From: a virus | DNA length: 64,000 nucleotides | Virus record (IMG/VR): IMGVR_UViG_3300045988_095445 | Reading direction: 5' to 3' (one strand) | Shown here: positions 1 through 64,000 of the stretch, one piece after another | Numbering within the stretch: position 1 is the first letter of the stretch | Layout: each line of letters begins with the position of its first letter | Made by a program: the position numbers and the translations under genes | Notes under the pieces: generated by a model | What the model was told of the DNA's origin: nothing | What the model saw: the letters and a program-made list of their open reading frames with translations, nothing else | The model's database searches: none

Positions 1-1
1 T

Positions 2-499
2 GGACAGGAGGTAGTAGTAAAGGGTATTTCGCTAATGGACGCCAATGTTGTTTCTGCTATTTTATGCAATTATTCAAAATTAAAAGAAGATAGTTATGAT
101 TAGTTTGAGGGAGATACATGGTATTTAATTCAATCATTTGAAGAAATATGTGATAAAGCTCTTAAAGACTTTCCAATCTATTTACGAATTGTTGAACTCA
201 AAATTGATAAAAAGTAGAATAACGAAATATAGGAAATATTAAAAAATGAGTTTGGTAAAACATATAGTGTTGAATATATTTCTAGCCTATGGAGAAATAA
301 GATTCCTAAACTCATTGCGGAAGAGGCTTTAGAAGATTTTTTACGTTGGTAGTATAAACAAAAAGGATACCCAATGAAAAAATGTTCTAAGTGTGGGCAA
401 TTAAAGCCAGCTCATAATCAATTCTTTTCAAAGAATAAGACAAGCAAAGATAACTTATATAGTATCTGTAAGCGCTGTCGCAATAAGAAAAGAGGTTAA
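2..499 (+). CDS. hypothetical protein with C-terminal C4 zinc ribbon. The 5' end lies upstream of the window.
   Basis: Continuous reading frame from the window edge to TAA at 497-499 if three in-frame TAGs are read through. The C-terminal CxxC...CxxC motif is KCSKCG...CKRCRNKKRG. Confidence 0.45.
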
Positions 500-505
500 T
501 TATAA

Positions 506-1675
506 ATGAGCCATTATTGTAAAAAATGTGGTAAAACTATGGATGATACATAGTTTTATACATCAAAAAATTTAGAGAAGTATCCTCCAGATGGAAAGAT
601 GGATATTTGTAAAAAGTGTCTTACTATGCACATAGATAACTGGGATCCAGAAACTTATAAATGGATTTTATAGGAGATTGACGTTCCATATATTAAAGAA
701 GAATGGAATGGTTTATTGGAGAAATATGGAAAAGATCCAAAGAAAGTTACTGGATTAACTATTATTGGACGCTATTTATCTAAAATGAAATTAAAGCAAT
801 GGAATAAATACGCTTGGGCAGATACAGAAACGCTAGAGAAAGATTCCATTGATAAAAAAGTTCTTAATATGAAAGCTCAAGGATTTACAGAAGATGAAAT
901 CCAAGAGCAGTTGTCTATTGATAGAACTCCTCCAAAACCAAAAGAATTAGAGGATGTTTAGGCCCCTGTAGGAACTCCAGAATATGAAGATCCAGAGGAA
1001 GATGATGATTTTGGTGATTAGCTAACCGAAGAAGATAAATTAGTATTACGTCTTAAATGGGGCCGCGGATATTCTTGGGAAGAAAGAGTAAGAATGGAGC
1101 AGCTTTACAATGATATGATGAGTTCTTATGATATTCAAGGAGCAGGCCATAAAGATACTCTTATTATGGTATGTAAAGCTAGTTTAAAAGCAAATTAGTT
1201 AATTGATGCTGGAGATATTGATGGCTTTTAGAAGATGCAAAAAGCCTATGATAGTTTAATGAAAAGCGGCAAATTTACGGCTGCTTAGAACAAAGGCGAA
1301 TCCGGTGAATTTGTAGATTCAATAGGTGAATTAGTAGCCCTTTGCGAAAGAGAGGGTTTTATTCCTAGATATTATACGGAAGGACCCCAAGATAAAGTAG
1401 ATAGAACTCTTTAGGATTTATAGCAATATACTCATACTCTAGTTACAGAGGAAATGAATCTTGGTAATATGATCGAAGCTTCGTTAAGAGAAATAGTTAA
1501 AGACAGAGAACGCGAGGCAAATATTGATGTTGAAGATAGCGATGAGGATGAAGATTTATTTAATTACGAGCATCCAGAATTAACAGAAGAAGATTATCAA
1601 GAGTATGAAGATATGAAAGAGTCGGAAAGAGACAAAGATGAGGAAATGTTAAATAATATATTAAAGGAGGTTTAA
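506..1675 (+). CDS. hypothetical protein with N-terminal zinc ribbon. Its position suggests a possible small terminase or packaging protein.
   Basis: ATG at 506 with an upstream SD. It is one continuous frame to TAA at 1673-1675 with several in-frame TAGs. ORF-track fragments 716..961 and 1454..1675 are in this frame. It sits immediately upstream of the large terminase. Confidence 0.45.
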
Positions 1676-1678
1676 TAT

Positions 1679-3424
1679 ATGGCATTAAAAGATTTATTAA
1701 ACCTTTCAAATAATAATAAGAAAATTGGTCTTTCCGAAGAAAGAGTTCGTGCGATAATTCCAGCAGCAAGATAGTATATAGCTTTTTGGAGAGAATATCC
1801 AGATATGTTTATTGACTTTTTGTAGACCGGCGGAGACGAGACAAGAAAAAAAGAAATTAATTTTTATTTTTATTAGAGAGTTTTCTTGCGGGCGGCCATG
1901 AGATATAAGTATGTATACATGGTATTTCCCCGTGCCTATTCTAAGTCATTCTTATCAGTATTGGTGCTTATGTGTAGATGTATATTATATCCTGGATGTA
2001 AGCTATTTATTACTTCTGGTGGAAAAGAACAGGCAGCAGGTATAGCAAAAGAAAAAGTCTAGGAAATTTGTAATGCGATTCCTGCACTTTAGAGAGAGAT
2101 TGATTGGCGAAGAGGTAAGACTTAGGAAGGAAAAGATTATTGTAAGTATATCTTCAAAAATGGATCTTATTTTGACAACGTTGCTGCTAGAGAATCTTCT
2201 CGTGGTAAGCGTAGACATGGAGGATTAATTGAGGAGTGCGTTGGTGTAGATGGAGATATTTTAAATGAAGTTTTAATCCCTCTAATGAACGTTGATAGAA
2301 GATGTTTAGATGGATCTGTTCATGAAGAAGAAACACTCAATAAATCCTAGATTTATGTTACTACTGCGGGGTGGAAAAACACATTCCCATATAATAAGTT
2401 GATTACTTTGCTAGTACGCATGATACTAGAACCCGAAAAGAGTATTGTAATGGGCGGAACATGGAGAATTCCTGTACTAGTGGGATTGCAATCCCGCAAC
2501 TTTGTATAGGAGTTAAAACAAGATGGTACATTTAATGAAGCATCATTTGATAGAGAGTATGAATCTAAATGGAGTGGCACCGTAGAAGATGCCTTCTTTA
2601 ATGGTGATGCTTTTGATAGAAGTAGAAAATTGCTTTAGCCTGAATATGAATCTTCCGGGCGCTCTTCTGCTCAAGCATATTATGTTCTTTCTGTTGATGT
2701 AGGAAGAAAGAAATGTCAATCTGTTGTATGTGTATTTAAAGTAACCCCTCAGTCTCAAGGACCAGCGATTAAGTCTCTTGTTAATATATATACTATGGAT
2801 GATGAACATTTTGAAGATTAGGCAATTAAGCTAAAAAGATTATATTATGATTATAAAGCTAAAATTATTGTTATTGACGGTAATGGACTTGGTGCTGGAT
2901 TGATGGATTATATGGTTAAACCACAAATAGTGCCAGATACCAATGAAGTTTTTCCTGATTTTGGTGTAGCTAATGATGAAGATGGAGAATACAAACGATT
3001 TAGAACAGATAATACAGAATATGATGCTATTTATGAAATTAAGGCAAATGCGCCAATTAATACCGAAGCCCATAGCAATGTTTAGACATAGTTGCGGGCT
3101 GGAAAGTTAAGATTTTTAATCGACGAAAAAGTTGCTAGAAATAAATTACTTGGTACTAAGAAAGGTCAAGCCATGAAACCAGAAGAGCGGGCAGAATATT
3201 TAAAACCATTCACTTTAACTTCTATATTAAGAGAAGAAATGCTAAATTTGCGAGAAGAAAATGAGGGCGTAAATATTATTTTAAAATAGGCAAATAAGTC
3301 TGTGCCCAAAGATAAATTCTCTGCGCTTGAATATGGATTATATTATATTAAATAGGAAGAAGATAGTAAACGCAAGCGTAAAAGTAGAAGATTTTCAGAT
3401 TTTATGTTTATGAGTGAGGTGTAA
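1679..3424 (+). CDS. terL: terminase large subunit (ATPase plus RNaseH-like nuclease)
   Basis: SD AAAGGAGG then ATG at 1679. It is about 581 aa when TAGs are read as sense. There is a deviant Walker-A-like PRAYSKS. The nuclease-domain motifs are YYVLSVDVGRKK and VIDGNGLGAG. The gene sits upstream of the portal. ORF-track pieces 2900..3085 and 3092..3289 are in this frame. Confidence 0.7.
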
Positions 3425-3427
3425 GAT

Positions 3428-3784
3428 ATGAAAGCTAGTCGTGGAGAAATTAAAATTCATGAAATATTAGAGCAAAATGGCATGAACTTTAAAGAAGAGT
3501 ATGAGTTTCCTGGGCTGAAAGCACCAAGTGGCAGGCCACTTCGTTTTGATTTTGCTGTTTTTGATGATGATGGAAATCTTGATTTTTTAATTGAGTATCA
3601 GGGTAAATAGCATTATTAGGCTGTTAGTAAATTTGGTGGAAATAGAGGATTATACCAATAGAAATATAATGATAATCAAAAGCGCAGATTTTGTGCATTA
3701 AAAGGTATTACCCTCATTGAAGTTCCCTATACGGAGGAAAATATCATCTCTTATGATTATTTAATGAGTAAAGCTGGATATTAA
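3428..3784 (+). CDS. Vsr/DUF559-like small endonuclease, possibly a free-standing homing endonuclease
   Basis: The protein is 118 aa with 3 in-frame TAGs. Motif FDFAVFDDDGNLDFLIEYQGK-Q-HY...IEVPY resembles very-short-patch-repair/DUF559 PD-(D/E)xK nucleases. It is inserted between terminase and portal. Confidence 0.45.
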
Positions 3785-3801
3785 CACCTGGAGGTGATAT
3801 T

Positions 3802-5427
3802 TTGTTAAAACGTCGATAGGAAGAAATAAGAGCTAAAGGTTTTGATCTACTAGATCGAGGTATTATTACTCGTTATCAATAGGAAGAAGATTTTTTGAAC
3901 TATGATACTGTTGATTATGCAAAAATGCGAGTTGGATTACGGTCTGTGGATGATGCGCTTATTAATCTAGGCACATATAAAAAGATAAATAGAAATTATG
4001 GAGATAAAAAGTTTGTATTAAATGCTATTTATAAGCATGATTACAAGACTTTAAGAGAGATTTCTAATTACTTTTATGAAAGTAGCGGTATTTATTATAG
4101 ATTATGTAAATATTTAGCCTTCTTATATAGATTTGATTGGTATATTACTCCATACACAGTAGATGCGTAGAAAGATAAAGATAAGCTATTGAAAGATTTT
4201 TCAAAGGTCTTACTTTACCTTGATAAATCTAGTGTGAAGAGAATGCTTGGAAATATATCATTAGATATTATTAAAGAAGGAGCTTATTATGGTGTAATTG
4301 TTGATTTTGGAGATAGATTTGCAATTTAGAAATTACCAGCTTCATATTGCAGAAGTAGATATTTCTAGGGCCCTAATCCAATAGTAGAATTAAATCTTTA
4401 GTTTTTTGACACTTATTTTGCCAATCCGCAATATAAAATCTAGATATTAAAGATTTTTCCACAGGATATTCAAAAGGCATATATTCTTTATAAACAGGGA
4501 AAATTAAAAGGGGATTATCCAGGTGATACTACTGTATGGTATCCACTAGATCCTAGTATTTCTGTAAAGTTTAGTCTAAATGATAATGAATTTCCTTTTC
4601 TAGCTGGGGTTATTCCTTCTATTATTGATTTGGATCAAGCACAAGAATTAGATCGTCAAAAGACAATGCAACAATTATTAAAAGTTATTATTTAGAAGTT
4701 GCCTCTTGATAAAAATGGAGATTTGATTTTTGATGTTGATGAAGCAAGGGATATTCATAATAATGCTGTAACTATGTTAAAACGAGCTATTGGTGTAGAT
4801 GTATTAACAACTTTTGCAGATATTGAAAAAATTGATACAAAAGATAATAATTCTAATACAACGACAGACGATTTGGAAAAAGTTGAACGTACAGTTTATA
4901 ATAACTCAGGTGTAACTCATAATTTGTTTAATGCAGATGGCAATATTGCAGTTACAAATTCTATTTTGACAGATGAATCTAGCGTAAGAGATATTCCTCT
5001 CATGTTTACAGATTTATTAAATCGAGTAGTAGAGAAATTTAATCGCAAAAATCATTATGAGTTTAGAGCGGAAATGTTAGAAACTACCTAGTTTAATTAT
5101 AAAGAGTTATCTAAATTATATAAAGAGCACGCTCAACTGGGTTATTCTAAGATGTTGCCGCAGATTGCTTTAGGTCACTCTCAATCAAGTATATTAGCTA
5201 CATTAACATTTGAGAACGAAGTATTGAATTTAGCAGAAATTATGATTCCGCCTATGAGTTCTAATACCAGAAGCGGAAAAGATTTGGGTAATAATAATTA
5301 GTCATCTAAAACTAATTCTTAGAATAAGTAGACAAGTTCAACTAATACTGATGGAGCCGGCAGGCCCAAAAAAGAAGATGGCGAAAAGTCAGATAAGACA
5401 ATAGCTAATCAAGAAAGTTCGTCATAA
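3802..5427 (+). CDS. portal protein (putative)
   Basis: TTG start at 3802 after GGAGGTGA. It is 541 aa and continuous through many TAGs, and ORF-track fragments 3895..4170 and 4699..5091 share its frame. It follows the terminase. The charged C-terminal tail is typical of portals. Confidence 0.5.
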
Positions 5428-5441
5428 AGGAGGGATTAAAC

Positions 5442-6653
5442 TTGCATATTAGTGTTCCCATTTTAAATACGATGGAATATATTTAGAACACTTAGATTTC
5501 TCCTCTAGTTAGTAAAGGTGTCTGCAAAGTTTGCTACGTTGGGTAGCAACCTAACCGCAACCATACTGTAATTACCAAAGAAGTGGCCGCGGAAATGGGA
5601 CGTAAACTACCAGGAAGTCCTATTGTTGGATATTTTAATCATGAAATAAATGATTTTGAAGGCCACAACAGAGAAATTATTGTTCGAGATGGTAAGTTTG
5701 CTATTGTTGATACTACAAGACCATATGGATTTGTTCCTACAAATGCAAATGTATGGTTTTAGAAGTTCAATGATGAAGGCGTAGAAAGAGAATATCTTGT
5801 GACAGATGTATACATTTGGACTAGCGTTTATCCAGAATCTAAAAGAATCCTGGAGAATGGCAATAACCATTCTATGGAATTGAATGAAGAAAATCAATCA
5901 GGATTTTGGACAAAAGATGATAAAACAAATGAAAGAATCTTTATCTACAATGAGGCATTGATTGAGAAATTATGTGTTCTCGGAGAAAATGTTGAGCCTT
6001 GTTTCGAGGGAGCTCAATTTAGTTCTCAATTTTCTTTGGAGAATAATCAAGAGTTTTAGAAACTTAAAACTATGATGTATTCTATGATGGATCAATTAAA
6101 AGAAACTTTAAATAAAGGAGGCTCTCAAGAACCTATGGAGAATGAGAAGAAAGTACCTACTGATTTCGAGAAAAATACTCCAGCCCCAGAGGGAGAAAAA
6201 GAAAAGAAAAAGGATGCTCCTCAAGGTAAGAAGTACAATCTTGAAGAAGTAACAGAATATACAGAGTTACTTACAAAGTTTACCGATTTAGAGACTAAGT
6301 ATTCTGCTCTTGAGCAAGAAAAAACTAATCTAGATAATGAAGTTACAGCACTAAGAGAATTTAAACTTAATGCTGAACGTCAAAGTAAACAACAAATGAT
6401 TGATAGTTTCTATATGTTAAGTGATGAGGATAAGAAAGATGTCGCTGAGCATATTGATACTTATTCTTTAGATGATATTGAAGCTAAATTATCTATTCTT
6501 TGTGTTAGAAATAAAGTAAATTTCAATCTTGAAGAAAAGCATAAAGAAGAAGATAATACCCCAAAGGGACTTTTTAATTTAAATAATCCAGAAACTGACA
6601 ACGTTCCTGATTGGGTAAAAGCAATTCGTGAAACTGCTAAAAGCAGTATTTAA
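5442..6653 (+). CDS. capsid scaffolding protein (coiled-coil C-terminal half)
   Basis: TTG start at 5442 after AAGGAGGG. It is 403 aa. ORF-track fragments 5799..6059 and 6072..6653 are in one frame. The C-terminal half is rich in E/K/Q heptad-like sequence. It lies between portal and capsid genes. Confidence 0.5.
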
Positions 6654-6666
6654 GGAGGATTAAAGA

Positions 6667-7356
6667 ATGGCTAAGAGTTCTAAAAGATTAGGTAATGCCA
6701 CTTTTGTCCAGTATGGATATGGTCAAGTGGAGCCAAACCATCTTTCCGCTCCAAGAAATGGTCAAGTATATGCTCAGCTTCCCGCAGCTAGCACTATTGA
6801 GATTCTTGAGAACGGTCAATTTGTAAAGTATAATTATGCAAAAGGCGTATGCGATTTTAGTACAGAAGCTACTTCTGGCGCTTGGATGATGGTGTTTAAT
6901 GAAGTAAAGATTTATAGAGATCGCGAAACTGACGCTGATTTTGCTATGATTAAGGATAATTATAATGCTCGTGTATATAGTCCAATTGGACAAACAGTTT
7001 CTACACTTGCTACAATAAGTGATTATACCGGAGAAGCTGTACGCGAAGGTAGTGATGTAGCATATAAGAAAAATATGGAGACATTTACTTATCCTGCATT
7101 GATGCCAGAAGGAACTAAAATGGTACCTCGCGTAATTAAGATTAGTATTGGTGATATTTGGACTACTAATACCATTAAGGCTAATGCTGGAGAACTTGCA
7201 GTAGGCAATCGTCTAAAGATTGATACTGATGGATATTTAACTAAAGATACTGAAACTTCTGCTAAAGGTGGAGATTTAGATCCTATCTTTGTAGTAGTAA
7301 AAGTGTATACTATGCCAGATCTTCAACCTGGTGTAAAAGTACAGCGTGTAGGTTAA
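6667..7356 (+). CDS. head protein, TAG-free. It may be a decoration or second capsid protein.
   Basis: Intact ORF with a strong SD (AAGGAGGATTAAAGA ATG). It has no TAG codons and lies between scaffold and capsid genes. Confidence 0.45.
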   Translation: MAKSSKRLGNATFVQYGYGQVEPNHLSAPRNGQVYAQLPAASTIEILENGQFVKYNYAKGVCDFSTEATSGAWMMVFNEVKIYRDRETDADFAMIKDNYNARVYSPIGQTVSTLATISDYTGEAVREGSDVAYKKNMETFTYPALMPEGTKMVPRVIKISIGDIWTTNTIKANAGELAVGNRLKIDTDGYLTKDTETSAKGGDLDPIFVVVKVYTMPDLQPGVKVQRVG

Positions 7357-7375
7357 TTGGAAGGAGTGAAGAAGA

Positions 7376-8428
7376 ATGTTAGATAAAGCTAATTTACTTA
7401 GTTTAATGAAAACTGTCGCTAATGCAAATCCTTCTGGTACCTATAGCTATCAAGGAGAGTCTTTTAGCTATGACGCTTTAAATACCACTTTGCGTAATGA
7501 GCTAAATGAATTTGTTGGCACAGATGAACTTTATAGAGAAAATAAAAATACTCTATTCTCTTTAATTGAGCAGACTATGGATGAAGTTGTTCCTAATCGT
7601 TTACTCAATTCTTATGGCAATTTTGCTGAGATTAGAACTTTCGCACAAGGCGACAAGCCTGTATTTACTCGTAGAACTGGACTTACTCGCGCTAAGCAAT
7701 TCATTACTCGTGTGGGGCTTGCTGGTGTGTATGAGACCTTTAAGCTTGGTTCTGAGAGCTTCGAAGTTGGAACAAGCGCCATTGGTGGAGCTGCTCGTAT
7801 CGGATTTGAGGAGTTCCTTGATGGAAGAGTAAACTTTGCAGAACTTACTCAAATTGTAACAGAGGGTATGCAAGAGCTTATTTATAGAGAGATTGCTCAA
7901 GCTCTTATGGGTTCTATCAATCAGCTTCCCGCGGCAAACCGTTGTGCTGTTGCTGGTTTTGACGAACCAACTATGGATTATCTTGTAAATACTGCTACTG
8001 CTTATGGTCAACCAACTATTTATTGCACTCGTGAGTTTGCAGTAAAAATGATTCCAGATAATGATGCTTGGATTTCTGACAATATGAGAGATTAGTATTG
8101 GGGAACTGGTTATCTTGCAAATTACAAGGGAACTAGAGTGGTAATTCTACCTCAAACTCTTGAAGATGAGACTAACTCCAAAAAGATGATTGATCCAGGT
8201 TATGCTTGGATTATTCCTGGTGGAGCTGAGAGCCGTCCTGTAAAAGTTGCTTTTGAGGGTACTACCCACGTGCGCGAACGCGATGATAATGACGACTGGT
8301 CTCGTGATATTCAGGTTTACCGTAAGGTTGGTGTCGGTGTAATGATGGCGAATAACATCTTCTCTTATGTTGATACTGAACTTCAAGGCGAGCTTGATAA
8401 TACTAACCCAAATCCAAATAATGGTTAA
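7376..8428 (+). CDS. major capsid protein (putative)
   Basis: ORFs 7376..8095 and 8138..8428 are in the same frame, joined by a single TAG at 8096-8098. It is about 350 aa and is followed by a strong terminator. Position and size fit an HK97-fold major capsid protein. Confidence 0.5.
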
Positions 8429-8434
8429 TTGACA

Positions 8435-8466
8435 GGGGATAGGGAAATATCCCTATCCCCTTTTAT
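8435..8466 (+). terminator. rho-independent terminator after the capsid gene
   Basis: Hairpin GGGGATAGGGAAATATCCCTATCCCC followed by TTTTATTT. Confidence 0.7.
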
Positions 8467-8492
8467 TTATTGAGAAAAAGGAGATAAAAATT

Positions 8493-9026
8493 ATGAAAAA
8501 TAGTTGCACTGTTTATAATAAGAGCGCAGGTCGTGTTGTATATAGATTGCCTGAATTGGGCGTGCGCCGTATGTTTTACCCTGGAGAACACAAGGAACTT
8601 GAAGTATCTGAACTAGAAAAGCTAGTACAAACGCCTGGAGGCCGCAAATTAATTTATAATTACTTACTTGTAGATGATAGAGAGATTGTTGAATATCTTA
8701 TTAATGGTAGGGTTGAACCAGAGTATTGGATGAAAGAAGAAGAGATTGATTCTTGGATGAATACGTGTTCTTTAGATGAATTTAAGGATGCTCTTGATTT
8801 TGCTCCAGAAGGCACTAAAGATCTGATTAAATCCCATGCTATTTCTCTTCCTTTAAATGATATGTCTAAAAGAGATGCTTTGGAAAAACAATTAGGATTT
8901 AATGTTACTAAAGCATTAGAATTAACAGCAGATGATAAAAAGAATCCTAAGGAAGAGAAACCTGTAAGAAGAGTGTCAACTACAAGTGAGGATGCTCCAA
9001 AACGCAGAGTAGCTATTTCTGATTGA
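8493..9026 (+). CDS. hypothetical virion-module protein, TAG-free
   Basis: Intact 177-aa ORF with an SD. It has no TAG codons. Confidence 0.5.
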   Translation: MKNSCTVYNKSAGRVVYRLPELGVRRMFYPGEHKELEVSELEKLVQTPGGRKLIYNYLLVDDREIVEYLINGRVEPEYWMKEEEIDSWMNTCSLDEFKDALDFAPEGTKDLIKSHAISLPLNDMSKRDALEKQLGFNVTKALELTADDKKNPKEEKPVRRVSTTSEDAPKRRVAISD

Positions 9027-9045
9027 TATAAGGGAGGTTATAGCC

Positions 9046-9588
9046 ATGGATAATAAGAAATATCCAATTTAGGGCGATCCGACCCCCTTTGAAGAAATTT
9101 ATGATAGATTTTTTGGCAAAATTACTGATGATATGTATATGGAATGGACATAGGAAGATACTGAAAAAGATTTGTATAACATCCTAATGGATGCACTTCC
9201 TGGTTTTGAGTTCCCTCGTTTTCCATTATACAGTTTTACCAATATAGAAAATAATGATGAAGAGACTGGAATAGCAACTATTATTCCAGCCTTTTCTGCA
9301 CATTTAACGATAGAAGAAATAAATATTCTTGCTATTCTAATGTATAATACTTGGTTACAACGCCAGGTGGCTTCAATAGAATAGACGAGAATGAAATATT
9401 CTGGAACAGATTTTAAAATGACTTCCTAGGCCAATCATTTAGCCAAATTAATAGAGTTGAAAAAGGAAGCAGAACGTCAAAGTCATCATATGCAGCGTCT
9501 CTATAAAAGAAGAAAACTAATTGATAATCAAGGCTCTTATAAATCAAACTGGTCAACATTAAGAGAGATGAGTGTTTTTGATGGATAA
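9046..9588 (+). CDS. hypothetical protein (head-tail connector region)
   Basis: SD AAGGGAGG then ATG at 9046. It is 180 aa through 4 TAGs. ORF-track fragment 9172..9384 is in frame. Confidence 0.45.
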
Positions 9589-9889
9589 ATATGATATTAA
9601 TTTCCCATTAGAAACAAAAGAGTAGGATTTAAAGAGATTGATTAATTAGTTATGGAAGTTAATTCCAATGAGAGAGAATAATGAAGACTGGGTAAATCAT
9701 TTGAATGTAATAACAGAAGAAATTAGTGGATTAGTTAAAATGTATAAAGATAGAGTTGAGGGACTTATTTTATTGTCTAAACTGGAAGGGTTATCTTCAA
9801 ATGTCTGTAATGATTTTATGATTTATCGAAAAACAGTCTTTAGATGTATTGATTTGTTGGCGTAGGTGATTAGAGATGACGAATCTTGA
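9581..9889 (+). CDS. hypothetical protein
   Basis: ATG at 9581 overlaps the previous stop. It is 102 aa with in-frame TAGs and ends at TGA. ORF-track fragment 9668..9865 is in frame. Confidence 0.4.
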
Positions 9890-10868
9890 ATTAATGCGAA
9901 AAAGATTTGAATGGTAGGGTGGTATTCACTAGGAAGATAGAATGATCAAAGATAAATGGAGAACTCTTTAGAAAGCATTATTATATTCTTATCAAGCCTG
10001 TACTGTTCAATTAGTCTAGAAGTCAACCTAGGTTTTAGATGCAACGTTAGATGCTGTTGATCCAGATATGAATATTTATCCTATGTGTCGTGCGCTTATT
10101 AATCCAGATAAAGTGAAACAGGACTATGATGATAAGATAATCTCCATAGATCATATTAATCAATATGAGCCTGGAGATGTCTTTGAGTGGAAAAAAACTG
10201 GCACTCATTGGATAATTTATCTTGAAGAAATAACTGAGGACGCTTATTTTAGAGGGGAAATAAGACGTTGTAGATATAGAATTAAGTTTAAAGATTAGGA
10301 AGGGAATTGGTGTTAGACTTGGGCTGCGATTCGAGGTCCAGTTGAAACCCAAATCGAGTCTATTTAGAAGAATCAAGAAAGATTGGATAAACCTAATCTT
10401 AGCTTAAACATACTTATGCCAAGAAATGAAAAAACTATTCATGCTTTTGATAGATATAGTGAATTTTTGTTCGCTGGAAGATGTTGGAAAGTTTAGGCTC
10501 CAGATGATATAAGTATGAAGAATGTAATTGAAGTGAGTGCAGAAGAAGATTATATAAATAGAGATACTGATGATATAGAAAATAGTATGAAAGATGGTTT
10601 AATATTCGAACCAGAAGATCCTACTCCAAATAGCGGGATTATGGGAGAGACTTTTATTAAACCAATGATAGAAGAATCTTATTCTGTAGAAGAAGCTAAT
10701 GGAGCTTGGTCAATATTAGAAAAGAATGTTCCTGTAACTTTATGTCCAAATGGAAATAAATCTGTTTAGTTGGTGTGGAATAAAACTACTCATGGTCAAT
10801 TCACTCTAGTATGGAAGAAGGATAATACTGTACTGGAAAAAGTTATTGTAGTAGAATCTTTATTTTAA
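9876..10868 (+). CDS. hypothetical structural protein (about 330 aa)
   Basis: ORF-track fragments 10068..10298 and 10515..10769 are in one frame, which is continuous from ATG at 9876 to TAA at 10866-10868 through about 12 TAGs. Confidence 0.4.
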
Positions 10869-10883
10869 GGAGAGTGAATTGAA

Positions 10884-11420
10884 ATGAAAAAAAATACTTA
10901 TGAGTATCCTAAATCTAGTTTGTTAGGTATGTAGAAAGATGCTTCTCTGATTATGGAAAGAATACTTTCTAATTAGAATGTTTTGAAATTATTAACTTAT
11001 AATACTAGAGATTGGAAAAGTAAACCGACCGTTACAGGAGATATGATAAAGGAAATGATTGATACTAAGTAGATTTCTGCTGTTCCTAAGATAAAGGTTG
11101 ATAGACCAGAAAAATCTTATTTAAGATTGATTTATGGCACTATGGTTAGAAATTCTACAAATCCTGAATATAGAGATAATACATTTGGTATTGATATTAT
11201 TTGTCATTATGATAATTGGGATTTGGGAGATTATGATTTACGACCTTATCGAATTGCGGGAGAGATAGATTCAATGCTTGATGGAACTCATTTAACGGGT
11301 ATAGGAGAGCTAGAATTTGTATCAGCTACGCCATATATATATGATGAAGAATTTGCTGGTTTGTCTCTAACATATCTTGCTATTCGCGGAAATGAAGATA
11401 AGGTAAATCCGCTTGCTTGA
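10884..11420 (+). CDS. hypothetical protein (neck or tail-completion region)
   Basis: SD GGAGAG then ATG at 10884. It is 178 aa. ORF-track fragment 11127..11420 is in frame. There are 3 in-frame TAGs. Confidence 0.4.
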
Positions 11421-11436
11421 TTATAGATTAGCTTTA

Positions 11437-12162
11437 ATGGCCGGAATTGATATTCCCATTCCTGAATTACAACTTACTATTCACGTTCCCGTCATTAAAG
11501 AGATAGCTCTTATGGGAGAGACAAAATTTTTTATGGCAGTTCAATATTTATGTTTAGATAAAGAATCATTAATATAGGACGAAACTCTTTTATCATCATT
11601 AACTAATTTTCAAGTATTGATGAAGGTGTTAGAATAGTCACAGGATAAAGATAAAAAAAATGCTGTTATTATGCTACTTACATTATTATTTCCTGATTAT
11701 ATACCAGTAATAACTAGAAATTCAATAATTTTAACTAAGCAAGGAGAAAATTAGCCTTTGTTAATAGATGATAATAACTTTGATATTTTTCAAAGCGTAC
11801 TAAAAGAGATTTTGTGTGTAAACAGTCTATTTTAGGGAAATAATGTTATCTATAATCCAGCTAATGACCGAGCTAAAGAAATTGCTGAAAAGTTAATGCG
11901 CGGTAGACGAAAAGTAGCAGAAATCAAAAGCAAAGGAAATAATGAGAGTGTTCTAACACGCTATATATCTATCTTGACAATCGGATCTAATACAATGAGT
12001 TTAGAGGATTGCTTAAATCTAAATATGTTTTAGATATTTGATTTGATGGAAAGATATAATGCGTTTATTGAATGGGATGTTGACTTGCGGGTTCGTCTTG
12101 CGGGCGGCAAACCAGATAAACCAGTTGAATCATGGATGCGAGATATACATCCTAAAAATTAA
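11437..12162 (+). CDS. hypothetical protein
   Basis: ATG at 11437. It is 241 aa through about 6 TAGs, ending at TAA at 12160-12162. Confidence 0.35.
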
Positions 12163-12176
12163 GGAGGAATTAGCTC

Positions 12177-13568
12177 ATGCGTTTTGGTATTCGTGAGATT
12201 TGCGATGTAGTACTTCGTGCCAAAAGCTATCAGACTTTAGGTAATCGTAAGTTCTATAAAAATGAACCAGTTTTGTACTTTGACACTTTAAGAACCTCTA
12301 CTCTTGAAGGTGCTGCAACAACTGTATACGCACAGGGCGGACGTGGATATACTAGATTGATTGCTTGGGAAGGTGAGCGTACTCTAACATTTACAATGGA
12401 AGATGCTTTACTTTCTCCAGAGAGCTTCTCTATTCTTTCTGGTGCAGGTCTGCTTGATGCAACAAAAGAAGCTCCAATTTACGTTCATCAAACTTCTCAG
12501 GTAGAAGTTGAAACAGCTAACACTATCGTAATTCCTGATAAAGCCTGTTGGAATGGATTTGCAGATCATGAAAATGAAATGTATCATCGTTCTGCTGACA
12601 TTTTTGTAATGGTATTAGGAGATGATGGTCAAGTTAATGCTGAACCATGCATTCCTGTTTCTGTTTCTTATACAGAGGACGGAAAATCAACTTTAACTTG
12701 CTATTCTCATGCGGGAGTGCTCCCATCTGGTACTATCGTTTTAGTTGACTATTATGTAAAGCGCACTGGTGGTGCCCAGATGATTGAGATTACCGCTGAT
12801 AAGTTTGGCGGAAACTATTATCTTGAAGCTTCTACTCTATTCCGCCGTGAGAGCGATGGCGTAGATATGCCTGCTGAATTTATTATTCCTAACTGTAAGG
12901 TTCAGAGTAACTTCACATTCAGCATGGCTGCTAACGGTGATCCATCTACCTTTACATTCACAATGGACGCTTTCCCAGACTACACTAAGTTTGATCAAAC
13001 TCATAAAGTTCTTGCCGCTATTCAGGTAATTACTGATGAAACTGGAGAAACCGAAGGTTCTCGTGAGCCATGCTCTGAGAATGTTGGTACTTATGAGAGT
13101 GAAGCCGCTGATGTAACTGTAAATTTTGTTTCTAACAGTGCCACAGAGGCGGAACTTGATGTAACTGGTACTGTAACAGGAAAGGCTTATGATATTGAGG
13201 CTTATGGAGATACAATTCCAGAAGCCGCACAAATTAGCCTCCAAATTCCAGTAGAGAGCGATAGTACCAAGTATACTGTAGTAATAACTAACCCAGCATA
13301 TGAGAAATACTTCTCTACTGATGACCGTATTGAGGGCAATACAAAGACTCAAACCGTAGATGGCGCAGAATTGGCAGATGGCCTATTAGTAATTCTTACT
13401 AAGGAGAGTAATACAACTCCTATTACAGCTAAGATTACTAAGATTAACGGAGACTTTGAGAAGAGTTATACTATTAATAACAAGCTCAGTTTTGCAGAAA
13501 GCACAAGCACTTATTCTGGCGCAAAAATGCGCAATAAGTTAGTCTCTGTTAGCGACGACACCATTTAA
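12177..13568 (+). CDS. major tail protein (sheath- or tube-like), TAG-free
   Basis: Intact 463-aa ORF with SD AAGGAGGAATTAGCTC. It has no TAG codons and higher local GC. A strong terminator follows. An Ig-like C-terminal region is present. It lies upstream of the tape measure gene. Confidence 0.5.
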   Translation: MRFGIREICDVVLRAKSYQTLGNRKFYKNEPVLYFDTLRTSTLEGAATTVYAQGGRGYTRLIAWEGERTLTFTMEDALLSPESFSILSGAGLLDATKEAPIYVHQTSQVEVETANTIVIPDKACWNGFADHENEMYHRSADIFVMVLGDDGQVNAEPCIPVSVSYTEDGKSTLTCYSHAGVLPSGTIVLVDYYVKRTGGAQMIEITADKFGGNYYLEASTLFRRESDGVDMPAEFIIPNCKVQSNFTFSMAANGDPSTFTFTMDAFPDYTKFDQTHKVLAAIQVITDETGETEGSREPCSENVGTYESEAADVTVNFVSNSATEAELDVTGTVTGKAYDIEAYGDTIPEAAQISLQIPVESDSTKYTVVITNPAYEKYFSTDDRIEGNTKTQTVDGAELADGLLVILTKESNTTPITAKITKINGDFEKSYTINNKLSFAESTSTYSGAKMRNKLVSVSDDTI

Positions 13569-13574
13569 TTTTAA

Positions 13575-13609
13575 GGGAGGACTTAATAAAGTCCTCCCTT
13601 TTTCTTTTT
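13575..13609 (+). terminator. rho-independent terminator
   Basis: GGGAGGACTTAATAAAGTCCTCCC followed by TTTTTCTTTTT. Confidence 0.7.
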
Positions 13610-13627
13610 ATAAGGAGATATAGGAGT

Positions 13628-15070
13628 ATGGATGTTAATATTTATGATTATGTATAGCGTTGGTCTTTAAATTATATTGTTTATCATAGTAGTCATTTAA
13701 GAGAATACGGAGATGTAGAGTCCGCAAATATTCTCTTTAGTGGATAGTATCAAGAGGCAATGAGTAAAATGAAGACTGCGGGAATTGAGACTTAGATTGT
13801 ATCAATTCAAGAATAGATGCGGTCTAAAGGTCCAGTTGCCGCGAGTGGGTTAAGAGTTTTGAGTGATTTATAGATTGGTACCTTATTGGATTCTACTCTT
13901 GATTAGATCGCGGCAGGTATCAATGAAGGAATTGAATTAGCCGGTGGATAGGTAAATTTTGAGAATTATAATACTATATTACAATAGGCTGGCAATTTTA
14001 ATAATTTGTTGGCTAATGGGGCACCTGATATAAAAAGAGTTAATGATTTTTTTAGATTATTGATATAGGCTCTTATGAAAGCCAATATGATAAATGTCAG
14101 TGTTCTTGATGCTTTAACCTAGATAGGAAGATCGCTAATTGGTACTAGTTTTTAGATAGATAATTCTTAGCAGCACTATGTTATGTCCATTGAAGATGGG
14201 GATATCAATGTAGCGAAAGAAGTAATAGATTCGTTGAGTAGAGCGGTTTCAAGATTAAATGAAGGTGGAAGTGTAAACTCTAGATCTTTTGCTAATACAA
14301 TATCATATATTTTTAGAAAAGTTATTGGAAATTAGATTAGTCAAGCTATAGTCGCAGAAGGTATATCTATTGGAATTAATACTGCGGATAGTATATTAGA
14401 TACTGCTATTAAGTAGTCTGGTGGAAAATTAAAGTAGGTTGATAGAGGATAGAATACTACTTCTGACAATGGAAGTAGAGGTGCTGTTAAAGTTTTTAAT
14501 AATGATGTTTTTAATTTGTCAGTAACTAAGGGTAATCAAGTATTTAATATAGAAATTAGTGCTAATGTTAATGCAAAGTGGTAGAATAAAAAGAAATCTG
14601 CAAATAGAATTTAGGTTTTTTCAAATATGAATGTAGGGGATTATTTTTCTGGTTAGCCAGAAAAATATCTTGCTTATAATATGATTGCTCATAGATTCAC
14701 TGGATCAGATTTTGAAGAATCTTTTAATAATATTCGTGCATCGGTAGCCGCCTCATTTTTTAATGAATGGGTTTCTTCTGGCGGTCTAGCTTCTTCTAAA
14801 GGACATCTTGGTCAGTTACTTATTGTTAATGGTAAAGTTTTTTCTATTTAGCGTATTATAAATAATATTTGTGATGACATAGTTCGCAATAGCGGTCATG
14901 AAATAGTTTCTATTGGGGGAGAAAATTCTACTGGTAATAAGTGGTATGGAAATACTGGTCCAAATGTATTAGACGCTTTAACTCGTAGTAATATAGTTAA
15001 TGAAGTTATAAGTAAATTAACAATTTCTGCTACATTAAACAATAATATATTGTCTAAATACGCATATTAA
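13628..15070 (+). CDS. hypothetical tail-module protein, extremely TAG-rich (about 25 TAGs in 481 codons)
   Basis: ATG at 13628 after SD AAGGAGATATAGGAG. There is a single frame to TAA at 15068-15070 with no TAA or TGA inside. The Gln-rich translation reads coherently (QYQEAM, IQEQMRS, ILQQAGNF). Confidence 0.5.
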
Positions 15071-15074
15071 AAAC

Positions 15075-15103
15075 TTGACAATAGTTAATTTTTCTAGTAT
15101 AAT
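15075..15103 (+). promoter_or_regulatory. consensus sigma70-type promoter TTGACA-N17-TATAAT
   Basis: TTGACAatagttaatttttctagTATAAT sits about 30 nt upstream of the SD and ATG of 15136..15675. Confidence 0.55.
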
Positions 15104-15135
15104 AAAAATATAAATGAGATAAAGGAGTTTTTACA

Positions 15136-15675
15136 ATGAGTGAAATTACTTTTAAAGATTTGGGTTTGGAGCCTAAAATTAAATATACAGAAGTAAAAAT
15201 TGGAGAAGATAAGATTTTATCTGTGGTTAATTATCTTCCGATTGCAGATAAAACAAATCTTATTACTTTTGTCGCAGATTTAGCGATAGATGAGATGACT
15301 GGGTGTTTTAGTCCGGTAAGAGTAGAAACTTATTTTGCTATTGCTATTTGCAGATGGTATGGTGGAATTGTTTTTGAGCAAGAAGATGTGCATGAAAATA
15401 TTGCCAAAACTTATGATACACTAGAGACTAATGGTGTTATTGATGCAGTTAGAAGTGCTATTCCAGTAGATGAATTGTCTTTTATTGAAGACTTAGTTAG
15501 AGATACTTTAAGCGATATAGCAAGATATAATAACTCTGCCGCAGGCATTATCCAAATGATGAATAAAAATGCTTCTGGATTAGATACATATATTACTGAT
15601 ATAATGGAAAAAATTAAAAATGGTGAGAATCTTGAAACTTTATCAGTAATTAAAGATGTGGTTGGAAAAGATTAA
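15136..15675 (+). CDS. tail protein, TAG-free (tail tube or tape-measure chaperone candidate)
   Basis: Intact 179-aa ORF with its own consensus promoter and a downstream terminator. It lies immediately upstream of the tape measure gene. Confidence 0.45.
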   Translation: MSEITFKDLGLEPKIKYTEVKIGEDKILSVVNYLPIADKTNLITFVADLAIDEMTGCFSPVRVETYFAIAICRWYGGIVFEQEDVHENIAKTYDTLETNGVIDAVRSAIPVDELSFIEDLVRDTLSDIARYNNSAAGIIQMMNKNASGLDTYITDIMEKIKNGENLETLSVIKDVVGKD

Positions 15676-15712
15676 TAAATCTAATATAATTTACAAATTA
15701 GATAGAGAATTA

Positions 15713-15753
15713 AAAGGCTCTTGAGATATAATTCTCAAGAGCCTTATTTGTTT
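15713..15753 (+). terminator. rho-independent terminator
   Basis: AAGGCTCTTGAGATATAATTCTCAAGAGCCTT followed by ATTTGTTTT. Confidence 0.65.
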
Positions 15754-15780
15754 TATGGGTGATAAAGGAGGAAAAGGATT

Positions 15781-18700
15781 GTGGCTAATAATAGAAGATT
15801 AAATTATTAGATTGGGTTTGATGTTGATACTGCTGAACTTTACAGAGCAGTAAACGAGGCAGTTCAATCTTTAAATAAAATCAGTGCCGGTTCTAAAGTT
15901 ACAGCAGAATTGCGACAAGCTTCTTAGTCTGCGCTAGAGTTATCTACTTATATGCATTAGGCATTTAATCAAGGGACTGGAAAGTTAGATTTAGTAGCTT
16001 TTGAAAATAGTTTAAAATCTAGCGGAAGAACTCTTAAAGATTATGCCAACTCGTTAATTTCGATTGGTACCGAGGGGCAAAAGGCTTTTTTAAATGTAGC
16101 AACAGCGATTCAAAAAGCGGAGCTTCCAGCATTGCGCACTGGCAAAATATTTGATTAGTTATGGATTACTATGAAAAATACTATGAGATGGCAGATTACC
16201 TCCACCGCGTTAAATAGTTTTGTGGGAACCATAGAATCAGCTTATGGGTATGCACAAGATCTAAATGAATCATTAACAAATATTCGTATAGTTACTGAAA
16301 ATTCTGCGGAAGACATGGCTAAATTTGCTCAATAGGCAAATGAAGCAGCAAAAGCATTAAGTACAACTACTGTTAAATATAGTGATGCTGCTTTGATTTA
16401 TTATCAATAGGGTCTTACTGAATAGGAAGTTTTAGATAGAACTGAAACTACTATTAAAATGGCTAATGCCGCAGGAATTAGTGCATAGACCGCTTCGGAT
16501 CAGCTGACCGCAGTTTGGAACAACTTCTATGATGGAAGTAAGAGTCTTGAATATTATGCTGATGTAATGGTGCGTTTAGGCGCCGATACAGCGTCTAGCT
16601 CTGATGAAATTTCAGAAGGTATCCAACAATTTGCCTCTGTAGCAGATACAGTTGGATTAAGTTACGAATATGCTGCTTCTGCTCTTGCTACTGTCACTGC
16701 TACGACACGTGAGTCTGCTAATACAGTAGGTACAGCATTTAGAACTTTATTTGCTCGTATCCAAGGCTTAAATCTTGGAGAAACTCTCGATGATGGCACT
16801 ACATTAAATAAATATTCTAAAGCTCTTGAAAAAGTGGGTATTGATATTTTTGATGTTAATGGTGAGATTAAAACTATGGATACCTTACTTGATGAAATGG
16901 GTTCAAAATGGGAGACCTTATCTAATGACTAGTAGATTGCTTTGGCTTAGACCGTAGCCGGAGTTCGCCAATATACTCGTCTTATTGCACTTATGGATAA
17001 TTGGGATTTCTTTTAGGAGAATTTAGCTAGTGCTTATGGAGCAGAGGGATCTCTTTAGGAACAGGCAGATATTTATGCTGAATCTTGGGAAGCTGCTAGA
17101 GATAGAGTAAAAGCATCTGCTGAGGATATTTATGATAGTGTCATAAATCCAGATTTGTATATAAATGCAGATAATGTCTTAACTCCATTTTTATCTGGTA
17201 TTGCAGACGCCATTGATGCAATGGGAGGGTTAAATGGTATTTTAGCTAGTACCGCTTTGTTGATTAATGGGATTTATGGAAATAAGATTGCTGAATCAAT
17301 GCGTTCTATGGTGGCTAATATAAAAGTTCTATCTGGATTAGAGTAGAATAGAGCGAGAAATTTGTAGGCATCAGCGGCTGAGATAGCAACTCAATTAGGC
17401 TTAACAAACTCTATGTCTTAGGCTGAAAAAAATCTTTTTAATATTATGGTTGACTAGGCTAATATATAGGGCCAAATAAATAGTAACTACGACGCGATGG
17501 ATGCTAATGGTCGTAGATTAATTTAGACAGAACAGTTAAAATTAAGTATTTTGCAAGATTAGTTAAAGACATATTCTTAGTAGTAGATTTAGTCTAGGGA
17601 AAATGTATTAAATCTTAGAGATACTATTTATTTTAATATAGGAATAAAAGATGGCTGGCAAGAAGAAGTTAAAGCAGAAATAAATAAATTTAATAGTAGA
17701 AATAAAAGTAATCAAATTTAGTTAAATATAAGAGCTAATAGTAACCTTGATAAAATTTATAATGATGTTACTACTTAGTTAACTAGTTTAATTTAGCAAT
17801 CTACAAAACTTGATACAGTGTATCAAGAATTTAAAAAACTTGAAAGCGCTGGAACTGCGACTAGAGACAGCCTTCGTAATTTATTATCTAGTGTTACGGG
17901 CAAAGAACATAATTATGCTTAGATTGAATGGCTGACTTAGCAATTAGAGGGGTTAAAAAATTAGTCTCAAAATGCAAAATTGCAAATTCGTGAACTTGGG
18001 ACTATTTTATAGACTATGGGAGCCGATCCAAGAGTAGTTACTTCTTATATTAATGAATTAACAAAATTGGAGTCTGTTACTGCAAGAACAACTGAACAAG
18101 AGGCTCGATATTAGGAATTGTTAGCGAAGTTCCCTAGTGTAATTACAAAAGCATTAATACCAACGAGAGATTGGGCTACAATATTGGTTTAGGTTGGAAG
18201 TTCTCTTTCTAGTTTAACTATGATTATGAATGCTTTTTAGAGCATTGGAAGAATTTTTTCTGATGAAGATATGACTTCAACTGAAAGAATTGTAGCTTTG
18301 TTTACTTCTCTTGGTATGTTACTACCCTCTATTATTTCTGTTTATAAAACTTTAAATATGTTAACTACTGCTCATGCTGTTGCAGCAGCGGCGGACGCCG
18401 CGGCAACATCAGTAGAGGCTTTAGCGACAGAATAGCTTGCTATGGCGAAGCAGAAAGCCGCTATGGCTTCCGGCATCTTAACTGCTGCAATTATGGTAGC
18501 AATAATAGCGATTACTGCAATAACAAGTGCTATAAAAGCATAGCATGAAGCAACCTTGGCTGCTGCTTAGGCCTCTATTGATGCGGCAAATGCAAAAAAA
18601 GAAGAAGCACAAGCGAATAGAGAGTTAATTCAATCTACTCAAAATGCCTTATCTACTTATCAAGAAACTGGGGATGGAAAAGAAGAGTTAGATGATTTAA

Positions 18701-21700
18701 CTCGTTAGTTGGCTAAAGCGTATGGTTTAGAAGGCAGTGCATTAGCTAGACTAAGTGGATAGTATGAAGATTATAATAGTGTTTTAAAAGCTGCTCAAGA
18801 AGCTCAAAGAAGAGAACTTTAGGAAACTTTGTAGTCCCAAGAAGAAGCGTTACGTGCGAATGAAACTCTCATTCTTGAAACCGCGAGAGAGGGCGTGGGC
18901 CACGTATATTTTGGTGGAAATTATGAGGGGTCTTTTACTGGTTTTAATGATTTTTGGAATGGCACCGAAGAAGATACTGCATCTAATATTCTTCTCAATA
19001 ATGTGGACGCTTTATATAGTAGTTGGAATGACAATGTAATTGGCGGAAGAAGAAACTTAGCTTTTTCTATAGACCCAAATAATACAGAAGAATTAATTAA
19101 TTTTTATGATCAATTAAATAATGCTATTAATTTGATGAATAATAGCATGACTGTTTCGGAAAGAGGAGCATCTGGACTTTATAATGCTGCTGTTGAGTGG
19201 CGAGATAAAATGGAAGAGGTTGTCACTCAATATAAAGAAACTAAAGAGAGTATAAATGTTATTCGGGTATAGCTTGGAGAGTTTAATAATTAGACTATTA
19301 CCGATGATCAAGTATCAAGTTTAGCGTAGTATAAAATTTGGGTTAACGAAGTTACAGAGGCGCTCACTTCTGCTGGATATGAAGGCGAAGAATTAAACGA
19401 TATAATCAATGATTTAGTATCTACTTCTCTGAATCCTGATATTAGTGGCTTTAAAGATATTTATGACGCAATTTTAGAGGTTAAAGAATTAGTCAATGAT
19501 GAAGAATTAAAAAGTAATCTTGAATCTATTTTTACAGATGAAAATTATGATACTTCTGTATTAAATTTATTAAATTGGGGTGCTTTAACATAGGAGACTT
19601 TTTAGGATGCCTATGACAGTGCTAAAAAATATGCTGATGTTATTTCCGAAGTTAAAAACACAACAGAATCTTTAACTACTGCACAATCTGCCTTAGAAAC
19701 TCTTGGAGATAGAGATTTAGATCGAGAAGAATTAGAATCACTTTCTAAAACTGTTGATTGGGGAAATCAAGAAAAAGGAATTATTGATTTTAATTAGTTC
19801 CTTGCTATGACTTTAGTTGAACAATAGAGTTATTTATAGAGGATTATAAATGAGTCCTATTAGGCTGTCAATAATAGATTAATAGATTAGATTAGTGAAG
19901 CAAAAAAGAGAATAACTGAGCAATAGGATATTTTAAATCAATATAGCGATTCTGAATTAGAACATGCAGAAAAAGTTGTTTATGCTTGGGAACAAGTTCG
20001 AGAAGCGTATAATGATTATCAAGGTAGCTTAAATGGCGGAGAAGAATTTAATCTTGATAATTATACGATTGATTGGGATTTGTTAGGTGAAAATTTTGAT
20101 TGGGAATCTTTTAAAACCGAAACTGCGGATAACGTAGCTAGTGCATTTGAGTATGGGACAAAAGAAGCTCAAGATAAAATTGATACTGTAACTTTAGCAG
20201 AGTAGCTAATTAGTAGTTTATAGGATGATATAGATTCTAGCACAGCTTAGTTACAAATAAATGCAGAATTAAATTTTTAGAATCAATTAGATTAGATTGA
20301 AAATTCCGTTGACGGAATTGTAAGTGTATTCGATGCTATTTCTGATGGAGTAAGCTAGACTACCAATGAAGCTGGAGAACAAGTTTGGAGTTTTAGTAGA
20401 GAAGCAGCTAAGGCTATTGAATCTATCTATCCAGGTTTTATAGCTAACGCGGAATTATTAAGGGATGGTACATTTGCTTTAACAGATGAGATGTATCAAG
20501 CATTTTATAATAGTTCTTAGGGGCAATTAGCTGTTGATGCTGATACCAAATCTAATATGCTTCAAAATCTTATTTCTCTTTTAGAGGCTAAACGAGGAGA
20601 GGCTGAAGCTTCGCTTAAGATCGCTGATCAGCTAGCTTCTGGAGAATTAACTATAAACGAATTATCAGATGAGCAGAAGAGAACTTTATTAGCGGGATAT
20701 GTAAATGCTTAGAATCTTGCTAATGGAGAAATGTTAGATGATTAGGTCAATAGTTTAACCGCACAAGATACAAATTAGTAGACTTTATGGACTAATGTTA
20801 GCGAGTATTCTGCTTAGGGCGCGCAGAACATGAGTACTAATGTATAGTTAAATACTCAAAATGTTCTTGCTAATCTTGAAAAAATTAGAGATGCGGCATA
20901 TGCTACTGGAATTCAAGTATCTCAAATAGGAACTGATAATGTTACTAAGCAAGATTTTGATACTTCTGCTGTTTCTTTTGATAGTTCGGCTGCAACAACA
21001 ATAGATACGAGTAACGCTGATGATTTCTTAAATTCTTTAACTGCAAATTTAGATGTAGAACCTGTAACCGCAGACGATTTAAATATTTATGGTGATGCTA
21101 GTGAGGCACTTGAAGCTAAGCAATCTTAGGCAGTTGGAGAAGCGCTAAGGGCCATTTATTAGGGGAGTATTGATGGGTATAATGAGGCTATAGCAGCAGC
21201 AAAAATAGCCTAGAGCAAATTATTAGATTCTATTGATGGAGCTATAGAAGGGGTAAAGGGAAGTTCAAGTGGCGGAGATAATGAAGGCACTAAGTATGAC
21301 GAAGAAGATGAAAAGACTCTAAAGGATATTGAAGATAGATACCATGAAATAACTCGCGAAATTGAGAATTAGAACGATTTATTAGATGATATTGGAAATA
21401 ATATAGATAGAGCCTATGGCGCCAATAAACTTCAAGCATACTAGAGAGAACTTCAAGAATTAGAGAAATAGCAAGCTAATTATAACAAACTACTTAATGA
21501 AGCTGAAACTTATCTTACAAAAGACTAGGCAGATCTTCAAGGGTTGTTTAATAATTCTCTTATTTTTGATGAAAATGGAGAAATTGAAGGTTATCAAAGT
21601 GTTCTTCAATCTATAATAGATGATTATAATAATAATTTCTTGGCAGATTATAATGCTTTTTTAGTTACCTTTAGTAATCTTACTAAAGATGAATAGGAAG

Positions 21701-24507
21701 CTAGATAGGCAGAATATGATAGTTGGCAGTTACAAAAGGAAGCTGCTGATGAATTATTCCAAGCTCGTTAGGATGCTCTCGCCCAATATGAAGAAACTCT
21801 TGACAAAATTCAAGAAGTAAAGGATGAATAGGAAGAACTAGAGAGAAGCATCGCAGACAATAGATTGAGCTAGATTGAATATAAACTTGAAGTTGTAATA
21901 GAAATAAAAGATGCTAAAGATGCTGTTCGTGAATTAACTAAAAAGATTGCAGAATCATTTGGCGATGAATTAACTCATGGTATTGAAGTCGCTCGTATTG
22001 ATGAAAATAGTGTGAACGAAAATATAAAAATAATCAAGGATTATGAAGAAACACTTAAGAGTTATCAAGAAGAATTGGCTAACGCAACGGATGCAACCAA
22101 TATTGATGGAATTATAAGTAAAATATCTGATTTATAGGATAAAATAATTTCTACCGCAGAAGCTCTACTTGATTGGGTAGAAGGTCTTGAAGAAATGTTG
22201 CCAAATGCATTAGACGCTGCATCTGAAAGATTCGCTGAATTTACTGATCAACTTGACCATAATGAATCAGTTCTTGGACTTATAAAAGAATTGTATACAC
22301 TTTAGGGGGTTACATATAAAACCGAAGAAGGATTTGAATAGCTCCAAAAAGTAAGCGAAGAAACAATGAAAGCTCAAATAGCAAATGCGCAGTTAAATAA
22401 ATAGTGGTACGACGGTATTAAATAGGAACTTTTAGAAGCTTAGAGTGCGTTAGATGCGTTAGACGGCGATGAAACAGATCCGGCATATGATGGTTTAAAA
22501 GCTAATCGAGATGCATTATTAGAAGAATATAATGAAGCTCAATAGGCGATGTTAAGTTCCGCGCAAGCCGCTATGGAAACTGCACAAGAGATGTATACTT
22601 AGGCTATTGAAAGAGCCGTATACGAATTTGGATAGGCGGTTTCTGGCGGAGTTGGCTTAGATTTGCTACAAGACAAGTTCGATCATTATATTGAGCAAGA
22701 AGATAGATATTTAGATAAAGTAAATGAAGCATATGAAGTATCTTCTTGGTATAATAAACTTCAATAGGATATTGATAAAGCCACTAATTCTAAAATGAAA
22801 GATTAGTTGAAATAGTTACAAGAAGAAATTGATATTCGTAGAGAGAATAATACTTTATCTGAATATGATCTAGAAATTCTTGAAGCTAAGTATAATGTTC
22901 TTTAGGCTCAGATGGCTCTTGAAGATGCTCAAAATGCAAAGAATCAACTTAGATTAGTAAGAGATAGTCAAGGTAATTGGAATTATCAATATACCGCAGA
23001 TGCGAGTTAGATAGCAGATGCGGAATAGAATTTACTTGATGCAGAGAATGAATGGTATAATATAGCTAAACAATAGGTTGAAGATGTTACCGGAGAAATT
23101 ATTTCTACTTGGCAGGAATGTCAGGATAAAATAAAAGAGATTTATTCTGATATGACCTTGACTGATGAGGAAAGATCTGCCCGCGCGCAAGAAATCTATT
23201 CTTATTATACGCAGAAGGTTAAGGATCTAGAGAACGAAAAACAGATCGCTATTTAGGATATGACCGAAGCCGGTAATAAAGCCTTAATTGATATGGCTAT
23301 TGTTGCGGGAGACAAGGTAAGTGATCTAACTGGAATTACAAGTCAAGAAATTCAGGATATTATAGCCAACTCTGGCTCTAGTATTATTGATTTGTTATTA
23401 TCCGATAATGAATAGATTCAAGATATAGTTGGAAGTAATACAAAACTTATTGATTTATTTGATAATGTTTTTGCAAAAGATCTTGCTAATATGACTTCTA
23501 ATGCTGGAAATTTTGAAGATTTTCTATCTAAAGCCATGGACGAAGCAAGTGAAGCAATGGAAGATTATCAAACTACTGTCTCTGGAGTGGCTGATTAGAC
23601 TGGAACAAGCCTTGATGATTTAGAAGGTTATCTTGATGATGTTACAACTTCTACAGAGTTATGTTCTGATGCGGGATCAGAAGCTGTCACTTAGATGTTA
23701 GAATAGATAAGCACTATTCAAGATTTAAGTCAAGAATATTTAGACATGGCTGAATCAGTTAGAGAATATATAAGGGCTCTTGAGGAGGCTGCTAGAGCAG
23801 CTGGAAATACAATAGAAAGCGCTGGAGGAATAGATAAAGATGATTTACCTCCCGCTAATTCAGATCAATCTTCTGATAATAACTCTAGCAATAGTAATAG
23901 CGGATCTTCCAGTGGAGGGGCTGGAAGTGGCAATGGAATCCCAGAAGTAGGAGACGAAGTCATTTATACTGGTGGAACTTATTATCATGATTCTTATGGC
24001 ACAGATCCAGCAGGTAGACGTGGACCCGGTAAGAAAGTTAAAATAACTAATATAGCTAAAGGCAGACCATATCCGATTCATGTATAGTCTAATAATTCTG
24101 CATATGGCTGGTTAAAAGAAAGTCAAATAAGCGGATTTGATACAGGAGGTTATACTGGAGAATTTGATAATGCTAAATTAGCTTTCTTACACGAAAAAGA
24201 GTTAGTTTTAAATCAAGAAGATACGAAAAATATTCTCGCGGCGGTTTCTGCTATAAGAGCTTTTGAACCTAGTTTTATAGCTTCTATAGAGAAAGCGCTT
24301 GATGGAAATGCACTATCTATTTCTAATCTTATGGCATCAAGATTAGGATCTAATACTTAGATTACTCCAGCAGATAACACAGTTGAACCGTATATAAATA
24401 TTGAGCGAGTTGAGTTCCCAAATGCGACATCTTCTGATGAAATTCAAGATGCTATTCGTAGTTTAGCTGATGATGCTACTCAATGGGCAAATAGAAGAAA
24501 GGGATAA
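15781..24507 (+). CDS. tail tape measure protein (about 2909 aa)
   Basis: GTG start after AAAGGAGGAAAAGGATT. ORF-track fragments 16567.., 17155.., 18895.. and 23746.. are all in frame 1. Triplet reading is continuous to TAA at 24505-24507 with more than 100 in-frame TAGs and no TAA or TGA. The TMP core (EYYADVMVRLGADTASSSDEISEGIQQF..., around 16.5 kb), a hydrophobic TM segment around 18.2-18.5 kb, and long Q/E-rich coiled coils are present. Confidence 0.6.
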
Positions 24508-24558
24508 TAGGGGAGATTTCCTCCCCTATTATCCCTATGAGAAAAAGGAGGATAAATA

Positions 24559-27500
24559 ATGAATACTGCTTCTGAATCTATCTTTTAGACGATAGATATT
24601 CTAGTTGATAAAGCACTATCAAAATTAACTTATGATAAGACTATTTCAGCAGAGATTAGTAGTATTGTTAATCTTGATAGCGGAGAGTATAAAGTTAAAT
24701 ATTCTGGAAATATAGTTTCTGCTTTTGCGGATGATGTAAAAAAGCAGTATAAAGTAGGGGATACTGTATATGTTACTATTTCCCAGGATGATTTATCTGC
24801 AAGAAAAAGAATTGTTTGTAAGACAAATGAACAATCATTATCATATGGAGAGATGCTGTCGCTTTCTAATTCAATAATAGAAAAAAGCCCAACATTTGAT
24901 ACAATGTATGATTATGACAAAGATGCGGAAAGGGGCGTCGTAGCAGGCGCACCAGCAGATAGTGATTTAAGTTAGTAGATTATTTATAGTGGTAATGAAG
25001 AAGGATATCATGGACTATTCCAATAGTATGCAAATAACAATGAGCTTATTAGAATAAAAGCCTCTTTCTTAACTACTTTCCATTGTGAACACACCAAAGG
25101 AAATTATGGTTTAGATATATAGTTCTTTACAAAAAGTGGAGATATAGTTTCTTATAAGCTTGATTTAAGTTCTTTTAATGGAGACCCCTATCGCTTTTAG
25201 GTCTACAGCCCGCAATCTGTGGTTATTAAGGCTCAAAAAAATTATTTAACTGGACTTAAATAGATTAAGTTATTTGAAGAAAATTTTGTCTATGATCGTT
25301 ATGTGGAATCTGGTGTAGTTACAGATAAAGAGAATAGAACTGTACCTAACATTTTTGTAAAGGATATAGAGATTTAGTTTGTTGAACAGAAAGATTTAAC
25401 AGATAATTTATATTATTTAGATATTTCGACCCCGCAAGGAAATTCATTTACCAACGAGATCTCTTCTCTTGATTTAGTTGGTCGATTAATTTATTAGGGC
25501 GATAATATAATAGATGAACAAACTTGTAAATGTAAGTGGTTTGAGCGAGATGTAAGTGTTTTGTTAGGTAGCGATTCTTACGATAAAAATGGTGGTGTAG
25601 GATGGGCTCCCGTCACAGCGTCCGAGAGCAATACGATGACACTTAAAGCTGAGCAAGTGAAACATTAGAAGTAGTATAAATTAGTGGTTATATATAATGA
25701 TAGCGTAACATTGAGTGCGGAAGTAATGATATATAATTTAACAAGTAACTATGATTTTTAGCTTAAACAAACAACAGTAGGAGAAGATATCATCATTCAA
25801 GTTTAGAACAATGCGGATAACACCGTTCTTATTGGAGATTGGTATATGCTTTATCCAGATGGAAGCTATACAGCAGTTGGATTATAGCAAAATTCCATCA
25901 CAGTTACTAATTTGTTATTGTACTCTTCTGTCACTTTTATTTGTGGAGTTTATAATAAAGAACATACCGAGATTATCTCTGTATTAGAACATCTTGTCAC
26001 AAATAGCTCTTCTGAAGAAGATGTAACAATTACTTATAATGGAGAAGATACATTCAGATATGATGCAAATGGAGATATAGCTATTGAAGACGCTGAAAAA
26101 GAACGTACTCTTCAAGTTGTTTTAACTTGGAAAGATGGTGTAGGAACTTCTTATAAAGTAGAATGGATTGGTCCAGATGGAAAAGATATTACTAATTCAA
26201 GATATAATCCTAGCGAGTCTATGATTGAAAACCTCTGGGTTGACAATAGTAATATTTTACATTATACTATTAAGTAGAAGTATAAAGTTAATTTTAACAA
26301 TAATACTATCTTAGTTCGTATAATTACTATGGATGAGCAAGAATATTCTTTCCGAAAAGAAATTCTGTTCTTAAAAGATGGTGATTAGGGTACGAACGGT
26401 ACTACGTATGTAAGTGCTATTAGACCATTTGACCCTGACACTGGATTGAAACTATCTGGATTAACTCCATTAGTTTATAGAGATGAATCTTGGGTAAATG
26501 AATTACCTATAAGATGCTATGTATATAAAGATGGAGAATTAATCAATAATAATGGTAATTACACCCTATCTTATAAATGGACTGGTGTTAATATTGAATT
26601 GCGGGAAGGCGAGAATGATGACCGCAAAATAGCAAGTGGTACAACATAGTTGATCTCAAATCCCGCAGGTGGATATGTAAAAGTTTAGGTAACTATTAAT
26701 GACAATAAGAATAATAGAGCCTATGAAATTTACTGTAATTACCCTATTGATGTTGCTGTTAATTTTAGTGATGATGAATTAAATAATATTGATATTAGTT
26801 CTATTCCTTCTTATATTAAATATACTGCGTCTGGTGTTAATCCATCCTTTTATAGCAATAACATTGAATTTATTGTTAATAATTAGGATTATAGTCGCAA
26901 TATTTCTTCTCTTGTAAAAGAAATTTTAACAGTTGAAGAAAAAGATAATCTTTATTATCTTGAACCTGCATCTAGTTTTATTTTTGAAGATAATAGTATT
27001 GCTTTATTAAAATGTGAATACGAAGGAAAATATATCTACCATCCCGTTATTTTATATCTTGATACATATGGCAATGAGCTAATAAATGGATGGGATGGCA
27101 CATAGCTACAAATTGATGAAGAAAATGGTTAGTATATCTTAGCTCCATAGATTGGAGCAGGAGAGAAAGATAGTTTTAATCGTTTTACTGGTGTAGTTAT
27201 GGGAAAAGATAGCGTTCAAGATAAAATAGGTTTATATGGTTATAAAGCTGGAGTTAATACTTTTGGTTTAATGGAAAATGGAACAGCGTTTTTTGGAGCT
27301 AAAAGTGGTGGAGGATAGATCATTATTGATGGAACTTCAGCGAAGATTTATGGTGGAGGGAATTCTTCAGAAGAAGGTGGGGATGCCTCTAATGGAATGA
27401 CTATTACTCTTGCTGATCTTAAAGCAGATGGATCTACCGAAGCTATAAAGATTGGCGGAGGAGCTTTTACAGTAAAATATAATGGAACTGTAAAAGCCAC

Positions 27501-28473
27501 CAATGCAGAAGTTTCAGGGACTATTTACGCCTCTTCTGGTAAAATTGGAGGAACGAAAACAGGATCTAATGGTTGGACTATTGAAACCAATAGACTATAT
27601 AGCGGCTCTGGCTCAACGAGAGTTGAATTAAATAGCCAATCTCCAACCAATACTTCTACTCCTACTAATAATAATGATTTTGCTATTTGGGCAGGAAGTG
27701 CTACAGCATCAAGTGCTAAATTTTCTGTTTCTAAAGGCGGATTAATTACTGCTAAATAGGGAAATATTGGAGGTTGGATTCTTTCTTCTAATAAGTTAAC
27801 TAGTGATAATTATAGAACTGGAATAGCGAGCTCTGGTACTTATCGTTTTTGGGCAGGAGCTAGTTCTAGCAGTACGGCAGATAGACCAGTTTTCTCTGGA
27901 TCTTCTTACTTTTATGTTACTAGCTCTGGAGAAATGTAGTGTAAAAATGCAACGATTAATGGTTCAATTTATGCAGATGACGGTGAGATTGGTGGCTGGA
28001 TCATCAGTTCAAATAGAATTTCTGGAGGAAGAACTACACTATATTCAAATGGTAGAATTGTGTGTGATGATTTTGAATCAGACAATGTAGATATTAGCGG
28101 AGATATTAATGCAACTACTTTGACTTGTGATAATGGTGAGATTGGTGGCTGGATCATCAGTGAAAGCGGATTGGAAAATGGTGCCACAAGACTATATAAT
28201 GGTTTAGTTTAGACGAATCAAGTAGATATATTTTTAGATAATCGTTGGAGAAATAAGCTGGGAACTTTAGGATATGTTGAAGGAGAAGATGATTATGGTC
28301 CTACTGAGAATATTGGTATTCTTACTGAACGAGGAGATCATAGTATTATTTTAAAATCTTCTAGAAACATAGCTCTACGAACAGAAGGTGGCGGAATATG
28401 GATAATTGGAGGAAGTCTAAATGTAAATGTTTCTAAAGAAAATTAGCACGGTATCTATGCCCAATTTGCGTAA
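24559..28473 (+). CDS. large tail protein (about 1304 aa; distal-tail, tail-associated or receptor-binding candidate)
   Basis: ATG at 24559 after GAAAAAGGAGGATAAATA. ORF-track fragments 25912.., 26446.. and 27397.. are in one frame to TAA at 28471-28473. The C-terminus has GEIGGWIIS repeats encoded by a 27-bp perfect direct repeat. Confidence 0.5.
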
Positions 28474-28487
28474 GGAGTTGATAGTAT

Positions 28488-29228
28488 ATGGGTTCTGTAA
28501 CTTTACATTCTCCTTCTTACTCTAGTGTTGGATAGAGATATGCTTCAATAAGTTGTACTGCGGTAGGATGGGTGTATCCAAGTGATTCCGGAACGACCAC
28601 TACTGGAGATAGTAAAAATGGTTCTAGAACTACTATTTCTTATAGCAATACAGTATGGAGTTGGAGCTTTAGCGATGGAGGCAGCTCTAGTTCAAAAGAA
28701 CCAACTCATAATTTTACTGGCTTAACCGCGGGAAGGGCAAACACAGTTAGAGGTACATTAAGTGCTAGATGTACGAAAACTACTACTGTAACTCGATGGT
28801 CTACCCATAGAGAAGAAGTAGGAAAAGACGAAAATGGGAATCCAATATATGAAGATGTAACAACAACTACTGGGCCAACTACGTCTAGGACAACAGTTAG
28901 TTTAGGATCTGCATCTGATAGTGTAACTGTATATACGCAACCAACTAGCTTTTCTTTTGGATGCAGTCCTGGAGATTATATAGCAGATTATGCTACAGCC
29001 AGCAAATGGAATTAGTTAGCTGACTAGGTTGGTAAATATAAAAGTTGGAGAAACTAGTCAAATCAGTATTCTTCATACAATAATTTAAAAGTTTCTCGTG
29101 GTGATTGGATAACTGCGAGTGTTTATAATTCTATGGCATTTGCTTGCGGGACTTCAAGAGTTACCGCAGATAAAACTTTGATTAGTGCAGCTTTATTTGA
29201 AGCTTTAGCAGATGCGGTTTCACCATAA
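28488..29228 (+). CDS. hypothetical tail protein (Ser/Thr-rich)
   Basis: SD TAAGGAG then ATG at 28488. It is 246 aa through 5 TAGs. ORF-track fragment 28572..29015 is in frame. Confidence 0.4.
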
Positions 29229-29248
29229 GAGAAAAAGGAGTCTTAATT

Positions 29249-29620
29249 ATGAAAATGTTAAACAAGGATATTTTGGAAGCAGTTGAGAATTTAAATTCTA
29301 CAATACAAGATTGCTCACTTCTTCCCGCGAGTGTATCATATGCAGTAATAAGAAATTTTAAAATTCTTTCTCCTATTGCTGAGGATATTTATAACGAACG
29401 AAAAAAGATTATTGAAAGATATGGAGAAAAAGTTGATGATATAACCTATTAGATTTCAGAGGAGAAAAGGGAAGCGGCTAATCAAGAATTAAATGCTTTA
29501 TTGGCGGTTAATACTAGCGTTCCATTAGCGACTTTTTCTATTGATATTTTATAGGGGTATGATATTCCTTTAAAAGTTATGAATACTCTATATTTTATGG
29601 TGGAGGCTGACGAGGAGTAA
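29249..29620 (+). CDS. hypothetical protein
   Basis: ORF 29249..29452 is extended through two TAGs to TAA at 29618-29620 (123 aa). A terminator hairpin overlaps the 3' end. Confidence 0.4.
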
Positions 29621-29640
29621 AACTCGTCAGCCTCTTGGCC
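29597..29640 (+). terminator. rho-independent terminator
   Basis: GAGGCTGACGAGgagtaaaaCTCGTCAGCCTC followed by a T-rich tail. Confidence 0.55.
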
Positions 29641-29705
29641 AATTATATTTATAAAAAATATAAGATTTTTTAAATATTTTAGATGAGAAAAAGGAGGCGT
29701 TAATT

Positions 29706-32495
29706 ATGCCAATTAGTATTTATCCGCCTACTTTGTAGAGTACATAGCCAGCATTTCTTTCTAGCGTGAACGTATATTAGATAAATTTTACGCTATAGCC
29801 AATTACGTCTTTTAATGACATAGGTCATGTACAAGTGCGGCTAGTTCGTTAGTCTAATAATAAAAGTATTGTAAATACAGACCAATATCCAGATGGAACT
29901 ATTTATAAAGCTCCTTCTGCGATAGGGTCTTTAGGAAATCAATATTTTGTATCAATTAATAGAAGCGAATTAGCCGAATCTTGGTAGCCAGGCTATTTAT
30001 ACAAAGTACAAATGCGTTTTGGTATAAATCCAATGTATACTTCGTTATCAGAATTTGCCACTTGGAAACAATAGCAGATAGATGCGGGAGCCTTTTCTGA
30101 ATGGTCTACTGTAATGATAATCAAGGCTATAGATACACCAATTATTAAAATAGAAAACGATGAAGCTAAACGAGAAGATGTTATATCTACTGAAAGAATA
30201 GAGGCAACTCTTACTCCTTTGTTTATAGGAAGCTTTAATATTAGCTCTGCTAGTAATGAATTATTGGATAGATATAAATTTGATTTGTATGAAGGAGCCT
30301 CTAAAGATCCTAATTATTTACTTGAAACATCTGGATGGTTATAGCACAATGGTTCTATTAATAATACCGATACTTATAGATTTAAAACCGTGTTAACCAA
30401 TAATAAAAGCTATACAGTAGTCTACTCTATTATTACTATCAATGAATATGAAGGAGAATCAGAGCCTTATAATTTTTCAGTTAATAGGACCTATTTGGGA
30501 GATTTAGAGAGAGTATCTATTAGAGTTGAAGATAATGATGTATATTGTCGAGAAAATGGTTGTATAAAAATATTTTGTACCGCTAAAAATGGACTTAGTG
30601 GTAGTTATGTAATAACAAGAAGTTCTGAAAAAAGTAATTATTAGATATGGGAAGATTTAAAATATCTTAAATTTTCTAATCAAGTATTAAATGATTCAGT
30701 TATTCATGTTGATTTTGCTATTGAAAGTGGTATAAGATATAAATATGCCATACAATAGGAAAATTCAGCAGGGTTGCGGACTTCTTAGGTATATGATACA
30801 AGTAACCAAGGTAGAAGTGTTGATTTCCAATATAGCTATATTTATAGGGATAATATATAGTTAAAGTTATCTCTTAATTAGACATTATCCAGCTTTAAAC
30901 ATACTACTTTAAGAAGTAAACAAGATACCTTAGGAAGTAAATATCCTCATTTGGTTTAGAATGGTAAGGCTTATTATGCAGAGTTTCCAATTTCTGGATT
31001 AATAAGTTTTTAGATGGATGAAGATTAGACATTTTTCTCTTTAAAAGATGATGGACTTTATTACAATAATGAATTAGTAATTCCCAAAGACAAATTTATT
31101 AAAAACAATGTAACCAGAGGAAAATGTCAAGAGAAGTAGGAAACTTATTCTGAAGTTTCTACAGATGAAAATAAATTATCTATCTCAACTAGTTTAACAA
31201 ATGATAATATTTTTATTGAAAGAATATTTAGAGAAAAAGTGGAAGAATTTTTAAATGATTTTAATTATAAGCTCTTTAAATCTTCTACCGAAGGAAATAT
31301 AATTATAGGCTTGCTGAATGTATCTTTGACTCCGAATAATACGGTCGGCCGCATGATTTACTCTTTTTCTGCTACTGCGTATGAAGTTTTAGAGAATACC
31401 ATAGAAAATTTAAATGAAGTTAATATAATAAATATTGGTAAATTTGAAAGTTTGGCTAGCGAAGATAGAATAAATTCTTTCGGATAGTTAAGTGGAATTT
31501 ATGGCAGAAATATAGATTTATATGCAAAGATAAGAGAGCAGGAAGAAGTTAGTATAGGCGGAGGATATAAACTTAATTTAATTCAAGTTACAGATATTTA
31601 GATTGAGCAATATCCAAAAATAGATTTGACTGCACGATTACTAGAATTAGAAGCTCTTAAATCTGAAGCCGCGGGAGATGACGAGGATACTTCTGAATAT
31701 GATAGACAGATTTAGGAATGTAAAGATTTGATTCTCGCTCTTGATGGCCCTGAATCCGCGACTATCGAAATTAATGTTAATGGTTCAAGAATTTTAGTTG
31801 CTCCAAATAGAGTTTATCATTTAAATGAAAATGTAAATTCTTTATCTTTGTCCGCATCTAGCGTTCCTATTATTGTAAATTATGTTTGCTAGTTGAATTA
31901 GGTTGAGGACGTTTCTGTTGGAGTCGTTTCTGCTATTGATGCTTCTCGCATTTGGGGATAGATTTCTGGAATTTTTACTGGTACAGATGGAGTTTTAAAA
32001 TTCTATAATTACGATTATAGAAACAGTGAAACTTATCGTATATTTAGTAATGTTCCACCAAATATGGAAAAGTTTTTAGTCAAGGATAAATAGGGAGATA
32101 CTATTGTTGATAATACAACCTTTAATCTATATAAAACCATTAATATTTACGAGATAATAAAAGAAGAGACATAGAAACAAGTTGAGCTTATATACAATAC
32201 TCATTTTGAATTAAATGATGATGGATAGTTGACAGATGGCGAGATTTATTATACTTTTAGTGATATTGTTTTACTTGACATTGAGGCAGATGAAGGAACT
32301 ACCCTTTTAATTAGTTCTAGTCCAGATGGAAGTGATCCGTCTATTATAAAGATTGGCTCAACTGGAAGGTATACTCTTAATCCATTAGATAATATGGTTA
32401 AATATATAGCTTTAGAAAGTGCTTAGTTTTGTGTAATAAATTATAAATGTTTAACAAATCAAATGCGCATGAAGGTGGAATAGTATTATGTTTGA
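29706..32495 (+). CDS. baseplate/tail structural protein (about 929 aa)
   Basis: SD AAAAGGAGG then ATG at 29706. ORF-track fragments 30114.., 30390.., 31239.. and 32229.. share one frame. It ends at TGA at 32493-32495 with more than 35 in-frame TAGs. Confidence 0.45.
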
Positions 32496-34392
32496 TTATT
32501 TAAATGATATGGATTTCCTTATAGCTCTTGATAAATTAAATATTAAAACTCATTACGCAAAAATTATTTTACTTTCTTTTGATGAAAAACCTATTAGAGA
32601 AATATAGGGTAACATAACTGCTGGTAGTTTAAGTGTTAATGGATCGTCCTCTGTTCGTAGAACAATTAACCTAACTATGTTGGCTAATGAGAATAATAGC
32701 GATATTGAAAATATAGATAATGAGATTTCAATAAACAAGAAAGTTAAAGTTTTTGTTGGATATAATAATCCCTTAAAATCTTATGCAAATTATGGTGACA
32801 TAATTTGGTTTCCTTGTGGATTATTTGTTTTATCTAACGCATCGGTAGCAAGATCCACTTCTGGATGGACAATCTCTATAAGTGGAAAAGATAAAATGTG
32901 TTTACTTGATGGAACCGCAGGAGGGACGTTTCCAGGCTCTATAACCTTTCATGAAAGTTATATATAGAAAAAAGATGGAGATATAGAAATTGTATATCCA
33001 ACTATCTTTCAAATTATATATGAAGCAGTCAACCATTGGGGCGGAGAAGCTATAACAAATATTATTATTACTGACATAGAAGAAACTTGTAAGATGTTAG
33101 TTAAATATATAGGAGATAAACCCATATATTTTAGCAATAATTATGAAAGTATGGACTTTTCTCCAAGCGCTGATTTTCCTCATATGATAAGTTATGGATA
33201 GGATGCTGGATATAGAGAAACTGAATTTACTTATCCGGGAGAATTAATTTTAGATGCTGGAGATACTGTAACTACTCTATTAGATAAAATAGTTGAAGTT
33301 CTTGGAAATTTTGAGTATTTTTATGATATAGATGGTCGCTTTATCTTTTAGGAGATAAAGAATTATCTTAATACTGGAAGTCCTTTAACAGAGTTATCTC
33401 CAGAAAATTATGTAAAGAGCTATAATAATGCTAAGTTTTTATACTCTTTAACCGATCTTGATACTACTACAGCCATAACCCGCAGTCCAAAGTTTGATAA
33501 TATAAAAAATGATTTTTATGTTTGGGGAAAGAGAACCACTACATCTGGAATAGAAGTTGATATTAGGTATCATCTTGCTATTGATACCAAACCAATAATT
33601 GACTTAGCAGGATATTATATGTGGGCTGTGAGTGATAAAGAGACGGGATTAATTATAAGATATGATTTTAATAATATATCTTCTGATTATTCAATATCAG
33701 GATATGAAGTAGAATTAGTTGGATCTCCGTGCGATGAGTGGAGAGAGGAATTATATCGTAGAGCATTAAACGCACAAGTAACAAATAGTGTATATGATAA
33801 TTACTATGACTCTGAATTAATCGCCGAATGGCGCAATTTATATAATCCACTAAATGAGAAATGGGATGAATATAATCATTGGAATCCAGATGTATTTAAT
33901 AATCCAGGAAATTTAAACTATTGGCTAGATTTTATAGATACCGGTTCAGAAATTGGAAAATATTCAATAAATGAGATAGGTAGAAGGACTAAAGTAATTA
34001 ATAGTTCTGATATAACTTCCGTATATAATATAGAAGCTCCTGATATTATATTTATTGAAGGATTAGACCAGGATTTGATAGCAGAATATAGAGGAATTGG
34101 TTAGAGATTTTTTGTTCTTACTTCTGAGTATTATAATTTATTTTCAATAAGCTCCACAAATGCGAGTTGTTTTGATAAAATTAGAGAAATGTTGTATTAG
34201 AATTTAAATTATAATACAACTATATCCATTACTTGTTTACCAAAATATTATATGGAACCAAATAATATTCTTTATGTTGAAGATAAAGACAGTGGACTTA
34301 GTGGAAATTATTAGATAACTCAATTCACTTTACCTCTTTCATATAATGGAACTATGAGTATTACAGCCACGGAAGTATTAACAAGAGTATAA
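32488..34392 (+). CDS. baseplate protein (about 634 aa)
   Basis: ATG at 32488 overlaps the upstream stop. ORF-track fragments 32677.. and 33619.. are in frame. It ends at TAA at 34390-34392. Confidence 0.45.
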
Positions 34393-34408
34393 GGAGGAGT
34401 AGGAGATA

Positions 34409-34999
34409 ATGCCAACTGTTGGTCAAATATATTATAATGTAATAGATAACAACAGTGGTAGTTATGTTTCTAGTGGGTAGAATATATTCAGTGATATTGT
34501 TGTCCAAGTGGGGGCCTCTCAATTTAATAAAGTTGGAGTATAGGCTCCTGCTGGGACCAAGATAGTTATGAATGAATCAAAAACTATTATGGTTGGTAGA
34601 ACTGGAATATATGAACTAGATGATGACATAGCTATTACTAATATGTATTTTATTAGACCTAGAAAGTATGAAAAAGACGAAGAAGCATCTCAGTAGGCTA
34701 TTGAACAAGGAACTGCGGGAATGCAAGCCGCAGATAAAAAAAGGAGTGAAGATTTGGAGAGATTTTATAAAGAAAATCCAGATATACCAGATCAAGATAC
34801 CGATCCAGAAGGGTATAAGGCTTATTGGGACGCATATAATAATATTCAGACTGCTTATATAGAGGCTTATTAGACAGCATTAAGCTTATATAATCAGGGG
34901 GTAAATGGCATTTATGTACTACCAAATCCTGATAATGTTGATGCTCCAGAAAATTATTAGGATTTATATAATGTCATTATTGACTTTATTTATGTATAA
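34409..34999 (+). CDS. hypothetical tail protein
   Basis: SD AAGGAGGAG then ATG at 34409. It is 196 aa through about 6 TAGs. Confidence 0.4.
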
Positions 35000-35013
35000 G
35001 GAGGTGTCAAACT

Positions 35014-36924
35014 ATGGAGAGTTTCTATGGAGGACCTAAAGGTATAGATTTTGAAATTAAGCAAATCTTTACTAGTAAATATTAGATGGATAGAGATTTA
35101 ACAAAGGGTTGGACATCTTCTATTTTCCCTGGAGATTTCGTTATTGTATCGTATGGTTTGCCAAGTGATGCAAATTATGATATTTATAAGAATGAAGATT
35201 TATAGAATTATGGTAAAAGTTATAACTCTACCCTTTGGAAAAAAGTTTTTAATGATAAAGATGGAAGTGGGTCTGCGGGCGGCCTAAGCTATGAGATGCA
35301 GGCTTCCATGACAGGAAATACACCAAGAATTAGCCTACATGATACGGAAGTTCTTGATGCCGATAAAGATCCAAATGTAGTTTGGGATAATACAGATTTA
35401 GATAGATTGTGGCTAACTTTTTAGTTACCTTAGAGTCAAAATATTCAATTAGGTGAAACAACCGTTCTAGATTGCAATAAAAATCCTAGTGTGAAATTAG
35501 ATACAACAGATATAAATAATCCAAGTTTAAAATTATCTTTGCCACAATCACAAGTTATTGAAACGGCGCTAGTTGAATTATTAAATGTTGGAGAGGAACC
35601 TACAGTATCCTTAGAAACGTCTGGTTCTTATTCTATAAATAGACCGGCAATTAAATTCCAATTACCTGTATCTCAATCATTATAGGAAGGAACTACAACA
35701 GTTCTTGATTCTAATGAAACACCATATTTTGAGATAAATTTTGATGATATAAATAATCCAGTTATTAATTTCTTTTTACCTCAAAGCTAGGTAATGGGAA
35801 ATCCAGAGACTATTATTGTAGGTCCAGAGGAAAACCCATCAGTTTAGATAGATAATGCTAATATTAATTCTCCGGTATTAAAATTTAGTTTACCAGAATC
35901 TATTAAGTTTTATTATGGTGAATTATTAGGAGAAAGAACTGCTGGAACTTATGAAGAAACGAATGAAGCTTTTGCAGATTATAATATTGGTGATTATTAT
36001 ATTAATGCACCGACCGGTTTTATTTACAAGGTAACAAAGAAGTCGGGTACAACTTGCACTTTCCAATATGTTGCTTGTATTTAGTCTCCATTACCTGAAA
36101 TAGAAGTAACAAAATTAGACCCTTATACAAATGGTGGTAGCGGGTATGAACCAACTGCACCTACTGTAGTAAGAGAATTTACTAATACGGAAGAAACCGC
36201 TTGGAAACTTGTCTTTGGGCTTCCATCCGCGGTTAAATATGGAGTTTCTTTTGATTTTATAGGAATTGATGAAGAGGGATCTGTCTCTAGTAAGATTATT
36301 TCTTCTGATACAGTAAATCTTGATTTCTAGATTCCAAGAGGATCTAAATTATTTGCTGGATTAGCTGTTTCTGATACATCTTTAAATGTTACTGTTGATG
36401 GAGCTAAAACAGGAGATTTGTATTTAAATACTGATACAGGAGATATTTATTCATTAAGCTCTAATGGAACATGGGTTAAGAATAAAGGAAACTTAAAAGG
36501 TCCTGTTGGAGAAGCTCTTAAAATAGTTAAAAGTTACACTATTAACGAAACTGAAACAATTAAGGATTCTTTATAGAATGGCGTAAATTACATCGAAGAA
36601 AATTACGATGGAGAAATCAGCGCAGAGGATATTTTCTCTATTACTTGGGTTGAATATGAGACTAATTAGGAAACTTCTTATTGGTATTATAAAGCAGCCG
36701 ATGGAGTATGGGGAAGAGTTCAACTAACCGGAGGTATTGCTAACCTTATTGATAATGATTATAATAATGAAGATGGTGGAGAGGTAACAAATAAAACTTA
36801 TAGCGTTCATTATATCAACACTTTAATCGGTGGAGCTATTACAAATAAAGATAGATAGACATATTCTGCCGAATAGATAGAAGAGTTGTTATCTTGGGGA
36901 AGTTTTAGTGATTTAATACCTTAA
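35014..36924 (+). CDS. tail fibre protein with tandem LPQSQ-containing repeat units
   Basis: SD TAAGGAGGTG then ATG at 35014. It is 636 aa. ORF-track fragment 35491..35685 is in frame. Repeated units of about 27 aa (NNPSLKLSLPQSQVIE..., NSPVLKFSLPESIKF...) are present. Confidence 0.5.
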
Positions 36925-36957
36925 TTTATATTTAGAGAGTATAAAGGAGGGCCTAAA

Positions 36958-37740
36958 ATGGCTTTATTTAAGATTTTTCGAGGACCAGAAGATAATTTGA
37001 ATAGTGTACCTCTTCATGAAGGATACGCTTATTTCACAGAAGATAAAGGAAATCTCTTTATTGATATTAGTAATGAAGAAGGTGGGCGTTTGCAGGTAAA
37101 TGCCTATGCTGCTCAAGTTCTAAAGAATGATATTACTGAGATTGATATTGATGATATTTTTCTTAAAAATATGACTGCCACTGTAGCTCAGGGCGGAACT
37201 GGACATAATAGTCTAACTGTAAATGCTTTATTAATTGGTAATGGAACTAATGCGGTAAAGATGGTTGAAATTGCGGCTGGTTAGGTTGTTATCGGAAATA
37301 GCGAGAATGGTGTAACAGGATTGCAAGGAACTGGCGCTTTATTTGCCGCTACAGCTGGCGCTCCGCAATTTGGAACGCTTCCAATTTCAGTTGGTGGAAC
37401 CGGGGCAATTAATGCAGCAGGGGCGAGAACTAATTTAGATGTGTATAGCAAATTGGAAACAGATAACTAGATTAGTGGAAGTACTACGGCAGCTTATCCA
37501 GCAACTCTTTCTGCATCAGGTTGGGTATTAAATGAAGATATGTATACATATACTTATTCCAATACTTCTTTAACTTGCGGAAAAGCAGGTAATGTGCCAC
37601 CTATTATTAGTTATACTTCTAATCTTGAAGAGTATAGTAAAATTGATCACGCTGATGCATCAGTTGGGGTTGGAATTACCTTTTATACAAAAGAAAAACC
37701 AACAAATGATATTGCTATTATTATCATTGATGTAAAATAA
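36958..37740 (+). CDS. tail fibre protein (GGTGA..AR.NL motif class)
   Basis: ORFs 36958..37284 and 37540..37740 are in frame through 2 TAGs. The motif ISVGGTGAINAAGARTNLDV is typical of phage fibre proteins. Confidence 0.55.
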
Positions 37741-37747
37741 AAAAAAT

Positions 37748-37790
37748 GGGGAGAACCTTAATTTCAAGGTTCTCCCCATTTTTTATTTCT
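37748..37790. terminator. bidirectional terminator between the convergent + and - gene blocks
   Basis: GGGGAGAACCTTAATTTCAAGGTTCTCCCC with A-tract 5' and T-tract 3'. Confidence 0.7.
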
Positions 37791-38241
37791 CGCAAGGAGG
37801 TTTACTATATAAATGATAATGCGGTTTTTCTTCTCCAAACCATTTCCATCTTAGGTAGTCGTCTAATACTATTGCCAAAAGGCTTAAAAAGAACCAGGCG
37901 ATAGAGAATGGTAAACAAATCTACCCCATAAAATTCAATGGAACATGAGAATAATCCCAAATACCTAAGCCTAGTTTTACATTTAATACTAGACCAAAGA
38001 TTAATTCTAAAGCAGTTATGATTAAAGAGCCTTTTACTCCTTGAGTAAGAATAGATTCTTCCCAAAGAACGTTCTCATTCATTAGTCCTATTAATAAAAA
38101 GCATAAGCCGCCCAATAAGAACATAGACCAATGACAAGTTCCAAAGCTGATAAAAGTTTTATAGAGGAACTCTATACCGTAATATAGAGTTCCTCCAACT
38201 GCAAATAGAATTATATTTTTACTCACTGTCGGTATCTTCAT
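37783..38241 (-). CDS. polytopic membrane protein (holin-like?)
   Basis: ORF 37921..38241 continues through a TAG at 37921-37923 to TAA at 37783-37785, giving 152 aa with 4 predicted hydrophobic helices. Confidence 0.4.
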
Positions 38242-38881
38242 AGTTTAATTCAATAGCTTTTAATTTATCTATTGAATCAGCTTCGAATATCTAAGTTTTA
38301 TATTCTTGCATTAAATGATATTTGGGATATACCGCATTTGAAATAGCTAAACTTAGAGCGGATAATTGCTCTAAACTCCATGGCACACATTCTTCGTGTC
38401 GAGCGTGCCACTCAAGCGTAGGATTTTCTACTTCAGCCGCGAGAGCGACTTGATATTGATTGAGATTTAAGCTAATCTCAGACTGGTCCTCCTACGTAAT
38501 TCCATATTCTTTTCCATCAACCCAAGTTAGTGGGTGGGTAGCAAGATACTCTGCGAATAGTTTCTTGTTTTCCTCTTGTTTGTCATACTTTGCCTAATCT
38601 AAATCAGAAGTGAATGTTCCATCTTCTTGATTATATATTGAATAATTAGGAGTAACATCTGATGGAATTGTTTCTATCTCTAATACTTTTACAGCATTAG
38701 ATTGATTTAATACATCGGCTTTAATTAGAGTATAATGTGTATCTCCATTTGAGCCGATAACCCCAGTTCCCTCTTCTTCCTCGCAGGCAACGACAATACC
38801 ATTTGAGGATTGCAGTTTAATGTAACGTGCTTCTGAAAGAATATCAACTACTACATTCTCTCTATTTAATAGAATATACAT
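38219..38881 (-). CDS. hypothetical protein (about 220 aa)
   Basis: ORF 38594..38881 is extended through 3 in-frame TAGs to TAA at 38219-38221. Its start overlaps the RT stop (TAATG). Confidence 0.4.
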
Positions 38882-40098
38882 TACTTTATTTCAACTCCTT
38901 TAAATAATGAACGAAAATAATTGTCCATATCTTGAATTATACAAAAACAAGTTCCTTTAGAAATATGTGCCCTCCAACCTTGATAGGATTTCTAAATTTC
39001 ATCTGTTGAAATTTTACCCTCTAGCCATAGCGCTTGCATTTTCTTCAACTTTCTGCGCTAATGAGCCACTTTCTTTTTAAAAGGAATTTGTATTATATGA
39101 TTAGTGTCTGTGAGATAAAAGTTCCACTTTAAGTATTTTAATGGAGCGTGACGTTTGCCGTCCGCGTGAATAGGAGAGATTCTAGTAATAGTAGTCTTTT
39201 TCTTATTCATCTTTAATCCTTGCTTATTTAAGCGAACTTCTATTCTCTTTTCACATTCGGCTAAGTATTGACTGTCATTGTGGAATAAATATAAATCATC
39301 CATATAACGACCATAATACTTTATATGTAACTCTTCTTTGATGAAGTGGTCAATTTCGTTCAATGCTAGCAATGCGAATAATTGTGATGTTTGACTTCCT
39401 AATCCAAGACTTTTATTATCATATTCATAGTATTTGCGGCCAGGCTTAAAATTAGTGGTACTAATTCTTGTGTATTTGTGCCGTTTACTAATATAATAAT
39501 CTTTTCCTGGTATGGGAGAGGAATCTTTTGTTAGCTTAAAAGAAAATGTATCTATTAAATAACAGCATAGCTGATAAATTCTTTTATCTTTTATCAAACG
39601 TTTAGCCGCTTTCTTTAAAGATTTATGGTCAATAGAATCAAAATATTTTTGAATATCAATTCTTAACCCATAAAAATCTTTTCCTAATCCATATTCTCTA
39701 TGAGCTTGTTGAAGGTGTTTCTTTACTCTTTTTAAAGCAAAGTCTATTCCTTTTCCTCTTAAAGTCGCACAATTATCGTAGATAAATCTAGGAGTTAATT
39801 CTGGTAATAAAACTTGTTCACATAACGCATTTTGTACCAGTCTGTCGTTGATATGACACGCTCTTATATCTCTTGGTTTGCCTCGTTCGATTATCGAAAA
39901 ACAACTAAACACAAGCTATTCGTATTCACACGCTCGCAGATCAGCTTCTGTTTTTAAAATTGTTTCTATCCTATTCTCTTCAAAATTAATTGTACTATCT
40001 TTCCATCGAACGTTTCGGCATACCTTATAAGACGCATCATACATAGCGTCAAAACTACAAAAACGCTCGAAAGCAGTATCTTGGTTTATTTCAGACAT
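38881..40098 (-). CDS. DGR reverse transcriptase
   Basis: ORFs 39916..40098, 39058..39912 and a further downstream segment are in frame through TAGs at 39916-18 and 39058-60, giving about 405 aa. RT motifs present are RGKPRDIRACHINDRLVQNAL, YGLRIDIQKYFDSIDH, the YMDD box (GRYMDDLYLF) and the DGR-type LGLGSQTSQ motif. Confidence 0.8.
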
Positions 40099-40407
40099 AC
40101 TTTCTCCTTATCATGTAGCTATAGTGGTAGCTACTCGAGCTCCACGTCTACAGTCTTACTTTATCCACTTTTTCAGTGAAATGGTTAAGTTCTCCTTAGA
40201 TGAAAAGGCAGATCTACCTATAGTATATTATTCGATAGTTGTAGAGCAAAGCTCTTTAACGGTCTCTCAATCTCTTCCCCACATAGTGGGTGCAATCCAG
40301 AGTAAACCTTAATTAGATGGATAATAATATACTCCGGGGTACTATTTAGGCGTTGCTCGTTTGCGCTGCTCCGCAGTTTAACTCGCAACATGATAGCTCC
40401 ATCTAAT

Positions 40408-40504
40408 CCGGCGCCAGACCGTTGCTGTTGTTGTAGTTGTTGTTGTTCGCAGATCCATCGTTGTTGACATTGCAAACGTTGTTCGAGTTGTTGTAGTTAC
40501 GGGA
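40408..40504 (-). repeat. DGR template repeat (TR), 97 bp
   Basis: It is 97 bp, near-identical to 41131..41227. All 11 mismatches are A in this copy (coding/minus strand) versus N in the other copy. Confidence 0.75.
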
Positions 40505-40537
40505 CCGAAAGATACAGAACTTAACCGCAGAAAAATA

Positions 40538-41032
40538 TTATCGACCTCTCCTATGGGTTTTAGGAGCCGAATATCTATGCTCGACTATAAGTTTATCTCT
40601 ATTTTTTCTATCTTGGATTGATTCTTTTACTTTCTTAGTCAATCTAGCTAGATGTTCAAAAGATCTTCTTTTCTTTTTGCTGTTTTGAGCATACTAATAA
40701 ATACATAGGTCGATTTGTCGAAATATACTATCACAATATTCAATCGCTTTATTGTGATATTCATTTCTTTTTGTAAGGGTTTCTTTATCTTTTAAGTTTA
40801 TCTTACACGCCTCATAGCAGCAAGCGTGTATACCCTTTCCGCGTTTAATTATATCGTACCCGAACGCTTGAAGAGGTTGACCCTCTCCAAGCAGTCCAGG
40901 TTTGCAGATTTGTTTTCCATCCTTATCAAATTCTCTAGGACGAGTTAAGACTAAAATGTAGCCAACCAATTCACGGGCTTTATAAAGACAGTCTTGTTTT
41001 GATAGGTGTCTATCCTTTACTTTTACAGACAT
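40538..41032 (-). CDS. DGR accessory variability determinant (Avd-like), with a basic C-terminal extension if the TAG is read through
   Basis: ORF 40694..41032 (112 aa, small basic helical protein) sits between VR and TR. It continues past a TAG to TAA near 40538. Confidence 0.55.
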
Positions 41033-41113
41033 TTAAAATTTCCCTCACTTGAATATATAATTTTTTTATTGGACAATTTAACCTTAACTGTCCCGAATTG
41101 TTATTTTGCTGTA

Positions 41114-42880
41114 TTATCCAATGACGAAAGCCGGCGCCAGACCGCGGCTGTTGTTGTAGTAGTAGCCGTACGCAGATCCATCGTTGTCGACATAGCAAAC
41201 GATGTTCGAGTTGTTGTAGTGACGGGAGCGTTCCCAATACAAATTCGTGTTACTCGTCAACGAACCATTGGCGTTCATATAGTATTTAACTCTAGTAGAG
41301 TTGCTTGTGTAGTAACTATATGGAGCATTATATCCCTATGTACACTCAGCCTTAGAAGTTGTACTGTTAGTAGTAGAAATAGAAGAATAAGAATCTAATC
41401 CCATTTCTCTTTCAGAAGGTAGCCATACTGTTTCATTATTATAAGTTACAGAACCATTTCTAGAACCATTAGTGCTAGGACAAGTACCTTTACTTACTGT
41501 TTTAATAGATGCTTTAGCACTACAATAATTATAGAAATTTTGGCATTGGGCTCTAGCATCTGATCCAATCCAAATCGCATCGTCACCAAACTAAAGAGCA
41601 TTGGGTAAAGTACCCGCAGTCTGGAAAGTTAAAGTTCCAGTTCCATCCTAATCAGCACCAATACAAATCATTGTAGCAGCATTAGCGCCAAGTACCGCAC
41701 TAGAAAGACTTACGAGTTTCTTTTTACCTACGCATTTCTTTCTTTCACTGGAAGAAGCCTTAGCTGCCCAGGTCTTTAATTCAGCCCACCACTTAGCATC
41801 ACCAGTAGCAGTTTCAGAACCCCACTCCCAATAGCTTGCTGTTACTGTAACAGTCTTGTTACCTGGAGCAGTATGGTTAGTTCCGGCCGCAACTTTAATA
41901 GTAATCGTAGTAGAAGAAATAGCCGTACTGCCATCACCTTTAATAGTAAGAATATTACCACTTAAAGAGAGGGTAAGACCGGTAACACTAGTTGGAGTAT
42001 AGCTAATAGCTCCATCTCCCGCGCGAGTAATAGTAACTTTAACGCCAGCACTATAATTATCTCCATCAAGAGCAACAGAAGTTGGATTTACAGTTAAACT
42101 ACCCGCGGCTTTATTAATAATCCAGTTTACATCAAGGTTATCGGTTGTCTTATCAGCCCATCTATAATTGCTCTTTAGAGTAAATGTAGCTGTATAAGTT
42201 CCTGCATTAGTAGCGGAAGTAGTTCCGCCAATCGTCATATAAGTGGTATTGAAATTATTCCAATAAGAAGTTCCACTTACTGATTGACTATTACCTGTAT
42301 AGGTAAGATTACTTTTCCAGGTTGGTTTAGCGACAGATTTACGCTCAACAGTTACCGTAAATTTCGCAGATTGAGTTACTTCATTCTCTGTATAAGAAAC
42401 AGTAATTTGCTAGCTGCCAACTGTAGTTAAGGATGTTGGTGAGCACGTATAACCTGTAACAGCCGCGCTTTTATTATCAGAGTAACTCGCTGTAACTACC
42501 ATTCCTGTTGTTTGAAGGGTGTCACCATATTCATAGGTCATCTTAGTTGGGTTAGTAGTAACCTGAATACTAAGAAGTTTATGAATAACAGTTACCTTCT
42601 AGGTAGTTTGACAAGTTTCACCGAGTTCTGAATAAGTAATAGTTACTTCAGTAACCTCATCTGTTAAAGGATTTGGAGTAACTTGATATCCAGTTACTTC
42701 TGCTGTTGTTACAATAACACCATACATGCCGTAAGATGCGGTAACTACCATTCCAGCAGGATTAAATGTGTCACCAGCAAGATAGCTTGTTTTATTAGGG
42801 GGAGTGGTTACTTCAATTTTTACAAGAGAAAGAGAGCCTCCACCTTTTCCACCCTACTCAGCTAAAATACATTTAGGCAA
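41114..42880 (-). CDS. DGR target protein with Big_2-type Ig-like repeats and a C-terminal C-type-lectin/DUF1566-like variable domain (likely receptor-binding fibre)
   Basis: TTG start after GAAGGAGGTAAACAA. It is continuous over 589 codons through 5 TAGs, including ORF 41648..42238. It has LAGDTFNPAGMVVTASY-type Ig repeats. Motif ETVWLPSEREMG resembles the DUF1566 WxLPT.EL motif. VR lies at the extreme C-terminus. Confidence 0.7.
41131..41227 (-). repeat. DGR variable repeat (VR) at the 3' end of the target gene
   Basis: It is 97 bp, matching the TR except at TR-adenine positions. It has a GC-rich 3' IMH-like end (GGTCTGGCGCCGG on the coding strand). It encodes ...RSRHYNNSNIVCYVDNDGSAYGYYYNNSRGLAPAFVIG*. 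Confidence 0.75.
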
Positions 42881-43056
42881 ATTGTTTACCTCCTTCTATC
42901 TAGCTATTGCTATAAACAAATCTAAATTACTAGATAGAAGGTCGAGGATGGAAGCGATCTTCGCTCCAGTCTTTTAGAAAGTCATTAACAATTTCCGAGA
43001 AAAAGTACACTTTTTAACAGGAAAAATACTTCTTCTGTCTAGATAACAAAAAATTG

Positions 43057-43083
43057 GGAAAAGGGTAAGAAACCCTTTTCCCA
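43057..43083. terminator. hairpin in the divergent intergenic region
   Basis: GGGAAAAGGGtaagaaaCCCTTTTCCC is flanked by a T-run and an A-run. Confidence 0.45.
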
Positions 43084-43205
43084 AAAGTGAGTATCTTACT
43101 CTTTTCAAATATATATGAAAGAAAGAGTAGATAAATTATATATAGTTGACCAAGTTCAGTAAAGTGTACTTTTTTAAAGGTTTTAGATGAAAGGAGAAAA
43201 TATCT

Positions 43206-43844
43206 ATGGAATGTATTTTAACTGGATAGGTTAAAAACCAAAATGCTATTACCGTGCCAGGAGGCGGTAGCGCGGAAATGGGAGAAACATTAGGATCAGG
43301 GCCTTATACTATTGAATTTGATGAAGAAGATAATGAAAATCTAGCTGCATTATCAATAGAATATGATAATAAAACTTCAAACATGACTGCCACTAATGTT
43401 CAATCTGCTATTGATGAACTTTTTACCGATGTCAGTGAGGGCAAAACCCTAATAGCGACCGCAGTCACTGACAAAGGAGTAGAAACTGCGGCGACCGATA
43501 GTTTTTCAACTATGGCAGATAAGATAGGATAGATTACAACAGAAACCCCTATAGAAACGGTGGATATTATATTTGAATCATTGAGTGGTATAAGTGGATG
43601 TACTGTAATAATAGAATATGAAAATGCGCCAATGTCAGTATGGGTAGTGTAGAAAAATAATTATAAAGTGATAAAAAATAGTATTATAACTATAAATGCC
43701 GGTTCTTCTTCAGGACTTAAAATTACTCCTCAGTCTGCATATGAAAGTTTGGGAGCTATATTAATAAATAATAATTATCAAGTTATAGCATATAAAATTA
43801 TTGGTCCCGCTACAATTACTTCTACTGGAGGTAATATTAATTAA
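43206..43844 (+). CDS. tail-fibre-like protein
   Basis: SD AAAGGAGAAAATATCT then ATG at 43206. It is 212 aa through 3 TAGs. Motif NVQSAIDELF is common in phage fibre proteins. Confidence 0.45.
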
Positions 43845-43866
43845 ATTTAGGAGGTAGTATTATACT

Positions 43867-44265
43867 ATGATAAAAGTAAATGGGAAAAAGGTTGCTGGAA
43901 TAGGGTAGCCTGGATTAAACGGTAAATCTGCTTATGAAACAGCTAAAGAAGGAGGGTTTACTGGAACTGAAAAGGAGTTCAATACTATATTAGCAAATTC
44001 TGCACTTAAACCTATTATTAAATTGATAACTCTATATTCATCAGCTTGGTCTAATAATACTCAAACAGTAAATATAATTGGAGTATTGAGCGATGAGGGC
44101 AAATAGATAATTTGTCCAACTCCAACAATAAAAGATATAGATATATATAATAATTCAGGCATTTAGTGTATAAATCAACAAGAAAATAGTTTAACTTTTA
44201 AAGCCCAAAAAATTCCAGAAAATGATATATAGATATATATAATTTTGTAGGAGGTGCGAACATGA
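43867..44265 (+). CDS. hypothetical protein with a short collagen-like GxxGxxGxx segment
   Basis: SD TTAGGAGG then ATG at 43867. It is 132 aa with 5 TAGs and ends at TGA at 44263-65, overlapping the next start. Confidence 0.4.
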
Positions 44266-44510
44266 TTATTAACCAAACTTTTCAGACGGAAAAGTATTCA
44301 ATAATAGATAAAACAAGCCTTCAATATGGCTATCCAGTAAGAGCAACCCCTGGAGAAATTGTTTACAGCAGTCCTATGAGTGCAGGAATATCAGATAATG
44401 TATATTTAATAAAAGATGGAAGCTCTATTGATGATGTTTATTCAGATGGTAGATATAAATTTATAATGCCAGAAGGCGATGTTTTGATTGCTAGAGATTA
44501 TCCTTGGTAA
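44262..44510 (+). CDS. hypothetical protein, TAG-free
   Basis: Intact ORF from the track with SD GTAGGAGGTG. Confidence 0.45.
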   Translation: MIINQTFQTEKYSIIDKTSLQYGYPVRATPGEIVYSSPMSAGISDNVYLIKDGSSIDDVYSDGRYKFIMPEGDVLIARDYPW

Positions 44511-44544
44511 TCTTATATATATTATATAATAAAATTTTATATAA

Positions 44545-45252
<708 letters not shown>

Positions 45253-45305
45253 AGTTAAACTATCTTCCTATTGTTTTATATATAATATAAAGGAGGAATA
45301 TAAAT

Positions 45306-45695
45306 ATGCCTGAAATTGTTATTCAAATATTCTAGCTTTGTATTCTTCCTCTGCTTGGTATTTTAACAAAATATCTCGTAGACTTCCTCTCTGCTAAACG
45401 AGATGAGTTAAATTCTAAGACAGAGAATGAAACAGCTTAGAAATACACCACTATGATATTTGATACTATTACCAAATGTGTAATAGCTACAAATCAGACT
45501 TATGTTAATAGCTTAAAGGAACAAGGTGCTTTTGATGCTGAGGCTCAAAAAATTGCATTTGATAAGACTATGGAATCTGTATTAGAGATCTTATCATCTG
45601 ATGCAAAACAATATATTATTGAGACAACTGGCGACTTAAATACTTACCTAACTAATCTCATTGAAGCCGCGGTTAATGAAAATAGAGCATCATGA
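45306..45695 (+). CDS. holin, LL-H family
   Basis: SD AAAGGAGGAATATAA then ATG at 45306. It is 129 aa with an N-terminal TM helix. The region KYLVDFL...VIATNQTYVNSLKEQGAFDAEAQKIAFDKT matches the Holin_LLH pattern. There are 2 in-frame TAGs. Confidence 0.6.
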
Positions 45696-45734
45696 TATAA
45701 TGGGGTTACTATGCCCCATTATATTTTTATACTA

Positions 45735-45786
45735 AAATTGGCAAAAATTTTGGCAAAATAGTAAAATTATATTTGCCAAAATTTTA
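45735..45786. repeat. cluster of TTGCCAAAATTTT-type half-sites (two inverted, one direct) downstream of the holin gene
   Basis: AAATTGGCAAAAATTTTGGCAAAATAG lies at 45735-45761. TTGCCAAAATTTTA lies at 45773-45786. These are inverted relative to the 44557-44580 site. Confidence 0.4.
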
Positions 45787-45831
45787 TATAATAATGAAAG
45801 GCCAAGGGAATATTTTAAAGGAGGTAAAACT

Positions 45832-46257
45832 ATGGCAGTTAATTATCCATACTATATACCACAACAATAGCAGCCTTAGTATGCGGCAATCCCTTATGCT
45901 CCGCAACAAAGAATGCCTTATGTGGAATAGCCCTAGATTGGAATTAAAGGTCGCCCAGTTTCTTCAATAGAAGAAGTAAAGGCAACTAGCATTGACTTTG
46001 ATGGTTCTGTATTTTTCTTTCCTGATTTAGCTAATAAAAAAATATATACAAAATAGATAAATTTAGATGGAACTTCAACACTTAATGTTTATGAATTAAA
46101 AAATATTCCGATTGAAACAGTTGTCAATCCTTCTTAGTTTGTTACTAGAGAAGAATTTGAAACCGTACTTGCTCAATTAAAAGAAAAAATTGCGCCATAG
46201 GCAAATAAATAGCCTACAGCGCAATAGCAGGAATCAAAGCCAAAATTAGATTTTTAA
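45832..46257 (+). CDS. hypothetical protein with a Pro/Gln-rich N-terminus
   Basis: SD AAAGGAGGTAAAAC then ATG at 45832. It is 141 aa in the frame that overlaps and supersedes track ORF 45773..45970. It has 9 TAGs that make a PQQQQPQ low-complexity tract. Confidence 0.45.
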
Positions 46258-46269
46258 GGAGCCGATAAA

Positions 46270-46503
46270 ATGAATCCAATGTAGTTAATTCAAATGATTA
46301 GGAATGGATAGAATCCTCAATAGCTAACTCTAAATATATTAGAAAGTTAGATGGGGAATAATCCGTTTGGAGCTAATTTGTTAGATCTTGCCAAATAGAA
46401 TAAAACCGAAGAGATTGAACAAATAGCTAGAAATCTTTTATCCCAAAGAGGATTAAATTATGACAAGGAGTTTGCTGACTTTAAGAAAATGCTCGGCCTT
46501 TAA
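46270..46503 (+). CDS. small hypothetical protein (77 aa)
   Basis: ATG at 46270, ending at TAA at 46501-03 through 5 TAGs. Confidence 0.35.
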
Positions 46504-46528
46504 TAATTTTCTTAAAGGAGGAACTTAA

Positions 46529-47434
46529 ATGTTCAATTCTAACAATGGATACTCTTTAGCTGATATTGCCGCTGCTACAGGTGGCAATGATCGTAACAAT
46601 GGCGGAATTTGGAACGACGGAGGAGCTTGGTGGATTATAATTCTATTCTTATTCTGCTTCTCTGGATGGGGAAATGGATTTGGCGGTTTTGGTGGATATG
46701 GAACCAACAGTAATGGTTTGGGTTCTCCTTCTGGTCAAGGTTGGGCAACCCGCGCGGACATTAATGAAGGTTTTGCTTTCCAAAATCTACAGTCTGGAAT
46801 TAATTCTATCCAGTAGGGAATCTGCGATAGCACATATGCTTTAAATAATGCTTTAACAAATGGTTTCCATGGAGTAGACAACGCAGTATGCAATCTTGGA
46901 TATCAGACACAGCAAGGTTTCAATAGCACTAATGTAGCTTTAATGCAGGGTCAAAATGCTTTAGCTACACAGCTTTCTAACTGTTGCTGTGATACAAAAT
47001 CTGCAATTCAGCAAGCAAGTTTTGATAATCTCACAAATCAAAATGCTATTTCTCGCCAAATTGCAGATTGCTGCTGCGAGACTGGTCGTCAGATTGAGAG
47101 AGGTTTTGCCGACGTTAACTACAATCTAGCGACTAATACTAATGCGCTTCAGACTTCTATGGCCAATAATACTCGTGATATTATTGATAGCCAAAATGCT
47201 GGAACTCGTGCAATTCTTGATTATCTCTGCCAGGAGAAAATCTCTGATTTGCAAAACGAGAATCAAGCTCTTCGTCTCGCTGCTTCTCAACAGGCTCAAA
47301 ATAACTTTATTACAGCTAACCAAGAAGCTCAAACTGCGGAGCTTATCCGTAGATTAGGACGTGATAATCCAATTCCCGCTTACGTAGTACCAAACCCCAA
47401 CTGTTGCTATAGCATGAATAGTTGCGGATGCTGA
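46529..47434 (+). CDS. Gly-rich, single-TM, Cys-cluster (CCC/CC) protein
   Basis: ORFs 46529..46816 and 46943..47434 are in frame through one TAG. It has a WWIIILFLFCFSGW TM helix, GNGFGGFGGYG, and NCCCDTK...DCCCETG...NCCYSMNSCGC. Confidence 0.5.
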
Positions 47435-47462
47435 TTTAAATTAAAAGGAGAGATTTGGTTCA

Positions 47463-47885
47463 ATGGAAATTATTGCGAATGCCGTACAAACAGTACAAGC
47501 TAATCAAAATGTCCTTTTTACCGATGCGGTAGTAGGCTGTTCCAACAGCCTACTACATCGCGTTGGAAGTGGACTAGTAACACTAAAAGGTAATACATCT
47601 ACTCAATGCAGAGCTAGATATAAAGCTCATTTTAGCGGTAATATTGCAATCGCCGCAGGTGGAACAGCAGGCCCAATTTCTTTAGCTATTGCTATCAATG
47701 GAGAAGGTGTAGCTTCTACTACTATGATTTCTACTCCAGCGGCGGTAGGAGATTATAATAATGTAGCAAGTTCTATATTTATTGATGTGCCAAGAGGATG
47801 TTGCTTTGAAATTGCAGTAAAAAATGTTTCTACTCAGACTATTGACGTCCAAAATGCAAATTTAATTATTGAAAGGGTGGCTTAA
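47463..47885 (+). CDS. BclA C-terminal/C1q-TNF-like domain protein, TAG-free
   Basis: Intact ORF. Motifs GTAGPISLAIAINGEG and IDVQNANLIIERV resemble the BclA_C jelly-roll domain. Confidence 0.4.
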   Translation: MEIIANAVQTVQANQNVLFTDAVVGCSNSLLHRVGSGLVTLKGNTSTQCRARYKAHFSGNIAIAAGGTAGPISLAIAINGEGVASTTMISTPAAVGDYNNVASSIFIDVPRGCCFEIAVKNVSTQTIDVQNANLIIERVA

Positions 47886-47887
47886 TT

Positions 47888-48502
47888 ATGGAAAGACTTA
47901 AACATATGAAAGAAACTCTTATTGGGTGTGTTCAATCATAGCTAAGTGATATTCATAATGTAGACACTCATGAATTAGGCGAAGCTATTGATATGATAAA
48001 AGATTTAGAGCAGGCAATGTACTACTGTTCTATTGTAAAAGCAATGGAAGAGAAAGATGAAGAACATAGAAAGTATTACATTCCAATCACTCCTCCATAT
48101 TATTTACCCGATAGAGATATGGACAGAAATGAATGGGGTAGAATGTACTATCCTCGTTCAAGAGATTCTCAAGGGAGATATACTGAATCAGATAGAGGAG
48201 ATATGCAGGATAGCCGCAGAAACTATGGAGATAGACCAATATATTATAACGAGAAAGAATTTCCAATGGATTTAAGAGATTCTCGCGAAGGTCGTAGTCC
48301 TATGATGCGTCGGATGTATATGGAATCAAAAGAGCTTCATAAAGATAAAGAAATAAAGATGAAAGAATTAGATAAATACATGAAAGAATTAAGCGAAGAT
48401 TTAGTTGAAATGATTGATGACGCAAGCCCAGAAGAAAGACAGTTATTAGAAAAGAAAATTTCTGCTCTTGCTACAAAAATATCTTCTTTAAACCATGTTT
48501 AA
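47888..48502 (+). CDS. hypothetical protein (Arg/Asp/Tyr-rich)
   Basis: ATG at 47888. ORF 47993..48502 is in frame through one TAG. Confidence 0.4.
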
Positions 48503-48758
48503 TATTAATGGAGAAGGATGGAAATTATTTTTAACTTCTCCAATTCATCCTATGTTAATTAGAAGCGATGGACAGTTAACGATAGGAGCTTGTGATAATG
48601 AAACTAAAGGTATTTATATTAATGGAGAATTATCTCCATTAATGATGAAAAAAGTTTTATGTCATGAGTTAACGCACGCTGCAATGTTTAGTTATGGAAT
48701 AGAATTGTCTATCGAACAAGAAGAATTACTAGCTGATTTAATTGCTACATATGGCTAG
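48495..48758 (+). CDS. small HExxH metallopeptidase-like protein (ImmA/IrrE-like?)
   Basis: Intact ORF. It has an HELTH motif (LCHELTHAAMF). Confidence 0.4.
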   Translation: MFNINGEGWKLFLTSPIHPMLIRSDGQLTIGACDNETKGIYINGELSPLMMKKVLCHELTHAAMFSYGIELSIEQEELLADLIATYG

Positions 48759-48806
48759 GAAATAATAAATATGACTAATTCTATTTTTAATCGCTTAAAG
48801 AAGGAT

Positions 48807-48838
48807 GGGGAACTCACTTGAGTTCCCCATTTTTTTTA
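48807..48838. terminator. bidirectional terminator at the convergence of late (+) and replication (-) modules
   Basis: GGGGAACTCACTTGAGTTCCCC followed by TTTTTTTTATT on +, and by an A-run on -. Confidence 0.7.
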
Positions 48839-49267
48839 TTCTGATCTAATTTCTAACTCCATGGTTTTCTCATAATATTCTTTAGCTTGTCCATTACCAC
48901 CTAAAGAATGATATAGTTTGTAAAATTCTGTTAGTTGATCATACTAATCTTGAGTCATATATCCTTGCTTTATATATATTTTACATAGCTAAACAAGTCT
49001 GAATCTATATGAAGCTATAATTAATGTTAAATCTTGTCTTTCTTTACCTTCTATTTTCCGTATATATGCTCTTAATTCTTCAATATCTTCTACTATTGGT
49101 TTTAATTTTTCGTCAATAAGTTCTACTATATCATTATTTTCTTTTTCCTATAACATTTTTTTATATGCCATTAACTATTTATATAAGTATCTACAAAAAG
49201 CCAACGCTCCGGCGGAAATTAGACCAAAAAGAATTTCTACTATATGTTCTGTAATAAAAGCAAACAT
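48836..49267 (-). CDS. membrane protein (N-terminal TM), missed by the ORF track
   Basis: SD AAGAAAGGAGGATTTT then ATG. It is 143 aa through 3 TAGs: MFAFITEHIVEILFGLISAGALAFCRYLYK-Q-LMAYKKML-Q-EKEN... Confidence 0.45.
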
Positions 49268-49325
49268 AAAATCCTCCTTTCTTAACTTCTCAAATTATTT
49301 TAAAGTTAAGAAAGGAGGATTTTTT
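49268..49325. terminator. long perfect hairpin sequestering the SD of the downstream (-) gene
   Basis: AAATCCTCCTTTCTTAACTT...AAGTTAAGAAAGGAGGATTT is followed by TTTTTTATTT on +. Confidence 0.5.
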
Positions 49326-49339
49326 TATTTAGACCAATA

Positions 49340-49819
49340 TTACCAAGCACATTGATGCTATTTAATATGCGCAAGGCCGATACAAACAGCGTCACTTTCA
49401 TCCTGTGTGGGTTTTTTCCCATAATTATAAAAAACATAATTCTGAGCATTTTTTTTCTACTCTGGTCGAGTTTTTCCTTTTATACCCAATAAAGATTTCC
49501 ATGTTACTGCTAAAATAGAAGAATGGGGAATTTTTTCTTGTTCTAGTAATTCAGAAACTACCCCATATACTTCTGCTAAAATCTTAAAAGTCTAAACATT
49601 ATTAGAAATATTATTCTACTACTATATATCTTCAAAAACTACTTCATCTATATGATACTATTCAATAAGATCTTTAATCTTCTATCTTATTTTTACTAAT
49701 CTAGTATCTATATTATTATCTTCAACAGCAAATTTACCAAAAGTTTTTAACTTATTATCTTCAAAGACCGCATACCCGGTAATCTTCGAACTCTAATCGA
49801 GTGATAATAGATTACTCAT
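49340..49819 (-). CDS. RuvC-like Holliday junction resolvase, missed by the ORF track
   Basis: The ATG overlaps the dUTPase stop (ATGA). It is 159 aa through 8 TAGs. The N-terminus is ...KITGYAVFEDNKL and a downstream DESDAVCIGLAHIK catalytic-type motif is present. Confidence 0.6.
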
Positions 49820-50382
49820 TTAGATGTGCTTCCGAATCCACCAAGTCTTTCTCCAGTTGCATTATCGTCATCAGTAATTTGATAACTCTTAATAATTCCT
49901 TGTCCAATTTTATCTCCACGCTTTAACTGAATAGCAAAAGGAGATAAATTAACAAGCTGGAAAAAGATCTCTCCTTCATTATCTGGATTATCACAATAAT
50001 CGGCATCAATAATACCAACGCTATTTCCGCAAATAATCCAATGTTTAAGAGGAGTGGAACTACGAACACTTAATTCAAGATATTGACCAGGATTTAAATG
50101 ACATTTCATTCCTGTTGATACAAGAGTAATCTTAGACTTTAATTCTTTAGTAAGATTAGCCATATCATCAAGAGTAAAAGGGCTCACAAATCCATAAAAA
50201 TCCTTGTCACTATCTTTTTCAAAAATATGGTCTTGAATTTTAGAAGTTAAAAAATTCATTGGAGGTAGAACTGTATCCTCTGCGACTACGAAATCATAAC
50301 CTGCGGAATTGGCGGTTGCGCGGGTTGGAATAGGTAGATCAATGTCACTAAAGCGACTTACTTTCTCAAAATATACACTCAT
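49816..50382 (-). CDS. dut: dUTP diphosphatase (trimeric dUTPase)
   Basis: This is ORF 49816..50475 with an internal start at MSVYFEK. Motifs AGYDF, GIIDADY, RGDKIGQ and RLGGFGSTS are present. Confidence 0.8.
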   Translation of the reverse strand: MSVYFEKVSRFSDIDLPIPTRATANSAGYDFVVAEDTVLPPMNFLTSKIQDHIFEKDSDKDFYGFVSPFTLDDMANLTKELKSKITLVSTGMKCHLNPGQYLELSVRSSTPLKHWIICGNSVGIIDADYCDNPDNEGEIFFQLVNLSPFAIQLKRGDKIGQGIIKSYQITDDDNATGERLGGFGSTSK

Positions 50383-50383
50383 A

Positions 50384-50629
50384 TTATTCCTCCGTAATGG
50401 TAATTGGCATAATGCCTTCTGGTTCTTTCTCGTTGTCAATAGTAATAGTAGCGGTGACGAGTTGATACTCTTCAACTATTTCACCTTTTTGCTTAATATA
50501 TTTAGTAGTGTATTTAAATGAAGTTAATTCTCCTACCGAGGTTTTTTCTAACCATTTGCGCAATCTAAGAGCATCTTCTACAGTAGGCACCCTATAAGTA
50601 TTTGTAGACTTTAAATTATAAAACATATT
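50384..50629 (-). CDS. hypothetical protein
   Basis: Track ORF 50384..50683, trimmed to the internal Met so as not to overlap the upstream gene. Confidence 0.35.
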   Translation of the reverse strand, partial: NMFYNLKSTNTYRVPTVEDALRLRKWLEKTSVGELTSFKYTTKYIKQKGEIVEEYQLVTATITIDNEKEPEGIMPITITEE

Positions 50630-50894
50630 AAATTCCCTCAACTGTAATTTTACTATTTGAATACATATTTTTTTCCAAATCATTTACAAGTTTATTGATT
50701 TCTCCTGTTATTGCAAAAGGAGCATGAACTTGTATACTATATATTCCGTTTCCATAAGCAATTCCTACAAGGGCTTCAGCTAATCCATTAATATCAGAGC
50801 ATACTTTCATTTGTTTTTGTAGTCCATCATCAACAACATATACAGCAGATTCCATAGCAAATGGATCATAATTTACAATAATAGCATTTGTCAT
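50628..50894 (-). CDS. hypothetical protein
   Basis: Intact ORF from the track. Confidence 0.4.
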   Translation of the reverse strand: MTNAIIVNYDPFAMESAVYVVDDGLQKQMKVCSDINGLAEALVGIAYGNGIYSIQVHAPFAITGEINKLVNDLEKNMYSNSKITVEGI

Positions 50895-50896
50895 AC

Positions 50897-51235
50897 CTAT
50901 ATCACCCCTTTTGTATAATCAAAGAACGCATACATATCACATTTCTCTCCATGTAAAATCCAAATTTCTACAATATTTCCATTTATCTCTATTGCCTTGA
51001 TTTCTCCAAGTGTCTTAGAAACAGAAATAATCTCGCTTGCCATTTTATTTTTATTTACATCGTTTTCATAGGTAAATAAAGTAAAATATTTATTATCGTG
51101 ATTAAGCATCATATAATATCTAGAATTATTGGAATCTAAGAATGTGATAATATTTCTTTTAGCTTTCTCTAATTCAGCCTTTGTCATTTTTGGAAGGGAG
51201 GCATATCCCGCTTGATTTAGCTCGTATAAAGTCAT
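50897..51235 (-). CDS. hypothetical protein
   Basis: Intact ORF from the track. Confidence 0.4.
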   Translation of the reverse strand: MTLYELNQAGYASLPKMTKAELEKAKRNIITFLDSNNSRYYMMLNHDNKYFTLFTYENDVNKNKMASEIISVSKTLGEIKAIEINGNIVEIWILHGEKCDMYAFFDYTKGVI

Positions 51236-51271
51236 ATCTAGTCCTCCATTTCTTTTAATATAATATCATAA

Positions 51272-51814
51272 TTATTTTATTCTGTCAACAATAATTGCAC
51301 CAATAGCATTGCCTATTGTAACTACTATTAAAAATAATATTACATCAATAGAAAGCACACCTGCGGCCAAAGTGTAACAAAGATCTGCAATACAGTGTTC
51401 TCCGCCGAATAATATAAAACCTGTTACGCAGACTGGCACCATATAATCTTTATTTCTTTTAAACGAGGATACTGCCGAATATATAAATATACCACAAACC
51501 ATCCCCTTTAAGAAAACTAAATATAGTGGGATTGCGATCTTAGCAGAGACTAGAGATAGAGCGGCTGCGTGCGGAAAGGCTAAGATCCCGCACGCTCCAA
51601 TAATATTTCCTATTAAAATAATAAGATTATCTTTTATATCATCTTTGCTCTTGATATAACCAACCGAACCCGTAAATAATTTAAACTACATATTTAATAT
51701 AGTTAGTAGGCCAATGGAAAACATAATAGCTCCAACTATACCTCCAACAGATAAGTAGATATAGCTAGCTATTGCTATCATTATTCCTCCAAAAATACTT
51801 TTTATAAAGTTCAT
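51272..51814 (-). CDS. FNT (formate/nitrite transporter)-family channel-like protein, short form
   Basis: ORF 51272..51502 extends upstream through one TAG to an ATG overlapping the NrdG stop, giving 180 aa. FocA-like motifs present are KLFTGS, LIGNIIGA, FGGEHCIAD and VVTIGNAIGAII. Confidence 0.5.
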
Positions 51815-52284
51815 TTTAGGTAGATTATTTTTTGATTACGACTCCCTCTAAGCGGTTCCGTAATATCTCTTTCATGTTCAATATACGGCCCATCAATTAG
51901 CACATCAACTAATTGAAGTATATTCTAAATAACTGTATCTGTTGAATTTTTTAAATTTTCATATAAATATCCAGTCCATAAATAAACTTTTAAATCAGGA
52001 ATTGTTTCTTTTGCGGTTTGTATTACTAGATGGGTTAGAAATGTATTTTCTGGACATAGTGGCTCGCCACCCATAACGCATAAAGTTCTTTTAACTCCAT
52101 TCGCAGTGAGTCCTTCTAAGATTGAATTAAGAATTTCATGAGTAAATTCTTTTCCACCATCAAAATCCCAAGTCTCTTGATTATGACACCCTTTACATTT
52201 ATGGGGGCATCCTTGAGTAAAGAAACTCAAGGATACTCCAGGAGCAGCGGCGAAATCATTCTTTATAATACCTGCGTATTTCAT
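51811..52284 (-). CDS. nrdG: anaerobic ribonucleotide reductase activating protein (radical SAM)
   Basis: ORF 51925..52284 has the CPHKCKGC cluster. Reading through the TAG at 51925-51927 adds the conserved C-terminal ...LVDVLIDGPYIEHERDITEPLRGSRNQKII motif. Confidence 0.8.
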
Positions 52285-54533
52285 TCCATATACCCCACGT
52301 GTTTAACTCTATTATTTACTTCATCTTGTTTTCCTTTATTAAAAGCAGTCTTATAGTTGCCAGTTAAATAACCCGTTACCCTTCTTAACTGCTGAATCTC
52401 CTTACTACCACATTGAGGACATTTATCATTAAATTCGCCAGTATATCCACAATTCAGACAGGTGTCACATGGAACATTTATTGCAAAGTATGGAATATCT
52501 TTGTCCATAGCATAATTTACTAATGTTTCCATAGCATCAATATTCTTCTCCATACCAGTATCCAGTTCAACATAAGTAATACAACCAGCAGAAGAATATC
52601 CAGTTAATTGACTTTCAATATCAATTTTATCAAATGGAGAGATTTGATGCCATACTGGTACGTGCATAGAGTTAGTAAAGAATTCTCTATCGCTTACATT
52701 AGGAATAATACCATACTTATCACGGAATTTTTTAAGAGAGGTATAGCAAAGATTCTCGGCTGGAGTATAATATACTCCAAAATTAAGCCTATATTTTTCT
52801 TTATACTCTGCGCATCTATCTTTGAATAACTGCTCTATTCTTTTTGCTAATTTCATACCCTCTGGTTCGGTATGGTCACACCCAATAAGAATTTGTAAAG
52901 TTTCTGCTAATCCAATTTGTCCAAGACTCAACGTACCATGTTGTAAAGCGCTTCGAGTAGAAATTCCATCATATCCAGCCATTAAGCCATTCTCATACAT
53001 GAATTTTGCTGAATCCGCAGGTTGCGCGCAAATGTATTCAAATCTTTCAAGAAGCATATCTTTTGCTTCTTCAATTTTAATATTTAAAAGTTTCATAAAT
53101 CTTTCAATACCAATTTGGGTTCTTTCTTCTTGAGACAAATTTTTAATTTCATTCCAATTATCATTGTTATCTAAAGTGACAGCTTCCATAGCTATTGTTG
53201 GCATTATAATAGTAACAGGACAAATATTTCCTCTACCATCTTTCTATTGCTTTAAGCCATTAATATCAAACCCGTTAGCAGTTCTACATCCCATTGTAGA
53301 GAAATATGTACTTGGATCATTTACATCATAACCAGCATTACCAGACCAATCTACATTAGCATAGTTAGGATATAATCTAGTAGCGGTAGACTTTAATGCC
53401 AATCTAAACAAATCATAATTGGGGTCTCCCGGTTTTCTGTTTACGCCTTTCATACACTGGAAAATTCCACAAGGGAAAATTGAAGTTTTATGAAGTCTGC
53501 CAAGTCCTTCAATAGAAACTTCAAGAAGAGCTTTAGTCACCATTCTTCCTTCTGGAAGAGTACAAGTTCCATAATTAATAGAAGTAAATGGAAGTTGATT
53601 ACCAGAACGAGATTGAAGAGTATTTAGATTATGATACATACCCTCAACCGCTTGATGAACTTCTTTTTCTGTCATGGCAATAGCATATGAATATGCGTTT
53701 TTAAATTCCTTATAAATAGAATCTTCAATGGATAATTGATTACTTAATCTATCATCCATGCTAATGACTTGTTCAACATATGTTAATCCATCTATATAAT
53801 GTTTATAGAAACTCTTTCGTACATATGGAACCATAGTCCAATCTAAGTGAGTAGCAGATACTCCACCAAATTGTTGTAAACTTTGTAGTTGGAAAATAAC
53901 TGCAACGAGTTGGAAAGCGGTATTTACAGAACCAGCTGGGCGTACATCAGTTTGTCTAGTATTAAATCCTTTTGCAAGTAAATCATCGAAAGGAATAGAA
54001 AGACAGTTGTGCATACCTACGGCATAAGCATTTAAATCATGAATGTAAATCTCATTATTTTCATGATTAGCTCTAGATTTACTAGAAACTAAGTAATCAA
54101 GAGCATATTTTTTCATCTGTAAATCTGAGGCTGCCCCAACTCGTCCACCAAATGACATTTCATCGACGTTTGCATTTTGATTTTCAATATCAGAACCTTG
54201 CAATTTTGCAGAAAAGGCTTTAATAAAATCATCCTATCCATTTCTTGCAATTTCTCTTTTATATCTATATCTAATATATTCTTTAGCTACATCTCTACGT
54301 TCAGATTTCATAAGATAATCTTCAACCATATCCTGAATTTTTTCGACAGAAATTATATCATCAGAAGTCTTTGCTGTATATTTAATTTCATCTGCAATAT
54401 CTTCCGCAGTATCGTTTTCATATAATTTTCCATCTACCTCTATAAATGCCTTATTTATGGCATTAATAATACGCTCTTTATCAAAAGGTACTAAAATACC
54501 ACTTCTCTTTCTTACTTGAAGCATATATAACAA
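52281..54533 (-). CDS. nrdD: anaerobic ribonucleoside-triphosphate reductase (class III)
   Basis: The ATP-cone ORF (54234..54533), core ORF (53244..54203) and C-terminal ORF (52281..53204) are all in one frame. They are joined by TAGs at 54234-36 and 53244-46. The C-terminal Zn-ribbon CxxC..CxxC and glycyl-radical region RRVTGYLTG are present. Confidence 0.85.
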
Positions 54534-54590
54534 CTCCTTGTATAAAATTTTTAGTTGAACACTATATATTGTGATTTAAGATATAATTGT

Positions 54591-55163
54591 TTAATAAAAT
54601 TGTCCAAATATAGTATCAACGGCGACATCAATATCTTCTAAGGTGTCGTTTTTAAGAGTTTTATATTTTATATCATCAAGGAAATAAAAGTCCTCCGCAT
54701 CTGCTTTGTATCTTCTAATAATTTCATTTACGTCAGGATTTTCTTCTCTATTTAACTATCTTAATAATCTCTATTTACCTGCGGCCCGCACATAAAATAC
54801 ATAAAGCTCAATATTGTCATCTTCTTGTAGACATCTTACTCCTTCAGGGTTAAAGACCCCTATATTTATTTTGTCTATTGTTAGACTTTCTCTATCTGTA
54901 CCATAATGCCAATCATTAAATTCTGTTGCTTCTAGCATATCTCCATTAAGAACTTTTTTTGTAAATTCATCAATAGATAGAAAATAATAATTAACTCCTT
55001 CTTTTTCTCCTTCTCGCGGAGGGCGTGTAGTACAACTGATAATTTCATTGAAATAAGAAGGATATTTCTCCATAATACTATGGAGAATAGTATCCTTCCC
55101 ACTTCCTGCTTCACCCATTAACGCTACTATCTTCATCCTTTTCTTCTCCTTGTTTTCTTTCAC
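54591..55163 (-). CDS. gmk: guanylate kinase
   Basis: P-loop GEAGSGKDT and the TTRPPREGE motif are present. The frame continues through TAGs at 54771-73 and 54756-58 to TAA at 54591-93, adding a typical C-terminal helix (KNDTLEDIDVAVDTI). The start is possibly at an internal MKIVAL. Confidence 0.75.
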
Positions 55164-58100
55164 TTCTTAAAATTAAGTCTGTACCATTGACAATTTCATC
55201 AATGTGATAAAGTTGATGACCTCCAGAACTTGCATATTTCTTTGTTACAAATTCATCTCCGCGTCTAATTCCCTGAACAACAATCATATTACCTCTATTA
55301 AACCATGATTTTTCTATGACCTTTTTTGTGCCATCTTTGTTTCTTTGGAAAGTTTGCTTATCAAACAACGCGAAGTATTCTTGTCTAAACTTAACTGCTA
55401 CAATTCCAGTAGCGGTAAGAAGATATACCGTGCTTTTTACTTTATTTTTTGCAATACAAGTTCCGCAAATCTTATACAGCTTATAGATAGGAATTAATGA
55501 AGCACCTTTTTTAAATACCTTATCTACTTGAGGTTCTTCTGGTAAACTAAAGAAGTCTACAAAACCATACTTACTATTGTTGATATTGGATAATTCATGG
55601 CCATGATAATAAAAGCACAAAGATTCCATTTCCCAAGAAGAAATATTACCAGAAGCATATTTCTTCCAATCTTCCATAAAGATTGCAGTATTTAAATCAT
55701 CTAAAATCTTTTCTTTGTTTTCTGCAATCCATGCTCTAAATACATCCATGTAACTTTGATAAACTTTATCCCAAGATTTTATATCAATATACCAAATTAA
55801 ATTATCTGTTTCAAGCAGCTTCTCACAATCAATTTCAACTAAGAAGGTTATTGCTCTTTCATCTAGCTTATACTTATCTGCATTATACTAGTCTTTACAT
55901 TCTGCTTTTAAATATCTATTAAACTCATAAACTCTTTTTGGCATTATAAATCTTTCTTCATCAGGAATGAGATTATATCTCATTAATCCAGGCAGATTTT
56001 GTAAAGTAATCCTTTTTTTCTTGTCACAGGTAATCCATATATACTGAATCATCGCTTCCATTCTAGGATGGAATTGATCAAATCCTCCGCCCTTAATTAA
56101 GGAAATCATTGCTTGTTTATTTGGATGTACTTTATTAAGGAAGTCAATTAAAGATACATAGGGGCGATTATCAACAATAGTTTTAATTAAATCATTGTTT
56201 ACGTTAGATAACCCTTTTAAACCAAACAAGATTTGATTATGTTCAACATCTGGTTTAAAACCAAAATCAGAATAGTTAATGTCAACCAAAGACACTTTTA
56301 TACCAGCATTACGAATTTCTCCAATGGCTTTAGCAATCTTGGTATAATCTGATTGTTCTCCTTCTTCTTCATTAATGGCACCGCTATTGACGATAAGATA
56401 TGCTGTATTCCAATATACTGGGTTAAAATGGGTAGCAAGATAGAGAGTTTGCATACCAATAAAGCTATAAGCAAGAGCATGGATAATGGAGAAACTATAG
56501 CCCATTTGCGGGCCGATGCCATAATTCCATACATATTGTCCTAATGCTGGAGACTTTGCAGAATTTAAAACTTTTTCTCTTAATTCTGGAATTTTGTTCA
56601 TTTGTTTCTTACCAACTATTTTTCTTGCAGTATTAGCTTCAGCTAACGTAAATCCGCAAATATTTGGGTCTTGAAGCATAGTCATCATTTGTTCTTGGCT
56701 GGGAGGCACACCATAAGAACGTAAGAAATGAGGTTCAAGAATTTTTTGTTCTTCTTTTGTTAAACCCTGCTGATCCATTTCTTTATACCAAAGAGAAATA
56801 TTATTTTTAAAACGAACATACTTCTCCATTGGAGTTTCTGCACCCTTTTCCGCAGTCATTAGTCTCATCAATCCATTAGCGTCCGCCATTTCGTGCGGAT
56901 TTTGAGGCTTAATCTTTTTTGCTGCTTGAGCGCCAACACTAGAATCAAATTGGAAACAGCCAAGAACATCTCCATTGGCAAGAGCATCCCACATTTTTTT
57001 ATCGTCTTGCGGGAGGACAGATGGATGAAGGTATTTATTATAGACTTCACGCAATGTTAAATCTTTTTCAATAGCGCCATCTTTTTGCAATAGCTCAATA
57101 GTTTGAATAATAATATCCTGTACTGCTGTAAGCAAGAAATCGTACTTGACAGATCCAGCGGCTTCTTGATCATGAAGATCCCATTGAGTAATTAATGCTC
57201 CTTTTGGAGTTCTCATTACCGCGGCTGTATCAAAAATATTTTGATCAAATAAGATTACCCCAGAAGCGTGACTCGAACGTTTATTTACTAGTCCTTGAAT
57301 TCTAGTAATAATATCTAGTAATCCAGGATACTGATTCACAGTATTCACAAAAACTGAAACAGATTTGCGACCTTTTTCTGGATTACCATTAACCACATCC
57401 TCAATGGGCCATAGAAAACCTCTTTCTTGTGGAATAAGAGAACTCATATATTGAGCCATATCTACATCAATCCCGTCAGGATAATCTTCTGAACGATAGC
57501 CTCGACAGGCTGTTAAAATCGCAGATTTAGTTCCTTCTGTGCCAAAAGTACAAACTTGTACTAAGCCAAGTTCTCCTCGTTCTTTTCTAATCTCCGCGAA
57601 AATCTTTTGAATCTTTGATGGTGCCAAATCTAGGTCAATATCACCAAGTTCAGTTCTTTCATCGTTAATATAGCGCCAGAAAGGAAGATCCCATTCAATC
57701 GGATCTAGTTGAGTGATTCCAAGAAGATAATGGTTCAAAGCAGCACAAGCTGATCCTCGCCCCGCGCCTACGGTACTTCCGCAATTCCAGAACAAATCTA
57801 CATAGTGTTTTAGAGTATTTGGATATGCGAACATACAAGTTCCTAGTTTTTCTCCAATCACTCTCTTTACTCTTGCTTCTTCTTCTAATCTTTCAAGATA
57901 TCTAGGATCATTAAATAAACCTTTTTTCTGCAAAGCAATAATACATTCATTTACCCAATATCTTTCTTGAATATTATCGCTCCAAATCAAACTAGATAGA
58001 ACAGGATATTTATCTTCCCACTGATATGGTACAAACCCTTTTTTATAATCTGTTACTTCTACTTCTGGAATTGATTGATGACGTTCAAGAGAATAAAATT

Positions 58101-58992
58101 CAATTTTATCTTTCATTTCGTTTGAGCATTTAAAAATCCAATCAATTATGCCTTCGTCATAGCTCAATCTAAGAAGTTCTCTAGTTTCTTGTTCATCCAT
58201 CAAATGAGTAAACTCATAGAAACTATCAACCTCTCGTTCTCCACCTTTAGAATTAAGATACGCTTTATGAACATATCTATCTTCTTTTGTTAAGTAATGC
58301 GCATCTGTTCCAATACACATATTTATATTAAAAGCCTCAGAGATACTTAACATTCTTTTATTTGCGATAATTTGATCTGGATAAGAAGCGGGAGCACATT
58401 CAATGTAAAAATCATCTTTACCAAATACATCAATGCAGAATGTCATAAAATCAACAATTTGATTATGGTATCTCTGTGCGTTAATTTCATCTTTAATCTC
58501 TTCACAATTATGAAGATTTAAAATGGAACTACCAAGTTCTCCACCAATACAAGCAGTAGTCCCAATAATATGACCCTTAAATCTCTGCATTACATCTTTA
58601 AGCTCAGATTTAAGCAAAGGAACGCGTTCCATTCTACGGTCATAATATCCATTCATCCAAGCAATAGAGGACAACTCCTTTAGTCCTCTATATCCTTCTT
58701 TATCTTTTGCGATTAGGATAAAGTGATAATACTTTTGTCCTAAATCTCTTGTATCAGTTAAATAAATCTCATTTCCTAATGCAATCGTAAAATCGGGATT
58801 TTGCTCCCTAATTTTCTTTGCATATTTATTTACTCTCATATGCGCCGAAAGGCTTTCGTGGTCTGTGATAGCAATTCCCGTCAATCCGACTTCAATAGCT
58901 TTATCAATCAGTGCCTCAGGTTTATTTATACAATCTAGCAAACGCAAGTTACTAAACTCCGTATGCGCATGATTGTTAAAGTACATACCCAT
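55111..58992 (-). CDS. dnaE: DNA polymerase III alpha subunit, DnaE-type (N-terminal PHP domain)
   Basis: ORF 55888..58992 (PHP HAHTEFS...DHESL, polymerase core) and ORF 55111..55749 are in frame, joined through a TAG at 55888-90 with 46 sense codons between. Total is about 1293 aa. Confidence 0.8.
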
Positions 58993-59035
58993 AATTATAC
59001 CTCTCTTATTTTCTTTATACTTACATTATAGCATA

Positions 59036-60232
59036 TTAATTCTTTAATATCAATGTAAGTTTTTCAATGGCCCTTGTAACTGTAGTATATATCCATCTAG
59101 CGTGTTCAATTTTATCAAATGGAAATGATTCTTCTAATACTAAAACCTTATCCCATTGTGAACCTTGCGCTCTATGTCCAGTAATTGCATAACCAAAATT
59201 AAACTCAATAGGAAGATCTGGATTTTCTTTATTTCTCCTAATTAAATATTCTTGTTGAGGAGTAAAAAACTTTTCTCCAGTAGTTAAAGCGGTATAGTCA
59301 ATACCAACTTCTCTATATGTATCATTTGTTGTTTCAATATCTGCAAATAAAACAGGAGCAGACACTAACTTTCCAGCGAGGATATAATCAATAGATTCCA
59401 TTCTTTTAGTTTTAATATATCCAACAGAGCCATTTATGAGTGGATTTTCATGTTTTTCAGAGCAAGTATCCCAACAGTTCCTCAAACAAATAATCTTATC
59501 ATCTATTTCTGGCTCAAATCCTCTACCTAAATCATCTCTAATATAAGAATTAATATCATGCCTACTTTTATTGGTAGATACAAGAATCTAGTCTGCCCAA
59601 AAATACATTCCATCGCACAGATCATTTTTCTTAAAAACTTGAGCGTCATGACCGCTAAAAGGAGATAATCTCTTTCCTTCTCTAATATCCATGCTAAGGC
59701 AAATAATATCACTTTCTTTTGCTTGACGCATTACTTCATCAAGAAAAATATGCGGATTATCCAAAATATGATTATCTTGTTTCTTATCTATTGGAGGAAT
59801 CTGAAAAGGATCTCCGCAAGCTATTACATAGATATTATGACTTAAAAGCAAATCCCACATATCTTTAGGAAGCATACTTACTTCATCTACAACAATTACT
59901 CTATAAGGCTTTTCAAGAACAGTCCTTGGTTTATAGAAAAATTTACCATTTGGCATTTGCTTACTATAATATAACAATTTATGCGCGGTCATAGCATTAT
60001 GGCAACCTTTTTCTCGCAATACCTCTGAGGCTTTTCCTGTAAAAGTAATATATGCAACTTCTTCTTCTGGATCTACCTCAAGAGCTGCTATAATAAAATT
60101 AATCAAGGTACTTTTTCCAGTACCTGCGTAACCCGCTATTACAGTATAGGGCTCGTTGTGATTATATCTATCTATTGCAATGCGCAATCCTTCCTCTTGT
60201 TTACGAGTTAATTCCATTTTTCCAAACCTCAT
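59036..60232 (-). CDS. SF1B helicase (RecD/Dda-like)
   Basis: The N-terminal ORF has Walker A GYAGTGKST and Walker B VVDEVSM. The C-terminal ORF has GHRAQGSQWDKV. They are joined in frame through a TAG at 59588-90. The linker encodes the DKIICLRN motif. Confidence 0.75.
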
Positions 60233-60461
60233 AACTAATATTTTCTTGAACTCTATAACCCTTTTTCCTTAAATAATCAGCAAATTCATCAGAAGTCATC
60301 CAATTAAAAACATATCCTTCAAAAATAGGATGATCTTCTAAAAATGCACCATAATCATCTTCTATTCTATCCATAATATCGTGTATATCCATATAACCTA
60401 TTATATACTTATCTATTTGAATAGAATCTAAAAATTTTATAGTTTGTTTTAATTCTTCCAT
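60201..60461 (-). CDS. hypothetical protein
   Basis: Intact ORF from the track. Confidence 0.4.
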   Translation of the reverse strand: MEELKQTIKFLDSIQIDKYIIGYMDIHDIMDRIEDDYGAFLEDHPIFEGYVFNWMTSDEFADYLRKKGYRVQENISYEVWKNGINS

Positions 60462-60544
60462 ATTTTACCTCAAAAAATAGTAAAACCAATTTTAGTTTCT
60501 GCGGACGGTCGTCTAGGTTCCGGCCAGCCCGCAGATATTTTATT

Positions 60545-61312
60545 TTAACTTACAAAATAATTATATGCGATTATCGCATTATTTTGTCGTACTGTATAAC
60601 TTCCAGAACCGCATCTTTCATAGCATTTCGCGAACGCTAAAGCAGCATCAGTTATACTTGTCATATTTAGAAAATCTTCGTAATCAAACCCTCTCTTATA
60701 GGCATGACCGAATGTATTAAACTCATATTCAATAGTATTTTCCAAATAATTGCATTGCTCTTCTAATGAGGCTCCCCAAACCTCAGAATACGCCTTATTC
60801 CATTGACACATTCCATAATATGAAGAATTACCTAATTCATATTGAATGTTCAAGGTATTACCACCAACTTCAGTCATTATATTACCAAGTATTCCAGCAC
60901 AAACTTGATTATTATAACCTAGGTCTTTGAAATAGCTCCATATATATGTTGCTACCGGGTACTCTTTCTCCTTTTGATGCCAGTGTTCCATGAGGTTATC
61001 ATATACGTTTTGATAGGATTGTCTTAATTCATTAGCTTTATCATATTCATTTACGGCTAACTCAATAACATCATGGTTTTCAGAATAACCTAATTGCCTA
61101 GCGGCATCAGCCATTTGATGTGCGGCATTCATGTTAGAAATTTGTTCCGCAATAAGCTCAATCAATGTATCTAAATCATTATAGGTATAACTTGTATTGC
61201 TGTTATACTGAACTGAATATGCTGATGCAACAGAAATAAATGGGCTATTGCAACTACACATTATAGATAATAAAATGATTAAACTTAGTATAATACTCAT
61301 AAAACGTCTCAT
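60545..61312 (-). CDS. secreted/lipoprotein-like peptidoglycan hydrolase candidate (lytic-transglycosylase/phage-lysozyme-like)
   Basis: ORF 60545..61348 trimmed to the ATG with SD AAAGGAGGAAACAATCACA. The signal peptide is MRRFMSIILSLIILLSIMCSC. Motif TEVGGN...YYGMCQWN resembles the catalytic Glu and GLMQ-type motifs of SLT/phage tail lysozyme domains. Confidence 0.4.
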   Translation of the reverse strand: MRRFMSIILSLIILLSIMCSCNSPFISVASAYSVQYNSNTSYTYNDLDTLIELIAEQISNMNAAHQMADAARQLGYSENHDVIELAVNEYDKANELRQSYQNVYDNLMEHWHQKEKEYPVATYIWSYFKDLGYNNQVCAGILGNIMTEVGGNTLNIQYELGNSSYYGMCQWNKAYSEVWGASLEEQCNYLENTIEYEFNTFGHAYKRGFDYEDFLNMTSITDAALAFAKCYERCGSGSYTVRQNNAIIAYNYFVS

Positions 61313-61351
61313 TGTGATTGTTTCCTCCTTTAGTAAGAGGTTGCGCAATCA

Positions 61352-63103
61352 TTAAAAGTAATACTTCTATCTACTTATAATTTCATAATCTGTAATAATA
61401 ATTTGTGGTGTCACACTACCGAAGTATCTATTTACTTCTGGTTTACCAATCAAATTTATACTCACGCAACCTAATTCGCTAGATAAATCTTCTAGCTCCT
61501 CTTCGCTTGATTTAAACTTGATGCAAGTAACTCCATTTGGTAATTGAATCTTCAAAGTAGGATTCTTGTCTCGTGACATAAGACTAATCATGTCATTTGT
61601 TACTGCAACATTTTCTACCGCAATTAACGGTTCGTCGATATTCTATCCCCAAAGATACTTAGAATTACCTAGTTCTAATATATCTTTAGAATTAATATCT
61701 GACATAGAGTAAATAAAATCTACCTTATAGCTTGGTGAAAATTCTATATCTTTTAATTGATTGTCTGACCATATAATAAAATCTTCAAAATCTTTTTCAT
61801 AAATGCCAAAGCCAAAAGCATTTGCGTGCCCCTCAGCTAAAAAGACTAAATTTGAATCTCTTACAAATTGTCTAAAATCATTTAATTTAGACTTTTCGTA
61901 TCCTCTAGCTGATCCTTCCCAAGCATCTTGTCCATTGTTTACAGTCTTTGATAGGAGAATAACGGGGCGCTTATACTTACTCATTAATTCATTAGCAATT
62001 AAACCAGTAATACCTCTATCAACCTACATATCTTCTAGTTTAATTACTAAAAGTTTATGCTATAATAGATTTTTTTCTTGAATAATATTCTCTATTTGTT
62101 CAACTTCGGCATCTCTAGTTCTAGTCTAACGATTCTTAACATTAGTGCAAACTCTTAATGCTTGCTCTAATCTAGTTTCCTCTTGCCCTTTACATCCTCG
62201 TTTAGTAGAAGGAATAAGATCATATGCTTTCCATTCAAGCATACTTTCAAATAAAATCTACTTTTCATCTTGAGTACCCATACGAGTAATGGCATTAACA
62301 AGAGGAACAATATAAAACGCTACTCCAATAGGAGATAAATCTCCTCTGCCTAACTAGTAAGCATTTTTATCAGCCATACCTTTAATAAAAGGATTGCGGA
62401 GACTTGACCTCTGTAGCCCCTATTGAATAAGATAATGAGTTTCAAAATTTCTAATATCCATCATATCTCCTACAAGACCGGTGGCTACAATATCAAGGTA
62501 ATTGTCCGCATAGGCAGTTCCGCAAATACTATCCATATACTAACACAATTTATAAACTACTCCTACACCAGATAACGATTTTGTTGGATAATCGCATAAC
62601 TGATTATTAACAACACAGGCGTATTCAGATATTTTATCAGCTAAGTGATGGTCTATAACTAATACATCAATTCCGCGATTAGCCAATTCTTCATGCTCTT
62701 GATAGTCGTTAGAGCTTGAATCCGGTGCAATAACAAGAGAAATATTATCGGGGATTAATTCTGGTTTTATTCCATGAATTTTACCAGAATGGAAGTTATA
62801 AACAAACTTGTTAATTGCAGAGGGAAACTGCGCATGAAGATAATTTAGCAATAATGCAGAAGAGGTGTAACCATCGCAGTCGCTATCTACCTAGACATAA
62901 ATATAAGAGTCGTCTTTTAAAATGTGCTTAATAATTAGCTTAGCAGCGCTTTCAATATTATTAAGAAGTAAGGGAGATAAATTATCTTTTTCTGATACTG
63001 TTAAATAATGCTATATATCACCATATTTAATACCTCTGTTAACTAATACCTATTCTAAAGCACTATAATCCTAATTTCTTGGGTTAATTAATGAATATTC
63101 CAA
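61352..63103 (-). CDS. DHH/DHHA1 phosphoesterase, RecJ-like
   Basis: TTG start after TAAGGAGAG. ORFs 62540..62851 (DHH motif DVLVIDHH), 61643..61984 (DHHA1 GHANAFG) and 61367..61591 are one frame. They are linked by about 12 in-frame TAGs to TAA at 61352-54, giving about 583 aa. N-terminal motifs YSALEQVLVNRGI and VQVDSDCDGYTSSALL match RecJ N-terminal motifs. Confidence 0.7.
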
Positions 63104-63106
63104 TCT

Positions 63107-63391
63107 TTAATCACTCTCCTTATTATGTGATAATCCAGTTCCTTTGCAAGCTCTACATTTTATATAGTCATTAAGATCGTTTGGATCTGGCCTATCATCT
63201 TCCGCGCAAGATCTAGATCTTAAAACATGACCAGTTCCGTTACAGTACTCACATGCTTGATTAATTTCTCTAAGTTTCTCTAAACTGTCAAAATAGGGTT
63301 GTATTCTCTTATTATAATCATCTGCTAATTTTCCTATTTCTTTTTCTATTGCTCTAATAGCAGGTACTAGATTTAAAATCTCTTTACTCAT
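63107..63391 (-). CDS. small DnaJ-type CxxCxGxG zinc-finger protein
   Basis: CEYCNGTGHV...CRACKGTGL, two CxxCxGxG repeats, in an intact 94-aa ORF. Confidence 0.5.
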   Translation of the reverse strand: MSKEILNLVPAIRAIEKEIGKLADDYNKRIQPYFDSLEKLREINQACEYCNGTGHVLRSRSCAEDDRPDPNDLNDYIKCRACKGTGLSHNKESD

Positions 63392-64000
63392 AAGGAATTA
63401 TCCTTTCATTTAGTAACTCTTCAAAAATCTGCGGTCCCTTGTCTATAGGACTTGCTTTATATGGCAAAATCATTCGTTTGTCAAAGATAGCAGATATGCG
63501 TACATTCTTACTATATTTGTTATATATATGAATTAACTTTGCTTTCAATCTCTTAAATTCATCATCGCTAATTTCGACAAATTGTCTATCAAAAGCAACT
63601 ATGATTTCATTAACTCCTAAAGATTTAAGTAAATCTATATGATAACTAGATATACTACTTCCACAACAAGCTACAGATATATCATTATCGTACCCATAGT
63701 AAGACTGATACATAAGACAACTCTTTTCAGATTCAAATATAATTGCAGCTTTTACTTTTCTTATATTCTCTTTGCTATGGTTTAAATTATATAAATTCAT
63801 ACTTAAAGGATGATTATATAATTGTCTGTTCACCATAAGAGGTCTATATTTTCCATATCTTTCTGCATCTTCAGAAGATAATGTTCTTCCCCTAATTCCT
63901 ACTAATCTATTATTAATATCAAAGTGAGGAATTGTTATTTGTCCTCCTCCCGGATAATACCCAATAAAATTTCTTTTACTAACCTCGGGTAAGATTCCTT
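63384..64000 (-). CDS. DnaG-like primase (Toprim plus RNA-polymerase core). The 5' end lies beyond the window.
   Basis: ORF 63384..63836 has Toprim motifs (AAIIFESEKS, VAFDRQF). The frame stays open upstream to the window edge with GKYRPLMVNRQLYNHPLSMNLYNL (the DnaG KYLNSPET-like region). Confidence 0.6.
   Translation of the reverse strand, partial: GILPEVSKRNFIGYYPGGGQITIPHFDINNRLVGIRGRTLSSEDAERYGKYRPLMVNRQLYNHPLSMNLYNLNHSKENIRKVKAAIIFESEKSCLMYQSYYGYDNDISVACCGSSISSYHIDLLKSLGVNEIIVAFDRQFVEISDDEFKRLKAKLIHIYNKYSKNVRISAIFDKRMILPYKASPIDKGPQIFEELLNERIIPYE

What the first reader, a model, noticed from the sequence alone, without database searches (positions are those of the whole stretch)
1..64000. 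Genome-wide reassignment of the amber codon TAG to a sense codon (probably Gln). Only TAA and TGA terminate genes.
Across the window the ORF track fragments at TAG only, and the fragments are collinear and in frame. Reading TAG as sense restores full-length proteins, and conserved sequence continues after the TAG. Examples follow. NrdG regains its canonical C-terminal DVLIDGPY...RGS motif after the TAG at 51925-51927. The NrdD ATP-cone, catalytic core and glycyl-radical/Zn-ribbon tail are three track ORFs in one frame joined by TAGs at 54234-36 and 53244-46. DnaE is joined across a TAG at 55888-90 with 46 clean codons between fragments. SF1 helicase motifs III-IV lie across the TAG at 59588-90. 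Guanylate kinase regains its C-terminal helix. The tape measure gene reads as 2909 codons with more than 100 TAGs and no TAA or TGA. Every gene I could delimit ends at TAA or TGA. Recoded positions read naturally as Gln (QYQEAM, PQQQQPQ). This is the kind of lytic-phage stop-codon recoding described in recent metagenomic phage work. The exact phage, which recoding accessory genes it carries and where they sit are not determinable here.
Basis: partly seen in the sequence, partly recalled or inferred. Interest (0 to 1): 0.85.

Follow-up and report, generated by a model that had tools for sequence, protein, structure and literature searches.

The report
Gut phage reads TAG as glutamine
This 64-kb window is part of a roughly 146-kb gut phage genome that reads the stop codon TAG as glutamine, which is real and well supported but is an already described kind of phage code change (genetic code 15) in an already described phage group.

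Summary
With only TAA and TGA as stops, the window tiles into 50 tightly packed genes (about 91% coding). These hold 339 in-frame TAGs, and all 50 genes end in TAA (39) or TGA (11). NrdD, NrdG, guanylate kinase and the portal each match their family in a single stretch across their TAGs. DnaE aligns full length with a phage homologue that has no in-frame stop, and the helicase has family domains on both sides of its TAG.

TAG means Gln. In a 49-sequence TerL codon alignment, TAG columns pair with CAA/CAG 11 times more often than background. Eight other genes give 8-fold.

The window has no tRNA. Genomes about 99% identical to it carry one amber-suppressor tRNA (anticodon CUA) about 40 kb beyond the window's right end. 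Five of the seven base pairs of its acceptor stem match the phage's own tRNA-Gln.

TAG use is graded: 22.6 per 1000 codons in virion genes and 6.1 in replication genes. It is zero in a roughly 20-kb block (about 25 long ORFs) next to the suppressor.

This matches published work (Borges 2021; Peters 2022). It also matches the phAss-1/SPbeta-related group of Babkin 2023. It is a new member of a known kind, of modest interest.

The parts
1..64000 (.). Window of a roughly 146-kb tailed-phage genome decoded with TAG = Gln. It holds 50 genes, 42 of them with at least one in-frame TAG, and all end in TAA or TGA.
   Evidence: The window is 99% nt identical to IMG/VR contigs 3300045988_068993, _081499 and _080502, and 98.6-99.0% identical to _084596. 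Positions 2177-23568 are 100% identical to Logan SRR5165970_600.
1679..3424 (+). Large terminase (TerL), 581 aa, 14 TAG
   Evidence: tblastn finds TerL of Enterococcus phages at 50% identity and of phAss-1 at 44%. The codon alignment shows TAG interchanging with CAA/CAG.
3925..5427 (+). Portal protein, 500 aa, 10 TAG
   Evidence: phrog_2739 (portal) matches residues 34-499 in one stretch.
7376..8428 (+). Probable major capsid protein (YonB family), 350 aa, only 1 TAG
   Evidence: A precomputed Pfam hit to YonB sits on the 350-aa product called at the corresponding position of the 100%-identical contig L076. It is 52% identical to phAss-1 CDS 38085-39122. The capsid role is inferred from family and position.
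12177..13568 (+). Tail tube family protein (YomU_Tube), 463 aa, 0 TAG
   Evidence: Precomputed Pfam YomU_Tube; phrog_2729, virion structural protein; codon counts.
13628..15070 (+). Virion-module ORF of unknown function, 480 aa, 20 TAG.
15766..24507 (+). Tape measure protein ORF, 2913 sense codons with 100 TAG (2851 aa and 98 TAG from the first ATG at 15952)
   Evidence: Pfam PhageMin_Tail is recorded on the identical product.
24559..37740 (+). Tail, baseplate and fibre genes (8 ORFs), 88 TAG in all
   Evidence: The tail/baseplate/fibre function is inferred from position after the tape measure gene.
49340..49819 (-). RuvC-like resolvase, 159 aa, 9 TAG including three consecutive ones (codons 66-68)
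   Evidence: Pfam RuvC matches residues 5-151; TAG positions.
49816..50382 (-). dUTPase, 188 aa, 0 TAG
   Evidence: Pfam dUTPase; codon counts.
51811..52284 (-). NrdG activase, 157 aa, 1 TAG at 51925-51927
   Evidence: Fer4_12 profile positions 4-137 of 137 are matched across the TAG.
52281..54524 (-). NrdD anaerobic ribonucleotide reductase, 747 aa, TAGs at 54234-36 and 53244-46
   Evidence: A single alignment of residues 4-744 to PDB 8p23 with E = 8e-120; TAG positions.
54591..55136 (-). Guanylate-kinase-family dNMP kinase, 181 aa, 2 TAG
   Evidence: Pfam Guanylate_kin profile positions 2-178 of 182.
55111..58992 (-). DnaE-type DNA polymerase III alpha, 1293 aa, 1 TAG at 55888-90
   Evidence: Global alignment (40% identity, 1293 vs 1284 aa) with the uninterrupted DnaE of Enterococcus phage H1.
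59036..60232 (-). RecD-like SF1 helicase, 398 aa, 1 TAG at 59588-90, which aligns to Gln in the phage H1 homologue (FWADXIL vs LWADQVL)
61352..63106 (-). RecJ/DHH-family exonuclease ORF, about 584 codons, 13 TAG. The start is probably not an ATG.
   Evidence: Pfam RecJ_OB and DHHA1; ORF and translation.

Best explanation
The window belongs to a roughly 146-149 kb tailed phage of gut Bacillota. It is related to the phAss-1 / Enterococcus EF1 / SPbeta-like group and uses genetic code 15: TAG encodes glutamine, and only TAA and TGA terminate.

The phage itself carries the decoder, a single tRNA with anticodon CUA. This tRNA sits in a 16-19 gene tRNA array outside the window. Five of the seven base pairs of its acceptor stem, together with U72 and discriminator G73, match the phage's own tRNA-Gln(UUG).

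The likely mechanism has three steps.
1. [quoted passage not shown] Many of these lie in a block next to the tRNA array.
2. The suppressor tRNA accumulates and is charged with Gln by the host's glutamine pathway. It then competes with release factor 1 at UAG.
3. Genes that need read-through become expressible, roughly in proportion to their TAG load. Replication genes carry few TAGs; most virion genes and the lysis genes carry many.

Shown here: in-frame TAGs in conserved genes, TAG/Gln equivalence in alignments, the suppressor tRNA in near-identical genomes, and the graded distribution of TAG. Inferred: who charges the tRNA, competition with RF1, and the timing role.
For: - ORF repair is specific to TAG. 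It gives 50 genes, 339 in-frame TAGs and no TAG-terminated gene.
- Family matches run across TAGs in NrdD, NrdG, guanylate kinase and the portal, DnaE aligns full length with an uninterrupted homologue, and the helicase has family domains on both sides of its TAG.
- TAG equals Gln. The TerL alignment of 49 unique relatives gives Q at 36% of cells in TAG columns against 3.2% background, and columns 71, 230, 393, 428 and 553 contain only TAG, CAA and CAG. TerLs with no TAG have Q in 96 of 153 cells at the window's TAG sites. Eight other genes give Q at 32% against 4.1%. The helicase TAG aligns to Q in the phage H1 homologue. The summed TAG+CAA+CAG content stays at 3.9-5.0% in all modules.
- A tRNA(CUA) occurs in contigs 99-100% identical across the flanking exonuclease gene and belonging to genomes about 99% nt identical to the window: L152 130-205, L154, L155, L211-L217. 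It has a canonical cloverleaf. It is 84% identical to a phAss-1 tRNA-Sup-CTA; Babkin et al. report that tRNAscan-SE types the phAss-1 suppressor as Gln (PMC10607447). Its acceptor stem matches the phage tRNA-Gln(UUG) in 5 of 7 pairs plus U72 and G73.
- TAG use is graded: 22.6, 13.5 and 6.1 TAG per 1000 codons in the virion, middle and replication modules. About 25 long ORFs between 86.8 and 107.5 kb of contig _084596, just downstream of the suppressor, have no TAG, apart from a probable antisense shadow ORF. The two lysis genes that follow carry 2 and 9 TAGs.
- This is the pattern described by Borges et al. (bioRxiv 10.1101/2021.08.26.457843). TAG-to-Gln decoding was shown by proteomics in crAss-like phages (PMC9523058, abstract).
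Against: - No tRNA lies in the window itself. The suppressor is seen in near-identical genomes, not in the very molecule the window came from.
- Whole-sequence similarity does not place the suppressor with tRNA-Gln. It is 72% identical to the phage tRNA-Trp and 68% to tRNA-Gln(UUG), and its anticodon arm looks Trp-like.
- Nine of the 12 replication-module genes in the window, including DnaE, NrdD and the helicase, each need at least one TAG read. A clean 'early genes are standard-code' switch therefore does not hold here.
- The host is unknown, so its code, its RF1 and its route to Gln-tRNA are untested.
- About 14% of the related genome was not seen: 7.2 kb of contig _084596 (63,710-70,953) was read in no genome, and two further stretches were read only through the 99%-identical window.
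Confidence: 0.9

Rival explanations
1. TAG is a sense codon but encodes another amino acid (Trp, Glu, Lys, Tyr or pyrrolysine), or is decoded ambiguously.
For: ARAGORN labels the tRNA 'Pyl' from its anticodon. The suppressor's anticodon arm is one base away from the phage tRNA-Trp, and whole-sequence identity to Trp (72%) slightly exceeds that to Gln (68%). At poorly conserved sites TAG aligns with E, K, T, A and others.
Against: Q is the only residue strongly enriched opposite TAG, at 11-fold and 8-fold. E, K and W are at about background, at most 1.6-fold. Several alignment columns hold only TAG, CAA and CAG. The tRNA is an ordinary cloverleaf with a normal D-loop, not the atypical tRNA-Pyl shape. 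From my own knowledge, Trp-derived CUA suppressors in E. coli are charged with Gln.
Confidence: 0.04
2. The host itself uses a code in which TAG is sense, and the phage has simply adapted to it, as code-25 phages have adapted to Absconditabacteria.
For: The host is unidentified. 84% of the window's genes contain TAG, which is higher than most clades of recoded phages that infect standard-code hosts (26-71% in Borges et al.).
Against: Whole blocks of about 20 kb are TAG-free, and the phage carries its own suppressor. Neither would be needed in a TAG-sense host. Close relatives in the same TerL family have TerL genes with no in-frame TAG, or with TGA aligned to Trp. To my knowledge no bacterium with TAG=Gln is known. 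Relatives' contigs are binned with ordinary Bacillota MAGs.
Confidence: 0.04
3. The TAGs are not decoded. The genes are pseudogenes of a decaying element, or the TAGs are sequencing or assembly errors such as C-to-T miscalls of CAG.
For: None beyond the fragmented look of the genes under table 11.
Against: Only TAG interrupts the genes. There is no in-frame TAA despite 433 CAA codons, which C-to-T errors would also hit. Independent assemblies (IMG/VR, Logan) are 98.6-100% identical over the window, and MAG-binned contigs carry a 95%-identical TerL, so the interrupted gene set is reproduced. TAG positions are conserved or exchanged with CAA/CAG across dozens of relatives under evident purifying selection.
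Confidence: 0.01

Closest known systems
phAss-1 and the 'Phassvirus'-containing group of about 93-148 kb gut phages (Babkin et al. 2023, PMC10607447; GenBank OQ749652; NCBI taxon 'Caudoviricetes code 15 clade')
   Same: - TAG is read as Gln in TerL, the tape measure and many other genes.
- The tape measure protein is about 3000 aa.
- Both carry DnaE-type polymerase, NrdD/NrdG and ThyX.
- Both have a large tRNA array with Sup-CTA beside NAD-salvage genes.
- A homologous suppressor tRNA is 84% identical.
- No phage aminoacyl-tRNA synthetase is found.
- Relatives include Enterococcus phage EF1 and the SPbeta-like phages.
   Different: - TerL is only 44% identical at the amino-acid level, and megablast finds no nucleotide match in the phage collection, so this phage is not in the proposed Phassvirus genus.
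- GC is 33-35% here against 44.5%.
- It has one suppressor gene rather than two or three.
- Suppressor placement differs: two of phAss-1's three Sup-CTA genes lie beside NrdD, and nothing lies there here.
- By size and GC it resembles the divergent TAG-recoded members BK048656_ctOa11 (147,880 bp, 35.3% GC, with Sup-CTA) and BK051641_ctUes22 (146,931 bp, 33.0%) listed in that paper. I could not test sequence identity to them.
Stop-codon-recoded gut phage clades of Borges et al. (bioRxiv 10.1101/2021.08.26.457843), especially the 'Agate' clade
   Same: - Low-GC gut phage with genome size inside Agate's 154 +/- 27 kb.
- Predicted Firmicutes-type host.
- One clade holds TAG-recoded members, TGA-recoded members and members whose TerL has no in-frame stop.
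- Structural and lysis genes are heavily recoded, and replication genes variably so.
- The suppressor tRNA sits in genome regions free of the recoded stop.
   Different: No RF2 gene was found, whereas two TAG-recoded Agate phages have one.
TAG-recoded crAss-like phages (code 15; Peters et al. 2022, PMC9523058)
   Same: The reassignment is the same (TAG to Gln) and has been confirmed there by proteomics. The late-gene bias is the same.
   Different: The lineage and host phylum are unrelated (Crassvirales on Bacteroidota, against a phage related to long-tailed siphoviruses on probable Bacillota). No proteomic evidence exists for this phage.

Membership tests
Code-15 (TAG to Gln) recoded Caudoviricetes | In-frame TAGs inside conserved genes, with homology continuing across them | tested here: met
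   NrdD, NrdG, guanylate kinase and the portal each match their family in a single stretch across the TAG. DnaE aligns globally with an uninterrupted homologue, and the helicase has family domains on both sides of its TAG. In all, 339 TAGs lie in 42 of 50 genes.
Code-15 (TAG to Gln) recoded Caudoviricetes | TAG positions align with Gln in homologues | tested here: met
   Q is enriched 11-fold in TerL and 8-fold in eight other genes. Some columns hold only TAG, CAA and CAG.
Code-15 (TAG to Gln) recoded Caudoviricetes | Genes terminate only at TAA or TGA | tested here: met
   39 genes end in TAA and 11 in TGA. There is no excess of TAG near C-termini.
Code-15 (TAG to Gln) recoded Caudoviricetes | Phage-encoded amber suppressor tRNA (anticodon CUA). 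This is common in the family but not universal: about 40% of TAG-recoded genomes in Borges et al. | tested here: met
   Absent from the window. Present once in genomes about 99% identical to it.
Code-15 (TAG to Gln) recoded Caudoviricetes | Recoded codon concentrated in late (structural and lysis) genes | tested here: met
   22.6 against 6.1 TAG per 1000 codons. The lysis genes carry 2 and 9 TAGs next to a TAG-free block. However, the probable capsid and tube proteins carry 1 and 0 TAGs.
Code-15 (TAG to Gln) recoded Caudoviricetes | Gln actually inserted at UAG (peptide evidence), in a host that uses the standard code | not testable with these tools
   This needs proteomics and host identification. 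The only host hints are MAG bins of Oscillospiraceae, Eubacterium and Lachnospiraceae.
Proposed genus Phassvirus (phAss-1, ctckW2, ct6IQ4) | High nucleotide identity and shared synteny with phAss-1 (members are 80-86% identical to one another) | tested here: not met
   No megablast match in the phage collection. TerL is 44% and the probable capsid protein 52% identical at the amino-acid level. GC is 33% against 44.5%.
Wider phAss-1 / EF1 / SPbeta-related monophyletic group (Babkin 2023) | Shared signature proteins (TerL, capsid, tape measure of about 3000 aa, DnaE) and module layout | tested here: met
   tblastn hits to phAss-1 and to Enterococcus phages EF1, H1 and VRE9 for TerL, the capsid candidate, the tube and DnaE. 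SPbeta Yon/Yom Pfam families hit the structural genes. No phylogeny was computed.
Pyrrolysine decoding of UAG | Atypical tRNA-Pyl architecture together with pylS/pylBCD genes | tested here: not met
   The tRNA(CUA) is a canonical cloverleaf. I saw no pyl-like gene when reading the ORF translations of the window and loci, which was not a profile search. TAG aligns to Gln.

The most novel reading that the evidence does not exclude
TAG load may act as a graded translational programme rather than a two-state early/late switch. A TAG-free block beside the single suppressor gene would be translated first. Essential replication enzymes with one or two TAGs would then be gated, or first made as truncated forms; DnaE, for example, has its only TAG at codon 1035 of 1293. 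Heavily recoded tail, lysis and recombination genes would come last. The most abundant virion proteins (probable capsid, tube) stay nearly TAG-free because suppression by one tRNA gene competing with RF1 is a limiting resource.
Probability: 0.2. Interest if true: 0.5.

Novelty: new member of a known kind. Interest (0 to 1): 0.3.

Why it matters
The practical value is in annotation. Under table 11 this phage is shredded into fragments, and such fragments already sit in reference resources: two PHROG families of 'unknown function' match the two halves of this TerL. Flagging the lineage as code 15 restores about 50 full-length genes in this window alone.

Biologically it adds a well-documented Bacillota-type example to a known phenomenon. 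It also offers a useful natural comparison set: one TerL family holds TAG-recoded members, TGA-recoded members and members with no in-frame stop in TerL. It does not change the current picture of phage stop-codon recoding.

Tried and rejected
- Megablast of 24 kb of the window against 50,697 GenBank phage records found nothing. Only distant blastn and tblastn hits exist.
- PDB sequence searches were uninformative about the identity of the TAG residue. NrdD's two TAGs fall at variable positions (K/A and T/V), and the NrdG hits cover only the N-terminus. The capsid and tube candidates have no PDB relatives by sequence.
- Whole-sequence tRNA similarity did not settle the suppressor's isotype, with Trp at 72% and Gln at 68%. 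I relied on the acceptor stem and on the protein alignments instead.
- I first took the 98-kb contig _068993, which has no tRNA, to be a complete genome. I rejected that because its ends do not overlap and the 146-kb contig _084596 carries about 50 kb more between them, including the tRNA array.
- A scan for release-factor GGQ motifs in 3.3 Mb of fetched loci found none. This is a motif test, not a profile search.
- Rfam found nothing in the window at gathering thresholds.
- The local Pfam copy lacks the SPbeta Yon/Yom families seen in the precomputed hits, so the capsid assignment remains an inference.
- Some relatives I first called 'standard code' have low table-11 coding density (L055, L057, L037) and may be lightly recoded elsewhere. 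I therefore describe them only as having TAG-free TerL genes.

Full report
**1. The observation**

The window has 33.4% GC. Under the bacterial code, stop-to-stop ORFs of at least 100 aa cover only 48% of the bases, and the longest is 1045 codons. If only TAA and TGA are stops, a collinear set of 50 ORFs tiles about 91% of the window. There are 24 on the + strand from 2 to 37740, a mixed middle section, and 12 on the - strand from 49340 to the end.

These ORFs hold 19,348 sense codons, of which 339 are TAG. In the +1 and +2 frames of the same genes, TAA plus TGA occur at 50 and 113 per 1000 codons, so stop-free runs of this length are not chance. Making TGA sense instead does not repair the genes. 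All 50 genes end in TAA (39) or TGA (11).

The tape-measure ORF 15766-24507 has 2913 sense codons and 100 TAGs.

**2. Homology continues across the TAGs**

- NrdD residues 4-744 align in one stretch to the solved NrdD 8p23, E = 8e-120.
- NrdG covers Fer4_12 profile positions 4-137 of 137, and the kinase covers Guanylate_kin positions 2-178 of 182.
- The portal matches phrog_2739 over residues 34-499, across ten TAGs.
- DnaE (1293 aa) aligns globally at 40% identity with the uninterrupted 1284-aa DnaE of Enterococcus phage H1. The helicase TAG lies opposite Gln in H1's RecD-like helicase.

**3. Which amino acid**

I fetched 75 loci encoding relatives of TerL from IMG/VR and made a codon-aware alignment of 49 unique sequences. 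In columns where any member has TAG, the other members have Gln in 36% of cells against a 3.2% background, an 11-fold enrichment. No other residue exceeds 1.7-fold. Columns 71, 230, 393, 428 and 553 contain only TAG, CAA and CAG.

At the window's own 14 TerL TAG sites, eleven relatives whose TerL has no TAG carry Q in 96 of 153 cells. Eight other genes, compared by tblastn with those relatives, give Q at 32% against 4.1%.

There is also an internal check. TAG+CAA+CAG is 3.9-5.0% of codons in all three modules. CAA+CAG alone would leave the virion module at 2.4%. TAG therefore encodes Gln.

**4. What the element is**

The window is 99% identical to several IMG/VR gut contigs. Positions 2177-23568 are 100% identical to a Logan contig from SRR5165970.

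The structural genes carry SPbeta Yon/Yom Pfam families. TerL is 50% identical to TerL of Enterococcus phages VRE9_4 and H1, and 44% identical to that of phAss-1. phAss-1 is a 136-kb gut phage already described as using TAG=Gln with three tRNA-Sup-CTA genes and a 3149-aa tape measure. It sits in a monophyletic group that also holds EF1 and divergent TAG-recoded genomes of 147-148 kb with 33-35% GC (PMC10607447). NCBI taxonomy already has a 'Caudoviricetes code 15 clade'.

Contigs of 148-149 kb carrying a 95%-identical TerL are binned in Oscillospiraceae and Eubacterium MAGs. This is a weak hint that the host is a member of the Bacillota.

**5. The decoder**

The window has no tRNA, and neither do the 10-kb flanks of TerL or of the primase gene in dozens of relatives. 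I walked outward through near-identical contigs.

The 146,360-bp contig _084596 shows the window to be about 44% of the genome. About 40 kb beyond the window's right end lies a tRNA array of 16-19 genes. It includes tRNA-Gln(UUG), tRNA-Gln(CUG) and one tRNA with anticodon CUA. As in phAss-1, the array lies beside NAD-salvage genes.

The CUA tRNA is a normal cloverleaf with G73 and an unpaired U1/U72. It is 84% identical to one phAss-1 suppressor. It shares 5 of 7 acceptor pairs, plus U72 and G73, with the phage's own tRNA-Gln(UUG), while its anticodon arm resembles tRNA-Trp. From my own knowledge, both Gln-derived and Trp-derived CUA suppressors are glutaminylated in E. coli.

I found no release-factor motif, and I saw no aminoacyl-tRNA synthetase when reading the ORFs. 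About 86% of the related genome was covered.

**6. Distribution and likely mechanism**

TAG density is 22.6 per 1000 codons in the virion module, 13.5 in the middle module and 6.1 in the replication module. TAG supplies 49%, 27% and 16% of Gln-type codons respectively.

Outside the window, about 25 long ORFs from 86.8 to 107.5 kb of _084596, just downstream of the suppressor, have no TAG at all (one probable antisense shadow ORF aside). This block includes NAD-salvage genes, a Thg1-like gene, a polynucleotide kinase and an RNA ligase, all assigned by my reading of the translations. The two lysis genes that follow carry 2 and 9 TAGs.

This fits the published model. Standard-code-compatible genes and the suppressor are expressed first, and recoded structural and lysis genes afterwards.

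Two details depart from a simple switch:
- Nine of the 12 replication-module genes in the window need at least one TAG read. RuvC has 9 and the RecJ-like gene has 13.
- The probable capsid and tube proteins are almost TAG-free.

The charging enzyme, the competition with RF1 and the timing are all inferences.

**7. Rivals**

- *Another amino acid or pyrrolysine.* Disfavoured by the alignments and by the shape of the tRNA.
- *A TAG-sense host.* Disfavoured by the TAG-free blocks, by the phage's own suppressor, and by close relatives whose TerL has no TAG or has TGA aligned to Trp.
- *Pseudogenes or C-to-T artefacts.* Excluded because only TAG interrupts genes despite 433 CAA codons, and because independent assemblies reproduce the interrupted gene set.

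**8. Verdict**

The phenomenon, the mechanism class and the phage group are all already described. This is a further member, possibly one already catalogued as a BK-series genome. Interest is modest. The main practical value is correct annotation.

Noticed in passing
window 38881-42751 (- strand): A complete diversity-generating retroelement. It has a reverse transcriptase at 38881-40098 (Pfam RVT_1), an Avd-sized ORF at 40538-41032, a template repeat at 40405-40507 and a variable repeat at 41128-41230. The repeats are 103 nt long and 87% identical, and every mismatch is an adenine in the template. The variable repeat lies at the 3' end of the target gene 41114-42751 (Big_3 + DUF6273). All three genes contain TAG codons.
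   Followed up: yes
window 44169-45280: A small serine recombinase or invertase with an '[11 protein letters not shown]' N-terminus. Its start is probably a GTG near 44620, not the first ATG. It is flanked by 30-nt inverted repeats (44169-44198 and 45251-45280, 87% complementary), and one arm lies inside the 3' end of the upstream ORF 43867-44265. This may be an invertible segment.
   Followed up: partly
window 51272-51814 (- strand): A formate/nitrite-transporter family membrane protein (Pfam Form_Nir_trans, E = 4e-15) is encoded directly beside NrdG/NrdD. Class III ribonucleotide reductase uses formate as its reductant, so this could be a functional pairing.
   Followed up: no
L030, L031, L038, L058, L071 (TerL at the match coordinates): Within the same TerL family (60-71% identical to the window's TerL), some members have no TAG but carry in-frame TGA codons. 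Most of these align to conserved Trp; column 304, for example, has W in all 65 other sequences. Other members have neither TAG nor TGA in frame. Three coding states therefore occur in one clade.
   Followed up: partly
window 1679-3424: TerL hits two PHROG families annotated 'unknown function': phrog_15503 over residues 5-218 and phrog_24618 over residues 353-578. These families look as if they were built from table-11 fragments of recoded terminases.
   Followed up: no
L152 956-1032 and 1150-1236; L212 1-14814; L216 2331-2646: Next to the suppressor lie two oddly built tRNAs. One has anticodon CAA but no long variable arm, so it is unlike a normal tRNA-Leu. The other is an 87-nt tRNA-Cys(GCA) with a long variable arm and U73. 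An 87%-related genome (L216) and a distant relative (L174) also encode a tmRNA inside the tRNA array.
   Followed up: no
L147 1519-9851 (contig _084596, about 95.7-104.0 kb): The TAG-free block encodes NAD+ salvage enzymes (nicotinamidase, PRPP synthetase, NAMPT, NadE-like). It also encodes possible RNA-repair proteins (RNA ligase, Thg1-like tRNA-His guanylyltransferase, polynucleotide kinase). I assigned these by reading the translations only.
   Followed up: no
window 60545-61312 (- strand): A TAG-free 'phage tail lysozyme' domain protein (Pfam Phage_lysozyme2) with an N-terminal signal-like segment sits inside the replication module, away from the tail genes.
   Followed up: no
L185, L186 (GenBank CALWOP010000177.1 and CALCFD010000051.1): Contigs of phage-genome length (149.0 and 147.8 kb) with a TerL 95% identical to the window's are deposited as parts of Oscillospiraceae and Eubacterium MAGs. 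This is either a host hint or a binning error.
   Followed up: no

Follow-up and report, generated by a model that had tools for sequence, protein, structure and literature searches.

Three late genes of the phage studied here have lost nearly all in-frame TAG codons, and ordinary selection for translational efficiency, rather than a regulatory valve, is the probable cause. The DNA analyzed, referred to below as the window, is a 64 kb stretch of a gut siphophage that reads TAG as glutamine (code 15). Sequence comparison places this phage as a distant relative of phAss-1 and of the SPbeta-like Enterococcus phages. An earlier note on this DNA had drawn attention to TAG-free genes for abundant virion proteins lying beside TAG-rich neighbors, and had offered two readings: a gene-specific expression valve tied to suppressor availability, or selection that keeps TAG out of the most heavily translated mRNAs. 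The second is the best supported for three genes, namely 6667-7356, the major capsid gene (7376-8428) and the major tail gene (12177-13568), all on the + strand. These are codon-optimized and sit at one extreme of the main axis of codon usage, the capsid and tail genes are followed by conserved terminators, and the pattern recurs across nine lineages.

Several lines of sequence evidence bear on how the phage reads TAG. Treating TAG as a sense codon raised the space covered by open reading frames of at least 100 amino acids from 30.9 kb under code 11 to 76.5 kb, and the terminase, portal and tape measure genes run to full length and match PHROG families when TAG is read through. Among 610 aligned codons opposite window TAGs, 314 (51%) were CAA, CAG or TAG, while the remaining partners encoded E, S, K, N, R or D; the spectrum opposite window CAA and CAG codons was the same. 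CAA was also the commonest codon opposite window TAGs in the standard-code phage EF1. By alignment, then, TAG reads as Gln in this phage. No amber suppressor tRNA was found within the 64-kb window. A candidate with a CUA anticodon (Rfam tRNA, 61 bits) lies at positions 1914-1989 of contig 081499 (L170), whose sequence matches the window at 99.4% identity over 18.4 kb, and the presence of this tRNA gene in a near-identical contig makes it the predicted amber suppressor of the window phage. The hundreds of in-frame TAGs are dispersed, with no positional bias and no clustering at gene starts, and the +4 base after them follows the general first-base composition of codons, with no specific read-through context. 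This dispersal and generic context speak against a programmed read-through device in which a single leaky stop yields two products, and no G/GT-type frameshift or read-through arrangement was found before the tape measure gene.

Throughout, only TAA and TGA were taken as stops, such that every gene model ends in one of the two by construction, and counts are given as in-frame TAGs over all Gln codons. TAG is common in the late structural genes (278/567 Gln codons, 0.49) and scarce in the early and replication genes, with 64/330 (0.19) in the genes outside the late set. The non-uniform usage described in the earlier note is real: its gene coordinates agree with our models, and the balance of TAG against CAA plus CAG is heterogeneous among the 26 late genes (chi2 58, 25 df, p = 2e-4). 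Its individual counts were also borne out, with no TAG in 6667-7356 (0/8), 8493-9026 (0/2), the major tail gene (0/12) or 15136-15675 (0/2), and a single one in the capsid gene (1/13, at 8093-8095). Nor are the TAG-free genes non-coding, as the protein of 6667-7356 has at least 7,991 homologues and the others have conserved syntenic orthologues. In a background set of 21 late genes, TAG makes up about 52% of Gln codons; at that share, counts this low would arise with a probability of 0.003 for 6667-7356, 0.001 for the capsid gene and 0.0001 for the major tail gene. With only two Gln codons apiece, 8493-9026 and 15136-15675 are uninformative in the window (p = 0.23 for each). Once these five focal genes are removed, no late gene is an individual outlier (chi2 24, 20 df, p = 0.24), and TAG shares apart from the purged genes run from 0.29 to 0.74. 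Because out-of-frame TAGs are about equally dense in focal and background genes (0.021 and 0.026 per codon), the depletion is specific to the reading frame.

The pattern extends to related phages. We compared nine diverged lineages with capsid identities of 52-97%; as the lineages are related, their counts are not fully independent. Summed over these lineages, TAG accounts for 0 of 118 Gln codons in the capsid family, 0 of 58 in the tail family and 1 of 86 in the 6667 family. Within each lineage the three families together hold zero or one TAG among 19-38 Gln codons, ATA is close to absent from them and CGY is frequent, while the other late genes of the same lineages have TAG shares of 0.14-0.54. 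In those other genes, TAG and CAA/CAG interchange quickly, so the persistent absence of TAG from the three families points to purifying selection. The lone capsid TAG at 8093-8095 is CAG in all seven of the closest relatives (L001-L006 and L024), which marks it by comparison as a young, tip-specific CAG-to-TAG change. That TAG-free status might simply reflect few Gln codons in short genes is an explanation to which we give next to no weight for the locus as a whole. It suits 8493-9026, whose family has TAG at 4 of 49 Gln codons (three of them among the seven of L012), and the window counts of 15136-15675, although the family of the latter has no TAG among 30 Gln codons across lineages. For 6667-7356 and the capsid and tail genes, chance is refuted by window probabilities of 1e-4 to 3e-3 and by zero counts that recur in each of at least seven lineages.

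TAG avoidance in the three genes is accompanied by a broad change in synonymous codon use. Relative to the other genes, they favor CGT (0.52 versus 0.14, p = 5e-8), AAG (0.56 versus 0.26), GAG (0.49 versus 0.25), CTT (0.47 versus 0.22) and CAG (0.36 versus 0.08), and they disfavor ATA (0.03 versus 0.31, p = 4e-7), AGA (0.27 versus 0.61), TTA and TAG (0.03 versus 0.52, p = 4e-9). Significant shifts involve Arg, Ile, Lys, Glu, Leu, Gly, Val, Gln, Asp, Asn, Phe, Cys and Ser. Since the G-ending codons GAG, AAG and CAG go up where TAG goes down, TAG avoidance is not a third-base effect. Optimal codons are defined here internally and may not match the host tRNA pool; it is suggestive only that phAss-1 tRNAs for CGY (ACG), AAG (CTT) and CAG (CTG) fit the preferred codons. 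An unsupervised principal component analysis of synonymous codon use, from which the Gln codons were excluded, yielded a first component (PC1) that explains 21% of the variance. One extreme of PC1 is occupied by 6667-7356 (-0.79; Arg CGY share 0.67, Lys AAG 0.5), the capsid gene (-1.03), the major tail gene (-0.95; CGY 0.87, NNC 0.29, AAG 0.64) and a fourth gene, 46529-47434. The relation between TAG share and codon adaptation that the earlier note had proposed to examine is strong among late genes (rho 0.86, p = 1e-7) and persists without the three genes (rho 0.84, n = 17, p = 2e-5). That TAG share tracks an axis built without Gln codons argues that TAG acts as one of the non-preferred codons that are cleared from the mRNAs translated most.

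A foreign origin could also account for unusual codon content, if the TAG-free late genes had been acquired recently from standard-code phages and had not yet accumulated TAG. Phage genomes are mosaic, and the three genes differ from the rest in G+C (0.37-0.40 versus 0.29-0.35) as well as in codon use. Even so, we regard such an origin as highly improbable. Down to a capsid identity of 52%, the genes of every lineage are TAG-free and show codon bias; the bias extends to the standard-code outgroup, and the gene order is always the same. Divergence of these genes between lineages parallels that of the neighboring terminase and portal genes. GC3 is barely raised (0.21-0.28 versus about 0.22), with many preferred codons ending in T or A (ATT, CTT, GGT, GTA), and, given the fast turnover between TAG and CAA/CAG elsewhere, ancient transfers would have equilibrated.

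The likely products of the three genes fit heavy translation. The capsid gene matches phrog_4088 (E 7e-61), and its tblastn matches include annotated major capsid proteins of Bacillus phages. Directly 3' of it, at 8434-8461 (+), lies an intrinsic-terminator-like hairpin with a 12 bp stem and a T run; a GC-rich hairpin and T run of differing sequence follow the capsid gene in L006, L007, L009, L013, L022, L026 and Enterococcus phage EF1. The gene at 12177-13568 probably encodes the major tail protein (phrog_2729, 'virion structural protein', E 2e-55), and it too is directly followed by a terminator-like hairpin (13573-13600, +), with equivalents in L006, L013, L026 and EF1. Directly upstream of the capsid gene, 6667-7356 yielded a poor AF2 model (pLDDT 52) whose top three Foldseek hits, none of them significant (E 0.1-0.6), were auxiliary capsid chains from Pam3, FCWL1 and T1; this faint structural resemblance suggests that its product is probably a capsid decoration or cement protein. 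From these roles, virion copy numbers in the hundreds, codon bias and the downstream terminators, we infer that the three are the most highly expressed late genes. The label of abundant virion proteins in the earlier note suits the capsid and tail genes by homology and 6667-7356 weakly, but finds no support for 15136-15675 or for 8493-9026, a small + strand gene 3' of the capsid terminator with no Pfam or PDB match.

The late genes in which purging is clear have products that polymerize in the virion or probably do so, and TAG might be avoided in capsid, decoration and tail tube subunits because truncated copies poison assembly, independent of efficiency. The purging of TAG is indeed near absolute in the three families, and in several lineages it is stronger than that of other non-preferred codons. 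A shared property of this kind could underlie both the codon bias and the lack of TAG. As the main cause, however, we consider it improbable, as it leaves unexplained both the concordant optimization of Arg, Ile, Lys, Glu, Leu, Gly and Val codons and the gradation of TAG share with codon bias in the remaining late genes. TAG stands at the background share in the genes for portal, tape measure and tail-tip proteins, which assemble as well, and 46529-47434 shows the same pattern without evidence of polymerizing.

Neither 8493-9026 nor 15136-15675 has an optimal-codon signature, so a single explanation does not cover all five genes with few or no TAGs. The gene at 15136-15675 (+) occupies the position of a tail assembly chaperone gene, although no frameshift joins it to the next gene, and its confident AF2 model (pLDDT 83) had no informative fold match. 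It forms a stand-alone cassette: a perfect TTGACA-17-TATAAT promoter-like site precedes it (15075-15103, +), and a terminator-like hairpin with a 13 bp stem follows it (15714-15745, +). The promoter-like site, matching at 11-12 of 12 positions, is kept at -57 to -62 in six lineages in which the protein is only 31-88% identical, and the hairpin is kept in 6 of 6 lineages examined. Since terminators and a promoter divide it, the late region does not form a single uniform operon. No conserved host-type promoter precedes the three TAG-free late genes themselves, so nothing suggests that they are expressed early.

Between the TAG-free genes, 13628-15070 (+; PC1 +0.37, no PHROG or Pfam match) is TAG-rich as had been claimed, with 20 TAGs in 480 codons (4.2%; 20/27 Gln codons) in place of the roughly 25 reported. 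Its departure from the background share (p = 0.017, uncorrected) does not make it an outlier after correction. The tape measure gene (15781-24507, +) encodes about 2,908 amino acids from a GTG start preceded by AAAGGAGG; it has 100 TAGs from this likelier start and 98 of 202 Gln codons from ATG 15952, slightly short of the more than 100 given earlier. Its density per codon is high, but it is Gln-rich (7.1% Gln codons) and its TAG share of Gln, 0.49, equals the background. Both genes thus look TAG-rich per codon mainly because they are rich in Gln.

These observations bear on the valve proposed in the earlier note, in which the number of TAGs in each gene would be selected to set protein amount or timing through the level of suppressor tRNA. 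On this view, a gene would lack TAG if its product were required early or in the greatest quantity, and TAG-rich genes such as the tape measure would be deliberately throttled. Such throttling is arithmetically plausible, as 100 TAGs at a termination risk of 2-5% per codon give a calculated tape measure yield of 13-0.6%, roughly the low copy number that a virion needs, and the absence of TAG from the conserved promoter cassette of 15136-15675 would fit as well. As a gene-specific stoichiometry device within one operon, however, the valve fares poorly: late TAG share follows codon bias with no gene-specific set point, no outlier exists outside the focal set, and per-codon differences mostly reflect Gln content. 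TAGs do not cluster toward the 5' ends of genes, although a valve would cost least there; their positions turn over freely, and terminators already vary transcription along the region. We therefore judge a tuned valve or timer to be unlikely, though less so outside the late module.

It is in the replication region that the late-timing idea retains some force. NrdD (52281-54524; TAG 2/33), a small gene (54591-55136) and a DnaE-type polymerase (55111-58992; 1/53) lie on the - strand at 52281-58992, and an SF1 helicase has 1/11, which agrees with the zero to two TAGs that the earlier note gave for most replication genes; identities are from Pfam. The genes at 52281-58992 show no codon optimization, with PC1 near 0 for NrdD and DnaE, and relatives carry zero to two TAGs in them. 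Replication genes are thus poor in TAG whatever their codon bias, a trait already published for other phages with recoding. An exception within this TAG-poor operon is the RuvC-like resolvase gene at 49340-49819 (-; Pfam RuvC), in which 9 of 13 Gln codons are TAG. Across ten lineages RuvC holds 6-9 TAGs among 12-14 Gln codons, and the co-oriented dUTPase gene that overlaps it upstream has 0/5 to 0/6 in relatives. Even in RuvC, TAG positions turn over between lineages; its conserved TAG richness, seen in sequence comparison, accords with published accounts in which TAG gates late expression. The fourth codon-optimized gene, 46529-47434 (+), encodes a Gly/Asn/Gln/Cys-rich protein matching phrog_16490 (function not annotated). 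It has the most extreme PC1 value (-1.08; NNC 0.37, CGY 0.82), with TAG at 1 of 26 Gln codons and at 0-2 of 19-26 in relatives.

We propose the following model for TAG purging by efficiency selection. Decoding of UAG as Gln would depend on a single phage-encoded amber suppressor tRNA that competes with host release factor 1, and each in-frame UAG may thus be slightly slow or leaky. AT-biased mutation (CAG to TAG) would drive TAG toward about half of Gln codons, and in genes for low-copy products selection would be too weak to counter this pressure. Because the cost of a poor codon should scale with the number of ribosomes crossing it, TAG would be removed from the mRNAs under the highest load, those of the capsid gene, its upstream neighbor and the major tail gene. 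The same selection would clear ATA, AGA and TTA from these genes, with TAG being the worst of the non-preferred class and not a tuned switch. Replication genes would avoid TAG whatever their codon bias since, in the published view, they are translated before the suppressor accumulates, and the 15136-15675 cassette, with its host-type promoter and own terminator, probably avoids TAG for the same reason of timing.

This finding is an increment within a known phenomenon and invokes no new mechanism. Discussions of recoding in gut phages usually cast it as a timer that switches late and lysis genes on or off; the locus adds a second, graded layer, in which late-module TAG use falls as codon optimization rises, down to zero in the genes for capsid and tail subunits throughout a widespread clade of phages. 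Perhaps, although we lean slightly against it, the TAG share of Gln codons is a quantitative read-out of translation load, obtainable from sequence alone, in every stop-codon-recoded phage. If so, amber suppression would be measurably costly throughout infection, and the code switch would never be complete. A general per-codon suppression cost visible to selection would bear on whether codes evolve by neutral capture or for regulation. In practice, TAG-free and codon-optimized genes would flag major virion proteins in uncultured recoded phages, other heavily made proteins such as that of 46529-47434 would be detectable by their lack of TAG, and genes that are conservedly rich in TAG within otherwise TAG-poor operons, RuvC among them, would be real candidates for late translational gating.

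Recoded gut phages with a standard-code early block and a TAG-containing (code 15) late block are well described (Ivanova 2014; Yutin 2021, PMC7886860; Borges et al. 10.1101/2021.08.26.457843; Peters 2022, PMC9523058). The window phage resembles them in its in-frame TAG read as Gln, its suppressor tRNA, its low G+C, and the concentration of TAG in structural genes and its scarcity in replication genes. It differs in being a long-tailed siphophage of the phAss-1/SPbeta-like assemblage and not a crAss-like, Lak or Agate phage, and in that TAG is avoided within the late module itself, by the major virion genes, an avoidance that goes together with an overall optimization of codons. Such coupled avoidance is not reported in the recoded-phage literature cited. 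Gene families are known to differ in TAG preference, with lysis genes enriched and integrases depleted (Borges et al., 10.1101/2021.08.26.457843), but the word 'capsid' is absent from that preprint, and TAG in capsid genes serves as a marker of recoding in crAss-like phages (Yutin et al., PMC7886860).

Another close recoded system is phAss-1 of the proposed Phassvirus, a human gut phage of about 135 kb with code 15 (Babkin et al. 2023, PMC10607447; OQ749652). Like the window phage, it has a CTA-anticodon suppressor tRNA, set in a tRNA array beside NAD-salvage genes; it has 36 tRNAs against the handful seen for the window phage, which are only part of its set. The phAss-1 capsid protein is 52% identical to that of the window, and its gene and the upstream 6667-family gene are TAG-free (together 0/19 Gln codons); the part of phAss-1 analyzed yielded no orthologue of the major tail gene. 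The phAss-1 paper lists TAG-interrupted ORFs with no link to expression or codon bias (PMC10607447). A megablast search in which 25 kb of the window was compared with 50,697 phage records gave no match, whereas named Phassvirus members are 82.7-86.4% identical (PMC10607447); the lack of a nucleotide match to phAss-1 argues that the window phage lies outside this genus, within the same broad assemblage.

A parallel exists in ciliates, in which reassigned stop codons are used less in highly expressed genes (PMC10553269). In both systems the reassigned codon acts as a non-preferred codon, and non-preferred codons are removed in proportion to expression, which for the phage we infer; as in translational selection generally, the bias is concordant across many amino acids. 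Unlike ciliates, in which the whole cell has an adapted termination factor, here the virus would supply the decoding tRNA during infection against an intact host release factor. Finally, the SPbeta-like Enterococcus phages EF1, H1 and VRE9 share a homologous capsid protein (36%), a syntenic head-tail module and a giant tape measure gene with the window phage. They differ in using the standard code, with no in-frame TAG in late genes, but they likewise have terminators after the capsid and tail genes, and both of these genes are codon-biased, as in the window.

The window has a G+C content of 33%, and its genes are fragmented under the standard code but become long when TAG is read as sense: ORFs of at least 100 aa then occupy 76.5 kb instead of 30.9 kb, and the longest ORF grows from 1,046 to 2,914 codons. 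In alignments with nine relatives, the positions opposite window TAGs hold CAA, CAG or TAG in 51% of cases, the remainder being E, S, K, N, R or D, and the same residue spectrum stands opposite window CAA and CAG codons. By these alignments, TAG is glutamine. A nucleotide search of GenBank phages returned no match to the window phage, and relatives were collected by protein search. The capsid gene product shares 52% identity with that of phAss-1, a published code-15 gut phage, and about 36% with those of standard-code SPbeta-like Enterococcus phages; IMG/VR holds many relatives with capsid identities of 55-100%. The clade is widespread, since the protein of gene 6667-7356 has at least 7,991 database homologues. 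Judged by these comparisons, the window phage falls outside the proposed Phassvirus genus but in the same broad assemblage as phAss-1, with which it shares its genetic code and no nucleotide match.

PHROG-based gene identities delimit a head-and-tail module on the + strand (35 to 37,740) that includes the large terminase (1679-3424), the portal (3925-5427), a capsid-protein homologue (7376-8428) and a 'virion structural protein', probably the major tail protein (12177-13568, +), followed by a giant tape measure and tail-tip genes. The tape measure (15781-24507, +) has a GTG start with a strong RBS and no G/GT-type chaperone frameshift upstream; its length of about 2,908 aa implies an exceptionally long tail. 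Beyond this module lies a diversity-generating retroelement on the - strand (38881-42751), comprising a reverse transcriptase (38881-40098; Pfam RVT_1, E 1e-16) and a 103-nt repeat pair whose template copy (40405-40507) differs from the variable copy (41128-41230) only at template adenines. The variable repeat forms the 3' end of gene 41114-42751, whose product, the retroelement target, carries Big_3 and DUF6273 domains. Near the retroelement and tail-fibre-like genes, 44776-45252 (+) encodes a 158-aa product whose start resembles a serine recombinase/invertase catalytic domain. A replication module on the - strand follows, with Pfam matches to a DnaE-type polymerase, NrdD, an SF1 helicase, dUTPase, RuvC and a RecJ-like protein.

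An earlier note held that TAG use is strongly non-uniform and flagged five late genes as free of TAG or nearly so. We confirmed the non-uniformity with small numerical corrections. In background late genes, TAG makes up 52% of glutamine codons and no gene is an individual outlier. Once glutamine content is conditioned on, the real signal is depletion in three genes: 6667-7356 (0/8 glutamine codons), the capsid gene (1/13) and the major tail gene (0/12). The zero counts given for flagged genes were correct on recount, and 8493-9026 and 15136-15675, with two glutamine codons each, are uninformative taken singly. Gene 13628-15070 is indeed high, though only marginally (20/27, p = 0.017 uncorrected), with 20 TAGs and not the 25 or so claimed. 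The tape measure, said to have more than 100, has 98-100 depending on the start codon chosen; its TAG share of 0.49 is exactly that of the background, the gene being merely rich in glutamine. Out of frame, the depleted genes contain TAG as often as other genes do, which places the cause at the level of the reading frame. Two gene models, 8493-9026 and 8992-9588, share 35 nt (8992-9026). The second of them may in fact begin at an ATG near 9046, in which case it would lose two of its five TAGs; the conclusions would be unaffected.

The depletion is conserved. Summed over nine lineages, TAG accounts for 0 of 118 glutamine codons in the capsid family, 0 of 58 in the tail family, 1 of 86 in the 6667 family, 0 of 30 in the 15136 family and 4 of 49 in the 8493 family, against 44/171 in the terminase, 41/193 in the portal, 44/97 in the 11437 and 48/97 in the 13628 families. 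In other genes TAG and CAA/CAG swap quickly, with only 60 of 91 window TAGs kept in a relative at 97% capsid-protein identity, and the sole capsid TAG of the window is CAG in the seven closest relatives. Given this fast turnover and the tip-specific capsid TAG, mutations to TAG arise and do not persist in the depleted genes. We also considered that conserved proteins might simply retain ancestral CAA and CAG codons. This reading fails on two counts: the terminase is conserved at least as well as the capsid and nonetheless carries TAG, and the 6667 and 15136 families, which rank with the fastest to evolve, are still TAG-free or nearly so.

The three depleted genes share a codon signature. In 6667-7356 and the capsid and tail genes, CGT, AAG, GAG, CTT, GGT, GTA, ATT and CAG are raised, and AGA, ATA, TTA, GGA, GTT, TCA and NCG are lowered. 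The signature is not a shift in G+C, because GC3 rises hardly at all and many of the favoured codons have T or A at the third position. When codon usage was analyzed by PCA without glutamine codons, these three genes and 46529-47434 clustered at one end of the first axis (PC1), and PC1 correlated with TAG share among late genes (rho 0.86). The correlation held when the three depleted genes were removed (rho 0.84), so TAG use is graded along a general axis of codon bias. The full PCA was needed to reveal this relation; a simple NNC/NNT index did not correlate with TAG share among the late genes (rho -0.08). Signature and zero TAG recur together in every lineage compared, and the standard-code Enterococcus phage shows this codon bias in its orthologues as well. 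The earlier note had offered, as one option, that TAG is selected against in the most heavily translated mRNAs. Of the explanations considered, this one best accounts for three of the five flagged genes, whose high translation is predicted; it does not account for the other two. Of all genes in the window, 46529-47434 (+) is the most strongly biased towards optimal codons; it has TAG at 1 of 26 glutamine codons and encodes a 301-aa protein that is rich in Gly, Asn, Gln and Cys and includes a hydrophobic segment. By its codon usage, its product is probably very highly expressed. The next gene, 47463-47885 (+), has 0/6, and both have PHROG matches only to families of unknown function.

Of the remaining two flagged genes, one is a separate host-promoter cassette and the other is not significant. 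The TAG-free state of 8493-9026 in the window is no evidence either way, as the gene is low in glutamine and carries TAG in some lineages. Gene 15136-15675 shows no codon optimization. A perfect TTGACA-17-TATAAT site lies upstream of it, kept at 11-12 of 12 positions and at equal distance in six lineages, and its 3' terminator is conserved in six lineages. The cassette (15075-15745), with its sigma-70-type consensus promoter, sits between tail gene and tape measure, and the 179-aa product falls to 31% identity while promoter and hairpin persist. These signals suggest a self-contained cassette that host RNA polymerase transcribes, and the absence of TAG from 15136-15675 agrees with the published early/late logic rather than with translational optimization. 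A tail-chaperone frameshift from 15136 into the tape measure was rejected, as a terminator, an RBS and a GTG start intervene. For 6667, 8493, 13628 and 15136, Pfam and PDB profile searches gave no match and PHROGs gave only unknown-function families. The 15136 protein yields a confident structure model with no match to a known fold; the AF2 model of 6667 is poor (pLDDT 52), and its fold matches are capsid-accessory proteins, all non-significant.

It had also been proposed that TAG works as an expression valve tied to suppressor availability, through stoichiometry inside one operon or late timing. Directly 3' of the capsid gene, of the tail gene and of 15136-15675 lies a strong hairpin terminator. 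Relatives and the Enterococcus phage have hairpins of differing sequence at these positions, and none was found at the terminase, portal or TAG-rich genes. The head-tail region is therefore not one uniform operon, and the TAG-free genes end, or constitute, separate transcription segments. No conserved promoter comparable to that of 15136 was found before the capsid, tail or other late genes. Within the late module, TAG number tracks glutamine content and codon bias, TAG positions show no significant 5' bias along genes (p = 0.17), and the A-rich +4 context matches the overall first-base composition of codons, leaving no selected suppression context. A tuned valve is thus not supported in the late module, nor as the explanation of the flagged genes. 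A passive effect of TAG must exist even so. By calculation, 100 TAGs would leave the tape measure at 37% of its potential with 1% termination per TAG and at 0.6% with 5%, and so suppression has to be efficient late in infection. What cost remains for each codon would then be small, the regime in which only the most translated genes are purged.

The replication genes are TAG-poor, as the earlier note had stated. DnaE (1/53) and NrdD (2/33) sit near 0 on PC1, and low TAG at any codon-bias position is the known early/late split. Within this TAG-poor operon, RuvC (49340-49819, -) has 9/13 and the dUTPase gene overlapping its start 0/6. Ten lineages show this contrast, although single TAG positions shift. 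This makes RuvC the best local candidate for suppressor-dependent, gene-specific gating to late infection, resembling the intron endonuclease case of Borges et al. On contig 084596, outside the window, L117:3112-4853 holds a lysozyme-like gene (469 aa) that carries nine in-frame TAGs and, after it, a TAG-free gene for a 111-aa membrane protein. The pair may form a lysis cassette and recalls the preferential recoding of lysis enzymes described by Borges et al.

No tRNA was found in the window, in four contig-walking scans, at capsid loci, in about 50 relatives or across about 110 kb of the 146 kb of contig 084596, and the phAss-1 suppressor anticodon arm as a query matched only two phAss-like contigs. 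Synteny with the NAD-salvage and tRNA region of phAss-1 instead located an anticodon-CUA tRNA (L170:1914-1989; Rfam tRNA, 61 bits) on contig 081499, which matches the window at 99.4% identity across 18.4 kb. It lies in a small array of Ser-TGA, suppressor CTA, Leu-CAA and Cys-GCA tRNAs (L170:1173-3048, IMGVR_UViG_3300045988_081499). A perfect extended -10 promoter-like site, a consensus match only, lies 440 nt upstream of the CUA tRNA on the same strand. As in phAss-1, the array is upstream of an RNA-ligase-like gene and the NAD-salvage cluster. The corresponding 10 kb of sister contig 084596 (L168) has no tRNA, and thus the position or content of the array differs among near-identical genomes.

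In the limited literature covered, we found no mention of TAG avoidance in capsid or major tail genes or of a link to codon optimization, which does not in itself prove novelty. The window phage belongs to a well-described class, the TAG-recoded gut phages, and our finding, though clean, is an incremental step within a known system. Borges et al. examined TAG preference by gene family, with lysis genes and a tail tube as cases, and avoidance, with integrases as the case; in ciliates, highly expressed genes make less use of reassigned stop codons (PMC10553269).

Follow-up and report, generated by a model that had tools for sequence, protein, structure and literature searches.

Organization of the locus

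The window we analyzed is a 64-kb stretch of phage DNA, and all the features described here lie on its minus strand. We find a cassette with the order target gene, VR, accessory gene, TR, 309-nt spacer and reverse transcriptase (RT). These are all the canonical elements of a diversity-generating retroelement (DGR), arranged as proposed in an earlier reading of the DNA made from its letters alone (the sequence-only reading). The target gene (41114..42880) encodes 588 residues from a TTG start preceded by AAGGAGG, and carries the 97-nt VR (41131..41227) near its 3' end, stopping 14 nt before the TAA stop codon. The accessory gene (40538..41032; 164 residues, a single TAG at codon 113) occupies the position of Avd. 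It is followed by the TR (40408..40504), which is 97 nt long, non-coding and contains 35 adenines, by the non-coding spacer (40099..40407), previously put at roughly 300 nt, and by the RT gene (38881..40098; 405 residues, TAG at codons 61, 347 and 369).

We also compared the locus with a set of 35 related IMG/VR phages and loci. The gene downstream of the RT (38219..38881; 220 residues, DUF4376-like by a weak match), the start of which overlaps the RT stop codon (ATGTAA), is kept in all 35 loci. The membrane-protein gene that ends the minus-strand block (37783..38241; 152 residues, PF06541/phrog_20274) is kept in 33, and a strong terminator-like hairpin with a 20-bp stem and a T-run (37741..37784) closes the block. 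Upstream of the target is a leader (43054..43163) in which a promoter-like site (TTTACT-17-TATAAT, 43163-43135) is followed by a terminator-like hairpin (43084-43054). In 27 loci this segment is found in the same orientation with ~80% conservation. The genes flanking the target match tail-fibre PHROGs, and to this extent the tail-module setting suggested earlier holds.

Recoding of TAG to glutamine

With the standard bacterial code (table 11), in-frame TAG codons break up all three ORFs, with three TAGs in the RT gene, one in the accessory gene and six in the target gene. The genes are intact only because the phage reads TAG as glutamine, a reassignment required for all three proteins. The sequence-only reading missed this recoding, and its ORF coordinates are right only if TAG is a sense codon. 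Reading through TAG raises the long-ORF coverage of the window from 19 kb to 63 kb. TAG occurs within nearly every long gene, including 100 times in a single 2908-codon gene, and no gene in the window needs it as a terminator. Furthermore, TAG columns align with CAA or CAG in relatives, also within the GSQTSQ motif of the RT. On these sequence features we assign the phage to genetic code 15 (TAG = Gln). ARAGORN, applied to the 64-kb window and to 14 related loci of 13 kb each to look for a suppressor tRNA(CUA), detected no tRNA. The TerL protein groups with those of Enterococcus, Geobacillus and SPbeta-like phages and of phAss-1 (44% identity to the latter), and binning puts the contigs with Clostridia. 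The element carrying the DGR is a tailed phage of ~148 kb that reads TAG as glutamine and probably infects gut Clostridia.

Adenine-specific differences between TR and VR

A repeat search returned a direct repeat of 103 nt (40405-40507 and 41128-41230), in which the homology beyond a 97-nt core includes mismatches. Within the core (40408-40504 against 41131-41227) there are exactly 11 mismatches, all of them at adenines of the TR coding strand and none at any other base. With 35 adenines in 97 nt, the hypergeometric probability of this by chance is 4.2e-6. The coordinates, length and number of differences given by the sequence-only reading, and their restriction to TR adenines, were thus correct to the base. 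Nearly all the TR adenines (34 of 35) fall at codon positions 1 or 2 in the VR frame, the only exception being at the third position of a GGA codon. The adenine-bearing codons comprise 14 AAC, one AAT, two TAC, one GAT and one AGC. The changes of AAC to CAC, ATC, GAC, TAC, GGC and CGC listed earlier are all seen in the VR, together with an additional AAT to TAT. In this AAY codon design, the 19 variable codons could generate 1.1e20 variants and not a single stop codon.

Both repeats end in the same GC-rich, IMH-like element, GGTCTGGCGCCGG (VR 41131-41143; TR 40408-40420), as had been recognized before. The TR/VR homology stops at CCGG, after which the VR has C and the TR has A, and this CCGG-A/C-TT boundary recurs in an unrelated DGR locus (L045). 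Where a genome has a non-adenine substitution within the GC-rich element, its TR and VR change together. In phage BPP-1, a DNA hairpin downstream of the VR is required for efficient homing; here, no conserved DNA hairpin was found downstream of the VR.

The target protein

The target N-terminus has an M-x-K-C-I-L motif that is common to the adjacent fibre-like gene. Pfam identifies one or more Big_3 Ig-like domains followed by a C-terminal DUF6273 domain that carries the VR, in place of the Big_2 and DUF1566 assignments made previously. The C-type-lectin-like fold that had been expected is upheld, as the C-terminus is modelled confidently with this fold, in which the VR makes up the C-terminal surface strands and loops. 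Based on the domain match and the model, we assign the target as a DUF6273-class C-type-lectin-fold DGR variable protein. It is a putative tail-fibre protein, with the hypermutated part at its tip, and by analogy with Bordetella phage BPP-1 it may bind the receptor.

The reverse transcriptase

The RT has a KPR fingertip motif, LGLGSQTSQ (GxxxSQ) and YMDD as its catalytic YxDD box. At motif 4, DGR RTs have GxxxSQ whereas group II introns have QGxxxSP. The protein matches RVT_1 in Pfam (1.3e-16) and phrog_1423 (3e-83), and its best PDB match is Bordetella bRT (8ub7_A, E 9e-15), compared to 1e-7 for group II intron RTs. In the alignment with bRT, in which the corresponding motif reads IGSLTSQLFAN, the KPR, GSxTSQ and YMDD motifs are matched, so that the DGR-type motifs noted by the sequence-only reading are both present and aligned with a DGR RT. 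The nearest GenBank RTs are those of phage nd12 (the closest, at 35% identity), Roseburia phage Shimadzu and Faecalibacterium phages. Its motifs and best PDB match place the RT in the DGR clade.

The protein in the Avd position

The accessory protein is strongly basic (pI 9.8, net charge +19). The monomer model is a four-helix bundle into which a β-hairpin is inserted, with a basic tail at the C-terminus, and this predicted fold is similar to the S23-ribosomal-protein-like four-helix bundle of Avd, the accessory variability determinant. The position of its gene between VR and TR is kept in 34 loci and recurs in the unrelated DGR L045. Pfam, NCBIfam, PHROGs and PDB sequence and profile searches gave no match to Avd, PF05635 or TIGR02436, and the most remote relatives reached by exhaustive profile search also lack these domains. 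Thus the gene previously named avd is present where expected, but its identity as Avd had been assumed and finds no sequence match.

Conserved pairing in the spacer RNA

RNA pairing was predicted from 19 loci with RNAalifold and pair counts. We obtained 75 predicted pairs, 26 of them with compensatory changes. Paired cells amounted to 96.9%, compared to 36-52% in a control in which the partners were slid, and the observed covariation was reached in 0 of 500 shuffles. This covariation shows an RNA in which the spacer makes two adjacent duplexes with both flanks of the TR, along with a stem-loop. Upstream of the TR, GTTAAGTTCT (40516-40525) is predicted to pair with AGAACTTAAC in the spacer (40184-40193) through 10 pairs, four of them compensatory, which are 98% paired. 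The candidate template:primer duplex joins TTAGATGGAG (40397-40406) to TTTCATCTAA (40196-40205), and a candidate Avd-binding stem-loop (40352-40389) adjoins the TR. The remaining predicted elements of the spacer are a helix (40332-40337 with 40297-40302) and hairpins at 40277-40290, 40206-40219, 40164-40180 and 40114-40152. There is also an alternative helix between 40311-40321 and 40398-40408, which is 99.5% paired with two compensatory pairs. No Rfam family matches the spacer RNA. The 'cPRT Stop' duplex of the Bordetella DGR RNA forms between sequences on either side of the TR (bioRxiv 10.1101/2023.10.23.563531), and the predicted 40516-40525/40184-40193 helix is analogous to it. Indeed, the whole arrangement of two TR-flank duplexes and a stem-loop downstream of the TR matches the architecture of the Bordetella RNP described in that work.

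Variation among related genomes

In ~27 related loci, TR and VR differ at 14-25 positions, and TR adenines account for nearly all of these. In six genomes with RTs at least 91% identical, the TRs are the same except for one or two non-A sites, and the bases at these sites reappear in the VR of the same genome. The VRs of these genomes vary at 32 of 36 TR-A sites, and their flanks are ~99% identical. Another group, of 12 genomes, varies at 36 of 38 A sites as compared to 3 of 65 non-A sites. These sequence comparisons show adenine-specific information flow from TR to VR in natural populations. At this population level, an invariant TR paired with a variable VR points to unidirectional transfer and ongoing diversification. 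The comparison of near-identical genomes stands in for a read pile-up, and in it the VR heterogeneity is confined to TR adenines as the sequence-only reading anticipated. Not every member of the lineage is active, since some close relatives have an RT with a nonsense mutation (R55 to TGA in L004) or a +1 frameshift (L031 and L032); two other loci (L016 and L035) have deletions in VR or TR.

Discussion

We are highly confident that the locus is a complete, genuine and recently active DGR, and that it is a further example of a known system. Both DUF6273-target DGRs and DGRs within recoded phages had been described beforehand. An RT from a different class of retroelement (group II intron, retron or defence RT), lying next to an unrelated duplication, would be another way to account for the locus, and group II intron and Drt RT models in NCBIfam do match the RT weakly, below threshold. 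However, these scores are far under the family cut-offs (74 bits vs 300), the top structural-database match is a DGR RT with GxxxSQ, and an Rfam search of the locus found neither intron nor retron RNA. The adenine-only mismatches, which are DGR-specific, also recur in dozens of genomes, and we give this account next to no probability. We attach just as little weight to a dead element whose three protein genes have become pseudogenes through TAG stop codons. Although table 11 breaks all three ORFs, so it would nearly all the other long genes of the window, none of which needs TAG as a terminator; relatives have CAA or CAG at these columns, and related TAG-to-Gln gut phages exist in the literature.

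The cassette of the present genome might instead be a fossil, once active in the lineage but now silent, with inherited VR differences. The inactivated RTs and the VR or TR deletions of relatives are compatible with this, and the present genome is known from a single assembled sequence. Against it, the RT, accessory gene, TR, spacer pairings and target are all intact under code 15, the lack of any non-adenine mismatch in the core argues against long drift, and VRs are unlike between genomes that are ~99% identical elsewhere, so we regard a fossil as very unlikely. Somewhat less improbable, but still unlikely, is that the ORF between VR and TR encodes some other small basic protein and that the DGR has no Avd equivalent, with the RT working alone or with a different partner. 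Similarity to Avd or PF05635/TIGR02436 is absent in single-sequence and profile searches, four-helix bundles are very common, and neither a β-hairpin insert nor a basic tail has been noted for Avd; on the other side are the Avd-like model and the conserved position of the gene.

Taking the locus as an active DGR, we propose that the minus-strand operon is transcribed into an RNA that spans the TR and the 309-nt spacer. The spacer would form a duplex with each TR flank, immediately 5' and immediately 3' of the repeat, with the stem-loop adjoining the TR, and the folded RNA would be bound by the RT together with the basic four-helix-bundle accessory protein in the role of Avd. The RT would then prime cDNA in cis at the TR 3' end, copy the TR with misincorporation opposite adenines, and the cDNA would replace the VR at the 3' end of the target gene. 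By analogy with BPP-1, the primer may be a spacer adenosine (candidates A40196/A40197) and the first template nucleotide may lie near 40407/40408. A pentameric Avd-like barrel and the homing mechanism are likewise proposed by analogy with that phage.

The BPP-1 DGR (mtd-avd-TR-brt), which is the prototype, has the same order of target, VR, accessory gene, TR, spacer and RT. Adenine-specific TR/VR differences, a GC-rich 3' end on both repeats, a VR at the C-terminal end of a C-type-lectin-fold protein (receptor-binding in BPP-1), a GxxxSQ RT that is the best PDB match, and a basic four-helix accessory protein are also shared. In contrast, identity between the RTs is low, and ours is longer (405 vs 328 residues): it has an insertion separating motifs 3 and 4 and is extended at the C-terminus. 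The accessory protein, at 164 residues and with its hairpin insert and basic tail, is unrecognisable as Avd by sequence, and the spacer is 309 rather than 140 nt. The upstream pairing segment follows the stop codon of the accessory gene, whereas in BPP-1 it lies inside the gene; the target domain is DUF6273 and not Mtd, and all the genes here need TAG = Gln, unlike those of BPP-1.

In Faecalibacterium prophages and phages nd4 and nd12, the DGR variable region lies in a C-type-lectin-like DUF6273 domain, and the DGR cassette of nd12 has been described (PMC11792537, PMC10743442). These elements resemble ours in their DUF6273 targets with Ig-like domains and in their Clostridia hosts, but they are 32-55 kb in size compared to a ~148-kb TAG-recoded virus, and recoding is not mentioned for nd4 and nd12 (PMC11792537, PMC10743442). 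The RTs are only 29-35% identical to ours, and the nd4/nd12 accessory genes are called as Avd by myDGR, whereas the accessory gene here is unrecognisable by sequence. Zeta crAss phages also have DGRs in stop-codon-recoded gut phage genomes, with GxxxSQ, a C-type-lectin tail-fibre target and in-frame TAG in the RT, which hampers automatic detection. They belong to a different virus order and host phylum, and for most of their DGRs an Avd gene was not detected, while here a gene in the Avd position is present and conserved. The distantly related phAss-1, of the proposed Phassvirus (~133-136 kb), is a gut phage with a related TerL and a probable Clostridia host, and recodes TAG to Gln mainly in virion genes (PMC10607447). 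The phAss-1 paper mentions neither an RT nor a DGR, and phAss-1 carries suppressor tRNAs (PMC10607447), in contrast to the 64-kb window here.

We finally consider a more speculative joint reading, to which we give a modest chance of being right: that the DGR is gated at two levels, by TAG decoding and by an RNA switch, and that the accessory protein represents a cryptic Avd family. If TAG were read as a stop, codons 61 and 347 would cost the RT its N-terminal extension and thumb, codon 113 would remove helix 4 of the accessory protein, and codon 515 would cut off the VR-bearing tip of the target. With all three proteins dependent on TAG in this way, mutagenic retrohoming might have to wait until TAG is decoded as Gln in the infected cell. 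At the second level, two conserved spacer segments, 40196-40205 and 40311-40321, can each pair with the stretch immediately 3' of the TR, but not at the same time, and could switch the RNA between priming-competent and resting conformers. To our knowledge, gating at these two levels has not been described for other DGRs. If this joint reading is true, diversification would be tied to the code-switched phase of infection, and a cryptic Avd family could explain the 'Avd-less' annotation of many DGRs, especially in phages of gut Clostridia and in recoded phages.

Adenine-directed differences between TR and VR

The diversity-generating retroelement (DGR) lies on the minus strand and consists of a target gene (41114-42880) carrying the variable repeat (VR, 41131-41227), an accessory gene in the position of Avd (40538-41032), the template repeat (TR, 40408-40504), a spacer (40099-40407) and a reverse transcriptase gene (RT, 38881-40098). 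A repeat search of the window returned the repeats as a direct repeat of 103 nt (40405-40507 and 41128-41230). Within the 97-nt core, read on the minus strand, TR and VR differ at exactly 11 positions, and a recount agreed with the sequence-only reading that every one of them is an adenine in TR (11/11). Because adenine makes up 35 of the 97 TR nucleotides, the chance that 11 random mismatches would all hit adenine is 4.2e-6. Codon positions 1 and 2 of the VR frame hold 34 of the 35 TR adenines, and TR reads as 14 AAC codons and one AAT codon, plus TAC, GAT and AGC. All of the codon changes listed from sequence alone were seen, but that list was incomplete, since AAT to TAT is also present. 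Computed adenine mutagenesis of this template gives 19 variable codons and ~1.1e20 possible proteins, and never creates a stop codon. TR and VR end alike in GGTCTGGCGCCGG, with the homology boundary at CCGG.

A search of the whole window found no second VR beyond the known pair. We also looked for a conserved DNA hairpin 3' of VR like that of BPP-1, the prototype Bordetella phage system; it was not confirmed, the weak hairpin in the window having a z-score of -0.8 and no conservation in relatives. Among GenBank phages, a nucleotide search with the cassette gave a single match of 97 nt at 76%.

Diversification among related loci

Using the RT protein, we retrieved 35 IMG/VR loci (RT identity 65-99%, contigs up to 148 kb). 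The roughly 27 loci with full context have a TR/VR pair at the equivalent place, and almost all of its 14-25 mismatches fall on TR adenines. In the closest group, which comprises the window and the loci L001, L002, L004, L031 and L005, the TRs diverge only in the GC-rich end, at one or two positions that are not adenines (GGTCTGG, GGGCTGG or GGACTGG; CTGGCG or CTCGCG), and in every genome the VR base at these positions is that of the genome's own TR. The DNA downstream of VR is ~99% identical across this group, and of its 36 TR-adenine sites, 32 differ between the VRs. A second group, of 12 genomes, shows variation at 36 of 38 adenine sites and at 3 of 65 other sites. The VR heterogeneity at TR adenines that had been proposed as a check is thus borne out as far as assemblies allow. 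As read from these sequences, the pattern is the signature of repeated, directional, adenine-mutagenic transfer from TR to VR. We consider it very probable that the cassette represents a full DGR with recent activity, in support of the original interpretation.

The copy in the window is intact, but the RT is damaged in three relatives. In L004 (6001-7215) a CGA to TGA change creates a nonsense codon at codon 55, and L031 (6001-7216) and L032 (1077-2292) have one additional base in an A-run at nt 483, which could be an assembly error. Two further loci have altered repeats: in L016 (4840-4975) the VR is shortened and some of its differences from TR are at non-adenines, and in L035 (5568-5703) the TR has an internal 15-nt deletion and the VR is full length. 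These are decay or template-slippage variants.

The cassette requires TAG recoding

Read with table 11, the RT, accessory and target genes are each broken up, and every interrupting codon is TAG: three in the RT gene (codons 61, 347 and 369), one in the accessory gene (codon 113) and six in the target. One reading of such interrupted frames under the standard code is that they are pseudogenes; this is ruled out by the window as a whole, where reading through TAG raises the coverage by ORFs of 150 codons or more from 19 kb (standard stops) to 63 kb, and by an alignment of the RT genes of 36 relatives, in which the TAG columns match mainly CAA/CAG, including within the conserved GSQTSQ motif. 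This alignment therefore indicates that TAG encodes glutamine (code 15). The DGR needs this recoding, because standard decoding would truncate both the RT, which would lose its N-terminal extension and C-terminal region, and the accessory protein, which would lose helix 4; code-11 gene calling shortens the RT to 284 aa and isolates the VR in an ORF of 54 aa. tRNA scans detected no tRNA gene, and hence no suppressor, in the 64-kb window, and no suppressor tRNA in the related loci scanned.

By block, the share of TAG among Gln-type codons is 49% (structural), 23% (DGR) and 19% (replication). The most highly recoded gene of the window, with 100 in-frame TAG among 2908 codons (15781-24507, plus strand), presumably encodes the tape-measure or another giant tail protein.

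The reverse transcriptase resembles that of the Bordetella DGR

The RT matches RVT_1 in Pfam (1.3e-16) and phrog_1423 in PHROGs (3e-83). Its best match among solved structures is chain A of 8ub7, the Bordetella DGR ribonucleoprotein (E 9e-15), in an alignment that takes in the N-terminal extension, the KPR fingertip, and IGSLTSQLFAN against LGLGSQTSQLFA; group II intron RTs reach only 1e-7 in the same comparison. Furthermore, the scores against NCBIfam models of group II, retron and defence RTs all fall far under threshold. The nearest RTs of GenBank phages, at 29-35% identity, are those of phage nd12, Roseburia phage Shimadzu and Faecalibacterium phages. Our RT exceeds the Bordetella phage enzyme (bRT) by 77 aa. 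In two stretches, approximately residues 178-228 and 325-405, it has an insertion between aligned blocks and a C-terminal part that lines up with the thumb/X region of a group II intron enzyme.

A cryptic family occupies the position of Avd

The accessory ORF encodes 164 aa and is kept between VR and TR in 34 loci. It has no match in Pfam, NCBIfam, PHROGs or the PDB (the last by phmmer and profile), and tblastn against GenBank phages found nothing. By sequence, the protein falls outside the Avd family, and an exhaustive profile search of 1.84e9 proteins revealed no link to Avd. The family is tight: its profile has only 30 matches among 1.84 billion representatives, and in a set of 5.8 billion proteins it forms 91 clusters, none with a Pfam domain; its remotest members are likewise without a known domain.

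For structure modelling, here and for the target domain, close database homologues served as the first row of the input (99% identical for the accessory protein and 75% for the target domain). The AlphaFold model of the accessory protein, built on the homologue P0001 and 31 others, has a pLDDT of 90 and a pTM of 0.81, and shows four long helices, a β-hairpin between helices 1 and 2, and a basic tail. The protein is strongly basic overall (pI 9.8, net charge +19).

A distant family member, P0169 (E 8e-7), is encoded between a DUF6273 gene and an RVT_1 gene on L045, an unrelated 32-kb phage contig that uses the standard code. This region (2678-5708) is a second DGR of the same architecture, with a DUF6273 target, a cryptic Avd-like gene, a TR and an RT; 16 of its 19 TR/VR mismatches are at adenines, and it has the CCGG-A/C-TT boundary found in the window. 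The same contig encodes Prophage_tail, BppU_N, XkdX, an r1t holin and an amidase. We conclude that the accessory protein is an Avd-like factor beyond recognition by sequence tools, and infer that it is functionally equivalent.

The DGR RNA has covarying helices

To look at the RNA we aligned 19 loci from the 3' end of the accessory gene to the start of the RT gene. RNAalifold predicted 75 base pairs, with 96.9% of cells paired and 26 pairs showing compensatory changes. When partners were slid, these values fell to 36-52% and 4-7 pairs; in shuffled alignments they were 92.2% and 11 ± 1.7, and none of 500 shuffles matched the observed covariation. On the 5' flank of TR, GTTAAGTTCT (40516-40525) pairs with AGAACTTAAC (40184-40193), and directly 3' of TR, TTAGATGGAG (40397-40406) pairs with TTTCATCTAA (40196-40205), so that the two spacer partners are separated by only two bases. 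A covarying stem-loop follows TR (40352-40389), and further hairpins are predicted in the spacer at 40277-40290, 40206-40219, 40164-40180 and 40114-40152. No Rfam family was assigned to the spacer at gathering thresholds in a scan of the whole window.

This predicted topology is that of the Bordetella RT-Avd-RNA particle, in which a TR:spacer duplex is the template:primer duplex, an upstream-downstream duplex halts cDNA synthesis, and a stem-loop just downstream of TR binds Avd (bioRxiv 10.1101/2023.10.23.563531). If this parallel holds, synthesis would be primed by the adenosine A40196 or A40197, with ~40407 or 40408 as the first base to be copied. The TR 3' flank has another fully complementary partner in the spacer, TCCATCTAATT (40311-40321), which rivals the template:primer-like duplex. 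This pairing is 99.5% paired in 18 of the 19 sequences, with two compensatory pairs, and is missing in L027, which hints that the segment is part of one or more alternative RNA conformers.

The target and its genomic setting

The target starts at a TTG codon (42880) preceded by AAGGAGG. Its Ig-like domain, read as Big_2 from sequence alone, is Big_3 according to Pfam, and residues 434-587 are DUF6273 (PF19789 in homologues). The model of this domain from the closest homologue has a pLDDT of 95 and a pTM of 0.91. The family alignment has a conserved scaffold, YWERSR..VC.V...G.A......LAPAFVIG, and hypervariable positions that coincide with TR adenines.

The target N-terminus, (M)PKCILAEQ, matches that of database homologues (MSLKCILQGQ and others) and the start, MECILTGQ, of a divergently transcribed fibre-like gene (43206-43844). 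The shared motif, M-x-(K)-C-I-L-x-G/E-Q, underlies a 28-nt inverted repeat (42846-42873 and 43210-43237) and recurs in many database homologues; it may be an attachment module common to alternative fibres. Genes adjoining the target match tail-fibre PHROGs. In L001 and L002, unrelated sequence takes the place of the fibre-like gene's C-terminal half and of the next small ORFs (43543-44513) between flanks that are 97% identical, which looks like recombinational exchange of a fibre module adjoining the DGR.

The minus-strand block of target, accessory gene, TR, RT, a DUF4376-like gene and a small membrane protein is kept in all relatives, is closed by a 20-bp terminator hairpin and is surrounded by plus-strand tail genes. 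Between the target and the gene at 43206, a minus-strand leader (43054-43163), ~80% conserved in 27 relatives, contains a promoter-like site (TTTACT-17-TATAAT) and then, ahead of the target start codon, a terminator-like hairpin of 13 bp with a T-run. With its order of promoter, terminator and operon, the arrangement recalls late promoters under antitermination control. Both elements are bracketed by a perfect inverted repeat of 14 nt (43000-43013 and 43161-43174), and a small serine recombinase gene is found nearby (44581-45252, plus strand; Resolvase domain, 1e-30), lying near the cassette in 28 loci. We considered that this intergenic region might be an invertible switch; the inner 147 nt have the same orientation in 27 of 27 loci, and inversion is therefore unsupported. 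The recombinase gene has its own flanking inverted repeat of 30 nt at 87% (44169-44198 and 45251-45280), and invertase, resolvase or integration functions are candidate roles for the enzyme.

Phage lineage and significance

The terminase large subunit (TerL) is related to those of large Bacillota phages (Enterococcus phages VRE9_4, H1 and EF1, 50%; Geobacillus phage E3, 49%), of the TAG-recoded gut phage phAss-1 (44%) and of SPbeta-like phages. Contigs of 147,780 and 148,971 bp, which are binned with Eubacterium and Oscillospiraceae MAGs, carry members of the accessory family too; this suggests that the genome is ~148 kb long and that the host belongs to the Clostridia.

Tens of thousands of DGRs are known, with an enrichment in gut phages. 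Earlier work described DUF6273 as a C-lectin-like target of DGRs in prophages of Faecalibacterium and in phages nd4 and nd12 (PMC11792537, PMC10743442), and DGRs with amber codons inside the RT have been described in zeta crAss-like phages, where Avd went undetected in most cassettes. Because gut-phage DGRs, such targets and such RTs were known, the novelty here is incremental and comprises a DGR in a lineage of Clostridia phages with TAG recoding (PMC10607447, which describes phAss-1 and related recoded phages, mentions neither an RT nor a DGR), a cryptic Avd-like family, and covariation evidence for the Bordetella RNA architecture in this lineage.

The concept of a DGR is unchanged by these results. 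They provide a concrete example of how code-11 gene calling hides such elements. They also yield a family in the position of Avd that escapes sequence-based DGR finders but accompanies DGRs in two or more unrelated phage types, a result relevant to the claim that Avd is absent from some DGRs. The covariation, coming from a distant taxon, independently supports the RNA architecture of the Bordetella RT-Avd-RNA cryo-EM structure. By comparison alone, without any experiment, the locus cleanly demonstrates DGR activity in a lineage of uncultured gut Clostridia phages with a recoded stop codon.

Follow-up and report, generated by a model that had tools for sequence, protein, structure and literature searches.

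Why would a phage place a gene for an FNT-family (formate/nitrite transporter) membrane protein directly behind the genes of its anaerobic ribonucleotide reductase? The question is raised by a 64-kb stretch of viral DNA (IMG/VR record IMGVR_UViG_3300045988_095445; the whole stretch analysed is hereafter called the window), in which nrdD, nrdG and an FNT-like gene follow one another on the minus strand. The evidence below suggests that this phage probably supplies its own formate gate for the anaerobic reductase.

Operon layout and recoded TAG codons

The genes and codons on which the analysis of the locus builds are the following:

55111..59025, minus strand: DNA polymerase III alpha-like gene, upstream backbone (PHP, DNA_pol3_alpha and HHH_6 in the syntenic L001/L002 genes)
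54591..55166, minus strand: guanylate-kinase-like gene, upstream of nrdD (PHROG 1815 guanylate kinase, 5.3e-34)
52281..54533, minus strand: nrdD, class III (anaerobic) ribonucleotide reductase with ATP-cone; TAGs at 54236..54234 and 53246..53244
51811..52284, minus strand: nrdG, radical-SAM activase of NrdD, 157 aa; one in-frame TAG at 51927..51925
51272..51814, minus strand: predicted minimal FNT-family channel gene (PF01226), 180 aa, third cistron
51688..51686, minus strand: codon 43 of the FNT gene, an in-frame TAG with a sense reading; alignment conserved on both sides
50897..51235, minus strand: 112-aa gene, function-unassigned, directly downstream of the FNT gene; marks the slot in which that gene is present or absent

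Two ATGA stop/start overlaps join all three genes of the operon: the ATG of nrdG overlaps the TGA of nrdD (GAATGAAA), and the ATG of the FNT gene overlaps the TGA of nrdG (AAATGAAC). Translation of the FNT gene is coupled to that of nrdG and nrdD, and the overlap ties synthesis of its product to that of NrdG. The preliminary description had reported such an overlap with the NrdG stop, which the junction sequence confirms; the other elements it named also lie where it had placed them, and the minus-strand frame 51814..51272 encodes 180 aa with a single TAG. No Shine-Dalgarno sequence was found within 12 nt of the FNT start ATG. For nrdD, the ATG at 54524, which has an AAGGAG 9 nt upstream, is a likelier start than the TTG at 54533. 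Matches in a promoter and terminator scan were no commoner than in shuffled sequence, so that the operon boundaries are given by the overlaps only. An alternative FNT start at Met12, used by gene callers for the 169-aa proteins P0001-P0006 and preceded by GGAGGA 3 nt upstream, was judged less likely because residues 1-11 are conserved in homologues without Met12 and form half of TM1.

The genes upstream of the operon belong to a conserved backbone. The guanylate-kinase-like gene is syntenic in L001, L002, L009 and L110-L160, and the DNA of the DNA polymerase III alpha-like gene matches dnaE of Enterococcus and SPbeta-like phages. Downstream, the 112-aa gene has no match in PHROG.

The window comes from a gut phage in which TAG, normally a stop codon, is translated as an amino acid. 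Portal, structural and tail phage proteins are found in the window, and its open frames of at least 100 codons add up to 76.5 kb with TAG as sense versus 30.9 kb under code 11. The pattern is that of TAG recoding similar to genetic code 15, with in-frame TAG in conserved genes, sense codons in relatives and regained coding density. This also holds for nrdD, nrdG and the FNT gene, each of which carries in-frame TAG where relatives have sense codons. At FNT codon 43, the DNA of relatives has TAG, GGA, AGA, GAT, GAA, AAT or AAC, and the corresponding protein column contains Q, G, D, N, E or K among 78 homologues. Both nrdD positions are CAA or CAG in relatives, which suggests that the amino acid put in at TAG may be the one that these codons specify.

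Alternatively, translation could stop at the TAG and yield a 42-aa peptide, with the C-terminal part as a fragment of its own, or the gene could be a decaying remnant. In line with this reading, code 11 splits the frame into ORFs of 42 and 76 aa, and a suppressor tRNA was not found within the 64-kb window. However, TAG is sense throughout the window, including, as judged by relatives, at this very codon. Moreover, both halves of the protein are conserved in the 78 homologues, including the part upstream of the TAG, whose lack of conservation the preliminary description had named as one possible refutation, and the full-length form of a relative is modelled as one confident FNT protomer. We therefore regard the absence of a 180-aa product as extremely improbable.

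Hints at the host conflict with one another. MAG bins carry the labels Eubacterium, Oscillospiraceae or Clostridium, DNA similarity leads to Thomasclavelia and Enterococcus phages, Prevotella copri is nearest to the window NrdD, and an FNT with 53% identity is filed under Bacteroides acidifaciens.

FNT fold and pore residues

FNT channels form family 1.A.16 of the TC system, and their usual assembly is a homopentamer. The 180-aa protein matches the Pfam profile of the family (PF01226) with an E-value of 1.2e-15 and 58 bits, significant and above the curated gathering score of 34.6, with residues 3-175 aligned to positions 22-232 of the 240 in the profile. The motifs by which it had originally been recognised, LFTGS (46-50), IGNIIG, IGNAIG and FGGEHCIAD, are all present. 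Compared with solved structures, the profile of its family matches VcFocA (3kly, 1.5e-12) and HSC (3tdp, 2e-11), as well as NirC, EcFocA, LCIA and PfFNT.

The structural comparison was based on an AF2 model of P0007, a 74%-identical full-length relative, rather than of the window protein itself (pLDDT 97.2, pTM 0.91). The helices of this model (residues 2-22, 24-41, 46-52, 56-78, 82-92, 96-118, 124-135, 140-150 and 155-177) correspond to TM1, TM2a, the Omega helix/TM2b, TM3, a short connecting helix, TM4, TM5a, TM5b and TM6. They build an aquaporin-like six-TM protomer in which TM2 and TM5 are broken by the Omega loop and the S loop, with the signature motifs in the pore. In Foldseek searches, the model reached TMq values of about 0.85-0.90 (HSC 0.90, VcFocA 0.88, NirC and EcFocA 0.85). 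By its profile match and this model, the 180-aa protein is a true FNT-family member and a complete but minimal channel. None of the outcomes that the preliminary description had listed as refutations was obtained: the profile match is significant, six TM helices are modelled with the motifs in the pore, and the stretch upstream of the TAG is conserved. The earlier idea of a half-channel does not fit the full six-TM protomer found in the model and by Foldseek: what is trimmed are the loops and termini. FNTs of such compact size (180-220 aa) form a large family to which the protein belongs (593 clusters at E<=1e-30; 3,700 short-FNT clusters in all).

Three residues of the predicted pore map to the following codons:

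51671..51673, minus strand: Thr48, LFTG motif; counterpart of T84 in HSC and of the LFT-motif Thr in VcFocA
51539..51541, minus strand: Lys92; aligned with HSC K148 and the Lys of VcFocA 'QHKLHH'
51395..51397, minus strand: His140, central pore histidine, GEHCIAD; counterpart of the FEHS/FEHC histidine

Thr48 in the Omega loop is invariant in alignments A1, A2 and A3 and aligned to ELFTG/ELFTS of solved FNTs; His140 in the S loop, likewise invariant in all alignments, is aligned to FEHSVAN and FEHCIAN. The vestibule lysine Lys92 is at least 90% conserved in family alignments, and the constriction residues L46 and F133, which align with HSC L82 and F194, are at least 90% conserved or invariant. 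Thus L46, T48, K92, F133 and H140 correspond to HSC L82, T84, K148, F194 and the FEHS His, and the first four of these HSC positions are those mutated in PDB entries 3tdx, 3te1, 3te0 and 3tds. Across 29-63 homologues, the five residues are invariant or nearly so while the mean column identity of the family is only about 33%, which is the pattern that selection for conduction would produce.

This conservation argues against a non-transport role, in which the protein would serve as a membrane anchor or scaffold for NrdD/NrdG, or as a membrane-perturbing or exclusion protein that happens to have an FNT fold. Roles of this kind are frequent among small phage membrane proteins, and FocA physically binds a glycyl-radical enzyme (PMC5600444). 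The same study implicates the N-terminal helix of FocA in PflB contact and PflB-controlled efflux (PMC5600444), but this cytoplasmic helix of about 30 aa is absent from the phage protein, which starts at aligned residue ~31-34 of VcFocA/EcFocA and whose TM1 begins at residue 2 (P0007 model). A role without transport therefore appears very unlikely.

Otherwise, FocA and the phage FNT, which is ~100 residues shorter, agree in fold and in the Thr, His and Lys of the pore. The Y-L-R motif defined for FocA immediately after TM6 (PMC5572259) is absent; the phage protein ends in ...GAIIVDRIK, and R178 after TM6 is found in the close clade only. The NCBIfam models for FocA (TIGR04060; 16.1 bits, cut-off 290.1) and fnt (TIGR00790; 24.1 bits, cut-off 232.3) score far below their thresholds, and in the window the operon partners are nrdD and nrdG rather than pyruvate formate-lyase (PFL). 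The missing FocA-specific features (N-terminal helix, Y-L-R, NCBIfam scores) count against a formate reading, and so does the ranking of structural matches, which is headed by the hydrosulfide channel HSC of Clostridioides difficile (FNT3; PDB 3tdo, 3tdp, 3tds) and not by FocA (TMq up to 0.90, rmsd 2.4 Å, ~25% identity). The HSC residues L82, T84, K148 and F194 and its central His have identical counterparts in the phage FNT. At 268 aa, HSC differs from the phage protein by an N-terminal helix (K16) and longer loops, and no genomic link to sulfite reduction was seen in the window.

Reductase type and distribution of the FNT gene

If the channel carries formate, the adjoining reductase should use it. 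The window NrdD matches Pfam NRDD (PF13597) at 5.5e-146, in addition to the ATP-cone and Gly_radical domains, and among solved structures Prevotella copri NrdD comes closest to it (8p23, E 5.9e-120), T. maritima NrdD being matched at 4e-12. HNC175, TMGC417R, GRGN436 and RVTG721Y align with P. copri C171, C416, N435 and G711, the C-terminal CxxC...CxxC (Zn-Cys4) is present, and the third Cys, on the sixth beta-strand, is replaced by Asn. The P. copri enzyme, which also has Asn for the third Cys, was shown experimentally to require formate (PMC11226230). Judged by these residues, the window NrdD is of the formate-requiring class III type (NrdD1 in the sense of Wei et al.). Its activase NrdG scores 138.3 bits with TIGR02491 (equivalog cut-off 126.1), matches Pfam Fer4_12 at 1.5e-36 and carries the CxxxCxxC radical-SAM cluster as CPHKCKGC. 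The NrdDs of Firmicutes and phages are mostly formate-type, and the type of NrdD is therefore a necessary condition and not a discriminating one. T4 and the Thomasclavelia phage TR-TP1 also encode a formate-type NrdD with NrdG as nucleotide-metabolism genes (T4 NrdD matches the window NrdD at 1.8e-71; TR-TP1 nrdD is ~70% identical in DNA), but neither module is accompanied by an FNT gene (for TR-TP1, according to its annotation).

The distribution of the FNT gene was examined by a conserved-stretch genome scan with alignment A2, as the broad alignment A3 has no sufficiently conserved stretch; the genome and viral samples thus lean towards relatives of the phage clade. The order nrdD-nrdG-FNT is found in every clade member recovered (L001-4, L009-13, L048-L087, L095 and L110-117), in phages with genomes of about 145 kb. 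In L009, the FNT gene is kept though its NrdD is only 33% identical to that of the window. Conservation of the neighbourhood, which the preliminary description had proposed to check, is complete among the clade members recovered but does not extend to sister phages with the same backbone. The latter, for instance L118, with 70-73%-identical NrdDs, have no FNT gene within 5 kb, and a homologue of the 112-aa gene follows ~250 nt after nrdG. The FNT gene is therefore an optional single-gene add-on and not an obligatory partner, NrdD works without it, and its benefit probably varies between hosts or habitats.

Outside this clade, adjacency to NrdD and NrdG recurs in further phages and one bacterium, in other gene orders and with NrdDs that are 23-52% identical, all of the formate type:

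L008: FNT-NrdG
L016: NrdD-FNT-NrdG
L034: FNT-NrdD-NrdG; RecX and RNase HII lie on the same contig, which looks bacterial
L093: FNT-NrdD-NrdG
L094: NrdD-NrdG-FNT
L103: a further FNT near a formate-type NrdD

Adjacency is seen in at least five lineages, and the NrdD-linked FNTs are scattered in a neighbour-joining tree, which is rough (the L018 ORF is over-extended and the outgroups are partial sequences) and was used for this scatter only.

The nearest bacterial counterparts, and the phage protein's own family, are short (180-220 aa) FNTs of Clostridia and Bacilli with the same compact architecture, which are auto-annotated as 'formate/nitrite transporter family protein'; unlike these, the window copy is phage-borne and translationally fused to nrdG. 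Besides the nrdD-nrdG locus L034, members of this family adjoin pflB-pflA in two bacterial MAGs, L042 and L036 (PFL-like proteins at 1.9e-221 and 2e-218, plus radical-SAM activases). Most bacterial short-FNT loci are not near a glycyl-radical enzyme, and neither are the FNT genes of the phage loci L005-7, L088-92, L096-99 and L102. The 53%-identical FNT P0079 (L105-109) adjoins an RnlB antitoxin and an ABC permease with no glycyl-radical enzyme nearby, and P0076 is flanked by an ADP-ribosylglycohydrolase and a methyltransferase, with no NrdD nearby. That many family members lie away from glycyl-radical enzymes, and that sister NrdDs lack an FNT, counts against the formate reading.

Proposed formate supply and competing transport roles

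The operon resembles E. coli focA-pflB-pflA: in both, an FNT channel goes together with a glycyl-radical enzyme that has formate as a reactant, and with the radical-SAM activase of that enzyme. The E. coli PflB makes formate, whereas the phage partner NrdD consumes it; the phage gene order is enzyme-activase-channel, and the phage FNT is, unlike E. coli FocA, phage-encoded with a recoded TAG. FNTs occur beside both NrdD and PFL, and formate is the only reactant common to the two enzyme systems. On balance, we consider it fairly likely that the third cistron encodes a phage-borne FNT channel that feeds formate to the class III reductase to whose genes it is coupled. As a pentamer, like other FNTs, the protein would sit in the cytoplasmic membrane of the host and pass formate/formic acid between medium and cytoplasm, where for each dNTP made NrdD would oxidise one formate to CO2. 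The channel, an optional cassette, could then keep NrdD supplied with reductant while the ~146 kb genome replicates in an anaerobic host, independently of host formate production and of FocA gating. Formate as the substrate, an inward net flux and a greater dNTP output are what we infer from this arrangement.

FNT channels are poorly selective, and the protein could instead be a functional FNT with a different small anion as its substrate (nitrite, hydrosulfide, lactate, acetate or bicarbonate), or could serve anion/pH homeostasis, its site after nrdG being a chance landing of a mobile cassette. The family is promiscuous, its solved members including HSC, NirC, LCIA and PfFNT, and the structural proximity to HSC, the presence/absence behaviour of the gene and the phage contexts of the close relatives P0079 and P0076 all agree with such a role. 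A chance landing, however, is difficult to reconcile with an adjacency that recurs across lineages with different gene orders and divergent NrdDs, that survives a NrdD swap in L009 and that is sealed by the ATGA coupling, nor would it account for the relatives in pflB-pflA loci. We consider transport of another anion possible but doubtful.

A second alternative retains formate but reverses its direction: the channel might be an exit valve, venting formate made by host PFL or dissipating gradients for pH or fermentation control. FNTs are bidirectional, the relatives in pfl operons probably export, and according to PMC5600444 FocA mainly exports in fermenting E. coli, formate being toxic at high level. 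Yet venting the substrate of a co-translated enzyme would make little sense, NrdD is itself a formate sink, and the N-terminal helix through which PflB controls efflux by FocA is missing from the phage FNT. An exit valve is therefore unlikely.

A more far-reaching version of the formate-supply reading is rather improbable as a whole: the minimal FNT might be devoted to partnering glycyl-radical enzymes, dock NrdD at the membrane through a surface unlike that of FocA-PflB and hand external formate directly to the reductase, replication of these abundant recoded gut phages might depend on luminal formate, and for Firmicutes and the phages that infect them the 180-220-aa family might be a general formate gate, serving both PFL and NrdD.

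Phages are well known to carry auxiliary genes that help to supply nucleotides; they are not known to carry a channel for the reductant used in ribonucleotide reduction. If formate supply is indeed its role, then reductant and not only enzyme level would limit dNTP synthesis in anaerobic infections, and the sister phages with and without the FNT gene would offer a natural experiment. FNTs are drug targets in Plasmodium, and with its 180 aa the phage protein is nearly as small as a complete FNT protomer gets; as it has none of the N- and C-terminal gating elements of FocA, it should be useful for dissecting FNT permeation. The analysis further draws attention to a large, functionally uncharacterised family of short FNTs that adjoins PFL and NrdD in gut Firmicutes.

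The preliminary description had supposed that the pairing is not a standard phage module, and database and literature searches bear this out. No PHROG family matches the FNT protein, the 50,697 GenBank phage records contain one weak match and no close tblastn match, and open-access literature on FNT, FocA or PF01226 together with phage or nrdD/nrdDG yielded no description of the pairing of a phage FNT with a class III reductase. The viral structure database BFVD holds one match, A0A8S5NWF3, 'Formate/nitrite transporter [Siphoviridae sp. ctTnV63]' (191 aa; E 2.8e-07, TMq 0.79, 29% identity). This auto-named protein, a distant relative of the one described here, is likewise a short FNT and is encoded by an uncultured phage of the gut.

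Operon layout and TAG recoding

In the stretch singled out by the preliminary description, three consecutive genes lie on the minus strand:

54533..52281, minus strand: nrdD (Pfam PF13597, 5.5e-146, plus ATP-cone and glycyl-radical domains)
52284..51811, minus strand: nrdG (NCBIfam TIGR02491, above cut-off)
51814..51272, minus strand: ORF of 180 codons (Pfam FNT family match)

Translation of nrdD more likely begins at the ATG at 54524, which has AAGGAG 9 nt upstream, than at 54533. At both junctions (GAATGAAA and AAATGAAC), the upstream TGA is overlapped by the downstream ATG. The ATG of the FNT ORF has no Shine-Dalgarno sequence ahead of it, in keeping with termination-reinitiation coupling. 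Gene callers place the start of the closest relatives at Met12; we consider this start less likely, as residues 1-11 are conserved in homologues without a methionine there and make up half of the first helix in the structural model described below.

A near-consensus promoter-like site at 51260-51288 (minus strand; TTGACA, 17 nt, TATTAT, plus an upstream TG) extends over the final FNT codons and precedes the next gene, which encodes 112 aa (50897..51235, minus strand; ATG at 51235 with GGAGGA before it), so the small genes downstream of FNT may have their own promoter. Promoter-like matches across the region are no commoner than in shuffled sequence.

The window comes from a phage in which TAG is translated as sense. 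With this reading, open frames of 100 codons or more sum to 76.5 kb, whereas the standard bacterial code leaves 30.9 kb. PHROG matches include a portal, a virion structural protein, a tail protein, a RecJ-like exonuclease, a Dda-like helicase, a reverse transcriptase, a guanylate kinase and a dUTPase. No suppressor tRNA was found within the 64-kb window. The operon holds four in-frame TAGs (nrdD codons 100 and 430, nrdG codon 120 and FNT codon 43), at which relatives carry CAA, CAG or other sense codons. Since each gene contains a TAG, full-length products of all three would appear only once TAG is read as sense. Both flanks of FNT codon 43 are conserved at the protein level in 78 homologues, the column itself being Q, G, D, N, E or K; the extension upstream of this TAG, first noticed in the window sequence, is therefore real. 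That the ORF is not expressed seems very improbable to us.

A short FNT channel subunit

The 180-aa protein exceeds the gathering score of the Pfam FNT family (PF01226; 58 versus 34.6 bits, E 1.2e-15) and covers profile positions 22-232 of 240. Against the PDB, the profile of its family retrieves FNT channels only: V. cholerae FocA (1.5e-12), C. difficile HSC (2e-11), NirC, E. coli FocA, LCIA and PfFNT. An AlphaFold2 model of a full-length relative 74% identical to the window protein (51 aligned sequences; pLDDT 97.2, pTM 0.91) contains nine helices in the FNT protomer arrangement: TM1, TM2 broken by the Omega loop, TM3, a short connecting helix, TM4, TM5 broken at the histidine loop, and TM6. 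Query-normalised Foldseek TM-scores of this model are 0.90 for HSC, 0.88 for V. cholerae FocA, and 0.85 for both NirC and E. coli FocA. Leu46, Thr48, Lys92, Phe133 and His140 align with HSC L82, T84, K148, F194 and the central histidine, and show little or no variation, although mean column identity in the family is only 33%. Together, these profile matches, the modelled fold and the pore residues indicate a full channel subunit, shortened in its loops and termini, and not the half-channel initially considered. A non-transport role is given little weight.

Short FNTs form a large uncharacterised family. An exhaustive profile search recovered 3,700 clusters at E<=1e-3, of which 593 reach E<=1e-30, and the best 150 clusters are almost all 180-220 aa long. 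A rough neighbour-joining tree separates the family from HSC and V. cholerae FocA; where NCBI names its members, it uses the generic 'formate/nitrite transporter family protein'. The window protein is not a FocA equivalog, scoring an order of magnitude under the cut-offs of the TIGR FocA and fnt models. It lacks both the FocA N-terminal helix, which is implicated in the FocA-PflB contact, and the Y-L-R motif after TM6 that is required for FocA translocation.

While the FNT superfamily and focA-pflB-pflA-like operon logic are known, the gene is, as first suspected, not a standard phage module. It has no PHROGs family, and among 50,697 GenBank phage records the sole match is weak and lies in an unannotated 4.6-kb fragment. 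A viral structure library contains a single entry, from an uncultured siphovirus and automatically named 'Formate/nitrite transporter'. The cultured phage with the most similar nrdD, Thomasclavelia phage TR-TP1, carries nrdG as well but lacks an FNT gene, and a full-text search of the open-access literature found no paper linking FNT to nrdDG or to phages.

Gene neighbourhoods and proposed function

In the phage clade to which the window belongs (full-length contigs 144-149 kb), every recovered member has the order PolIII-alpha, guanylate kinase, NrdD, NrdG, FNT, three small genes and dUTPase; FNT is still in place in contig L009, although NrdD identity there is as low as 33%. Searching with NrdG, however, recovered many sister phages, on contigs of 97-201 kb, that share the backbone (70-73% identity in NrdD, about 66% in NrdG); there, nrdG is followed by ~250 nt and then a homologue of the 112-aa gene, without FNT. 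FNT is thus an optional cassette of one gene, present in some phages and absent from others, at the operon's 3' end.

Beyond this clade, short FNTs with 32-47% identity are found within 3 kb of nrdD or nrdG in other arrangements, and all NrdDs of this set carry formate-type motifs:

L008: FNT-NrdG
L016: NrdD-FNT-NrdG, phage-like contig
L034: FNT-NrdD-NrdG, contig bacterial-looking because RecX and RNase HII follow
L093: FNT-NrdD-NrdG, 233-kb viral contig
L094: NrdD-NrdG-FNT
L103: short FNT near nrdD or nrdG

As a rough guide, FNT adjoins nrdD/nrdG in roughly half of the distinct lineages among the sampled phages, where random placement in a 100-200-kb genome would give a few percent, a rough inference and not a formal test. 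Short FNTs also accompany pyruvate formate-lyase on two bacterial MAG contigs (PflB-PflA-FNT in L042, FNT-PflB-PflA in L036). Formate is the only reactant shared by NrdD and pyruvate formate-lyase, which is the strongest argument, drawn from gene context, that the family may carry formate.

FNT channels are promiscuous, and a physiological substrate other than formate is unlikely but has an appreciable probability. Related short FNTs occur in other phages without NrdD within 7-8 kb, and most bacterial short-FNT loci have no glycyl-radical enzyme nearby. A counter-example to obligatory linkage is P0079 (WP_281513169.1; loci L105-L109), an FNT 53% identical with a 60-aa N-terminal extension. It sits in a phage-like region with RnlB antitoxin, NADAR, LemA, CCA-adding enzyme, ABC permease, PspA and Sak recombinase genes, and no NrdD within 8 kb; its record under Bacteroides acidifaciens may point to the host, although the various host hints conflict.

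Among solved structures, the window NrdD is closest to the Prevotella copri enzyme (E 5.9e-120), followed by those of S. thermophilus and T4, whereas the thioredoxin-type T. maritima enzyme reaches only 4e-12. The P. copri enzyme is formate-dependent in vitro, with Asn435 in place of the third cysteine of thioredoxin-type enzymes (PMC11226230). The window NrdD carries matching HNC, TMGCR, GRGN and RVTGY motifs and is, by sequence, a formate-requiring reductase. Such reductases use up one formate per deoxynucleotide produced.

On balance we favour, with some reserve, a phage formate channel that supplies the class III reductase. The operon, whose logic mirrors focA-pflB-pflA, would co-produce the reductase, its activase and the channel; formate or formic acid would cross the host membrane through the channel, and NrdD, oxidising formate to CO2, would act as the sink. 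Going by established FocA behaviour, an FNT that conducts the acid should favour uptake where the outside is mildly acidic, as in the gut, and with the NrdD sink net flux would be inward; operation as an efflux valve is rated well down the scale. Because the FocA N-terminal helix is missing, the channel would also escape control by host PflB.

Other elements in the window and its relatives

In some clade members (L001 5382-6017; L069-L086), an extra recoded ORF of ~211 aa, without a Pfam match, lies between nrdG and FNT and disrupts the window-type ATGA coupling. Among the related phages, nrdD and dnaE are often interrupted by insertions (nrdD in L011, L012, L119, L120, L125 and L143; also L009 42-1037 and L104, which is TR-TP1), with gaps of roughly 0.7-1.1 kb inside or after nrdD. 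In L009 a LAGLIDADG gene adjoins the split PolIII gene, and TR-TP1 nrdD contains an HNH endonuclease; this pattern suggests homing introns or inteins.

The pyruvate formate-lyases beside short FNTs in the bacterial MAGs are split inside the glycyl-radical domain (L042 4803-7232, 712 aa + 88 aa; L036 2417-5139, 703 aa + 89 aa). The small piece, with its RVSGYAV glycine loop, looks like a built-in 'spare part' of the GrcA kind.

In-frame TAG density differs strongly between the plus-strand block (1-37740), whose structural and late-looking genes have 2-4 TAG per 100 codons, and the minus-strand block (37783-63998), whose replication genes have ~0.1-0.5 (PolIII-alpha, 1 in 1,305). One plus-strand ORF (15766-24507) of 2,914 codons is a single open frame with 100 in-frame TAGs, and is followed by a 1,306-codon frame (24556-28473).

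The window also carries a diversity-generating retroelement (38881-42973, minus strand), in which template/variable repeat mismatches sit at template adenines:

38881..40107, minus strand: reverse transcriptase (PHROG 1423, 3.4e-83)
40405-40507, minus strand: template repeat, 103 nt
41128-41230, minus strand: variable repeat, 87% identical to the template, at the 3' end of the target gene
41114..42973, minus strand: repeat-rich target gene, 620 aa, carrying the variable repeat
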